A DNA stretch of 64,000 bases from Perna viridis. Lineage: Eukaryota. The stretch spans positions 55,558,862 through 55,622,861 of the forward strand of contig CM074511.1 of the NCBI GenBank assembly GCA_037379345.1. Direction: 5' to 3'. The position numbers were made by a program, and so were the translations under genes. The notes beneath the pieces are model-generated. The model did no database searches. It worked only from the letters and a program-made list of their open reading frames with translations, and was not told the origin of the DNA. Shown one piece after another: positions 1 through 64,000 of this stretch (its first letter is position 1; the number at the start of each line of letters is the position of its first letter).

Positions 1-179
1 GTACATTTCACCAAGAATTTGACCTCTATTTACAGTGGTCACTTAACGATAAATTAATTATATAGTTCAAGGTTAATGATCTTCATATTCTTCTTTGATA
101 ACATGTTTTGTAAGCTTACAAGAATAATCATCAAGAAATTTCAGTAGGATTTCACAAACTTTACAACATAAGTAATTAC

Positions 180-3100
180 CATATTTGGCCTCCAATTTTC
201 GTGCCACATTTTGGGCTCGTGTTAGTAAAGCGTCTTTGTCATCAGGTTTGGATTTCTGGTAGTCAGTCAAAGCTCGTCTGATGGCTTGAAAATCATTGGT
301 CTCTAAGGCCTCATTCAACTTTTGAGCTGCTACAATTTGTCCATCAACTATTAGAAAAAAAAATAGGTACAAAAGATTATTTTGATTGATTGATTGATTG
401 TTGTTGTTTATTGCCGTTTCGGCGACCAGGGCCATATCACGGCAAGAACATTTAATGCAAGGAAAATATTAAAAGCAAGATCAAAGTCTCTTCATAAAAT
501 AATGAAATTAAAACAAACAGCTATTTACATATAAAAAGGTACATAAAAGGTGAACCTAAGACATAAAATACATATAGAAACATAACTTCGATAAAACATT
601 TAAAATATTGAAAAATCAAGGAAGGTATCCAATTTAGATTTTATTAAATAAACCGATGAAGATTATTTTGATTGTTATTGACGTTTGTTTTGCAAAATCC
701 GTTTTCATTAAATTACATTTCTTACAATTAAAAAAAATAAAACTTAGTTTTTACTGTACAAATCTAAGGCATATCGGTATAGTTCTTTGAATGCCATACT
801 ATAAGACTTCACTGTATTGTATTATTGGTTTTTTTTCGTTGTACATGTACCAGATTGCTATATTATTTTCTTTGTCTTCTTTCCTACCTACCATCGACGT
901 ATGATTTTATTCTACTCTCGTTGATATGTTGTTCCAGGTCCGTCACATCGGATCCAGCCTTCTCCCTTTCCTCTTTAATAACCTCTAACACCTCCTTAGC
1001 ACTTGGTTCTAATTCTTCTTCCGTATCTTTCCGTGTTATGACATACCGACTTACAAGTCGTAGAAACGTCTGATGTTTTTGGTATATATTGAAAATGTAG
1101 TCACCGTTATCTTCTAGGTTAACTTTATATATATCGACTCCTTTCTCGTTGATTTTTTGAATTGAGCTGGAGCTCTGAGGCTCTGACTTGTCTGTTTTCT
1201 GTAGAAATGCTATTAGATTATCAATGTCTCGTGGAACAGGTACCGATATATCAGATTCTTGAGTAATTATAGATTTAACTTTGATTTCTGTAGTATTCTT
1301 CCAGAAGTTTTTACTCTTCTCTATTGTCTTGTTATTCAGTGTACCTACGTCAATTTTTCGTCCGTCTGAATTGACTAGAAATGCATAAGCATTATTAAGT
1401 TTGTGCGGATCATCTTTTCTAAAGGCATAAACATTGAAACCATACTCCCCCTTTACTGGACAATCTACTTCAAATGCCTGTCCACGTTTCTGTCTTTCCT
1501 GCTGAACTCGCATCCTGGGAATTGCTTCCGGGTCATTCGAATGAAGTTCACCAACCAATTCTACATCGTTATTCGTTGCAAACTTAATATTAGCCCTTCC
1601 ATCCTTAGTTTCTATGTAGCCATTCTGGAATGTTGTGGCCATGATACCTAACTGCCCGATTGAAGCATTTGGCCCAAGATTATCCTGGGCAATATGCGGT
1701 AGGCACGGTGCTTTGCCATTCTTAAGGTTACAATGTATCAGGTAATTAAGAACATTTTTTTGCTCCATTGTACTTTCATTTCGGATGTAAAATTTCAGCC
1801 CGTAAAGTCCACTTTGTGGTAGTCTTGTCTTAACAATATAGTTGCCCTTGTTCCAATATATCATGGCATATTTAGACATATTTGCATTGTCAACAAATGA
1901 GTTGACTAATTTCATTTCCATCTTTAGTTCTTGCTTGCCACCGACCACTATTTCTAGGACACCTGTGTCTGTATGAATACTAGATTCTTCATGAGAAATA
2001 AGCACAAGTTTCAGACGTCTTGATAATTTATTCGGTCCCCATCCAATTAGAGGATAATCAGGCAAGGGTAGACATTCTTTTGAAAGTTTATCACAAATAA
2101 CAACGAATGAACAAATCATGTCAAATTTCGACAGTTCTACTTCAGAAGGGTCATTTGCAAAAACGTTTACCCTGAATTTACCCAATATTGGAATATTAAA
2201 CATGAAAGTTATCTTACTTTCATGTCGCTCATAAAGAATGAAATGGTGAAGAACTTTATCGAGTTTCCGAGCTGTATCACCTGCTGGTATCATGCGTATG
2301 AAGTTATGCTTAAAATGATAGTAAACGCCCCTTTTTGGCGGAAAGTTAAGCTCAAATCTGCCCTGACCATCAACTATTGGAACATTGACACTCATCATTG
2401 GAAATGTTATTCCCATTTCCCGAGATCTTTCGCGGACATATATATTGTTTATAAATTCTTCTTTTGTTATAGGCTCCTTTAACAGTTGCCATTTTACTTC
2501 ATCTGGAAAATGAGTCCAAATTAAATGTTCTGCATCCGTAAAGAAATATTCCTCATCAGCGTCTTCCACAGGAGGTCTTGATGTTCTCGATATTGTACGC
2601 GATGTCGTTATAGTAGTATCGTCGTCGTCTCCCGAGTCGATTTTGAGACACTCTTTTGCCCAGAAAATATCTAGAAGGCGCCATTCTTTCTTTATATAGA
2701 CTGCGTTCCATTGTGATCTCATTTCCGGAACTTCTGGTCCTCCCAAGACATAATCGCCATTTTTACTTATCCCGTCTATTACTTGACACGGAATTTCTGC
2801 CATTCTAAAATGAAAATGACAAAGATTTTCAGGACTTCCTTATGCATTTCTTTGTTTGATATGGGTGATAAGCAATACGTAAAACATTCCTTTCTCAATT
2901 CAATGATTTCAAATCACATGTAAAAAAATAAAAGCAGTTGTTCTGTATTACATTTTAATATGATAGATGATAGAATATTTAATTTACTGTCAACTTACGT
3001 GCAAAGAATATAAAACAGGTTTGCTAAATTGCCCATGTCACACTGAATCTTGCTGAAGTAATCTATGGGCGTGTCCGGTTGTGGGTTCTGACCAACGTCT

Positions 3101-4770
3101 ACGGCATCAACATCGAAAGACGTTATCCATCTATATATAGCTCTGACCCGAACAAGATCATCAAAGACGTCATCTCCTGTCAGATATTGTATCAATTCCC
3201 AGAATGTTCCATTTAATAAAGATTTTGGAGCCTAGAAAAACAAAGAAGATCAGTTTAATAGCACGTACAATTGTGATATTGATGAAAAAGAGCTGTTCTT
3301 TCCTTGATTAAATGACCATTACCTGGTGAACTTCTTCGGGTAGTTAACAGGGCAATTCAGAAGGACGTCATACCAGTCATAGATTTTAAAATCTACATAG
3401 TATGTCAACATGTCTTAATCGGAGACGGAGTAATATTACATTAAGTTCAATGCTAACCGATCATTTCATCTTTTAATGTAAGAGTGATCAAGGGAACCAA
3501 GATTCTAGCGGAAATCAAAAGAATGTAATCCAGGAACAAGACCAGACATGGAAAACAGAAAAATACAATTAAGAACATAAAGTAACTAAAATAATACATA
3601 CAAAGTAACAAAAGTGAATGAGCAACTCGGACGCCACTAAAAACTAGGAGCATGGACCAGGTGCACTGCTAGGGTAAGCGTCCTCTGCTTTTCCAGAAAC
3701 ACCCACCGAGTTGCTCATAAAAAGTAAAGTCCGGTGTAGCAAAAGGAAAGGAAAACCATGACACGTTGAACAAATCAGTTTTCATGGTGTAGATGGATAC
3801 ACCGTAACAATCCATGAGACGACCATAAAACTTCTGTAGTGATGACTTCAATCTTGTACCATCATAACCCTGTTCCAGAAGCCTAATTGTAAGAAGTCTA
3901 GCGCGAAACAAAAAGTCTGCGTAGTTACGGCAAGCTCTGGCATAACGTATGAGTTGTGATATGAAAATTCCATACGCTGGTGTAAACTTCCCGTTCTCAT
4001 ACAAACAAAAACACACGAAGAACACATGCGTACGATCTTTAAGAGATACAATTTGATCTCGTGTGAAGCTAGAATTGACGGTTTTCCGACACTGATCAAC
4101 AGTATAATGTGGTGCAATAAAAGCTAATGATGCAATTCACATGCGAATGTAAAGTACTGAAATTACGAGCGCAAGAAGTCGCAAACAATATTAACGACTT
4201 AAAAATACTTATCAAATAATGATCAAAACAAACAATGCATTTCATCAGTGAATGGCGAAGAAAATCGAAGTTTGGAACACATATCAATGTGCCATTTTTC
4301 GACACTTGTGTCTGGATATTTTACCGTCTTCCTCTACAAAAAGCTCTACTTACCGAGATTGCATGTTGATCGACAATGGTAAAATCTATATCTTTAAAGG
4401 CTGTATCTTTTGTGGTTTTATTCGGCACTGGTTCAGGAATGTCTTCCTTCTTTTTGTTTTTCTTTTTCGTGTTTGAGTTTTCTTCAGTCTGTAATTCATT
4501 AATATTTGAACAGTATTTATGCTAAAAATAATCTATTTTTTTCAATATTAAATGAACTTTTTAGCATATAATCAAATTACGTTAGAACGTTTGCTTTCCG
4601 TCAAGACAAGATAGAAAAATCTGTTTATCTAATATGACATTAGACAAAACAATAACTGGTACTTTCCAAATATGCTATTATGATCCAAGCACTTAAATTC
4701 TTTGTTAACATTTCAGAAGTTTCCTTGTAGAACACAGTCCATTGATCTGCCTTACCTTTGCAGTCGACAT
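180..4770 (-). CDS. Paralog A: KY/hillarin-like transglutaminase-like (pseudo-catalytic) protein with KY-type Ig-like repeats; 3' part lies outside the window
   Basis: Exons (- strand, GT-AG, phases consistent): 4770-4756 (tentative start MSTAK, in-frame TAG upstream), 4488-4354, 3231-2999, 2804-892, 347-180. Motifs RAIYRWIT, LCTMAEIPC, QWNAVY..WRLLDIFW, YFFTD...HFP...WQLL, GWGP. The 233 and 168 nt exons match paralog B in size. Later exons are expected left of position 1. Confidence 0.88.
3478..3985 (-). mobile_element. 5'-truncated retroelement remnant (Penelope-like RT C-terminus plus 3' non-coding end) in an intron of paralog A
   Basis: Translation PAYGIFISQLIRYARACRNYADFLFRARLLTIRLLEQGY...LQKFYGR resembles the post-RT helical region of Penelope-like elements; high identity to 31648-32185. 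Confidence 0.75.
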
Positions 4771-7700
4771 TTTTTTAAGCTAATCTGGATTACGGCTCTT
4801 GCCTTTTTACCAACATCCAACAAATACTGCTGAAATACCATAAACAAGTCTCTTAAGCAGCTAACTGGCTTTTCATTAAAAACAAATAAAACGTGATCAA
4901 TCGATATAGCACTTTTGTTTTGTTTTAGTCAGAAGTACTTATCTTTACTTTAATATAGTGTGGAACAGTGGATACCATATATAAGACAAGCAGACTCTTA
5001 AAGGAAGCTGAATGTGTGATGGCGAACGACAAGAAGAAGTAAAAGTACATTTTTGTCATGAGATTTAAAAGGCGAAGAGAGCTGAGACAATCAAGATTTT
5101 TAACTTACAAACTCGGCATGATGCATGGTGTATGGATTCATAAAAAAAACTTGTCCAAAATGATTTTGAGAATAGCAGAACATTTTGGATTAACGAAGAT
5201 CGTGAAATTGAAACATACCTCATTGGTTTCCATTCATCTCATTCAAGAAATAGAAATTATTTTAATGGACGCCATTGTTCGGAAAAGATTAACTTCCTTA
5301 AGTTCAAATAATGCCAAAGATTAAAGATTAAAGACACATTCCTGTTCTACATCGATTGTTTTAAATTTGTGTGTTAATCCTTTTATTCTGAAATCAGTTT
5401 TATTTTAGTTAAAGTGTCAGTCGAGTTCACATTAGGGTTTAGTATACCGACATAATTTTTGTCATAAACTTTTTACGTAGATAATATAGAATAAGTTTTT
5501 CTTCAGACTTAAGAGATACGTGTAATATTGTAAGATTTGTTATGCTTTGTTTCTGCCTTTTTTTTTTGTTTCATTCAAATCAATTTTTAGAACGTTAGCA
5601 CTTGTCTTTTACCATGATAACAAAACACATGCAACTTAAAGTTCGGTATTTCTAAACTATTTTTGCAAACCTTTAATCTTAGTAATTTTGATTCTGGGAA
5701 CAACAGCAAACTTGCAAATGTTCTTCAAACAAACAAATTCACCTAACAGTAGGTTCTCAACCGATGTTTGGCCATGTAGTAGTTCACCTTGAAGCAAAGC
5801 CGCCCACCCTCTTGACAAATAATGCAAAGAATGCTTTAATAGTCCACACCAGACCTATCATTTCTACTTTTAATAATTACTAGTAAATTCAAATTTATGA
5901 GTTCAAAGGAATTTTAAAAAAATGTGATTTGTTTATGCCGTTACACCAATTAAACGATGACTCGTCCAACTCTTTCCTAAATTGAATTAAAATCTGAAGA
6001 AAACACTTAAAAGAATTTTAATTAACAAAAACCTGTCCAGATAACTTTGAAAATCTGTTTTCATTTAATATCGTTTCTGTGTGAACGTTTTAATAAACTT
6101 TGTTTTGTGTGACGACAGAAACTTCACTTACTAGATTTTATGATTTCCGAAACTTCAGAACTTGCGGATATCACATTTCCTCCAGTGATGCTCCTCGTCT
6201 GCTGTCCGTTTTTGTTTCAGTCTTTATTTTGTCCCGGATCTCCCCTCATTTCAAACTTCGACATTTTCACTCTATAAATATCATCTTTGACAATAATCAT
6301 TGTACTGAATGCTTATTATAAATAGCATTCCGTCCTTCCGGCTGTCCTTCATACTTTCATATCCTATAGTCCTTCAAAACGCTGGGTGGATTTCATACAA
6401 ATTTCAGATAAGTCATTCCGTAGTGTCGTTGTGCACTTGCTTTTTTTTGTATTTGTTCTATTGAGTTAGGCAACGTTTTTTCATTATCTCAACATGGACT
6501 TTCCTATAAACTAAAATTGATAGCAGGGGTATCAAATTTGTAAACACAACTCCAGCTAAACTGATAGTTGGTTTTCTCATTGCTTTTTTTTTAAATTTTA
6601 GATTGATTTTGGGTTTTCATTACTGGAACATCGACTTTGCTGTTAACTCAGGTGGTTGGTTGGTGATACACATGAAACTAATCCTAAATCACTTATCATT
6701 AGTAAATGCTTCTTAGTTAATGCTATTGTGGACCTGCTATTTTGACTTCCAATCCAAATTTATTACGGCATTTCCCATTGGTTCATTTCCATCTTGTCAT
6801 TGACCCAAATACATTTGAAAGGTACCCATTGTTACTACGTGTATCATTTTCAAAGATGCCAAAAGTTTCTTTCGTGTCACTTTTGTGCATCTCGTTAGTT
6901 TTGGGTTCTTATAAAAAAAAATAGAATCGAAAGCAAATTTAATAACACACAGATATTCACAAACATCTCATGTGTGCTGGATGATTTTGTGTGAGTAATT
7001 CTGGTTTTGTAATTGAATTTATTTGTAAGTTGTTTCCAGATCTAAGTTTGAATTTGCCGCGTTTAATGCTATGAGGTTCACATTTAGGTCGAACTCCAAG
7101 CCTCGTTTTGAAATACAAACCATGCTTCAGGCGTCACGTTTATATTTGTTTGCTTCCCCTCCCACCTTTTAGTATCACTGTATATGGTTGCGGGGGCTAC
7201 TCACTTGCACATCATATTATGCTATGTTTTGTATTGTAATATTGGCTGTTATGCTTACTTGTACCTTGTTGGACTTTTATTTGTATCATATGTGATTGGG
7301 GACATGTAATTGGGGTTTGTTTTCTTAGGATTCCAAGCTGATTAAATATTTCCACACCTTTTTCTTTATATAAATATACCAAGTTTATCCGCGAAATACT
7401 GCGGATATGCATCTTTTGTTTGTACCATACATTGATTTCGATGTAGGAGGCTTGCATCTTTAGTAAATCAATGGGACAACTTTTTGAGTCAAAAGCAAAA
7501 AGCAAAACAAAGAACGTATCTGTCGATAATGTGACGATGGACAAATCGGCAATTATATTTGTATATGCAAACATGGGCAAATAAGCCAACTCCGTCCACA
7601 GTATAACTCTCATTATTTCACAGAAAATCCACGTGAAGATAAATTATATGGCTTACTTCGACTCTGTAATGTTCGAGTACATAACAATTTGGCTATTTTT

Positions 7701-8217
7701 TAAAACGTTACGGATCAAGATTTTCTTCTAATAACTGCATACCTTATAAATTATCGTAAGTTAATTTGATTTATAGGAACAATCCAATATTCCATTAATA
7801 GAATATAATTATTGATAACTATACCCGCGCGACCCAATTGTTAACCGGACTTCTTGATTTGTCACGGTCACGTGGTCTATCATTTGTTCTAAATTGTATT
7901 AGTATCCCTTGCGTATTTCAAAATAATGTATTTATATACTATTCAATATTGTAAATGCATGTATATTATTATTAAGTTTAAGACCAGATCACTTGTATAT
8001 ATTGTAATGTCTGCCTCTTGTTGCAATCCTGTACTGTCTGAGAAAAATAAAATCTTTGCTCATAGATTAGCAAATTTACACCTATCTACGTCATATATAT
8101 TATCCCGCCCATACGGGAGGCGCCACATAGGGCACACATTATAAAATTCGTAGTGGGAATAACATTTCCCGTTCGTGAAAATATTTTGTTGATTGTAGTA
8201 TAAACACAATAATTAGA

Positions 8218-8338
8218 TCTTGACTTCACTTAAAAGGAATTAAAGGATTCGGTACGATATGAGGTAACTGCGAGGCGGAGCCTCGCAGTTACCCCGTTTC
8301 TTCGCCTCATCCATTTATTCTTTTTTGTGAAGTTAAGA
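8218..8338. repeat. Foldback palindrome between paralogs A and B
   Basis: Perfect 14 bp stem ggtaactgcgaggc-gga-gcctcgcagttacc (8263-8293) with imperfect outer arms tcttgacttcac/gtgaagttaaga. Confidence 0.75.
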
Positions 8339-8965
8339 CACTGCTATTGTCTATGTAATGTGTGCAAGACTTTATACTCAGTTTCTCATCATCTTCTTAT
8401 TTGACGTAATGTTTGGTTGACTTTAAGGTTTCGTAATTTTTCGTTGTACATTGCCCAGGAACCTTAATATGAAAATGATGTGAAAATCGAATTGTAAATT
8501 CACCCAATCAACTCATAAATAATACTGGATGGATAGCTAGATTTTAATTATATTGTAAAACCGAACGGTTCAAACATGATAATATCTGTAATTACATTAA
8601 TGAGATGTAACACTACGTTCGACAAAATGTACATATTATACCTGAACTTATGCACTGACAGCAATGTTGAAAAAACGGTAGGCATTTTCTAATACACCCA
8701 GTGTCTTATTTACTATAAATATTAAGAAAAAATATTATAAATTGCCACATGAATATGTTTTTATGTAAATTCGATGCGTTCAACAGTACAGACAGTACAT
8801 GGTTACAAATAATTATTAAGTCTCGTAAAACATATATTTCATATCTTTACAAGTATATAAAGTAAAGGATACAGTTTATTAAAATGTTATGAGTATTGAA
8901 CAAATGTAATATGCATATTTCGTTCAATAACAGCTTGCCTCCCGATACAAAAGCTAAATTATTGT

Positions 8966-11900
8966 TTATTTTGTTTTGACACTATTAGCCCACATTCTTT
9001 CGATCGCTTCTTTGTCGTCTTTTCGCCTATGATAAATGTCCTTATAGAGCTTGTTTTTGTCCCCTTCGACTGGTTCTTTAACTTCTCTGATAGGACGTCG
9101 AGCTAATGGGTCGCCACCATGGTAAGTACCATTAACAAGTTTCACAGGCTTCCCAGAATCCTCTGGGATACTTTGATTTCCGTCCATAGAACGCAGATCA
9201 TCACCGTCCATTTCCTCCAATCTCTTTTTGTAATTGTTAAAATACGAACTGTGATCTTCGTGTTCTTTTGATTTTGAATGGACGATATTCTTGGCTATAA
9301 AATTTTTCGGTTTGGTATCACGTGATTTTGATTCTCTTGTTATGTTATCTTTATTGCCGTTAGCACTTGGTGCATTTGCCTGATTTGTAAACTTCGTAAT
9401 ATTTTGGCCAGTTTTGTTCTTCATGTATTCATTGTCTTTTGTGCTGCTTCTTTCTTCTGCTTCTTTTGGGTTTTGGGTTTTCTTTTGTTTTATCAGACGG
9501 TTATGTCTGTTGTATTTCGGTTCCAGAGCGTCTGGATCAATCAACAGACTTTCTAATGTTACAAAAGTCGGTTTATCACTCTTTTTCTCCCTCCTTGGAG
9601 ATGGAGGAGGTGTTTTCTCTATTTCTGCTTTGGCTTGACTACTATCTGGAACCACGATTTGAACACCTAGAGTTCCCGCGTTTGCTTCTATGTCTCTCAA
9701 CATTTGTTCCACCTGGAAATAGTAAATAATCCAAGTATTTATCCCGTTTTTATGAAAAGGGTGTATGTGAAAGAAAACACATTTCTCGTTGAAAACCAAT
9801 TTTACATTGTTACAAGTAAGACTAGTATTACTATGTTTCCTAAACTTTAAAGTACACATATCTTATTTCATTTACGTTTGTTTTTAATAGATAAAACGAA
9901 GAGGTCATTAAGAACATAAATATACTAACACATTCAAAGTTGACGAATGTTTGTAAAATTTAGAAAAAACGCCTTACCCATAAAAATATAGATGCAGCTT
10001 CACGACTTCCAGCGTGTACTTGCTTTGCAGAGTATGGCTCTACTGTTTTCTTTGCCTCAAACGCAAGAGCAAGGTTGGCATCCTTCGGATCAAACGTAGA
10101 CATCTGTGTTAGGTAAGACTTTTCTCCATGTTGCCCTAGTATCTTTTGGCATTGTTTCCAGGTCTGTAGTTACATTAAAACAAATCGTTACACTTTTTAA
10201 CAGGTATTAAGTTTCTAATAGAATGCAAAGAAATTAAAATGGTTTTTCAAACTCATTCTAAAACACTCAAATCACGTATTATTTCATATTCTCAGGTTAC
10301 ATTCTCAAATACCTTATATTAGATTTTCAAAGTGAAACCCCTCAACATATCTTTTAGACAGTATACCGTGGAAACCTGTCGCTGTGCTTATTTCATTTTC
10401 TGTATTTTTGTTTGTTTTCGTCAGTTTTATATGTTTTCTCTAACGTTTTTTTTTTGCCCCTTGATTTCTGCTCTTTGATAACTCCTTTTCATTTGTAAAA
10501 CGCATTTTTCGACTTTTATGGATATGACGTTTTACATGCCCTAAAAAACGAAATAGAACAATGCAATATAATATATAGTTATAATGAGATTTTTTTCAGC
10601 CGTATATTTTAAGGTATTTACGTAAAAGGTATTAACATGTCAATATCAAGGCTAACGTGGTTTTAATTGCATAACTACATTTAAATTCTCATTTACTTTG
10701 AATACAACCTCGTAAAGTCAACAGTGTTTGTTTACCTGATTTAGGTTGTTGACAGGTTCAAAAACAAGCTATAGTAATTACTGCAGGACATTTTATTTTT
10801 TGTGACGAATTATTATAAGAGTAAAACAGTACAAAATTACATCTGATAAATGCATAGTTAAAGAAGAAATCACCTGAATTTCGGCAGAACTATATCCTAG
10901 TAACAGTAGTGAAGCCATGACAGTTTGATGTACCCCGACTGGTGGTGTATTATATTGCCTTAGTTCCCCAATCATTCTGTTGTCGGTGTTTCTTACCATC
11001 TCCTGCATAGTTCGTACAGCTGCCAGTCTATCTCGCAGTCTTTTGGCGTGAATTATCTGCTGGTCAAAAATACCGTGCTCATTGGCTGCATAGGCTGCTG
11101 CTATAGCCCTGTCTAGATTGGTAAGTTCTCTTGCCTTATAAGCCCGTAGTAGGTCTGAAACAGTTGTAGCATGGTACAATACAGCCAAGTCCTTATAGTT
11201 TTAATTATTAAATTATGGAATTTTTCAGTAATAAGAATTGTTACAGTTTAATCCACCAGACTGAAATGAACACTGAAATCTTGATTAATTAAAAAAAAAA
11301 TGAACGCATATAAACAAATACTGATTACAAACCTACCATCCTAGCAGTGAACGTGTTTAAGCTATTGATTATCAATAACTTAAGGTATTCTAAATGCGAA
11401 ATTGAAACCTTAAATTGAAAAGCGAACTGTGTACTCACTATTATGTAATTAATGGGTCCTATATTAACTACAGTTTCAACTGTGTGGTCTTTTTGAATAA
11501 TAATTGATTTCAAATTCATAAAACTACAGGTAAAAGTATTTGGTATGTTTACTTAAAGTAATAATACCTACTGATTTAAAATGGTTATATTTTATCTGAA
11601 GATTTAATTTATTGATAATTGCTGTACAATCTACCGATATTATTACGTATGTTGTGCTGTCAAGAAACGATTCTAATTTTAATTTACTTATTGGGCTAAA
11701 AAGTAACTCTGAAGACTCCTTGAGATAAACTTTAGATAAACAACGGTTTCTAATTTGTCGACTGGACAATTCAATGAAATTTAATCTATATTCTAAAAGT
11801 CCTGGCCTTCGGGCATCGTGAATACAGTTTTATTACCGTGTATATAACTGTTCTATTAATTTTTATCAGCTATAACGTGTCGACTATTCGCGGGTAGGAA

Positions 11901-14900
11901 CCGTGTATCCGATCTTTCTTAGGTTCACGTCAACAATTAAACTTTTTGGCATTTCCGGCTTGATATCCGTGTCCAGTGCCGATGCATGCATTATATTCCC
12001 TCTGTTATTACAGTTTTGTATGTTACTCCTGGTTGTTGAAATTCTTGTCCAAGATTTTATCTTTCTTAACCATATACCAAGAAAAATATATGAATCATTT
12101 ATCAAAATATTCCGTTGCACCTACCATATTTAGCTTCCAACATTTTGATTTGTTTTTTACTGTTAGTAATGAGGTCATCCTTTCCATCTGGGTTACTGAT
12201 CTGGTATTGTGTCAGAGCTTGTCTGATTAGGTCAGGATCGTTGGATTGCAGTGCTTCTGCAAGTCTTTGTGCTGCTTCTATTCTTTTGTCAACTAGAATA
12301 ATTTGACATCAGTAAGCGAAGAAACATTTGTCTTAAAGAGATATTGTCTTTATTGAATTATTTTTTTTTTAATTGCTGTTATTCTTTCCCCGTTTGCTTT
12401 AATTTTGTCTACGTTCTTTTATAGATCATAAGAATTTGCTTTGTGTTGTGTTTGATAGAACATGTTCACAACATAAATGAACATACAATATGCAATGAAC
12501 AAATGGATTTTGAACAGTGATAATAGAGTAGGTGGACTTGCATACTTTAGTTTATTTTCTCTATACCAACCATCTACGTAAGTCTTCATTCTGCTGACAG
12601 TCATGTACCGCTCCATATCTGTTACGTCAGTTCCTGCCAACTGCCTCTCCTCTTTTATTATTTCCAAAACCTCTTTTGAATCATCTTCGATTTCGTTCAT
12701 GTCGTCATTCCTAGTGATAAAATAGCTTTTTACAAGCCGCATACATTGTTGTTCTAGTTGAAACACGTTGAAAATGTAGTCTCCTGGGTCATTCAGTTTG
12801 ACATTGTATATCTCAATACCCTTTTCAGTTATTCGATCAACTGAGTCCGAAGTCTGAGGTTCAGATCTGTCGGCTTTTTGTAAAAATGCCATGAGGTTGT
12901 TTTCTCCTCTAGGTACAGGGATCGATACTTCGTTAAGGATGGTTTTTATTCTTTCTGTTCTCACTTCTTTTGTCTGTCGTTGTATTTTCCTTTCTAGTGT
13001 TTTGTTTTTGTTTCCAATACTTATATTTCTACCATGCGAAATCACAAGAAACGAGTATGCATTTATTAATTTTTGAGGTTCATTCTTCCTCCTCGCGTAT
13101 ACGTTAAATCCATATTCACCCTGAATTGGTACATCCAATGAGAACCCTTGTTTATTACCCTTTCTATACGGGCTAAACCTCATTCTTGGAATGGCTTCTG
13201 GATCGTTAGTGTGAAGCTCCCCAACCAGTTCAATATCGGATTTTGCAATTACAAATTCAACATTAGCATGCCCATCCTTCGTTTCGATATATCCGCTTTC
13301 ATGGATAGTGGCCATCAGGCCAAGGTTCTCGCCAGCAAGGTCAGCTCCAAGAACATCTTGCGCTATATGGGGTAGACTGTAAACCTTGCCCTTTTTCATT
13401 GAACAATGAATCAAATAATTAAGTACGTTGTCTAGCTCCATGGTTTGAGCGTTTCTAGCGAAAAATTTCATCCCATATATACCTTTCTGGGGTAGTCTAG
13501 TTTTAATAATGTATTTTCCGTTGTTCCAGTACATAATTGCGTATTTAGACGTATTCGTATTATCTACGTATGGATTCACAAGCTTCATTTCTAACTTTAA
13601 GCTCTGTTTTCCTTCAAGTTCTATATGTAAAACTCCATCAGATGTGAAAATACTTGACTCTTCGTGAGTAATAGGTATTAAACCCAATCTTCTAGATATT
13701 TTTGTCGGACCCCAACCAATTTTAGGGTAGTCGGGCATAGGTAAGCACTCTTTTGAAAGCTCGGATGAGAGTATACAAACAGAACATATTAAATCAAATT
13801 TCTCTAATCCTTCAGTTTCTGGGTCACTAGCAAAAATGTTTACACGAAATCTTCCAAGGACAGGTATATTAAAAATAAATTCTATTTTGTCATCATGGCG
13901 CTCAAATAAAATGAAATGATGGAGTATTTTATCCAGCCTGCGCATGTCTTCGCCTTCTGGAATCATTCGCTTGAAGTTGTGCTTCAAATGGTATTTCTGG
14001 CCTCTTTTTGGAGGGAAACTTAACTCAAAATTAGCTTTCCCGTCTTTAACTTTTATGATACAATTTTTCTGTGGGTATGCAATACCCAATTCACGTGATC
14101 GCTCTCGAACATACAGCATACTGAGAAATTCACTTTTAGACACTGGTTTTTTAAGTAATTGCCATTTATCATCATCTGGAAAGTGTGTCCATATTAAATC
14201 TTGGGCATCTGTGAAGAAGTATTCGTCGTCAGCTTCTTCTTCGTGTAGAGATCTTGCTATGGACGGATTTGATTCATCGTCATCTCCAGAATTTATCATG
14301 ACGCAAGTTTTAGCCCAGTAAACATCCAAAAGACGCCATTCCCTCTGCACATAGACAGCATTCCACTGAGATTTCATTTCGGTATTTTCGGTTTCTCCTA
14401 ATTTATAGTGTTTGTTCTTTGTAATGCCGTCGACTATTTTACAAGGTACTTCGGCCATCCTAGAATTTTACATGTCAACTTTCAACACACTTTCAAATTT
14501 TATACGTACAAAAAACAAAATAATCGAGAATACTGTATAGCCTTATCGTTTTCTGGTTAAGTACATTTTATGGGTATCTGTGATACTTCGAAAGCTTTTG
14601 TCCTTAGTCTTTAAGCTGTTGCAAAAAACTTTTCTTGAATAAAATTGTAACAGTGGTGCTGTGTATTGAAAAGCCTTATACATAATCACCAAAGAGTTCG
14701 GCTAAAAAGTCGACAGTTGTTCAGTTTAAATTGAATTAAATGGATCGTGGAAAATCGTGATGTGAAATTAAATGCTAGAAATACTGTATCTGATTTTCTT
14801 CCAATGTCGTAAATTGAATGTGATGACAAGTTTTTTTTCAGACGAAAAATTGTAAGTGTGGAGAGCAGTTACTGGTTATTACTTTCAACACTTTACGACA

Positions 14901-16583
14901 TTGGAGAAAAGACCCATTTCAGACTAAGCATAACAATGTGTCGTTATTTTAAACAATTTGAGGAAGATAATATATGATTAATATGTGACACGATTTAATT
15001 TTGTTTTTTTTTTTCAGGAAAATGTAAAAATTAAAGAAAAACACTTTTTCTGAGATATACATATCGCTACCAAACGAATCGAACTTTGACCCTTGAATGA
15101 ATTTTATCTTGTAAACTACTTGCGTGCAGAGTATGTAAAACAAATTCGGTATGTTTCCCATGTCACACTGTATCTTGCTGAAATACTCCATAGGTGTGTC
15201 TGGTTGAGGCTCTGGACCAACTTCGATAGCCTCAATATCAAATCTTGTGATCCACCTATAAATAGCTCTGACACGGACCAAATCATCAAACACATCGTCA
15301 CCGGTGAGGTAATGAATCAACTCCCAGAAAGATTGATTCAGTAATGTTTGTGGGGCCTGGAATATGGAACACAACAATTTTAAAAAATTTCCAGATTGTC
15401 CATTCTGGATAGAGAAATATAGTTTTAATAGTGTACTTATACATCTGACAGAGGTATAAGTAACGCGATAAAAAATGGGAAGTATCTCTAAGCGATCTTT
15501 TTGATATTGCACCCACAACTGTTTTCCATCTAGATTTTTTTTGTTATCTTTATTCCATCTTATTGTGATAATTCTGTAATCTTAACATTAATACATTACA
15601 TAAATTGTCTACTTTGCGTTGTGTAATAGACCCTTTGTGATAAGTTGATAAGCATGCTCAATATAAACACTCCCGCGATGTAGGGCAGAATTTTCATCGC
15701 GGAAATGTATATTGAGCATGATCTACGCATGCTTATCTACTATCCCACAGTTAGCACATAAGGGTCTATTCTGACTCTAAAAACTAGAAATAGGGTTTCT
15801 CTGGTTCTCAGGTCAGAGTATTTTGCCCTAGATGGCGTCTTGGGTAAACTAAGAAGTACAACATTTTTCTTACCGTTAAGGCTAGCTCATCTACCACTTC
15901 GAAATCGATTCCACTGAGGAAATCTTTTTTTGATATTTTCTGAGGTACTGGCTCCGGAATCTCTCCTTTCTTCACTGATTTCTTCCATTGTCCAACGTTG
16001 TTATCGTTTGTCTGTAAAGTTTCAATGTATCGCGACATGTAGAATTCTATTACGCTGTTCAATCATTTTTGAAATACGTATTCTACTTTTATAGTTTATT
16101 GTTCCCTTATTGCTTAAATGATTTAACCAATATACCTTTTATTAGAGTACATGAATCATTTGGTGATTATGAACATATATGAATAATTGTGCTAAACTAT
16201 TGTGCCCTCTTAAATTGTTTTTATTACTTATTTCCTTATACCTGTTGTACAACGTATCATTTATACTAATATTTGCATAACATATTATTTAAAAGACATA
16301 TTCCAATTTATATTTCCTGACAAATTTGTTTATTGTATTAACAGTGCAGGTATTTGAATAGCCTTGCACATTCATTAAAATACATTTTTATATGTTATAA
16401 ATATCGAAGGGGCAATGTTTGATTTTTGATTGAACTAAATCTAATAAAAATATTAAATTCTATCATTTTAACTCACAATCGAACATGCTTGATTAGGAAA
16501 AGGGCATATCTTTTTTTTTTTTATAAAATGCTGCTTTTCTGGATATTTTGCAGAATTAGAATGGCATCCCGGGCATGAATTTA

Positions 16584-16623
<40 letters not shown>

Positions 16624-17009
16624 AACGTTTTGACGTTCAAATCCTTTGAAAAATTGACAGTTTTTGGGATAATGCTTATTATATTAATATGCGACTTGAT
16701 ATATAGAACTTGCACACAATTTTAAAACTGTTTACCAAGCGGATTTTGTTTTATTGTTTAACCAAGCAAATGTTCTTAGTTTTTTTTTTTACACTTGAGT
16801 GTGCAAATATATAACAATGCATGTCATTGTTAAACTGTTTATACCTTGTTGACATAGCTAGTTAGTGATGTACCATCGTCCCTATCCTTCTGTACGTTCT
16901 GTTTGCCTTTCTTTGTCTTGTTTTTATCTTTCTTTGAAGTTTCTTTTGGGGCGTATCCTCCAATTATACCATGGTGGTTCGTTGATCCCCTGGCTGCCAT
17001 TGTTGGCAT
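8966..17009 (-). CDS. Paralog B: KY/hillarin-like TGc pseudo-enzyme + 4 Ig-like repeats + dynein-MTBD-like domain + long charged tail (~1268 aa)
   Basis: Exons 17009-16845, 16011-15874, 15356-15124 (GC donor), 14459-12571, 12292-12125, 11154-10874, 10163-9978, 9712-8966; sum 3807 nt, open frame. ATG at 17009 has an in-frame TAA upstream. Same motif set as A, its closest paralog. Confidence 0.9.
9700..10987 (-). other. Dynein MTBD-like domain coding region of paralog B (most diverged copy)
   Basis: TDNRMIGELRQYNTPPVGVHQTVMASLLLLG...WKQCQKIL...MSTFDPKD...YSAKQVHAGSREAASIFLWVEQ. Confidence 0.72.
15625..15770. repeat. Foldback palindrome / MITE-like element in intron 2 of paralog B
   Basis: Nested arms aatagaccctt/aagggtctatt, gataagcatgc/gcatgcttatc, catgctcaatata/tatattgagcatg, ccgcgatg/catcgcgg. 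Confidence 0.75.
16586..16619. repeat. (TA)n microsatellite
   Basis: Direct reading of the sequence. Confidence 0.95.
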
Positions 17010-18764
17010 GCAAATGTAGCAATACGAGTCCCTCCTATTTTAAACTGGAATGAGAAATATATAGGTCATCAGCATGATCTGAGTAATCGCTGCACATGGA
17101 ATGCCAGTTTCAAATATGATGATTTTTTTGTCACAAGAGTTCACTCCTGGTTATAGTCAGGTTCGTTTTTCTCTCTGAGTACTTTTTAGTTTGTTTTTTT
17201 TTGCATGTGTTGTTTTTGCCATGTTCTTTGTTTCTGTTTGATTTTTCCCTCTGAACTGTGTATATTTCCCGTCCATTGAAAGTTCTGTGCTTTATTAAGT
17301 CTTTGAATTTCACGATGTTTTTCACATTTAAAAAAATACAAAAAACATATAAGAGAGCACAGCCCTAGGTTCATTTCGAATCTTTTGTTGTAAGCATTCG
17401 AAGTAAGACTAGATGCTTAATATTCCGAATTTTACAGTATTCCTTGAATATCACTTTGATTGCTGGTTGAAAAAAGGTTGTTTAAGATTTACTGTTATTT
17501 TCAGGTTTCTTGGCTTTTGCTTTATCTGTCCGTAATATTTTTCATTTGTTTTCACTGGTAAAATTAAATGAGTTTGCTCTGTATATGAGCTGATATTGTA
17601 CCACTTTATGCGTAATAAATTCTTTGCATGCACTGGAAAACATCAAGCGCATTATAGCTACTGTGTCGACACGTGTAGTGATACTATTGAGTTTTAAATA
17701 GAAAAAAAGAACGGATATGGTGAACCAGCGAGGAACCTGAATACAAAATAGGAAATACTTTCAGAGATCACCAAAAAGTCTTCAAGAAGTGTAAACACAC
17801 CTTTAAGAAAGCTCTGAAAGGCCCCGACAACAAATGTAATAAAATCCACGGTAATAGACCGATAGCAATTCTTTAAAAAAAAAAATCGAACTAAAAGATA
17901 ATATAATAACACAAAGACACATTAATGGCCAATATCTCCTGACTGTCGACAGGTTCATGAAATGTGCGGTTGGGTAAAACTTATTTTTAAGGCCTTCAGC
18001 ATCCTCCTTTAATGCAAGGTCAAAAATGAACTGAAACAAACACACCATAAAATTCACTCAATGATACATCCAATTATCTCAATGGGATATCTCAACATAC
18101 AACATATAGACAAAATGATATAATCCACTCAAAGAACGCTCGCATTTACTGAAAGGTAGTAGCTCAGAAAATGTTAAAGAATGACAATACCATCAAAACT
18201 ACCAGCATTACACATAATCGGTCACTACAATTCCAGTGGACTGGATTTGGAGTAGTTACGACAAGGACTAAATAGTCCATGGGCTGGGAGGGTCCACCGT
18301 GCAACCCCCCCCCACTCATCAACTTCATGGTGATTTTAGGTACCTTTATACATGTGTACCTCCCATTACCGAATTAATTTGTCACCAAAGAATATTCTCG
18401 GATTCTTTTTCAGTATAAGCCTATATTTGTACCCCACTGGGTCAAAAAGCCAAGACTTTTGCGACTCAATTGTATGAGCGTAAAAAGCCTTGCTGGTGTA
18501 GCACGTGTAAACAAACTAAACAATTTTAGGTATCATCGTATAGCCTAGTGTTTCAGCTTTACAATGAGACCAAGGAAGTTGTAGTAACACTTAGGGTCAT
18601 GGGATAAATGAAAAAAAATGTACGCTTACGCCGCCTGAAAATCGCTTAAAATGACATTTTTCCATGTATTAATGCGTCAGTAAAAATTGCTTATTTTGTA
18701 TTTTCTGTTTAGTATTATCACAATTTATACTTCTTGGGTTCTTTTGAAGAACTTCAACGTGGCT

Positions 18765-19310
18765 GAACAGATTAAAATGAAAATTTGACCGCAGATAGAT
18801 CTCATCATGCTGAGCACTGTTACCCGGATAAGATTGGGCTTAACCATTTTGGAGATATATGCGAAAAACTGTTGTCCGATCCCTATGTTCTATTTTTAGT
18901 AACGGTGGCCATGCTTTTCGACTAATAAAAAATCCCCACATCAGTTCTGTGTATGATACCCCAAGGAACATTCATATTAAGTTTGGTTTCAATTGGTCAA
19001 GTAGTGTCAGAGGAGAAGATTTTTGAAAGAAATAACATAAAAAATAGCAAAAAACGTTGAAAATGGGCAATGACTCCAACATGGCTTAATAGATTAAAAT
19101 GAAAATTTGATCACAGATAGATCTCATCATGCTGAACACTTTTATCTCGTGTCAGAATTTGGCTAAACCTAACCGTTTTGGAGATATATGCGAAAACTAC
19201 TGTTTGACCCCTATGTTCTATTTTTAGTAATGTTTATGGCCATGTTTATCGACGGATCAAAAATCCCCACGTCAGTTCAATGCAGGATACCCCAAGAAAC
19301 ATTCATACCC
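18765..19310 (-). repeat. Inverted internal fragment (about 1.7 units of ~323 bp) of the same Helentron-associated tandem repeat
   Basis: agattaaaatgaaaatttga..cagatagatctcatcatgctga occurs at ~18768 and ~19091; the reverse complement matches 30100-30600. Confidence 0.75.
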
Positions 19311-20458
19311 GACTATGTTTCCTTAAGAAAAAACTGGGTGAGCAATACCATTTTTTATATACGTACCTGCAAGTCTATTTTATTTTTGTACCAAAGTTTC
19401 GTAACGGTAAAAACTTAATATTTTAAGAAGTTTGTGTTATCTATAAGGCCTTCTTATCTGACAAATTTATAATTAATCTGTCTTTTTTTGCCAGTTACGT
19501 TTGCGAATAACACCTATACTATAACACTTGGAGTTTATTTCGTGGATAAAATGATTGAGGTTCCAATTTCGTTTCAGACCATTGCTACTCTGCAACTGTA
19601 TTGCGGTGCTTTAGATAATTTGTGCGATTGTTTCCGTTGACTTATTGGGAAAAGTTCCCAATGCTGTCAAATGATAATTGTTTTTTAATTATTTTTTGTA
19701 TTATAATGCAACTTTGTTCTTTACAATTTATGTTTCACTACAAATGATTTTAACAAATATTACCCTGTATTGAGTTTTTGTCGATATCATTGTCTTACCT
19801 TCATCAAAACATTTTCCACAGCTACATTTTAGCATGATAATAAAGTTTACACGACCCCTTTTGTCCTGTATAATAATAGTTCTGTTCAAGATAAACCTAT
19901 TCCCACAAGAGGATTAAAATTCATTTGGTTTAATACTAAATGTATGGTTGTTAAATTCAGATTTATTACAGCGGGGTGATTATGAAGTGTGTTTCCAATT
20001 AAATTATGTATGTTATTAACCGTTGTAATTATAGATTTAATTCTGGGGAAATCACAACAATTCTTTCAAAATATCTAAAGTATCATTATGAATATTCAAT
20101 TCCAATAGTTGTTTTGTTATAATCTTTCCAAGGTAAGCCTAAAAGATTATAATCTATCAATTTCTCAGAAATTTCATTGTATCACTTAGCTTTTAAAGTA
20201 AAAATATATTATTATGTAATCAAAAGTAAGAATCTTCTAAGATATTAGCTCCTACGTTGTAATAACTTTCCACTTTACGCGCTGCATTTACACTTTATTA
20301 TAATTTTAATTCTGTACTGTGACATAATTTTGATCGATAAGCACTGCGATAAAAAAAACTAGATATCTGATCACATTATTCAAATTTATCTATAAAAAAG
20401 TCACCAAAATTTTTGATATTGTCAAAGTCAAATGAAATTTGTCCCTTGCAATGATCAT

Positions 20459-22529
20459 TCACCAATCGTCATCCGAGTCCCATTCTTCACTCTCAAATAT
20501 TATGGTTCCATTTTTCTCAATAGAATATTCTGGAAGTATTCCCTTCCTTGGCGCTACTCTCTTGGACAGGACAGATTTTCCGGACTGGCATCGTTCTACG
20601 TTTCCTTGTTGGTACTCGATTACGCGAATTATTCCTTTGACCTGAAAAAAAACAACAGTAGTTTTTTTGTTTTGTTTTATGCATAAAACAACCGTTTCCG
20701 TCAAATTCATTGATAACAAATTAACTTATACCAAAAAAAATGACAGCAAGGATTTCGCTGTATTATTATGAGCCATACTCACATCCAAAAAGTAAGTATG
20801 TACATTTCTAGTATTCCAATATAGTTTCTATTAGCTATTTTCTAGATCTCCAAATCCATAGCTTTTGATATAAAAACATACCCAGAGGAAAACAGCAGCA
20901 GCCCCTTTGCTCACGTCACGTATCTGCCAGTATTTGTAAGGCTCTAGAATTTTCTTGGCTGCCTGCATGATCTTATCGTCCACAGTTCTGTGGTCAAACT
21001 GCGCCAATTTTCTTGTTAAACTTTCTTTTCCAGATTTACACAATAAGACCTGACATGCTTGCCAATCCTGTCAGAAAAAGAATTTGATTTTGAGAAATGC
21101 TTTTTCTAATATATTCTAAAACAGACAAAATTTCATCATCTTCAAAGACTTATAAAAGAAATCCGGTTAACCATAGATATGCCTCTTATATTGACTGCCA
21201 TCTCGATTTTGACAAAAGAGAAACAAAACTCTCAACTAAACTCGATGTCAGACATAACTTAATATCCCAAATGTCTTAAAACTGCTAGCAATTACAGCAA
21301 GTAAACCAGATTCTAAAAAAAAGGAGAAACCCAGCGTCTTACGCAACTTAAACCACTAGGACAAGAATACATTCAATATTTTTAGGTTGTCACATGACTT
21401 CACCCTTTTTTTCTGTAAGCGGCGCACTGTTCGTTTTTCTATACATACTTTTTTCTTGTAGGTTTTGTTTTTTTTTGTCATGTGTCTTTTTTGTGTTTCT
21501 TCATACCCGACCCCGTGTGTATATTTGTACTGATACTTCTTCATATTATTAGTAGTAGCTTAACTATCATGTTACCTTGATTTGGTCGAGACCATATCCT
21601 AACAAAAGCAGGGCAGCCACCATAGTTTGGTGAACACCATTCGGTGGGACCTGATACTTCTTAAGCTCGGACAACGATTTCTGATCTATACCAGATCCTG
21701 TCTTTGAATCATTTTCAATTTTGTAAATTCTTCCTAAAAGTCTAGTTGCTATAATGATTTTAGAATGAAGGGTCCTAGAAAATCCAGCTTGTTTTGCGCG
21801 TTCAACGGCATCCTCCAACATGCCTCCTGTTTTTGATTGACAAGCTCTGTCTAAATCTACAATAATTGGAAATATTACAAACTCAAGCTTGATTGATGAC
21901 GATTTTAGCAGGACCAACACCAAATACAAGAAACCAAGAGACAAAGAAAAAGGCGATGGAAACAAAAGAAAATGTAAATAGAAAACACCATTAAAAACTA
22001 TATAAAAAACTGCGAACAATGCTTACTAAAATTGATACCCCCAATCCCAAATTGATAACATGTACCTTTTGACCTCCAAATCGATAAGGAGAAAAATCTA
22101 AAATAGAAGGTACACAATGATTATATCTAATAAAAATTCTGTATACGTTTCATTAAATTCTACTCAGCGATGCAGGAGAAGTGAAAGATAATACATGGGT
22201 CCCATGTTCCCATATACATAAATGACAATGTCCATGTTTTGCTATGTGAAACCTCAAAATTGAATCGGAATTAAATTGCACAATTGGATTAAGTAATTAA
22301 GATTCTGTGAAATTGTTAATCAATTCCATTCTGCGGTGTATGAGGAGTAACGGATAAGAGATGGGCCTTCTGTGTAGCGAGAGGAAGGAAGGGAGGTCAC
22401 CCCTATCACTATATCATCCCATTTTGCAAGTTGGGGTATAAAGTTATTAGCAATTCGAATAAGACCTTAATTAAAAGTAAGCATGGTTTGAATCCAAGAA
22501 CTTACCCATCAAGTTGCTACTGCTTGCAG

Positions 22530-22561
<32 letters not shown>

Positions 22562-25500
22562 ATATTTTTAGTTATTTAAAAGTAATGTTAAACAATTTCT
22601 ACAGAAGATTTCCATCTTTATGTTATATAGCTTTTTTTTTTTTTTTTTTTTAGAAAAACCGGATATTCATAAAAAACTTACATTTCTGAGCTTGAAGAAA
22701 CTTGATCATTTTATTTGCTTCTAATGCGAGAGTATCTTCCCTCGTTAGATTTCTTGGGACAGAGGCAGCTCCATATACTTTCATATATCGTAATAACTTG
22801 TTCAGGTCTTTCTGGCTAATCGCCTTTTTAATATTCTTCTTTATAGTAGTTTTTGTTTCTACAACAAAATATTTTTGTCCTATATAATCGATCGTGCGAT
22901 GCAAAAAAATATCCTCCTGCTTTGTTAATCAGATAAAAGAAATTATACCTAAATATTTCTGTTGTAAAATGATGCTAAATGTTCAGTATTTGGTATTATT
23001 TATATGCATAACTTAGACAAAGCGTAAGACTTCCTTCCATTCCAATACAGAAAAAATCCAGTTTCCTTTTTTTAATTTGATATAATTCGCGTCAGATATC
23101 TTGGTAACGCGTTTATTTGTGTATAGATTAACTAATCTTCTACGAAATACTTCATTTCGATTCATTTGACTACAATAGCCTTTTTTTTTTTATAGTAAAT
23201 GCTTACCTTTTTTGTTTATTTGAACATACAGTGTAGAATGTATCAGTCCGGAGTATTTGAAGCCAGGTAACAGTAACGAAGGTGCCTGAATATACCTTAT
23301 TGATCACATAACGATTCTCTTTTATACCATGTTTCGATTTTTATGAATTGTGTCTTGTTTTTTTATAAGAAAGTTTGTTTTATTTTTACTATTTGCTCCA
23401 TAAAAACAAACAAAAAAAAAACTGAATAGTCAGAAATGTCAACAACAATATTTGACATACTAATGAATATAACTAGTTCTTTGTCGTTCACAAAAAGCAG
23501 TCGGATTGATTGTTATATATAATGCCCGAAGCACTTGTTTATTATGACCGCGATTTACATTTACAACAAGCAGTGTTTTTCCCTTCAGAAAAAAAGGCTG
23601 AATTCAATAAACTCTTATGGCCCTCAACTCTAAAAGGTTAAATAATGAACCTTTACCTTTGAATCTTACTTTACTCGCCTTTGTTACAGGGCGACTGAAG
23701 TAATCTGCCTCTTCCTCGTCAAATAGACCACCTAGGTCCATATCATCCCAGCTATCATGATCAATTTCAGGATTAAATTTTCTTACTATATAATATCTGG
23801 CTAAAGTTTTTAAGCCTTCTTCAGAATCTGACTTAAATATGTCAAGTGTAAACTCCCCAGGAAATTTCAAATGCACTTCCAGTTCGTTTTCTTTTTTCAC
23901 CACTCTTGTGACTCTATGAAGTTGATCCTCTGGAATTGTGCTGCTCTGTAGAGAAGAAGATATATACCTGACATCTGTCAAAGCTGGAAGAACAACCAAC
24001 GGTTCTTGAGTCACAATCGTTTCATGTTTTATTGACGTATGTTTGCTATCGTTCGTTTCTTTTAGCATATCTGGAAAAGGATGTCCCGATGAATTGATCA
24101 AACCGCTGTAAATTGGCTTTGTTTTGTTGTCAGCATTTCTACCCATTAAATTGAAAGAATACAGTCCTTTAATTGGCATATCCAGCTCAAAAATCCAATT
24201 TCCGTCATCGTCGGTATAGTTTTCGCATGTCATAACCTTTGAAGCTTCATCGTCTGTACTGCAAAGCTCTGGATATAAACGCACGTCCGGTTTTGCTTCA
24301 AACTTTAGCTTTACTATTCCGCCTTCAGCTATAACTTGACCACTCGACATTTCTGTTGCAGACACAAATCCGTCACTATTCTTTTTACTAGACCCACTTT
24401 CGTTGTTAATGTCTTGTCTTTTGTTATTGTTATCATTGGCATATTGATAGCCCATTGTAGACGTCTCAACAACATCGTTTCCTCCAGTTTGGTCTTCACC
24501 ATTTACTCCGTTGCCTGCATAAGTGTCTTTTATTCGCGAACTAGCGTTTGTATTTGTTTTATTTGTCCCTTTCTTGTCCCTTTTTTTGGCAGTCGCAGAA
24601 CGTGCTGTAGAAGAATCATTTTCATCAGCAGTTGATATTCCTCGAAGATCTTTATCGTTCATTCCCGGAATCGTAACACCGATTTCCTCTGCACTGTTCT
24701 GAATCCCGAGGTGATCTCCCATTATGGCTGGTAAAGGCTGTACTTCTATGTCTTGATTGTTTCCTTTAATCAAGAATGTCAAAAGATTTGTGAGTACGCT
24801 GTCTTCAGGCTCATTTAAAAGTTTTACAAACACCTTCAGTGCAAATTCTCCGTCAAATGGCACCTTTGTATGAATCAAATATTTTCCTTTCTCAAATCGA
24901 CCAGTCGAGAATCGGCTTAGTTCAGCGTCACTCATTGTTTTACATTTCATTCGATGATTTACTGTTCGTAATTTATTCATTGCTATCGAGATATCAACTT
25001 CTCCTTTGATGGCTTCAATTATAGACACCTTCGGCGAAGGTATGACTCCGGATTTTAAAGCATACGCATTTGGACCCCAACCTAACTGCGGACAGTCAGG
25101 AAACTCTGTAACGTTTATTTCCTCTTCTCTAGCACATTTAATGCCGTATGTGCACAATAGATGGTACAGTTTATCAGAAACTGTGTCTTTGCCGTATATA
25201 TCTAAACGATAGGTACCCGGGAACGGTACCCGTACCGTGTAGCTCAGCTTATTACTTGAGTGTTCAAACATTACAAAGTGTCTGAGACTTTTTCCTTCTG
25301 AATTGTGTTCAGATTTTATCAGCACTAAATTGTGGGCGTATCTAAAGTCATGACTTCTACTCTCAGGGAGATCAAAGCCAAGTTGAATTTTATCAGCTTT
25401 AGTTTTGAACAGACACTTATCTGAATTGTTTTTTGCATTCATTTTCATTCCCATCAGATGGAAGTGCTCTCGGATATAAGGAGCGTTTTGCCATTGTTTG

Positions 25501-26812
25501 ACAGACCATGGCTTATCTAGTAACTGCCACTCAGGATCGTCAGGAAAATGGGTAAGAATCAATTCATCTGGATCTGCAAGGAAGAAAAATTCGTTGATCG
25601 GTCTTGCAGGTTTTCCCTGGCCAGCTCTCTTTATCTTTCCTTTTGCATCTACAGAAATTTTGTCGTCGTAGCATCCTTCTTCTATACAGGAGTAAGCCCA
25701 GTATGGATCAACCAATCGCCACTGACCTTTAACGTATACTGCATTCCATCTAGAATCCAGTAGTTCACGGTCAGGGTCGTCTCCTATGACGTATAACATG
25801 TTCTTTGTCATACCATTGATGATAACACACGGAATATCGGCAATCCTGTCGTAAAATGGTGAAAGGTTTATTTCAGAATTTTGTATTTTATGTTCATGTA
25901 TAAGTGTTATATATGAAGAGATATCCCATTTTCGAAACAGAGTTTAGAAATTGTTAGGATAATTAAACTTGAAATATGTGTAAAACGATAAAAATCTCGC
26001 TATGATATTTGACTGTAAAATTTATGTTGCCTTGATTTTTTTTTATTGTTTTTTGACAAACTGTTAAATTACTTACTGGCATAACGCATAGAATAAATGA
26101 CAATGGTCACCGAAATCCTGCTGAATATTCATGAGATAATCGATTGGAGAGTTTTCTGGGGGAAGCATTTCCATTTCAATACATTCAGTATCAAATGACG
26201 TCATCCATCGAAAAATAGCTCGTACACGCAGGACATCATCGATGTACTCAAACGACTTTTTTACAATGATGTGCTCGACTATATCCCAGAATGTCTCCAT
26301 CAACAAGTCTGTTGAGACCTATAATTCGAAACCAATGACAAAGACGTATCACAGCATGCTGACATACAGATTCAAATATTTATCGAATTTCATTTGAAAC
26401 AGACGTGACACAATTAACAATGAATTGACGTAAAGTAATTGCTGTATTTCAATGGATGTTGAAATCTTTTTAAAACTCACATTTTTGAAAATAAAAAACC
26501 ACACAAGTGATATCAAGCTTAAGTTCTATCTCTTTTTACAATGCCAGCTGGTCTCCTTGCAATCTAATTAACATACGATCTATGAGTTTGATTGGTCAAA
26601 TTTTAATTAGATTGGTCTCCTTGATATTTTATTTATTTAACAAATGCACAATTGATACAAACATATACTTTACTTACACTTAAAGCTTTTTCGTCTATTT
26701 TTGTGAAGTTAACATTCCGTACAAGTTCAGTCTTGGTAGTTTTGGATGGTTTTGGTGCTGGAACGTCTGCTGTACCAAAGGTTCCTTTGTCGTGGTGGAA
26801 GACATCTCCAAG
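20459..26812 (-). CDS. Paralog C: KY/hillarin-like TGc pseudo-enzyme + Ig-like repeats + dynein-MTBD-like domain; first coding exon not resolved
   Basis: Exons 26812-26678, 26318-26077, 25845-23657 (or 25845-23670 plus 23285-23207), 22858-22682, 21856-21576, 21067-20882, 20641-20459. Motifs RAIFRWMTS, LCQIADIPC, RWNAVY..WRLVDPYW, EFFFLADP..HFP..WQLL, PDCPQLGWGP. The 281 and 186 nt exons match B, D and E in size. Confidence 0.87.
20630..21689 (-). other. Dynein MTBD-like domain coding region of paralog C
   Basis: IDQKSLSELKKYQVPPNGVHQTMVAALLLLG...WQACQVLL...LAQFDHRTV...YKYWQIRDVSKGAAAVFLWVKG. Confidence 0.75.
22530..22558. repeat. (TA)n microsatellite
   Basis: Direct reading of the sequence. 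Confidence 0.95.
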
Positions 26813-28344
26813 CTATTTGTTATAAAACGTCAGGAGAAATAATATTATCAATTTCTTCTCCACAGAATGATTGATGCAAAATCATACCAGAGTTAACAAT
26901 GGATATGCGTCAGATGTTTTGACATTTAAATTATGTTCTTGTTTCATCTACCATGTTTTTGTAGTATAGGGTGTTTTGGTAATGCTGAGGGAAAAACAGT
27001 ATTCAACGGTTGCTTAAAAGTTCGTCTTGTTATATGGCTAACTTCGGCCTTCATCTTCTCAATAGTCCCCTTAGGAAATGTAGAATTCACCTTACTGGAT
27101 TAGCATATGGTGGTGTTCACGCACGGATGTGTATTTGTACGCCAATAGTTGAATGGTAATTCATTTTTATTAATGTTTTGATTTGGTGTTTACATAAATA
27201 ATTTTTTTCTTGCATTATTATTTTTGATTACATTATGGTGGAATTTTAATAACTTATGGGCCTTCATTTCTCTTTTAATCCTTCACAACATACGACTGCA
27301 TATTAGTTTCATTTTACACCATGAATTTGATTTGAAGTTTAATTTATTATATCGATATTTAAAAAAAGGTTCTTACGCAATTATTACGTTGCCAGAGCAA
27401 TATTGACCAAAAATGAAGAGCAAAGCTTTAAGTTTGATCATGACTAATATTTCTAGTAGATAATTTTTCCTAGTGTTTCTGGAAGAAGACATTACATAAA
27501 CATTCTTTAGACTTTTATGAAAATTAATGTTTATTAATGCACAAAAATCATTAGTCAAAGATACTTGATCCTTTATAAAGGCAATTTTTATGTGTATTCT
27601 GTGGGTAGTTTCACTATTTTACAAACTAAAATAAAACGGGTTGATAGAATTTCTTCTACTTATACAAACAGCACTTAACTGACATTCTACCATATTTAAA
27701 AAAGAATATTGGGTCACCGATTTTTCTTGTAATAACAAAAAAACTAAAATCCTCATTACTTTTCTTTAAAACATTTCCCCGCCAATTTTCACCCCTTAAA
27801 AAGGGCTTAATGCAATTAATGTTTTTAATTTTACCATAATTTCTTTATGTCAGAACTATTTAAAAATAATCAAATCAATCAAGCATACTGTTTTACATCA
27901 TTCTAAGCATCATGTCTATGATTTTGTATGATGACAGAAAAGAATGCTTAGGGTAATAGGAGGATAGTTATGATCTACCTTAAGAATTCATCTTTCGTCA
28001 CTTTGATAAAACTCACTGCTATGACAAGTAGGTTCCATCTGTCGAAATTGTTTTTGATCAACTTCTTCCAAAGACAGGAAATCGTCAAAGCCGTTTAAGG
28101 AAAAATACTTACAACTAAAATATGTCTGTCAGTGACAAATTTCTACCCAAGTTTTTGTTTGGTCCATTGAATACTTATCATACCGAAACATAACAGATGA
28201 AAAAACAAAAATAAAACGGTTTGATTAGTACACCAAAAAATGCAAATGATACCATTCATTTAGATCACTCAGGTCTGTGTTTTTATCAAACTGTTAGCTT
28301 ATGATGATCTTTGTTCCACGAAGAAGTAAATTTCAAAAGCATTG

Positions 28345-28379
28345 GCAAACATCAGCAAACATCAGCAAACATCAGCAAA
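28345..28379 (+). repeat. (GCAAACATCA)x3.5 minisatellite
   Basis: Direct reading of the sequence. Confidence 0.9.
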
Positions 28380-28596
28380 TTTGTCCAGTTCCATTTAACT
28401 GGCCATGTCCATCAAAATAAAATGAACTGTGACCATTGAATCACCCCGTCGTTGAAAAATATACAATCAGACCGTATATAATTATTATGTGGCTGTAAAC
28501 TTACACCACGTTTTTATTCAAAAAGGAAAGAATGCAAAGGCGCTACATGATATATTTTATTCGGTTATCCGAATTATAATACCTCCATTAGCTTAA

Positions 28597-28807
28597 GGAG
28601 GTAGACCATAGGTGAGGGACACAACTCTTACAAATCATTGAACGTTTGTATTCAGCATTTCACATCAATCTCATGTAAGCATTGAAGTAACTTGGATTGA
28701 TTTCATACTGTGTCAAATGAAAACTTGCTAGATTTTGGTGAAATTGAATGTAATGTAAACATATTAATGATTTCAAGAGTTATGACCCTTAACCTAGGTC
28801 TACCTCC
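28597..28807. mobile_element. 211 bp MITE with terminal inverted repeats and TTAA target-site duplication (Kolobok-like termini)
   Basis: TTAA(28593-28596)|ggaggtagaccataggtgaggg ... cccttaacctaggtctacctcc|TTAA(28808-28811). Confidence 0.8.
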
Positions 28808-30002
28808 TTAAGTAGGTTTCAGCGAATGGTATGTTTTATCCGCAATTTGCTGAATATTGTGGTGAACGAGTATCACACGTCCACGCCTGTCAAAAATGAA
28901 ATTTACAATGACAAGAAGTCGTTAATCAACGCTGTTTTACCATGTTCAGCTGAATTAACTTTGACACAAACACGGTTTACCAAGCTTGGGCACGATGTCT
29001 TTACGAAGTTGCGAAAAAAGGAAATATTTATTCATCTACTTCATTTCTTGTATTACACTTGTTAGATTCTCTAGGTGATAGATTTGGCTTCCCATTTCGA
29101 TATTTTTTGTTCTTCTTGTATAAAGTTTATTTATTTATTCTATTATTTTGGACTAAGATCGATCCTTTGTAGTTTGTTCTAATGCTGCTGATGAGAGTTT
29201 ACTCCTTTAAACATGTGCATAGCATACCATAATTTGCGATATTTATATGAGCGGTATTGTTGTTTTTACCAGTAAAAAAGTATCCTACTGTTTCACTATA
29301 TTTCTGTCTAAGGGCTGTAATCGAGTGTTTGAAATGGAATATATTGTTTATGACCGATATGACAGAGGCTACTATCTCATAGATGAGACTAGAAATTTTC
29401 AGTAAAACTTCACGATTCACGATTAAAAGTAGTCTTTTAACGTAAGCCTTAATTATTGTATGCGCTACGTTTGCACTGTCAATCAAGGACATTGGCTGTG
29501 TTCGTAATTATCATATGGTATTTTTATAAGTAAATAATGGCATTTTCAAAGTTTGGTAATGCTTAGTTTGCCAATATCGTTGACTGCATTCGGACTTAGG
29601 TATAAAACTGGATATTGAAGTATACATGGGTGATGTTCAGCCTCGGCTAAATATTTCATAAAGGAATTTCGATAGTATTCCGAGATGTGTGATGTACTGA
29701 TACAGTAATCCAGATGAACTTCTGACTAATTTTTAGGTGTTTACGTGTTTTTAGGTTTCAGTGGATAGTATGTTTAACCAAAACAGAAAATGAACGTAGT
29801 ATTACACTTGTCTTCGTGCAGTTTAATTTTGCATTTAAGCCCACGGAATAGAAGTATATTTTATGCTTGTGTGTAGTGCTTAGTATTATTTGTGACTGTA
29901 TTCATCTGTTGTGTTTTGCAAATCTCCGCTGTTTTTATGCTCATTTGACATCTAACTATCCCTTTTTTTTCTTTTTATGTAAATATTTGCATGCTGATTT
30001 AT

Positions 30003-30888
30003 CTTTTTTAGATCACCTGGCGAAAGGCCATGTGAGCTATTGCTATCACTTGGCGTCGTCGTTAACAATTATACAAAACTCTTCTCCTCTGAAACTACCT
30101 GACTAATTAGAACCAAACTTGGTATGAATGTTCCTTGGGGTATGCTGCATAGAACTGATGTTGGAATTTTTGATTCGTCAAAAAAAAAAAAACATATCCG
30201 CCATTACTAAAAATAGAACATAGGGGTCAGACAGTAGTTTTTCACATATATCTCCTAAACCGTTAGATTTAGCTAAATTCGGACATTGTTAAAAGTGTTC
30301 AGCATGATGAGATCTATCTCTGGTCAATTTTGGTTTTAATCCGTTAAACCATGTTATCGCCCTTTTTCAACGAATTTTGCTACTTTTAATGTTATTTCTT
30401 TCAAAAATCTTCTCCTCTGACACTACTTGACCTATTGAAAACAAACTTGGTATGAATGTTTCTTGGGGTATCCTGCATAGAACTGATGTGGGGATTTTTT
30501 ATTCGTCAAAAAACATGGCCGCCCGTACTAAAAATAGAACAGGGGTCAGACAGTTGTTTTTCACATATATCTCCAAAACCGTTAAGTTTATTCAAATTCT
30601 TTCAATAGTTAAGACGATCCATAGTATTAGGACTACAAAAGTCTTCAGACTCCTTGTAAGAGTTATTGCCTTTGAAATTGTAAAATGACCTTTTTAATAG
30701 TTTTCAGTCAATATCTTGAAAACTATGATAGATTAAAAGAAACTTTCAATTGCTGAAAAGATCATGTGATATGTGCTACCAAAGACTTCTTGAGTCAAAA
30801 TTGTTGGACAACTTCTTGTTTAATTTATTGCCCTTGAAAGGCAAAATTCAACAAGGCGAGCGATTCAGGCTCCTGGGAACCTCTTGTC
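30003..30888 (+). mobile_element. Non-autonomous Helentron/HINE-type element with internal ~330 bp tandem units
   Basis: T-rich 5' end, tagatcacctggcgaaaggccatgtgagc stem-loop, short cgtcgtcgt tract, two internal units (cttctcctctga at ~30081 and ~30409), and a 3' aaggcgagcgattcaggctcctgggaacctcttg end with subterminal IR plus hairpin. Confidence 0.72.
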
Positions 30889-31647
30889 TTGTTCATATAC
30901 GGTATATTAGATGGAAACATACCTTAAAAGATTTAGCTGTTTGAGGTCTCTTAGATTCCGTATTCCCCATCCTTCCAACTAGATTGGCATCATTTATAGT
31001 GATTATTTTTCATGGAAAGTATGTAGGCTCTTTTGAAATGAGGCTACACCATGTAGTTATAATTCATAAATATAGAAATACAGAAAGTACAAATATTGTT
31101 ATAACCTATATTTTTGAATAACCTCTTGCATTCAATACAATAGTAGGGTAAGCATCTTATCTCCATGGTATGACTTTTATAGAGTAGGACTTTAAATGCT
31201 GTCAAATAGCTGTATTTGCTTTAAGTATTTGATACATTTTCTTCAGTATACAGTGTTAAAGGGCTGGGTATAATCAGTAAAAACAATATCTTATTTCATT
31301 GTTGGAAAAAGGGAAAGAGTACAAGAAGATTAAATTTAATGACTTAACTAACCTATAATGTTTTTTATAATATATCAAATACATGTAAGTGATAAACTAT
31401 GAATGGGCAAGACAAAATGAAAGAATATAAAAAAAAAACATTCTGTTTTGTCATCATTGACTATTCAATTTTCTGCAAATGATGTATATATTTCAGTCTA
31501 TAAAGTATAACTCGTTTGATATATGCAGTATCTGGTACAAAATGTCATTTTAGAGGTATCTAAAGTCCATGTATGCTTTAAGAAGGCTAGATAAATATCC
31601 CATCCTTTCATTTGCATGTTGTTTTTTTTTTAACTTTTTTAAAAATA

Positions 31648-32185
31648 AAGAGTAATCAAGGGAACCAAAGTTATAGCGGTAATCAAAAGAATGTAATCCA
31701 GGGACAAAGACCAGACATGGATAACAGACATACACAACAACGAACATAAAGTAACTAAAATCATACATACAAAGTAACTAAAGTAAATGAGCAACTCGGA
31801 CTCCACTAAAAACTGGGAGCATGGACCAGGTGCACCGGTAGGGTAAGCGTCCTCTGTTTTTTCTAGAAACACCCGCCGAGTTGCTCTTAAAAAGTCAAGT
31901 CCGGGTAGACAAAAGAGGAAAGGTAAACTATGACCCGTTGAATAAATCAGTTTTCATGGTGCTGATGGATACACAATAACGATCCATGAGTTCATGATGA
32001 CGACCATAAAACTTCTGTAGTGATGACTTCAATCTTGTAGCAACATAACCCTGTTCCAGAAGCCTATTTGTTAGAGTTCTAGCGCGATATAAAAAGTCTG
32101 CGTAGTTTCGGCAAGCTCTGGCATAACGTATGAGTTGTGATATGAACACTCCATACGCAGGAGCCGAAGGGATGTTGCCACAGAT
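31648..32185 (-). mobile_element. 5'-truncated retroelement remnant, same family
   Basis: GNIPSAPAYGVFISQLIRYARACRNYADFLYRARTLTNRLLEQGYVATRLKSSLQKFYGRHHEL followed by the same 3' end (gacgcttaccctaccggtgcacctggtccatgctccc...). Confidence 0.8.
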
Positions 32186-32940
32186 GAAAGAATAGACTAA
32201 GTAACAGTCACGGCGTGGCTCGAAATGGCAAGTGCCCTTTGGTTATATGTTCCGGTCTTCGTGCACACAAACTAAATACAAAATGAAGTAAATACGAAAT
32301 GAGAAAAATAGCTATATTTACATTTTTATCCGTTCCAGAACTAAATAAAGCTTTAAAATTGAGAAAAGTTCTGCAATATTCAGAAAAGCTACTCCATAAA
32401 ACTGGAGAAGTATAGCGAAAAGAGTTTTTTTTTCTCCAAAAATGAGGTTTTTACCATTAGAATATCCATAACGATACTGCTTCTAAAAGAATAATTTGAA
32501 TGCTTATCGGACCATTTTCTTTATACAAATAGGGTGTTAATAGTTGGAGATTTCGAGTGTGACGAAACTGTTGAGTAGACAGCATTGTTCTCTGTAGTAT
32601 ATCGAAATATAGCAATTTGACATCTCTGTACATAAACCAAAACGTGCCATTTCTGTCCTATATCTTTTCTCTTGATATTAGGCTCTGATGAAAATGCCAA
32701 GCCAAGGGAAATTAAAACAATTTAAACTTATTCACTATAGTTTGAGATTTTAAAAAAGCAACCATCTATACATTGTACAATTTAGTATTTCACAAATACA
32801 AAAAAACTCTATGTCTTCTATTTTCAGAAGTCCCTAAAAACAAACGTTTGTATAATGTTGCATGTTTAAGCCACTTTTTCAATTTACATAACAGAAAATT
32901 ATAAACCAGAGAGTTACAAAGTATCTCAATCTTTGTCTTT

Positions 32941-35900
32941 CTATATTCTAACCACTGTTCGCTCCTTTGGTATAGCTGAAAGCATAGCAGGACGTGGTCT
33001 TGATGATTTAGGTGGCCTTTCTGACTTTCCTATTTTACTGCGATTTTGAATTTGATTAAGAATACCAGTAACCTGAATAAAATAATAGCTCAACAGTTGA
33101 GATAAAATATGAAGATATTAAGTTCCATTGCATGATTATTACGAAACCAAATAGTTGATTGAAATACACGGACCGCTTGGTAGCTTATACAGTTTTGTTT
33201 TCGATTGGTTGTTATTTCACTTTTTGTTCCTTTCGAACTTCAGGTAGTTTCTTTTGACAATTTTGCAATAACGCTTATCAATAAATTTTCAGTTATTTCA
33301 AATCATTACCGAAACTTTTTCTGATGTTTTATTCAGTTAATGGTATGATACATCGTTTTAAATATGTAGGATGGAATTTTTAACATGGGGATGTACACAA
33401 AAATGTATTTTGTAACTAAAACAAATGTTTAAATTCATTTTACCTACATTCATTCTTCAGAGTTGAAAAAAACATTGATATTTCCCTTATTCAAATTTAT
33501 CTGTCTTACTTCAGATATGATCTTATTGTTAGTTAAATGATATCAGCCGATTAAAATTGTTGAGTTTTAATTTTTTTAAAAGTGACATTTTGTTTATATG
33601 CGAGAACTTGATGCCTACCCAGTTATAAAAAGTTGCAGCACCTTTACTAACGTCACGGATCTGTACAAAACTATAAGGTTCTAGAATTTTCTTTATTTTC
33701 GTCATCATTTCCGGTGTGACGGTGTTGATGTCAAATAAGGTAACACGACGCATAATATGTTCTTTTCCTGTTTTAAAAAGGATGGCCTGACATTCTTTCC
33801 AAGTCTAAGAAAAATGAAAAAAAATCAGAATTGGTATTTCAATATCAGTTCAAATTTTGATCTTCATAAAACATTCAATGTGTTTCCAAGGACACTATGC
33901 ACCTAAGACCCTAATACAAGAAAATAGTTGTATGCTATAATAAAAGAGAATAGACAAATAAAAGAAACATTGGACCGTACTACCTTTGTTTTCAGACTTA
34001 GGTACTCCTCCATAATTGGTATTTTTGGAGTGAAGGTTCCAATTTTTTTCTAAAGAAGTTACTTTTAGTCCTAGGATATTTTTGGTTCTGTGCATTATGG
34101 GTTTTTTCTGTGTTTTTTTTCTGTGCTTTGTTACGGTCGAATTTTCTTTTATATGGCAAACCTTTATTTCACTTCCACTCATGTGGCCTACCTTTAAAGA
34201 TTTGGGATTATCTCCAAGGAGTATGCATGTTGCTTTCAGGACATGAAGAACGCTTTCATGTGGTGTCTGATATTTCTTCATTTCAGTCAGAATGTTCTGG
34301 TTCATGATAAGTAATGGTTTTGTCAGTCTTTCTATCTCTCTCACTCTCTGTAAGATCTTTTTTGTCAGACTAATCTGCATGTCTAATTGATGGTCGTAAT
34401 TTACGTCTTCTGCTCTTTCAATGTATTTCTCCATTACCTTTGGATCTCGTAAACGACATGCCTCAGCCATTTCTAGATAAAATTTGTATTGAATTAACAT
34501 AAAAAGCATTATTAGTTTTTCCCTTGACTAACAAAAGGGAAGAATTGTGGAAGTGCTATATATACACAATGGTGTGAAATCAAGATAAGAGGAACGAAAG
34601 CGATGGTACATATGTTCGTAAGGAATTGAACAGATACTGTGATTATTGAAATAAATATACTTTTTTGGTTTGATACTATGCAATTAAAACAATTAATTAT
34701 AATCCAAATTATACTGTGATTATTGGGTGTTGTAATCGACCATGAAACATTGACTATACATCAAAGCCTATAAATGGATCAAGTTTGCGCCTTTTCTCTC
34801 CTAATAATTCGCAAACCAAAAATTTAAAAAGAAATATTTTATCACTGATATCCGTTTTACCCCCCCTCCTTTTTTCATTAAACATGCTACTACAAAATGA
34901 TTCATATATATGGAGTCAAAAACTACTATTTTCAAAGTACTTGTTTTTCGACGATTATTTTATATTGACAGGATAAGTTTGCCCACTGATTTTCCTTTTT
35001 TTATACCTCCTGCTCTGTTATTTCTTCTTATGCAGTAAATTGAGATAGACTTGTATTTCGTAACTGGCACATAAAAAGTCACATAGTAATTTCTTTTAAT
35101 TACTTAATTTTGTATCGCCATTTCCATATATAACTTACTTTCTTTTGCGATAAGCCCTTTCACTACATTCTGGGTATACACATATATTTTGTCATCGGGA
35201 TCCAACCCAACTTCTCGAAACTTCTTCAACTGGGATTTAAGTTGACAGAGATCTTTTGACTTTAGCGCTTTTGCCATCTTCTTTTTGATACTTTTTTCCT
35301 GGACTAGAATATAACATTTTAGCGTACTGTCACACCAGTGTATATTGATATGTTATTTTAATAATTAATGTTTTTGTTTGCTTTATGCTTTGTTTTGCTT
35401 TATATCTTTAAGAGTACATTGCTGTATATATAAAATATAGATCGGAGAATGCGGATCTAATAAGGGCTTTTTTTTTTTTAAACTTTTTACCTTTTTTGTA
35501 TCGCTCTCTTGCTGCCTCCTCAAGTGGATCCATTTGTTCCAAATCCATGGCCTCCTCTGTTATAACCCCAGATGTCGTTTCTTCTGAAATAACTAAAGAC
35601 TTTATATCTTCATTGACAGCTTCGATTTCCTGATATTCATTAGAAATTACTTCGTCGTCGTCTTCGTCCACCTCGGCATTGTCACTATCAGAATCTTCAC
35701 TACAAATTTCTTCAAACTGTCCTTGCTCAAAAACACTGTTTTGCCTGTCAGGTATGGGTTCCTCTATCGGCATAGTATCATTTCTTGGTTTAAGTGTATT
35801 TACTAGCTCCTGAAAGTCGTCTTCAAATATGTCATCTTCTCTCTTCCTATGAATATAAAATCGTCCGGTTGTTGCTATGATATCTTCAAACTTGTCGTAA

Positions 35901-38900
35901 ACAAATACCTCGAGTAAGTACTCGCCGTAGTCGTTTAATGTTACAAGAATCATGTCATCAACTGATTCAGCTTTTAGCCCCTTTCCATCTTCGTAAAATT
36001 TTTCGTCCGTTTTGCGTATCGTTGTAAATATTTTCTCATATAGCATCGGTTTAGGAATAGATAGACGGATTTCGGAGTCCGATGTTATAATTGTTTCTGA
36101 TATTAGATTTTCGACAAAATTGTCATCTTTGAATCTGACTTTTCTGGTTACATTTCCATCTGAATGAATAAAGAAACTGTGAATTTGATACAGTTTTGTG
36201 TCATTGGTATTTTTGAAAGCAAAAACATTCACAGAGTACTCTCCTTCTATTGGCATATTTACATCAAATGACCATATGTCATTCTCTACCCTGCTGATTA
36301 CAGATACCCGAGTATTGCCTTCACGTTTACAACAAGAGAGTTCACAGAGAAGTTTTAACTGTTTGTCAGACTGAAATCGAAGATTCGCTTTGCCTTCCGG
36401 AGCTTTTATAATGTCTCCTCCTTCATTTAGGTATTTTACGCCCAATGATATTGCGTCTAATTTAGCACCAAGTTTGCCATCTGGTATATTAGGAAAAGGT
36501 AAATTACATGGTCTGTCATCGCCTTTAAATTTTATGATAAAGTTCAACAAATCAGAAGGTAAATTTTGCGTAATTGTGCCCGACGTTTCTTCCACATAAA
36601 ACTTGATTGCATATTCTCCTTCGCGTGGAAGTTTAACATTTGCTAAGTATCTGTCGCCCTCTCTTCGTGTCAATACATGTCTGCTTAGATTGCTTGGATC
36701 AATCAATAAGCTTTTAAGCATGTGTGACATTTCAAACTGCTTTTGAACATGGACGACAAACTCAAGAATACCATTCCCAGTTTTGACAAATGGTGTTGTA
36801 GGAGAAATTGCGTAGATGCCTAATTTATCTGCATGTGGATTATTACCGAACCCGATTTCAGGACAATCCGGGAACGGTAAACATTGGTCCTTAGGATCCA
36901 CACAATCAATCATATATGTTGCTAGCAATGAAAAATTTGTTGTCTTTGTGAAATCACATGCATAAACGTCATACTGATATTTACCGTAAAAAGGCAAACG
37001 TATTTTAAATGTAACCTTTTCTAAGGAATGAATAACACTTACGAAACGTTCAAGTAAAATATCTACTGGTTTGTTTGTCTCAATTTGTGTTCTATGTTGG
37101 GTAAGCATGAATCTGAATGTTAAATTTGGACTTCTCTTCTGCTGAAGGTTAAATGTGATATTGACGGTTTCTTTGTCGGAGAACAGTTTACATTGATTTG
37201 AACTCTTTTCCACAGTACTCATTTCATAAATATGAAAATATTCTCGAAGGAAAGGCATCGTGATGAATTTTGACATCGCTATAGGTTCATGTAGAAGTTG
37301 CCACATTTCGTCATCTGGATAATGTGTATATATCAAATACTCTGGATCAGTTAAAAAATAAAATTCGTTGAATTTAACAATATCGTCAATATCTCCTCTG
37401 CGTGTCACAGTCCCATTAGTATCAATGAATAGGGTATTGTTTTCATTACCTCCAGATACACACGTGGATGCCCAAAATGTATCAACTAAACGCCATTGGC
37501 CATTTATATACACAGCATTCCACTGACCGCATGATTCCTCATAGTCAATGTCATTACCAACTTCATAAGCACCTGACTTTGTCACTCCATTTATTATAAC
37601 ACATGGTAGATCAGCCAATCTGCAAAATATTTTGCACAAAAATACAACATAAATGCAAAAGAAATGAGTTATAATGAATTCATATATATTTCAATACTGA
37701 TGTGTAAGAGAACATTCTTCAGTACGAAGATAAATAGAATAAAAACAGTATGTAAACTGAAAAAAAAATACAGACCAAAAATAAATAAACACACCGCATT
37801 TAAGCAACTTTATGAGTAGAAACAACTTCGATTTATCGTAATAACATGCAAATATATTTTGCTGATGATTATTATGTACATGTGAAGCTGAAAGTTCTAT
37901 TACTTAAACACAATAATTAGCATACAACACAATACTAGTAGTTTTATTGTTTATACATGTACTTACAGGCACAGTGAATACAACAGCTGAGCATGTGTTT
38001 CTAGACCACATTGTATCTTTAGCATATGTTCTAGTGGAGAGTTAGTTGGCGGAATCATTTCTGCGTCGATACTGTACACGTCATATGACGTCATCCATCG
38101 AAATATTGCTCGAATTTTCAACAAGTCACCGATCTGTTTGCCATCTGGTGTCAGGACTAAATACTCTACGACATCCCAGATAGTTTTTGTAAGAATCTCT
38201 AACGGAGCCTGGAATAATACAAACCGAAATAAATATATTCAGACGACTATACTCGTGGTCATGGTAACAGCTGAGATTAACCTTTTTGAAAGGGGTACTA
38301 TAGTATATGCTGGTTTTTGAAATCATTTAAATTTATAGGATATGGTGATGCATGTGTTTTCATATTATAACATTATACATTTTATTGTTTGATGAAAAAT
38401 ACATGTTTTATGCACCCACAAAAACTGGACTCCAAGATGCCAAGATTACTGTCCCTAAAGTTATTCGACTGTCTTTTTGCATCCATTACTTAACTTTGGA
38501 CCAGTTTTTTTTTTTAAATATAGATCCAATACTTAATTGCTTTTGGCTAACCAATTCATTTTTTTTCAAATTTGTCAATAAATGCCTACCTGAGACACTA
38601 TATAATCTATATCCGTAAAGTCGACATTCTTTAGAACATTCTTCTTTGAAGTCCTCGGAGGCAATGGTCGGGGTTGATCAAGAGTACTGACTGTTCCACG
38701 TCTTACAGAAGAAGCATTTGAGCGATTGGTTTCTAGTGCCGATGATACCACACTGATTCGGTCGGTCACCGCTATTGTTTCTCTACGTTTCGCTGTATCT
38801 CTTGGTGATTCTCCGTTCACATTCTTTAAAATTTGTCGCTGAAATCATGGTTAACGAAAATCAAATCATTTGTAATTTTCATTTTAACAAGCTACAATAA

Positions 38901-39177
38901 ACTTCTTAAATGCAAAAGGTGTGTAGTAAATGTCATTATTGTAATATTTAAGTATCTTTATAGAAAAAAAAATGATAAATAAAGCATTCAAATTCTACAA
39001 ATGTATTCAAAATATTTGTAGCAGTTTTAAAATGTACAGGGCTTTAAGTAGCAAAAAAGTGCTTCATATATTAAAATAATAACTATTTATGTTACTAACC
39101 CCTTTTTTGAAGTTTGCATCGAATCCATTTTTCCTGTAGTACTCCTTTACTATTGCTCCTGATGTACCGTTGCCCAT
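32941..39177 (-). CDS. Paralog D: putative N-myristoylated KY/hillarin-like TGc pseudo-enzyme + Ig-like repeats + dynein-MTBD-like domain (~1153 aa)
   Basis: Exons 39177-39100 (MGNGTS...), 38838-38590, 38208-37967, 37619-35491, 35303-35139, 34472-34192, 33804-33619, 33072-32941; sum 3462 nt, all GT-AG, open frame ending in TAG. Confidence 0.9.
33060..34305 (-). other. Dynein MTBD-like domain coding region of paralog D
   Basis: NQNILTEMKKYQTPHESVLHVLKATCILLG...WKECQAIL...VTLFDINTV...YSFVQIRDVSKGAATFYNWVTG. Confidence 0.75.
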
Positions 39178-42100
39178 ACCACTTTAAACATCAACTATCT
39201 TCACAGAATCCTTTGAAACATGAGCCATTTTTTTAGTTGACCCATTTTATGTGCAAATGTGGATTAAGATTACAAAGGTACAATTATTTAAAGATTATTG
39301 TAATAGCTTTGTTGTAACTTAGTTATTAGAATTAACCTCAATTCTTGGTCTTAGTTTTAACGGCTTTAGACATTTAATGACTTTCGAGACGAAGCAATAT
39401 CGCTTTTCACGTGCTTTTAACATAATAAAGTAAGAACATAATCGTCTTTCTATTCAAGAGAAAATTATTAAATGGAGTAAGGTTCAAATGAAGTGAACAC
39501 TAAGACAAAATACTAACCAGAAAATTGAAATTAGTGTATCAACTTATACTCTTCTTCAATTTAGATTAAGATAAAGGCATTGTATTTCTTTAAATTCACA
39601 TCTTTTTGCCTCCAACGGGACAGATAGCTTCAAAAAAGCATGTTTGTATATACATTTGTAACTGTATATCTAAAACACACCTTCAGACAGATGTTTGCTC
39701 GGTTACTATTGTAACTTACTAAGATAATATGCATAAAGTATGGTGATGTAAATGGGTTTCTCTGAAGCATAGATAGTTTAACTGAAAAATACATTCAATT
39801 AATTATAGTGGTGCACTAGACCTGTTTTATGACTTCTTGCCGGTATTCAAAATAGACAATACCAAATCCGTTTTTTTTTTTATTGTTTTTTTTTTATGTT
39901 TTTGTGTTTTTTTTGTTTTTGTGTTTTTTTTGTTATTTTAACCAAATGGAATATTTTTCTAAGTTAAAAATACAATTTGTTTTTTAATCGGTGTAGTTAT
40001 CAAGCTTCAAAACTTTTGTTTAAAACTAAAGAAATTGAAAGGAGCATTTTCCTACCTTTTAAAATCTTATTCTGAAAAAGTTGCTTAACAAAATTGTCAG
40101 TGAAGACTAGTACTGTCTAATTAAAATATCCAAAAGTTTGAAATTGTTCTTGCAAAAATAAAGGCGTCTTGGTTTTGAAGCCATATTTCTGTATCCCGTT
40201 TTAGAGAGCATTCCAGATGATAAAATAAAGTAGTTACAAAGGAATTGATTAATTAGCGACCTTTACATAATGACGGATTCATGTCTTTAAATGTTTGGTT
40301 TAGTTTACAAACTACTTCATTTTAAAGTTTGGTTTTAAAACATTAAAGAATATCTTCCCCATTGACTATGGATGATTAAGAGTTATCGTGAGATATGTAT
40401 TTTGTGATATACAATTTGTCCCTGTTGTTGTCAGAATATATATCTCCTGCAAAGCTTACATATTTTATGAATCGTCAATCAGTTTCTTCAAATATGTTTT
40501 GCTTTGTCAAGTCAAAACTCAGAATACAGGCACTATGTATCCAACTTATACCGGAAGTGGATGTACCGAAACAAGAATTACAATCATACAACAGACATTA
40601 TGAATAATATTTAAACTGTGGTATAGATCGTGATAAATCAGCGATAGTTATTTCATGTTTATCATGATTTTGTTTAATAACAACGCAATTAAAATTAAGA
40701 CATTTTCAAAGTAAGTTTTGTTCGACCCGGAAGGGCTTCAATGTTTCTAAAGTAATTTTATTTTGAGTTATATTGTTTAGTTTTGTTTTGTTTTGTTTTT
40801 TGTTTTTGTTTTTGTTTGTTGTTGCTCCTTTAATTTTCTTTGAATTGTTATACAAAGGTGTAAGAGTCGCATTTTAATATCAATTTATCATATTTAGTCT
40901 CGTCGTCTCTGTTTAAATCCTTTTCAGTAAACATTAAATTGTGGTGTAAATTTGTTTATACATTGTTAAGCAAACCACCACTTCAGTGAAGAAATGTCCT
41001 GTAGTATGTATTTGTTGGTTCTATATGATCAACCAATCTTGTTTAATGACATGGAAATCATGTACTGTCTGTTTAAAATCAAAACGAGGTTTCCATCCAT
41101 TGAGAACAATCAAAACTGTGTTATTGGCAGATAATTAATTGAAATGTACAAATTAAGTAACTGTTAAACAACACTTCTCAAATGGTTTAATTTGATCAAA
41201 CTAATGAAGACGTGTAGACTCAATGTTAAAAATCTGTTACTCATGAATGAATGTGTTTTTGCGAACTTGTGAAAATGCTCATATATTGACTTTATACTAG
41301 CAGTACTACGAGCAAGCTCACAAAAAGAATTCATTCGCCATATTTCTAGTCCTTCACTTTTTTGTCTGTGACGTCTTGTTTCCCATATCCTCTCTTTTTT
41401 ATACGATTCACTACATTGTGTATGTCTCTGTTTTATATGTTCACGTTCAGGTTTTTGGATGTCATCCATCTGCTGACGCTTCGGTATTTTTCCCCCGAAA
41501 TTCAGTCGAAATCATGACTTATTTAACCTTTTTCTTTGAAATACCTCACCTTACATTCATCTGAAAACAGTCATCATGTTGTGTGCACATCTGCATGTGA
41601 TATTCAACTTTCCTGCATGATTTTATTAAAAGCCGTAAAATTAACACAACTCTGACATCGGATTAGCTCTGATAGAAATTATATCCCTTCATGAATATCT
41701 ACATAAAATATCTAACCTTCCTAAAACAAATCACAATATTCAAGTCAGTGGTAACGGAGGAATGCGCTTACAAGTTATGTGGATAGATGAACGGAGGGAC
41801 ACACGTCTGGACAGAACTGTTTCTATATAACCCCTATCTTGGTTTTGTGAAAAACAATTTGCGGAATTTTTTTAATACTATTAACGAACATACATGTGTC
41901 AATATAACTTCAATTGTCTTCTAGTTTGCTCTGGTTTTGACAGGCGTCAAAATATACCACTAAAATAATTGTTTAAAAGTCTTTGCAAAGCAAATACTCT
42001 TTATCTCTTTTACTTGTACTAGTATTGTATCAATATTTCTTTTGATCAGTTTTCGAAAGTTATGTTCTGTCCAAGCAATTTGTTTCATCGATCAATACAA

Positions 42101-43806
42101 ATTCCATTGTTGCAATGCAATGAAGGCGCTTATCAAATTCGGTTGCAAGTGGTATCGACCGTTCTTGGTATATCCATTGCCTATTCGTATGCATTGATTT
42201 ACGAGGCAGTTAAGCGCTATCAACCTGTAAGGTTACTCCCATTAAATTAGATCAACGATCAACGTTCAATGAATAATTACAATCAATACAGTACAAATAG
42301 CAGATAAACTCTCCTACTGTAGTGAATAAAAGCTGACTATTATAACGATTTATTTCATTACCATACTATTGATAGAAACATTTGTAAAGGAACTTTTAAG
42401 TAAAGTATATAAATATTTATCACAAAAGAATTGAAATGAAAATCACAAAAGATAATTTGCAGTGTGAAAATTTCAACACGAAATTTCCATGAAATATCTT
42501 CCTGAATATTCAAGAGGACGGAATAAAAAGAGATTTCAACATACAAGCAAATACTACATCAAATGTATAAATATAACCGTATCCATAAGACACGTTTGGA
42601 CAGAATGTTAACAATAGATTAGCTTTTACAATTAATCACAGTCCATGCTTCGACAATTCTAACATAACCTCAGAGTATCTATTTACATATAAAGAAGTTT
42701 ATCTATTTCATCAAAAAAAAAAAATAATAATAATAACAAAAATATAAGACATTAATGGAACATTAAGTGATGCCCGCAACGAAATGACAAAAGAAGAGGA
42801 TGACAAAATGACTCGAAAACATTATTGAAATTTATGGATCCGTTTTATCGGACACGCAATTTCTCTGAGGGTATCACATAGCACGTCATAACTTTGTGCG
42901 GAAAGGTATGAAAACACATATAAACTAACAGTAGATAAGTATATATAAAATCGCAACTTCGATTATTTTTTTCTAGGGATTGTTTATGAGGGAAAAAGTC
43001 ACAAATAATGAAATTAGACTTCATCTCTAACAATTCATAGAAAATGTAGCTATGGTATAGATTTTCCTTTATAATTTTCATCAAAACATACCATTAGATC
43101 TACAACAAATAATAAGCGGCGAATAACTGTGAATATATTAATGAATTGTACGCAAGAAATATATTCGACCAGTTTCCGCAATTCATAAACATCGTGAATA
43201 CACACCAAACATAATTTACGTGACTTAGTTTTCATTCAAAAAGCAGTTTTTTTGTTAAAGTGAGTTTTTCAAGCCCTTTAACATTGCAATATTGTAAACA
43301 TAGAATAATTAGGCGTAGATGGCATGGTATACTAGCAGCTACAATAAAGTTTATGTAAGCCCTCCAGTGATTCACACAGCTATATAATTTGATACATTTA
43401 AATTCCAATGATTGCACTTAGTTTAACAATGTTGATCAATGTTAATGAAAATCTCGCGTTTCATTTTTTAGGGGGAAGGGCTTTTGAAGGCATTCTGTAT
43501 ATTGTGCCCGTTTAGTTAATCGTGACTACTACACTTCAGTATCAAAATAAAGGAAAATAATAAATGGAGAGGTTGTAAAATGGAATGAAAACCTTCAAGA
43601 CTCAAATATCTTTTGTTTTCTAGAACAGTCCGTACATTACTTCAATTTTATCAGCGTATCAAGATCAATATGCATATTAACATTAAGAAGGCACATAGCG
43701 ATCCATAGAATTTAGAAACCAGTTCAACAATAGTATTTCACAAAAGATGCACAACAAAAATGGCTTAGAGAAATCATTCTTGACCCACGCAAGCTACCAA
43801 GATCCT

Positions 43807-46800
43807 CTAACGTTTCTTCTTCTTTCTTCCCTTGTTTGTTTTGGTACCACCTGTTACCGGATCCTCCTCTTGTTTACCTCCAGTAGACTCTACTTCTTCT
43901 ATCATACCTTTGGCCTGAAACAGTAAATAATTTTTCATCTTTTGTGTTATTCTATTATTTTGTTTTCATTGTTTTTTGTTTTTTTTTTGGGGGGGTGGGG
44001 GTAGCGGGTTAGAATGTATTTTTTTGTATTAGAATGTGGTTATGTGAAAATTAACTGAGCTAGTAGTCAGAAATTGCAAAACCTGTTAACGATAGCTAAA
44101 ATTTTGTAGTATGAAATACAAGACGCAGCCTTTTTTAATAAAATGTTTTATTTTTCTGTGTTCAACAAAAATCTAGGGAATCCAGATTTTTGCGGAAATC
44201 AAAAAAATGTAATCCAGGGACAAAGACCAGAAATGGAAAACAGACAAACACAATAAAGAACATAAAATAATCAAAATAATACATACATAGTATCAAATGA
44301 GCAAGTTGGACTCCACTAAAAATTGGGAGCATGGACCAGGTTCACCGGTAGGGTAAGCGTCCTCTGCTTTTCTAGAAACACCCGCCGAGATGCTCATAAA
44401 AAGTCAAGTCCGGGGTAGACAAGTTAAAAATACTTATTAGAAAATAATTAAGTTAGTGTATCATGAACACTGACAACAAATCCGTAAGCCAATAAGTCCG
44501 GACACAACACAAACTGTTACAATAATTAAGGTTACAAGACATATTCACAATTGGCTCATACCCCTATTAACATTTTGAACATATCTTTTCTTACCCAAAC
44601 AAAGAATGTAGCGGCTCCGGCACTAACATCACGGATATGTTCTAATGTATAACCAGAAATTGCCTTTTTAGAAGCCAATGCAGCATCTAGGAAACAGTCT
44701 TTGGGGTCGAATTTTTGGATTTTTCTCATCACAGACTCTCTACCAGTTTTACCAAGTATAGACTGACATGTCTTCCACACCTGAAATATCACAAACATCA
44801 TAGAAATATAACCCCTTGTAACATTGAGCACAATGTAGGTATCAACAATGATATTTTCTAGGAAAAACAGATGCACAAAAATAATTGACTTCGTTATCAA
44901 CTAAACAAACAAGTAAAGTTCATATCAAGGAAATATCCGGACACAATAATGAATTACAAACTCAAATCCAAAGCCAAATCATTTGTTGCTTTACCTTAAC
45001 TTCTTTCATTGTATGACCAAGTAGTAAGAAAGCTCCCATGAGAGATTGATGTACACCATCTGGTGGGTTAGAGTATGTTTTGATTTCAGCAATAGTTTTT
45101 TGGTCCATATTCAGCACTGAGTGTCTCAACTTCTCAATTCTGGCCAACTGATCTCTCAATCGCTGTGCGACCACGATCTGTAAATCAAGCTGGTTGTCAA
45201 AGTTGGCAGCTTTAGCTCTTGCAAGAGCTTTGTCGAGAGCATCAAGTTCTCTTCTTTGAGAAGCATTCTGTAGTTCTGAAATTCAACAAGAAGACTAGCT
45301 TTGAAAGAGACAAATATAAGTAGGATGATACCTAAAATGTTTTACATGAAGTTATGAAGGCAATAAAAACTATTTTCAAAACAATCACTTACCTGTTCTT
45401 TGTTTTGTTTTTTGTTTGGTTGGTTTTTTTTGTTTAAATCATTCTGCTGTAACATTCTCTAATTTAATTTTTTAAATTTTAATTTTTTAAAAGTGTAAAA
45501 AAAATATCCTAAACTTCAGCACATGGGACATTTGGCTACGGTCAACATAAAATAGGGCTCAGTACGTCCTAAAAAAACTCTCAATATACACATTCTGCAT
45601 AACTTTAATGAGTTCAAATTGTAAACAAACCGAATACAATGACGTTATATATCAGGCAAAACCTTATTAAGATGAAGGAGATGTAAAGATTTGTTCTGAT
45701 GTTTTGTGTTGGAATATATAAACTAAACACCAATCCTTGCTGGATGATACTTAGACAGGATGATAAAACAGACCTATGCTTTTAATTTTGGGAGTAATTT
45801 ATGTTTGAATATGTCAAAACATGTTGTAGCTGACATATCTGTATAAAACATATCTTACCTTCCTTAGCCTGTAATAGCTCAAGCCATCTTCTTGCTTTCT
45901 TAACAAATTCGTCATCCTTTCCACCATTACTTTCATACATAGCAATAGCTTTCTCCAGGGAGTATTGGTCCTTCTGTTGGATTGCTCTATCCATAAGTTT
46001 TCTAGCATTTCGCCTCTGAACCTCGTCATCAGATAAGTCCCCGTCATCCTCTGGCACAATTTCTTCCTCTTTGGGTTTCTGCAGGAGTTGCTCCATAAGC
46101 ATTTTAGCGTCATCTTTGTATAACTCAGATGCTGGTTTACGATTAATTTGGTACCTTGCCAGGTGAGTTAGAGTACCATTAACATCTCTATCGTAAATAT
46201 CCATCATATATTCCCCAAAGTCTTCCAGTTTAGTAAGGAACAGCTTGAGACCATCTTGTTCCATTTGTTTAACATCTTCACTATTAGGTGGATCATCAGC
46301 ATGTCTTCTATGGAAAGATGCAACAACACTATCATACCCTGTCGGAGCAGGAATCAATATTTCCGGTTCAGATGTTTCCACTGTTTCTATAATGACATTT
46401 GGTTCTTTCTTGTCGTCTTTCATAGTATCAATCTTTTCTTCGTCTATTCCATGACCATCTGACTCGATGAGATAGGAATGAACATTGTAAACACGTGATG
46501 GGTTGTTCTTTTCCCGAGCGAATACATTGAGAGAATATTCTCCTTCAATAGGCATGTCCATATCAAACGTCCAGGTCCCATTCTTGTTAGTTGGTTTGAC
46601 CGTCATGTATTTTCTAGCATTTGGATCATTGCTATGTATTTCACAAACAAGTTCGACATCATTTCGTGCTTTGAAAGTAACCGAAGCCTTTCCATCTTTT
46701 GTGACTACTGAACCACCTGGGTGACTTACAGCTTTAACTCCAAGTTTCTCCGATATAGATTTCGTACCAATCTTTCCATCTGTAACATTCGGGAAAGGTT

Positions 46801-49800
46801 CGTTAGTTCCCTTTTCAATAAACTGCACTAAATAGTTCAGAACGTTTGAAGCATCACCATCCTCGCCCTCGTCATTTGCATAAAGCTTCAAAGCATACTC
46901 GCCATTTTGTGGTAATCTTAAATGAACGGTAAACTCGCCATTCTCTTCACGGATGACTGCGTATTTACTCAAAGTTGCCTCGTCTACTATTGCGTTCTTT
47001 AGCAGTTGATGAAGTCGGACATCTTTGTGTGCACCAAGTTTAATGTCAACTTTACCGTCCTTCGATACAATTATTGCTCCATCGTGGCTCTTTGCCTTCA
47101 AACCGGCATTTTTTGCCTCAACACCAGGACCCCAACCTATCTCAGGGCAGTCTGGTAATGGCATACAATTCTTCTGTGCTTCATTACAAGAAATCAAGTA
47201 GGTGCAACACAAGTCAAAAACATCGGACTCTCTTTCATCTAAACCAAAAATGTCCATTTTAAATTTGCCAACAACTGGAAAACGCAATGCAAATCGTAAT
47301 AAATCAGAATTATGCTCAAACATAACAAATCTTTCCAACGACAAATTACCATCATCAAGTCCACTTTCTGCACGGTTTTGATACAACATATATTTGAATC
47401 TGAAATATTCACTTTTCTCCTTCGGAAGTCCGAATTCTAATCCAATTTCCCCTTTAGGTGCATTAAGTTTACACAGATCCTTACTCTTGTCAGTGTAAGA
47501 CATGTCTAAGTAATAGAATCTTTCACGAACATACGTGTGGTTCTCAAAATCAGCCACTGTGCGTGGTTTTTCCAAAAGTTGCCAAGCTTTTTCATCCGGG
47601 AAATGTGTCCAGACAAACTGGTCAGGATCGGGTAAGAAATAAAACTCGTTTACTCTGTGTTGTGTTTCTCCTTCAGAGGTCTCCTCATCATCCTGTGTGA
47701 CGTTGCCGTCTGTATCGACCAATGTCCATTCGCCAGATTTTTTACCGACGACACAAGCAGAGGCCCAAAAAGCGTCGACGAATCTCCATTCGCCGTCAAT
47801 ATACACGGCATTCCACTGAGCACCCATCATTTTACGGTCCACTTTGTTACCAACTTCGTATGCAGCACTTTTGTTCATACCACTGATAATAACGCAGGGT
47901 ACACCGGCCATTCTGCAAAATAAAAAAAAATATTTCTAGTCAACAAAATTTCCATCCTTTATATATGTATGGTTCATTCTGCTTGACACCAATTAGGAAT
48001 GGCACTGGTTGACAGTGATTTATATGATACATGTTTTAGTAATGTTTATTGGACTTGAGAAAGTTTTTACCATTTTTCTATTATCAGTTCATTTGACATT
48101 AAATCTGCAAATGGAATGATGATACTGCAAGATGAAAACTGGTACAAGAGAGTTATTGTATTACTTCATAATTTTACTAAACTGCTTTCGTTGGCAAATC
48201 AAAATATATGAGCTTGCAAACACTACAAAAAAGCCAATCAGTGAACATTAGTCTTCAATTCCACTGAAGTCACTAATACTTACTGACATAATCCCGATAT
48301 AAGATGGGCGTGGTTACCCATATTTTTCTGTATTTTGATAAAGTATTCTAGAGGAGAATGGGTAGGTGGGTCACTCTCTGTCTTGAGACTATACACGTCT
48401 ACTGAGGTCACCCATCTAAAGATGGCGCGCACTTTACTCATATCATCCCAGTTCGGATCCTTAGTTATATAGGCGATCAACTCCTTAAAAGTGCCCACTA
48501 TCAAATTGGGAGGAGACTGAAAAAAAAATGCATTTTTATTCGAAAATACTAAACACAAGCTCAGTTGTAGCATTTTATTTAAACAATTTATATCCATGAT
48601 TCTTCTGACAAGTAATTCTATGGAAGAAAAAATGGTTTGATATAAAATCGAGTTTTAACAGGCAAGAAGGTCGTATAGAAGTTTTTTTTTTCATTCCATC
48701 TGATGTTGTGTACGTGTGACGGATTGTATTTGTTTCGTGGATATAGTTTCATAAAATTTCTTATCAAAAACTTTTTTCAGAAAACAATGGGTATAATGTC
48801 ATTAATCATTTAATCATGAAAGTTGATAAGTTTCCTTCTAATATCAAAAAACTGTCTCGTTATAACAACATAGTAATATAACGAGTTTTAAAAAATGCAT
48901 ATAATTTGTTATTCTAATTCCGGGTGTTGAGATACATAAATTCGAAATGGATTCATGCTGCCTTGTTGTGACATCAAAGTTAACCAAGCGTATGGAATCA
49001 CACCCAGTTTGGCTCGAAATAACTTACGTTGAGTGCATAATCATCAACTTGTTTGAATCTTTCAATCTGAAACACTTCTGCTTTCCGTCTTTTTGGGGGG
49101 CATGGTGGAGGAACCTGGGGTTTGGATGATTTCCCTCTGTCTGTATTTGTGGTTTTCGGGCGAGAATCCTAAAAAATGAATCAAAATAATTAATCCTCAA
49201 AACAGTTAAGTTTCAAATTTTCTGGTGTATGATAATATGGGAGGGAAAATTGGCATTGGGTGTTTTAATGTAAGATGGGTGGGATGAGGTGGTGATTTCT
49301 TTTATGTAGTGATAACATTTAACTTGATTGAAACAACGAAGAACTATAAAGGATTACATGTAATGTTGCATAGAAAAATTAAAAGTGCTATGGGGAAATA
49401 TTGGGAGTGAGATTAATTCTCTAAGAGGTATTGAATCGAATATGTACATGGTGCATGAGAATTTGGGGTTAATGGATGTGGTAAGTGGGAAGCAAACATT
49501 ATCTAAGAGTTATACATAATACAAAACTTAATTATAGTCTTTCATTTTTTTTCATTTACGTGATAATATAATTATTTCAGTTAACTTTAGATATCATTTG
49601 ATTGACTCGCAATCATAAAAGACCTTATCAAGTAAAAAAAAATATCCCACTGGTAAAGCATGTGGATATTGAAATCGTGTCTGCCTACTTCAAAAGTAAA
49701 AATGTTGATTAATAAGTATTAATTTTAAGATAATGCAAGTCATTTAATACAACTATACAACATCTATCACTCGGTGCAATAAACAATAATGTCAACTAAA

Positions 49801-51443
49801 TATGACACACGTAGTCACTTAAAAAAAGAAAAACGGTGCTCACAGAGTCGTGAGACAAGCATGTTTTAAAACTCAACGACAGTGAAAGAAAGGGTGACTG
49901 ATAGCATACAACTGGGAAAATTGAGTCAATTGTAGAAATTAATGCCTTGATTCCTGTAAAGGCTTAAAGTCATACAGTATTTCATAACATAATAATGGCG
50001 TAAATTTAAATAGTACTTCATGGAGAGGTTGTATAATGCAGCCTTGTGTTACATAATAAATTTTAATTTCGTTTTAAAGCCTCCTACACTCATATATCCC
50101 CAAAAATGTTGAATATTTCATTTATACAGCTTTGATAATTAAAATAAGGTTTAAATTGTCTAATAAGACAAGTCTAATTGAAACACGTTTTAAAAGTATT
50201 TTGCTATTTCTGAAATTTTCGGATGGAGAATTGAAATTATGGCTAGGATATTGGTTCGAACTATATTAAGTATGTTATTCAGAGGGCTGCTACCTTATTT
50301 GAAAATGATTAATATCAGTCAAGTTTTGTCATAAAATACTTTTCACAGTTAAATTTATGGTAAAATTTTAAAGCTATTTGTTTTAAAATCGTGTACAAAG
50401 AATAAATCTTGATCAGATGATAATGCAAATAAAAATTATGATATATCTATTAATTTTCGTATTTTTTATTACTATCCACATGCAAAATAAAAAGGCATTT
50501 ATTATAACAAAATACAAAATCTTTTGTATTTACTTATACCACGAAAAAACTACATACATGAAGAATAGAGTTTGTAACACTCAGGCTTTTGGGTCAATTA
50601 TTATAGGTTTTCCCAGAAGAGGAGCACTATAAAGAAAATTTACATTTGCGACTACAAGTTTTTCTATAGATCATCTATGAATTAAAACATTGAATATTAA
50701 AACATGCACGTACAAGTATAAATGAAATCATTCATTTATAATGTATATCTATAGAATTGGAACAAAGGTAAAAAGGAAAAAATATTTATAATTTTTTGGT
50801 AAAATTAGAGCAAGAATCTAAGTAGAAAGTTTTATACCTGTTTCAACCGCTCTTCATTCTTTCTTATACATTTATGTCGTAATAATTCTATTCTGCAACT
50901 CTCACGGTCGTTTGAAATTGCTTAAAACCCATCTCAAACCATATTCACTAAAATCTTAATTGCTTTATATCCTAAAATTTTCTTTTTATAGCCATTAATG
51001 GGTCTTCAAATTTTGCAAGTGAATTTAAATGTTGAGAACTAAAAACTTTATGTTGTGTCATAAAGGACCTTTTAAACTTTATTTTGTAACCACACACATT
51101 TGATTGAGAAAGTTACAACTTATTCACGTGTTTCTCTTTCGTAACTTGAAATTTAACATTAAACAATATTTTTGTGGTCTCATCAATATTTGTAATCATT
51201 ACATCTTATAATAGATGTTGTTCTTTTTTATGATTTTGTTTTAAATAATTAAGACTTACAGTCTGTCGTTAATATTTTGAATTAATCTTTAAATTTCATA
51301 ATTTAAAATCATAGATTGAAACAGGTTATTATAAGTGCAAGCAGACTCACAGGTGCCTTTTGTGTTTCGCCATTTACTTTGCTAACTTGAGGTGAAGACC
51401 TGGGTCTATCTTGTTTGACCTGAGAACTTGACCCGGAACCCAT
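43807..51443 (-). CDS. Paralog E: putative N-myristoylated KY/hillarin-like TGc pseudo-enzyme + Ig-like repeats + dynein-MTBD-like domain with polybasic C-terminus (~1031 aa)
   Basis: Exons 51443-51351 (aaacaccATGG, MGSGSS...), 49168-49028, 48516-48284, 47912-45859, 45275-44995, 44780-44595, 43914-43807 (...GRKKKKR*); sum 3096 nt, all GT-AG, open frame. Confidence 0.92.
43900..45108 (-). other. Dynein stalk MTBD-like domain coding region of paralog E (split over three exons)
   Basis: Spliced translation MDQKTIAEIKTYSNPPDGVHQSLMGAFLLLG...WKTCQSIL...IQKFDPKD...YTLEHIRDVSAGAATFFVWAKG follows the dynein MTBD pattern E-[IV]-[KR]-x4-PP-x2-V...LLG...W...F-[DS]...S-x-A...W. Confidence 0.78.
44176..44423 (-). 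mobile_element. Short 3'-end copy of the same retroelement family in the last intron of paralog E
   Basis: Shares aatgtaatccagggacaaagaccag...gggtaagcgtcctctg...aagtcaagtccggg with the other copies. Confidence 0.75.
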
Positions 51444-52950
51444 GGTGTTTTAGACTCTTCTAGACGATCATCACATGTCCATTAAAGAAATCTGAAACAA
51501 CAAATAATCTTTTGAAATGTCGTTCTTGTGTAATCAAAACTTGCCTTATCATAATACATTGTAGCATATATCCCAGTTACAATGTTGGGCGGGGAGGGGG
51601 TTCGTTCCACATACGTCAGTATAGTATTTATAGAAAAATGGAGCAGAATGGAATCTGTAACAACAGGAATAAAAAAATACTGTCTCAGATATTCAGCATG
51701 CATGTAAAAACTAAGGTAAACAGTTCGACTATAAATATGGACAAACAAAATGAGACGCACGTCGTGTGACAAATCTTACCTGTCAAAATTTTCTGGATTG
51801 AAATAAATGTAACAAACAATCATATCTTTCCTAAGTAAATTGTATAAAGATTGGTTATTTTTTGATTGACCTGCAGTCTCACAGAGGGGATAACTGTATC
51901 GATAAGGGGGCCACACATGTCTTACAAAACTATGGTTGTAGGATGTAAAATATTATCTCTAAACTTACAAGTAAAAAGTCTTGTCTAACGGGTGTATAGA
52001 AGTATATAAATTATTATTTATTTAACTCTATTAAATATTCTGTTTGCAACGACAGAATTGGCTTCTCAAAATTCTAATAATTTATTATTCAGTCATTCTA
52101 AAGAAGATCGTGCTCTAAACCAAACACTTGTCAGATAGTTTTATAGACCGTCCAAAACTAATAGATAATTCTTTACATAGTTCCGCTATTAGGTTCTCTT
52201 TTTCTAAAGTAACGAGTGTAGCATATTGTGTATAACACTTATAAATGATGGATTTAAAACAAATACTCAGTTCTAGAACGGGAAATTTTTGCTGCTGACA
52301 AATCTGATAAAAAGCAACTAAAATCTCATTTCTTATACAGCAAATGCTAATATTGCCAACACTTTCGTAAAAGTTATAAATATATAAATAATAAACACTG
52401 TCAGTAAAAAAAATCAAGATTAAGCTTTATCATTCAAACGGCTATAGAAAATAAGCCTTACTTTAAAAAGATCACATGAACTTACTCCACAACAATGCGA
52501 TTATTAAAAAAAAAATTGAACGAGTTTGAACATTTATAACATGGCACTGACGGCAAAGAACTACAAGGGGATTATATATATATAAATGACATTGTTTAAA
52601 TAAGATGGGTGGATAAAGCTAAATATAGAGGTCAGTTAGCTTCTTTTATGTTTTAATAGATACTTGACATATTACTATAAAAGAAGAACACGGAAGATCC
52701 TTATCAATAAAAATTATTAAGAGAAGAAAGCTTTATTATCCATCTTCTCTGAGTAAATACATGGATAAAAGAAAGAGAATCCAAGGCTGGTGCAGACACT
52801 TTTTAATTAAAATAGTTCAATGGACCAGTAATCCGACCCTTATCGGCCTATTGTAGCCGATGGACATATCAAACACATGTTGTATTTATGAAAGCGACGG
52901 TGAACTTAAAGTTCCATGCAACAAATACAAATAATCATGGTCGTCTACCT

Positions 52951-53310
52951 AAAAGAGTAATCAAGGGAACCAAGGTTATAGCGGTAATCAAAAGAATGTA
53001 ATCCAGGGACAAAGACCAGACATGGGAAACAGACATACACAACAAAGAACATGAAGTAACTAAAATCACACATACAAAGTAACAAAAGCAAATGAGCAAC
53101 TCGGACTCCACTAAAAACTGGGAGCATGGACCAGGTGCACCGGTAGGGTAAGCGTCCTCTGTTTTTCTAGAAACACCCGCCGAATTGCTCATAAAAATTC
53201 AAGTCAAACGACTTCAAGTAGACAAACGAGGAAAGGAAAACTATGACCCATTGAATAAATCAGTTTTCATGGTGCAGATGGATACACAATAACTATCCAC
53301 TAGTTCATGA
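52951..53310 (-). mobile_element. 3'-end copy of the same retroelement family upstream of paralog E
   Basis: Near-identical to 31648-32000 (aagagtaatcaagggaacc...aaatcagttttcatggtgc). Confidence 0.8.
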
Positions 53311-54503
53311 TAAAATTGTTGATTGGACAACAACAAAACGGTAATAAATACAATTGATAGAAATACATCTTGAGATGTTTAGTAAACCAGGTTATCACTG
53401 TAAATACAATAGTGACAACTTCACGCGTACAGAACTGCTTATTTACTGTGCAAAACAAGATTATATGTATATGAAATTATTGAACTGAATTAAAATGGCG
53501 AATAACCTTGGTATAAGATTCTTCAACTTTTGAACCTATAGGTTTTACGTACCATTCTGTGTAAGAATCAGGCAATGGGTGGCACGTCATTTTTTTCTCA
53601 ATTTAGTCTTTATTGCCTAAAATATATTCAATACATCTAGAAAAGAACTGAAAAGCTATCTAAATTCACCCAAGAGCATCTGTGACGTAATATTTTTTAC
53701 TGCTTATGTAGGTTGGGAAATGTTTCCGCCAATTTTTCAGTGCATTTCAACTAAATTTCACCAATCAATATCTTAAAAAGGCAAACTTTACAAACAATTA
53801 GACATTTCTAGATGTTATGAGATATAAAAATACTTGGATAATGGAAAAAATCTGCGTCTTTTTCTTCATGTGCTACAGCTTATATACATTTTGCCTGGTT
53901 CTAAGACAGAGAAGTATTTAAGGTACTGGCATTTCAGAATACAGTTGAAACAATTATGTTAACGTCATTAGAATTCTGAGATTCTTCAGAAGTCGCCCGT
54001 CGGATTTTGCCGGAACAATTAATTCTTATGAAAGTCATTCTGGTGCCGGAATATAGTAACTTATCACAGAGACTGTAAAACCACGAATAGCACACTACGA
54101 ATAATGGCCATAATTCACGGTTTTACTTGTTAAACTTGATCATACTCATGGGAATATCATCGTCATACATTTTGATTTTCAAGATTTATCATGCAGTTTT
54201 CACAAATGACAAATCTTAAATGTCTCTACGATTTTAACTACAATTAAATAGTCTAAATCTGAAAGTTTGATATCAAACATGATACCAGTTTATAATTGAC
54301 ACGTGTATCTACTTTAAATCTTTCCGATTGTGTGAAAATTTGTAATAATTAGTCTTTGATTCTATCAAAAAAGTCATATCCATTTCTTTTGAATATTTCG
54401 ATTCACGTCACTGCTTCCTAATGATAGTCTTACTAAGTAAAACGCCCTTCAGTTTGAACCCGTGTATTCATTTGTAGTCTAAAAATCTACTGATTACTTC
54501 AGC

Positions 54504-54590
54504 TGTAACCCCAGTAAACTGGATAAGATACCCCAGGGTTTCCTTTTGTAGCCCCAGTAAACTGGATAAGATACCCCATGGTGCCCTTTT
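54504..54590 (+). repeat. Two-copy 43 bp tandem duplication
   Basis: tgta(a/g)ccccagtaaactggataagatacccca repeats with period 43. Confidence 0.85.
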
Positions 54591-57500
54591 ATAATTGAGT
54601 TACTTATATCATAAAGTCTTACTATTAATGTGCCTGTGGCAACCTTTGCTGACCAGTCAAGCTGAAGTCACAAACATGTCGATTGCAAATACATTGAAAG
54701 GTATGAAATTAATACCACTGTATGGATAGCCTACAATTGATAGGTGTTACAAATATTTCTTTAATGTATAACTCTTGGAAAAAAGTTACTATACATCAAG
54801 CAAAATAAACTATTAATAAATCAGGAATTAAACCGATCCAATTCAATTCACTATAGATTCTGACGTTATACGTTAACTTCCTCATTAAAAACGTAATTAA
54901 TTAATACTTAAGCCACCTTACCATGACCAATAAGACTTTATCGTCTAATTTAGTTTTATCCTAGATCATATAATGAATTATGTATGACGTAAAATGATTG
55001 TGACAATACAGAATAGTATTGTTCATCCAACCTAATATCACATGGTATCCAATAATTACAGATGTGATTACAGTGTCACAACTTCAGAAACATTACCAGT
55101 CGGAGAAGCAATGACAACACAAAGGTATAAAATCAATAGTGAATGCCCATTCATGCAAACATGACCCTTCATTCAAGCTTAACCCCTTATGAAACACTGT
55201 CATATCTCCTCTCAATTTCTGTACTTGACAAGCTTAAATCCAAATATGGCAAACCGAACATTTTATACAAACCAACATTACAGCAGACGCCCACAGATTC
55301 AGTTAATGGATTTCCTCTTTGAGATAGGTTTTCACTATCTTTCGATTGTACGTTAATAAATGAATTACTAATATGTTGTAAAAAATTAAAATATGGGTTT
55401 TTTATCAGGTAGTTTTAAAAGATGAAGGAAGACGGCTGTGAAGAAAGACTTCAACAAGAGTAATAAATGGGCGTTCATGTGGAAACGATTACAGAAATAC
55501 TAGTTAAATTTACATTTCTAAACACTTACGACAGACAGAGGTATACCATATAATATGGTCGTGTGAAGGATTTCTGAAACCATAATACGATGCAAGTAAC
55601 TTTTGCAGGCAATGTATATAAATGTATCGATGAGTTGCGTCTTGAACGCAGTACGCAGTCTGTAAGTTGGTTATTCTTTAAAATAATTTTAAACATAAAA
55701 AGTGTAGCACTCTGCAATGATTTAGAACTATATTTGTTCTTTTATAATTCTTATAAACAAAGATTAAACTAACATCCACATTAAGTTTGCAATAATATTC
55801 GTCGAAAAAAAATATTTTGAGAAAACACCGAAACTGGTCATCAGTGAACCTAGTCCTTTTGACGAAAAAAAAAGCTTCATATCGTAAATTATACTTACAA
55901 CGTGGCAGAAGTCTCGGTTATCAGCAACTCATAGGTGGAATTTACCAAAGAGGTGTATGGATTTCCCAATTCAAAATAGTTTTTCTTATATCAGGTGATA
56001 CACGTTCAAGTAAATAATACATTGTTAGTTGCTAAGCCATCAATTTTAAATTAAAATTTAGGGGCGAGTTATTAAATGAAGGAAATGATCTGTGAAATAA
56101 CTTCATCAACATGCTATAAATGTTTGATCTGGTTTGGACCCTCCATAATATATCAAACAAAAAGTTATTTAAATTCCTGAACAGCAATGTTATCTACTTA
56201 TCTGGAGACTGAAAATATTATGATTTTCCACTTTACAAATATGCTAGACAGGAAATGTGGGTAACGGTTGTCTTTTGCAATTGTTCATTTGAATCACACC
56301 GTCAATTTCAATTTCTCCTCATTGATGACTTAAGAGCATATTAAGATATGAGCCAGGTGATGCCTTAGCTGAAATTTCTGAAGGTAGTTAGGTGCAGAGT
56401 AAGTTTGCAAGAACAAAAATAACAAAAAAAACATGTATATATCTCTTTTCTTGAATCAAGCCTGCAATAAAGTCATTTCTTAAGATTGTAGAAATACATT
56501 AACTATAAAGGGGACAATGTGTTCTCATGGGAATGCTAACTGCTTGTCAAGACAAAATAATTCCAACCACATTAACAAATACGGGTGCAAATTTACTTTG
56601 CGACTAATGGCAATGTAAGTGCGAGATATTAAGAAAGAAATGGGGAAATGTAGATTTTGAAAGAAGGGAATACAAGAGAGTCATCATCATATTCATTGTT
56701 GAAGTTTGTAAAGCGAAGTTTCACACTTATATGTGGCTAGCAAAACAGATGTTCAATGACCCCATGATGTTTAAAATTAGTTGATGATTTTCAATATCCA
56801 GCAATGATAGGCAAAGACTTCAACTCCTAACGTGTACCCTGTTATACGTATGTAAACCTTGGAAAAAAAACTAAAAAATTTTCTTACATGATGTATTATA
56901 TTTGGTAGATGTAATTGTAACAGTCAAATCTGAACCAATGTGGACAGCAGGGAAACATACCGCTGGTTATTTAAACCGAAAGTACTCTTCATCACCCTAC
57001 ATCAAGTTCGGACATATATATCATGACAACACCCATTTCTGCTGATAGCGTGTGCACATGTTTAACTTTACACAAGTTAAAAGTAATTCATGCTTCATAG
57101 TCTCAAAAGTTCACTTATCAAGTCTTTTTTACAACTGCTAAGATAGTACAGTATCAAATATTAACGCCAGTAATTACTTACTTTGTATAAGACAATCGTC
57201 AATCCACTATTGATTCATAAATCCAACGCGTATATTTGTCCTATAACAATAAAAATAAATGCTACTTATTGGAGCGTTAAAAATAACTTTTAAACAGGTA
57301 CGCACCCGGACTTTTGATACACGAATTTCAAGTCAACCGTATCAGTTTACTTACATTGTTGTCAAAACTAAGCTAATATCGGACTTGTTCCTATTCAATT
57401 TCATAGTAAAGAAGGCATGCAAGAAAGGATTATATTTATTTGCTTGTCAGATATAGAAATTATCATTGGCACGACTTATATCGATTTTAAAAGGCTTCGT

Positions 57501-59274
57501 CCGTGACACATCATACCCGGAAGATATACATACATGTACATGTAAATCAGAATTGTAAAATTAAATCTTTTATATCTCTATTATGCATTCTAATCAAGTC
57601 TATCTATTTTTCGGATATACTGCTATATTGTATGGTCTCATGGATGTTACAATGCTTTTATTGTACATTTAACAAGAAAATATTGACAACATTATCATCG
57701 GATTCATGATGCATGAATTTTTTTTCAATCGGAACTGGGTAGAGTTCCAAGAATCACAAAAGGGTCATTCAGCAAGTTATGAACTGAATTTTTGATGAAG
57801 TAGCGTGTAGCTTTAACCGTATAGAGAGTATATAGAGGTCAATGTTACTGATTAGGATAGATAATGGGATACCGGTAATGGATGAAGTCGCAAATTGATA
57901 GAATTCATAATTACATCTAAAACATCTTTGTATACTAGCCCAGCTACCATGGTGCCACTTGTACATAGTACCTAAGGTGTTATGAAAATTGAAAGTGTCT
58001 GTTGCACTCCATTATATGAAAGGAATTGAATTCTAAGTTATAAACGGACACAACATATAAAAAGATCCAATATACAGATCCGGACAATGATTCGTGCCCC
58101 ATATGACTGACGTATTTCCTCGTGTTGTCCTGTGAGTCTATACCCCTTTTGGAAACCCTAGTATCGCGTAATAATTGCTTTAGCTTATTCCGACTATTAG
58201 TGATAAAAGTTGTTTGATTTTTATGGGCAATTGTTATTCACTGAACTTGTCATCCTAGAGACTTGAATAGATTTTCAATCTGATTCCACGAATACGTATA
58301 ATATTAATCCTTAACTTCTCGCTACACAAATCCTCATAAAATAAGAGTTTGTTTAAAGGATAAGTGATTACTGAATTCAATTAAAGATTAGTAAATAACA
58401 AGAAAGAGATCCCATACAACCTTTCGGTCAAAAGAAAGTACTTAGTCTTTCGTTAAGAAATATCTATCAGCAAGATTTTTCTCTCAAACAAAATTAGACA
58501 GATTAATTATACATTCAAACAGGTTTTAATGAAAATAACTAATTCAAGTCTGAACTCTGAACTCTAGGTTGCAGATTCGTACATGTATATTAGTTTGATT
58601 CGGATACCGACTATAGATATACAACAAGTGTTCTTGTAACTCAATTACTTAATACTGGTGATACTAGAGTGATCAAAAATGTCATTCCTGCAGAAATTTA
58701 ACTATGTGCCCAGTATATGGATAAATATGGCAATAAGTTCCGGACAGTAATTACAACAGAGAATCAAAACAATACTTGCAATTATTCAGTGTGCTTCAAG
58801 TTATATTTATCCAAAGGTCATTTAGATTCTGTGAGACATTGTATTAGATTAATAAGCTTACCCCTAAATACTATATAAATATCCAATGAATTCCTGCTTC
58901 CTGACGTTTTATCAGATTTTGTGATATTCTCTGTAATAACCCAAGGCCTTATCGCCTGTTAGAACAGGTAAATGGTCACATGATCAAATTAAACAATATT
59001 GTCATTTATTGTTAACCTCACAATAAGAATCTAGCTTTAATTCAAACACAGGTAATTAAATCGGACGATAAGGCGTATACGTCAGAAAGAAACATTGTTT
59101 TTGACAAAATATTTTTGTTTCGCAAAAACATTATCTTCCTCTAGCAATTTTTAAGACCTTAAAGACATAGACAAATGTAATGAATTTAAAAATTCACATC
59201 AGAGGTTGTGGAGTGGGTTGTTTTAACAACACCGTGCAAGTAAAGATCTGCTGGATCAATAATGTATGTCTTGC

Positions 59275-59276
<2 letters not shown>

Positions 59277-59319
<43 letters not shown>
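59277..59319. repeat. (TA)n microsatellite
   Basis: Direct reading of the sequence. Confidence 0.95.
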
Positions 59320-59320
<1 letters not shown>

Positions 59321-61882
59321 TAATGTAACTGCCATCTGCCATTCTGCAGAAACCAATAAACGGATCGACGTGAATAGCATTTCTTAATATTAAGAAAGAC
59401 AGAAAAAAATTAATGGCAAATTTTTAGTGGTGGAAATTACATTTAATATTTGAATTTTCACGAAGGTATTTTAAAAACATGGTTAAATCATACATCAGAC
59501 AGTCCATTTCGTTGTTTAGGGTTGTCCCCTAGTTTCTGGAGTTTCGAAAGTGTGGGTTAAAAACCTACAGAATGATAGCATGTGCCTGAAGTCCGATCTA
59601 GTTTCTGAAACAAATTAACGAAACGCCCATAGTAAGCGTTATTACGAAACTTATAAAAAAAATCAATTGATCGCACACATGAAGCAAGGCGATTCAAGCT
59701 TTCATTCGCCTTTTAATTTGTTACAAAATTAATGAATAATATTTATACATCCAAGTTTTAAAACTAAACAAATATTTTCAAAATTAAAAATTCAATAAGC
59801 TTCTAACAACCAATAATTGTTATGCCCCCATGGAAAGTTACTAGCATATATTCAGTAATTCTAGCAAAAATATAACCTAACAGAATTTCTAAGTTTTAAA
59901 CATAATTATACACTTATACACTATACTTTTTTTTACCAAATATAAAACTGATTTTCATTGAGAGTGAAGAGAAAGACAGAGTGCAAATGCAACTAACAGC
60001 ATGTACGCACAAAAATATATAAGTGTTCGAGAAGTAAATAAAGCAACAAAAACAAGATTAAAAAAACAAAATCAAAAACGAATGAAAAAACAATTAACAC
60101 GAACCCGGTACCGCGGAAGAGTAAGCAAAAATTGATTATAGCATCAACCAAGTTGTTCGTGTCAAGATAATAGTTTCCGAAGTTATTAGTAGACTTAAAA
60201 ACATAGATGGTAATATACAGTCGGTTGTCAAGTAAAAACGGCGACATAGAATTTTCGAAGTACATGTAATGACCTTTGACCTTAAAGTTTAGTGTGATTA
60301 ATTTAGTGCATATAACTTAAGTAAGCTAAAAAAAAACGAATGAGTTGAATTAAAAAAAAAAAAAAACAAACACCATGCACATTGAAGATTGCGATGTTGC
60401 CATACAGTTTTGTCATGATTTTTTCTTTTTACCTCACCTTTTTAATGATATAGACATACTAACCAAGTTTGAATGTTCCTTTTCTAGTGGCACAATTATA
60501 CTGAGATCGACCTAGTGGAAAATGACAGACAAACTGTTGTTATGGCTGATTTTTATTGCATTAACGTGAAAACTTTAATATAGAATTATGTCACACTATA
60601 AAAAGATCAGAACATCATAAAAAAACAAATCCCAATACAAAAAAAAATCTAACAACGTTCCTTTTCAATGTTTGCTTACATACTGTACATAGATTATAAC
60701 TATGTCTTAAAACAATGCAGTGGTCCTTGAACGACTCTAAATCCATATAAAATCATTACAGACGTGACATAATCCATTAATAGCCTTTTTCATGTTAGAA
60801 CCGTATGACGTATTTTAAAAACCCTATCGGATTCCTGATAACGCCATGCGGGTATATAAATTTTATCAAGCAACTTAGCGATTTGCGAATCATCTTTAAA
60901 ATCCCAAGACAAATACTCAAGTGACCATCAATTATTCAACAAGTATAAGTAAATTTGATATAAATTGTTAAGAAATATTGAACATTAACGGCCCTACCTG
61001 TAAGGTGATAAATCCGTGAATTGATCTGAGAGTGAACAACTCTGCTATAGTGATTATCAAAACAACTGTTTATTGAGTTTTAAGTGTTGGTAAACATCGA
61101 ACCAATGGAAGTATTAAATGGTCTACTACAGTAGGTTTTCTGAGTGTTGAAAGCTTTGAAGCTTTGACCATTTTGAACTGTGTAAATTGAAAATGCATGT
61201 ATGTAATGCATTCATCCTAGTTTAGAATGAGATTTTTAAAATGGTCAGTATTATTTTAAGTAGAAGCAAATGCATTAAAACAGAATATCTAATTATATAA
61301 TATCATTCAATTCCTATATTCAATTCGTCTGAAATGACAGTTTGGTATTGATAAATTAACTGAAATGAATTATCAAAATGATAAATGTAAATAATATGGG
61401 CTTGAATGGGATATAGTTTTCTAGTACGTGACGCAGGACATTGCATGAGCGTTTTCAATGAATGGGCAATTGCTCATGTAATTAAAATTCAGTTTAAATT
61501 AAAAATTGTGTGAAGCATGCAAAACAAATGCTGCAATGTATGCATATTTGATGCAGACCTACGCATATAAATCATTTGATGTCTTCATATATAAAAATAT
61601 ATGATATATATTAATAAATTATTGAACTGAACTATAAAAATATATTACTTTCAAATGTATGAATCAGTAGTTGTATAAATGTACAAATCATTTGATTTCA
61701 AGATTTTGTCTACATGTAAAAATTAGTTTCTACGTGTAAAAATCAGTTGATCTAAGTGTAAAAATCAGTTTACTCAACGCGTCTGAACTTGATCGATTGA
61801 TGGTTGATTATGAATCTGCCGAATGGATGAAGCATAGAAGCTTGCTCCAATCACCAAATATGCAGCCTGACTAGTAAACTAC

Positions 61883-62170
61883 TTTAACCCCGCCGCATTA
61901 TTTTTGCACCTGTCCGAAGTCCGGAATTTCTGGCATCTGTATGTATTGTTTCGTGTTCTCTTTCAATTTACTTTTTATGTTGCTGGAGTATATGGGGGCA
62001 ACTATTTCGCTGTACCTGTTTTTACTGTGTTTTGGGACTAGCCGCAGCCTGTCCTGTAGTATAAGGGCTTCCTCGTCATTCATTGAAGACCCATGGGTGG
62101 CATAGAGCTAATCTTTTCAACCCAGTGGGGTTGTTGTCTCTGACATATTCAGGGTATCAATTCTCGTTAT
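61883..62170 (+). repeat. Degenerate copy of a dispersed bivalve short repeat
   Basis: ttaaccccgccgcattatttttgcacctgtcc... and ...gggttgttgtctctgacatattc...ttctc resemble an abundant Mytilus-type interspersed repeat; recalled from memory, not searched. Confidence 0.45.
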
Positions 62171-63289
62171 AGTATATACTAATTGAATTGATATTTGATA
62201 GTGGGAGCAAGCCCCTATGGGTGAAGCGAACAAGAATGAATTAAATAAATGGATTAGTCGAATGAATTAGTAGATTGGTTTAAACATATATACGTATATC
62301 CTAATTTGGTGAACTTAACATGTACTAACCTGTTGCTGCCGACTTGTCGCAATGTGAACATATGAATCAATTGTTGCCTACATGATGCCTATATTCATGA
62401 ATCAGTTTTCACCTATATGGCAAAATATTCCTTATGAACTTTGATACGAGTCAGACCAAAAAGTAGTACTGGACAGACACTAAAGTCCAACCGAACTCTG
62501 GTGTGTAGCAAGAATAAGTTTTATGAATTACTCAGAGTGAAGTGTATGAGAAACTTTAAAATCTTTGGAATGCTTGAAAGAAATGATAGATGAAATAAAA
62601 TACAAAAATGTATATGTTGAAGAGAATTTTCAAAGGGAGCAATTGATTGTTTCAAGAATTATTTGCGTGTTATTAGTGTTGTGGATTTAGAGAACAGCTG
62701 GAAAAATAAGTCCCACGATATTTGAAGTTGAATGTCCCATGAGAAATCCGGTCATTTTGAGTTATACAGATAAACTATATGCCCCGAATGTCAGTGAAAA
62801 AAAAATATATAGAAGCCTATTGACTGATACGTCCTATATACCAGTCGACCCCCATATATCAGAAAACTGCATATGGACATATTTGCTGTACATACGATTT
62901 TGTATTTTTTCTCTTTAACAAAAAAAAATAAAATGAAATAAAATAAAATAAAAATAAAAAATAAAAAAAAAATAATAACAAAAATAAAAAAATGAAAAAA
63001 TTCCCACCCCAAATACCTGAGACGGAATCAATAACTAAGGTTATTTTGCCTATGTATCACTTAACTGCTTATAATGAACGTTTGAAAAGGTTGTTACCTA
63101 CATGCATGCATCAGCAATTGCTCATCTGTATAATTCAGTAACTTTGTCTATCCGTATGAGTGAGTTATTACGGGGCGCCAAATGGGACTGTGATTTTGTA
63201 CAGACAAGTCCAAGTATGTGGCCAAAATATAAAAGCAGGAAATAGAGACAATCTACAGAACCAATACTGAAACAAGAATAAAATTCGGT

Positions 63290-63415
63290 TACATATAGAA
63301 ACTGAAGATGAGGAAAATAAAGACTTGCAACTTTAACAAAAACTGGGAGTAACATAAGTTGCTCTGGAAGGGTAAGCATGTCCTGCTCTGCCAGCAGCAC
63401 CACCACATTGCAAAT
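63290..63415 (-). mobile_element. Diverged relative of the same retroelement 3' end
   Basis: aaaaactgggag...gctctggaagggtaagcatgtcctgctc resembles the conserved core of the other copies. Confidence 0.45.
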
Positions 63416-64000
63416 GACTAAATTCTGGTAAGTGTTAAGTAATTCTGCAAGATGTGAAATCTAATTGAAGATATCTTGTTTCATAAGATAAAAAACTTTA
63501 CGTTGGTCAATCAAATTTGGCTGCATGTTGGAATCACTTTTTTTACAGTTTGAAAGTCCTTCAATGAAAACTGCTGACTGTATGAATATTCTAGTCTACT
63601 ATTTATTCAATATAACAGAATACATAATGTTGTGTTCAAATATCAGTTGTTTCATTATTTTTCACATAGGTAAAGTATTAAAAGTAAATTTTGAAGTCTA
63701 AATTTAAAAGAGTTTTTATTATATATGTCATGATTATAAACTCCCTGGTTAGAATAAGGTTAATTGGCATTTAAATAATTACAATAACATAGTACTCAGA
63801 CACCTTTATATACAGGTATCCTTAACAACTTTAAAAGGCATTTTATTTAAACTCTTTTTTAATGCATATAAAAAAATAATTGATTAGTGTATTAAGAAGT
63901 CCTAAAAACTACATTTATGTACATATAACAGTCATCTATAATATGTCATACAGAGCCCATACCCAGACAATTCAATGTATGTTGTGATAAAAAGTTGGGC

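Follow-up and report, generated by a model that had tools for sequence, protein, structure and literature searches.

A homolog of the dynein microtubule-binding domain at the C-terminus of KY/hillarin-like proteins

Results

We found that exon X, exon Y and the start of the last exon of the KY/hillarin-like genes B-E encode a homolog of the microtubule-binding domain (MTBD) of the dynein heavy chain, and profile and structural searches confirmed this assignment. With a probability of about 0.6, we propose that these genes and their relatives specify cytoplasmic proteins of ~1000-1200 residues that combine an acylation motif, a presumably dead TGc domain, KY-type Ig domains (KY-Ig), helical repeats and a true MTBD homolog, and that would serve as ATP-independent anchors between membranes and microtubules. 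To our knowledge, the dynein MTBD has not been described anywhere but at the tip of the stalk of dynein. Its affinity is set by the ATP-controlled sliding of the two stalk helices.

Gene cluster and exon structure

The window (the whole 64,000-nt stretch of DNA that was analysed) comes from a mytilid bivalve, not from human, and contains five KY/hillarin-like genes, A-E, which are arranged in tandem and all lie on the minus strand. Their exons are as follows (methods in parentheses).

178-348, minus: gene A, 171-nt helical-repeat exon, counterpart of the extra exon of gene B
884-2803, minus: gene A, large exon, ORF coordinates (ORF list, tblastn, Pfam)
8966..9712, minus: gene B, last exon, CC2 stub and 248-aa tail (colinear with oyster model P0077)
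9978-10163, minus: gene B, exon Y, 186 nt (AG/GT borders)
10874-11154, minus: gene B, exon X, 281 nt (AG/GT borders)
12123..12293, minus: gene B, extra 171-nt helical-repeat exon (tblastn with P0077)
12419-14458, minus: gene B, large exon, ORF coordinates (ORF list, tblastn, Pfam)
20459..20641, minus: gene C, candidate last exon (ORF; start similar to the CC2 stub of relatives; composition)
20882-21067, minus: gene C, exon Y, 186 nt (AG/GT borders)
21576-21856, minus: gene C, exon X, 281 nt (AG/GT borders)
23604-25811, minus: gene C, large exon, ORF coordinates, KY-Ig domains and a long insert of low complexity (ORF list, tblastn, Pfam)
32941..33072, minus: gene D, candidate last exon, which begins like a CC2 stub and continues as a basic tail (phase-0 AG search with motif filter; composition)
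33619-33804, minus: gene D, exon Y, 186 nt (AG/GT borders)
34192-34472, minus: gene D, exon X, 281 nt (AG/GT borders)
35408-37639, minus: gene D, large exon, ORF coordinates, end of TGc and KY-Ig domains (ORF list, tblastn, Pfam)
43807..43914, minus: gene E, last exon, acidic CC2 stub ending in GG, polybasic C-terminal tail and stop codon (colinear with P0001 and cDNA contig L001)
44595-44780, minus: gene E, exon Y, 186 nt, MTBD helices H3-H6 (AG/GT borders)
44995-45275, minus: gene E, exon X, 281 nt, second helical repeat, CC1-like helix and MTBD H1-H2 (AG/GT borders; phmmer against PDB)
45859..47912 (ORF 45782-47911), minus: gene E, large exon, remainder of TGc, three KY-Ig domains scored by Pfam, a divergent fourth Ig-like segment, acidic linker, helical repeat 1 (PF23265, 213.8 bits; borders read)
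48284..48516, minus: gene E, exon 3, first half of TGc (tblastn with P0001; borders read)
49028..49168, minus: gene E, exon 2, basic linker rich in proline, bearing a PPPxPP motif conserved in the A5 consensus (tblastn with P0001; borders read)
51351..51443, minus: gene E, first coding exon, carrying the start codon and an MGSGSS myristoylation-type N-terminus (ORF and GTGAGT donor)

The first-pass annotation of this DNA had placed a module of ~105 aa in genes B-E, encoded by exons of 281 and 186 nt together with the beginning of the last exon, and all eight of the 281- and 186-nt exons were indeed there, with an AG acceptor and a GT donor in 8 of 8, lengths equal across B-E and the same series of lengths and phases recurring four times. 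The peptide it quoted from gene E was also recovered, with exactly eight residues from the LLLG motif to the conserved Trp across the exon junction; FFVW and AKG lie on the two sides of the last junction of this gene. Its reading frame comprises 1031 codons, and exon 1 agrees with the beginning of the M. trossulus model P0001. The large-exon ORF of gene B has an identical copy on a Logan contig (P0264), and the 248-aa tail of this gene contains 49 Lys/Arg, 31 Ser/Thr, 20 Asn and 16 Pro (net charge +8). The last exon of gene D is a putative assignment, drawn from motif and composition. The MTBD exons of gene A fall past the left edge of the window, and the sequence of paralog A ends before the module.

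The C-terminal module is homologous to the dynein MTBD

When exon X of gene E was searched against the PDB with phmmer, dynein was the best match (E 0.005), and a profile of the four paralogous X exons returned dynein MTBDs in 45 of 49 matches (best E 3.6e-5). A 20-row family profile reached E 3.5e-8 over a span from CC1 to the start of CC2, and with a 40-sequence profile 19 of 20 matches were dynein MTBDs, with a best E of 1.3e-9, so that the HMMER-type comparison with the dynein MTBD suggested by the first-pass annotation gave a significant result. Even a single cDNA-derived module matched DNAH6 over residues 2-159 (E 4e-4). In Pfam, the MT model (PF12777) scored 33.5 bits in the ortholog P0046 against a cut-off of 24, covering profile positions 94-213 of 344, and matched 9 of 40 relatives at E ≤ 0.01; P0001, the closest ortholog of gene E, did not reach E 0.1 with this model, and single module exons gave no Pfam match. 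Exon Y of gene E alone was not significant against the PDB, though it is colinear with residues 2882-2934 of the dynein chain 8glv_Fm, and this part became significant when contiguous with the rest of the module in the cDNA and family profiles. The likeness of the module to dynein is far above chance.

What is conserved in the module is the dynein signature of H1, H2, H3 and H6; in paralog D the PP motif is degenerate. In the HMMER alignment to mouse dynein-1, its two H1 lysines face Asp-Gln in the E-type proteins, which have a Lys one position later, so the interface differs here from that of dynein-1. H1, the H3-H4 loop, H4 and H6 all retain conserved basic residues, and the core has a median net charge of +4; in CC1, basic residues stand at positions 45, 48 and 50, and in the stub, acidic ones occupy positions 161, 162 and 164. 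The mean identity of the MTBD core among 40 relatives is 60%, exceeded only by that of TGc (69%), showing strong purifying selection on the module. The tails that follow it are mostly basic and range from 4 to about 300 residues.

The modeled module has the MTBD fold but neither stalk nor motor

AlphaFold2 modeled the 168-aa module with a pLDDT of 93.3 and a pTM of 0.84 and placed the helices in the expected order; in this model the module forms the six-helix globular MTBD fold, with CC1 leading in and CC2 leading out. When the model was compared with the PDB by Foldseek, dynein MTBDs or stalks occupied the top 26 places among the matches listed, and the model thus retrieved the kind of structure that the first-pass annotation had anticipated, with a probability of 1.00 for 3ERR, 6RZB, 6KJO, 6KIO and 2RR7 and TM scores up to 0.71 (3err_A, E 9.8e-5; 6kjo, rmsd 2.2 Å over 125 columns, TM 0.71; 6rzb_C, rmsd 3.7 Å over 149 columns). 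The fit of the model was slightly closer to the low-affinity yeast structure (2.2 Å) than to its high-affinity counterpart (3.0 Å), a difference that could lie within AlphaFold bias.

The last helix of the model stops at residue 166, ~11 residues past the H6 Trp (155), and the return coiled coil CC2 is reduced to a short acidic stub of about 10-12 residues with a conserved EE.E..GG pattern. In the alignment with DNAH6, the stub pairs with the CC2 stretch VKEVEP, and its helix-breaking Gly pair adjoins the Pro. The span of the Pfam match, the model and the tail after the helix end all indicate that the long antiparallel CC1/CC2 stalk is absent. The Pfam scan detected no AAA or dynein-motor families in 40 full-length relatives, and no Walker A motif occurs in the real ORFs of the window, where four chance matches fall in open stretches of 19-47 codons; both searches agree with the earlier observation that AAA and Walker motifs are missing.

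Domain order, transcripts and distribution

From the N- to the C-terminus, the proteins contain an MGxxxS/T start (often MGC), a basic proline-rich linker, TGc, three to four KY-Ig domains, two to three helical hairpin repeats, the MTBD (the end of CC1, H1-H6 and about 10-12 residues of CC2) and a variable, usually basic tail. The order first put forward, (myristoyl)-TGc-4xIg-helical repeats-MTBD, holds with three KY-Ig domains and a divergent fourth, helical repeats, a candidate MG motif in genes C, D and E, and a TGc that has neither Cys nor His at the assigned columns. PF23265 (Ig-like_KY) scores 143-214 bits in all five paralogs, and in gene E it separates into three domains with pieces of 103, 63 and 53 bits. 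PF01841 (TGc) matches 38 of 40 relatives, with 34.4 bits in the full-length ortholog P0001, whereas the TGc pieces in the window have no Pfam score because the domain is split over two exons. The columns of the TGc triad, which we take to follow the canonical motif spacing, hold Met/Gln/Asp in the E-type proteins, and Cys-His-Asp is found at these presumed columns in 0 of 245 domains, consistent with a pseudo-enzyme. No LIM domain was matched by Pfam in the relatives scanned; one is present only in the distant P0097, which itself does not carry the module.

N-terminal acylation was assessed by a motif test that asks for Met-Gly at the start and a small side chain at position 6, with Cys3 as the palmitate signal. 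A myristoylation-type MG start is present in 72 of 88 full-length relatives, many with MGC, and Gly2 reaches at least 90% conservation in A5, a motif match that would fit N-terminal lipidation. Within the window, gene E starts at 51443, the motif check gave candidate MG first exons at 30970 for gene C and at 39177 for gene D, and no MG start was found for genes A and B.

The joining of the module exons to the TGc exons, on which the first-pass annotation depended, is seen in transcripts and gene models of relatives. The intronless transcript contigs L001-L009, from six relatives, each carry a single ORF of 965-1065 aa that includes the module, showing that the E-type protein is expressed as one transcript in relatives, and the RefSeq model P0001 likewise joins the TGc, KY-Ig and MTBD parts. 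For genes B-D no transcripts were found, so the join is inferred there.

The TGc, KY-Ig and MTBD architecture is conserved from molluscs to amphioxus, with members in molluscs, annelids, a brachiopod and amphioxus that are named 'hillarin-like', 'KY', 'ltd-1-like' or 'uncharacterized' in databases. The proposal of a candidate new family is supported, with corrections: we found no published description of this architecture in the full-text literature, but the family is widespread under other names rather than confined to this locus, and the Pfam MT model already marks a few orthologs in precomputed tables. Hundreds of entries such as 'uncharacterized' and 'hillarin-like' could now be better described.

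A proposed membrane-microtubule anchor and its alternatives

From their domains and motifs, we infer that these proteins bind both microtubules and membranes. The module would bind the microtubule lattice in the manner of the dynein MTBD, with H1, H3 and H6 contacting the intradimer groove of tubulin, while the acylated N-terminus would keep the opposite end on the membrane and the TGc-Ig body may act as a spacer or adaptor. Because there is no stalk to slide, the module would be locked in one registry by the conserved basic face of CC1 together with the conserved acidic stub of CC2, and a locked registry would turn the protein into an anchor that is constitutive and ATP-independent. According to Lacey et al. 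(2019, PMC6629372), the MTBD of dynein is 'permanently primed' to bind, and H1 and CC1 are the only parts that move. The locked registry could equally be the low-affinity one. More tentatively, and at slightly less than even odds, the family may be an ancient bilaterian, lipid-anchored one in which a registry-locked MTBD without stalk or motor works as a passive microtubule anchor, the first natural MTBD to function outside a dynein heavy chain.

It is unlikely, in our estimate, that proteins with this same module are instead structural parts of motile cilia or flagella, docking on axonemal microtubules rather than tethering the cortical membrane. The sole non-dynein solved relative of the family profile is FAP246, a TGc-containing subunit of the C1b projection of the Chlamydomonas central apparatus (PMC6548120), although the likeness is limited to the TGc part. 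In the larval proteome of Babylonia, 'kyphoscoliosis peptidase' drops alongside radial spoke head protein 1 at a stage that the authors link to velum atrophy (PMC5908917), but this may be another paralog. The best dynein matches of the module are axonemal inner-arm heavy chains, a ranking that depends on small score differences, and the conserved dual-acylation-type N-terminus suggests a membrane, which could include the ciliary one.

Also improbable is that the module has retained the fold and lost microtubule binding, now serving as an interaction or scaffold domain for another partner. The columns of the two H1 lysines of dynein-1 are not conserved, the truncated CC2 may never allow the high-affinity registry to be attained, the PP motif of paralog D is degenerate, and dynein-derived parts can lose microtubule binding, as reported for DNAHX (PMC11785096). 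However, the residues conserved in the family are the dynein signature of H1, H2, H3 and H6, basic residues are kept on H1, H4 and H6, the module is among the two best-conserved parts of the protein and the tails are mostly basic. We rejected, as extremely improbable, an artefact by chance helical similarity or by misattachment of the exons of a separate downstream gene, for which the lack of Pfam matches from single exons and the insignificance of exon Y alone might speak, given the profile E-values down to 1.3e-9 with nearly all matches to dynein MTBDs, the concordant Foldseek search, the uninterrupted transcript ORFs with both parts in six relatives and the exon structure repeated four times.

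A conserved family with the stalk tip only, in which a fixed stub replaces the stalk, shows that the MTBD can be exported by exon shuffling and used alone, and the family would offer a natural 'locked' MTBD for dissecting affinity states; if the anchor reading is right, it would be a natural experiment on an MTBD of fixed registry. It also suggests a microtubule link for the otherwise poorly understood KY/hillarin family, which includes a human myopathy gene, and provides molluscs, annelids, a brachiopod and amphioxus with a candidate for a tether between membrane and microtubules or one associated with cilia.

Comparison with known systems

The module shares with the dynein MTBD (PF12777; 3ERR, 6RZB, 6KJO, 6KIO) its fold and a homologous sequence, both of which include the CC1 end, H1-H6 and the CC2 start, with E..K/R in H1, the PP..V turn, LLG in H2, the H3 Trp and S.A....W in H6, and a size of ~105 aa; compared with mouse dynein-1, the module has just two insertions, each of 3 residues. 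In contrast to the dynein MTBD, which sits on a ~15-nm antiparallel stalk with an AAA+ ring, the module has neither of these, lacks the flap insert, ends its CC2 after about 10-12 residues in the EE.E..GG stub and forms the C-terminus of an unrelated multidomain protein.

With the KY/hillarin/LTD-1 family, whose members are cytoskeleton-associated, the proteins share a PF01841 TGc followed by PF23265 KY-type Ig domains, and they differ by the added C-terminal MTBD, helical repeats and N-terminal acylation motif. We know of no MTBD module in vertebrate KY, fly hillarin or worm LTD-1. The hillarin/LTD-1 subtype has an N-terminal LIM domain, and none scored in the relatives scanned here. Vertebrate KY has been linked to filamin C (PMC6078408).

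FAP246 (PDB 7N6G/7SQC), which belongs to the C1b projection of the central apparatus in Chlamydomonas (Zhao et al. 2019, PMC6548120), was the only non-dynein solved structure to match the family profile, in the TGc region (E 1.7e-9). It is part of a microtubule-associated complex, but the likeness covers only ~100 TGc residues; FAP246 also contains LRR and EF-hand parts and showed no match to the MTBD.

DNAHX, a non-motile dynein heavy chain (PMC11785096), resembles the present family in that dynein parts are used without motility. It is the mirror image of these proteins: DNAHX has kept the AAA+ ring and is reported to have a disrupted MTBD, whereas here only the MTBD has been kept.

Exon map of the module in the gene cluster

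On the minus strand of the AT-rich window (G+C 31-37%), the five paralogs, A to E, follow one another head to tail, and each has one large exon of ~2 kb in which Pfam scores Ig-like_KY at 143-214 bits. The large exon of gene E is 88% identical to its best protein match, a Mytilus trossulus gene (P0001), which assigns the window to a mytilid bivalve and not to human sequence. Gene E has seven coding exons with a total of 3096 nt, and one extra 171-nt repeat exon is present in each of B and A. The 281-nt and 186-nt exons (exons X and Y) that the first-pass annotation described as conserved in B-E were mapped in all four genes; their lengths are the same in every paralog, and all eight are bordered by a canonical AG acceptor and GT donor. 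The peptide quoted there was found as written, including the eight residues from LLLG to the conserved Trp across the exon junction. In gene A, the window edge is reached before the module.

Module exons and interspersed repeats in the window, with the basis of each assignment
44995-45275, minus strand, gene E exon X (281 nt), minus-strand reading and tblastn
34192-34472, minus strand, gene D exon X (281 nt), tblastn
21576-21856, minus strand, gene C exon X (281 nt), tblastn
10874-11154, minus strand, gene B exon X (281 nt), tblastn
44595-44780, minus strand, gene E exon Y (186 nt), minus-strand reading and tblastn
33619-33804, minus strand, gene D exon Y (186 nt), tblastn
20882-21067, minus strand, gene C exon Y (186 nt), tblastn
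9978-10163, minus strand, gene B exon Y (186 nt), tblastn
43807-43914, minus strand, gene E last exon, short, with polybasic C-terminus, minus-strand reading
32941-33072, minus strand, gene D candidate last exon, phase and likeness of first residues
20459-20641, minus strand, gene C candidate last exon, phase and likeness of first residues
8966-9712, minus strand, gene B last exon, phase and likeness of first residues
3480-3980, 31647-32161, 44170-44422 and 52952-53311, copies of an interspersed repeat family, 86-92% identity

The interspersed repeats (250-515 bp) occupy intronic and intergenic positions in the cluster, one of them in the intron preceding the last exon of gene E, and a second, partly inverted family is located at 18751-19309 and 30074-30600. 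Upstream of gene E (52000-64000) there is no ORF of at least 120 codons, no Rfam family and no tRNA, and the AT skew flips sign, a possible sign that the cluster ends there; over the window as a whole, scans for Rfam families and tRNAs were also negative. For conservation of the cluster, a look-up of the P0010 locus returned no record. No transcripts of genes B-D were found, and the B-type search yielded genomic single-exon ORFs only. Among relatives, the RefSeq model P0001 and transcript contigs carry the TGc, the KY-Ig domains, the helical repeats and the module in a single ORF, so that the module exons are joined to the TGc exons there.

The module is a homolog of the dynein MTBD

The window exons were searched one by one, and contiguous sequence came from relatives, as natural cDNA contigs or database proteins. 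Pfam searches with individual module exons or pieces of their ORFs yielded nothing above noise. In the PDB, exon X of gene E alone had dynein heavy chains as its top-ranked matches (E 0.005), at the correct stalk position. Weak matches of this exon to alpha-actinin spectrin repeats (E 0.4-1.8) disappeared when a profile was used, and were set aside. A profile built from the exon X copies of genes B-E matched 49 chains, of which 45 were dynein (best E 3.6e-5). Exon Y alone gave no significant match in the PDB; its third-best match, also not significant, was residues 2882-2934 of dynein chain 8glv_Fm, immediately past the stretch matched by exon X.

For the contiguous module we used the C-terminal parts of nine intronless transcript-type contigs encoding relatives of gene E (L001-L009). 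Searched singly, the 168-residue module of L001 gives an alignment over residues 2-159 with DNAH6 (E 4e-4); its alignment with the mouse dynein-1 MTBD extends over H1-H6 with two 3-residue insertions. The best E-value in the PDB was 3.5e-8 for a 20-row profile and 1.3e-9 for a 40-row full-length profile, for which dynein MTBDs made up 19 of 20 matches. PF12777 (Pfam MT) was found in the Gigantopelta ortholog (P0046) at 33.5 bits, against a cut-off of 24, over profile positions 94-213 of 344, which correspond to the globular tip, and at E ≤ 0.01 in nine of 40 relatives. The resemblance to the dynein MTBD claimed in the first-pass annotation is thus significant at the profile level, and the predicted structure bears it out. 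AlphaFold2 modeled the module with a pLDDT of 93.3 and a pTM of 0.84, and the best 26 Foldseek matches listed from the PDB were all dynein MTBD or stalk (probability 0.98-1.00), including 3err_A (E 9.8e-5), 6kjo (rmsd 2.2 Å over 125 columns, TM 0.71) and 6rzb_C (3.7 Å over 149 columns). Because the PDB profile E-values, the PF12777 matches and the AlphaFold2/Foldseek results agree, we consider it established, at the level of sequence and model, that the module is a homolog of the dynein MTBD with its fold. Weaker Foldseek matches include two non-dynein axonemal chains, 7jtk_C (a radial spoke 1 subunit, E 0.07) and 9fqr_Xl (a 1096-residue bovine sperm doublet protein, E 0.5).

The motor is absent and the stalk is shortened

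As had been claimed, no AAA or Walker A signature was found: Pfam detected no AAA family in any relative scanned, and none of the real ORFs of the window contains a Walker A motif. The PF12777 match ends ahead of CC2, and in the AlphaFold2 model the last helix stops ~11 residues past the H6 Trp. The stub after H6 is conserved, with acidic positions 161, 162 and 164 and a terminal Gly-Gly; opposite it, the CC1-like helix is likewise conserved and is basic at positions 45, 48 and 50. In the DNAH6 alignment the stub lies opposite the VKEVEP stretch of CC2, and therefore the helix-breaking Gly pair adjoins that Pro. We infer that the acidic stub and the basic CC1-like face form a minimal, locked stalk base.

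Remaining parts of the protein

The N-terminus of gene E, MGSGSS, agrees at the motif level with the myristoylation proposed earlier; an MG start is likewise seen in the candidate first exons of C and D, and 72 of the 88 relatives having both module and TGc fit the myristoylation pattern with an MG start (many with MGC), the conservation of Gly2 being at least 90%. The linker from the acylation motif to the TGc has a PPPxPP motif followed by basic residues (gene E exon 2, 49028-49168; conserved in the alignment of relatives), a possible ligand site for SH3, WW or EVH1-type domains. With columns assigned provisionally from the canonical motif spacing, the TGc triad reads Met/Gln/Asp in E-type proteins and Cys-His-Asp occurs in none of 245 TGc domains, which is consistent with a pseudo-enzyme as judged from sequence. 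Of the four Ig domains claimed, three KY-Ig domains of gene E are scored by Pfam, whereas the fourth segment has the same GEY...Y motif but falls below Pfam scoring. Module positions 1-50 weakly match the segment immediately upstream, which fits tandem helical hairpin repeats. Past the module, gene B has a tail of 248 residues (49 Lys/Arg, 31 Ser/Thr, 20 Asn, 16 Pro; net charge +8) and the oyster relative P0077 likewise has a long one, unlike the short polybasic tail of E-type proteins.

Distribution and origin of the fusion

The search of 1.84 billion representatives used a full-length profile of 1032 positions, in which the six full-length rows carried more weight than the module-only ones, and its 8223 matches represent the KY-like superfamily and not other contexts of the module. 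When 232 fetched KY-like proteins were scanned with a module-only HMM, 116 carried the module, and a region-restricted word search of low sensitivity found it only in KY-like proteins (569-1810 aa). Its carriers are bivalves, gastropods, annelids (Helobdella, Owenia, Dimorphilus), the brachiopod Lingula and three Branchiostoma species, under the names ‘uncharacterized’, ‘hillarin-like’, ‘KY’, ‘ltd-1-like’ and ‘kyphoscoliosis peptidase’. Among 40 relatives, the mean identity of the MTBD core (60%) is behind only that of the TGc (69%). Amphioxus modules score ~160-170 bits against the module HMM, whose rows are mollusc, annelid and brachiopod only, while dynein MTBDs reach ~35-40 bits (in separate full-length-profile PDB searches), and this difference suggests one fusion event predating the protostome-deuterostome split.

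The architecture varies among carriers. The amphioxus members (P0105, P0121, P0115) have up to eight KY-Ig stretches and a CARD domain (PF00619, 22-25 bits) between these and the module. A shorter subfamily of ~700-750 residues, with no member in the window, combines the TGc and fewer KY-Ig domains with the same C-terminal module (P0124, P0188, P0192 and P0225, scallop and abalone ‘hillarin-like’ proteins of ~740 aa). P0102 (1437 aa) has three module copies, and is probably a gene model fusing tandem paralogs.

Full-text literature searches returned no paper tying KY or hillarin proteins to a dynein MTBD, no description of a motor-less dynein MTBD, and no earlier account of the architecture. 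One ortholog already has PF12777 assigned to it in the precomputed Pfam tables, and therefore the co-occurrence of TGc/KY-Ig and MTBD was latent in the databases, though undescribed as far as these literature searches show.

Predicted microtubule binding and a possible ciliary role

We favor the module as a predicted microtubule binder. It keeps the dynein signature residues, it has conserved basic residues on H1, H4 and H6 with a net positive core, the tails are mostly basic, and Lacey et al. (PMC6629372) report that the MTBD of dynein is in essence already shaped for binding. However, the two H1 lysines of dynein-1 have no in-place match in the module, the PP motif of paralog D is degenerate, and the registry could be locked in its weak-binding state. 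Alternatively, the module proteins may have a ciliary role, in line with a larval proteome in which a KY-named protein declines alongside a radial-spoke protein. This alternative is also supported by the sole non-dynein solved relative of the family profile, the central-apparatus protein FAP246, a subunit of the C1b projection in Chlamydomonas cilia (PMC6548120). The likeness of FAP246 (PDB chain 7n6g_6E) to the family lies in the TGc part, which matches at E 1.7e-9.
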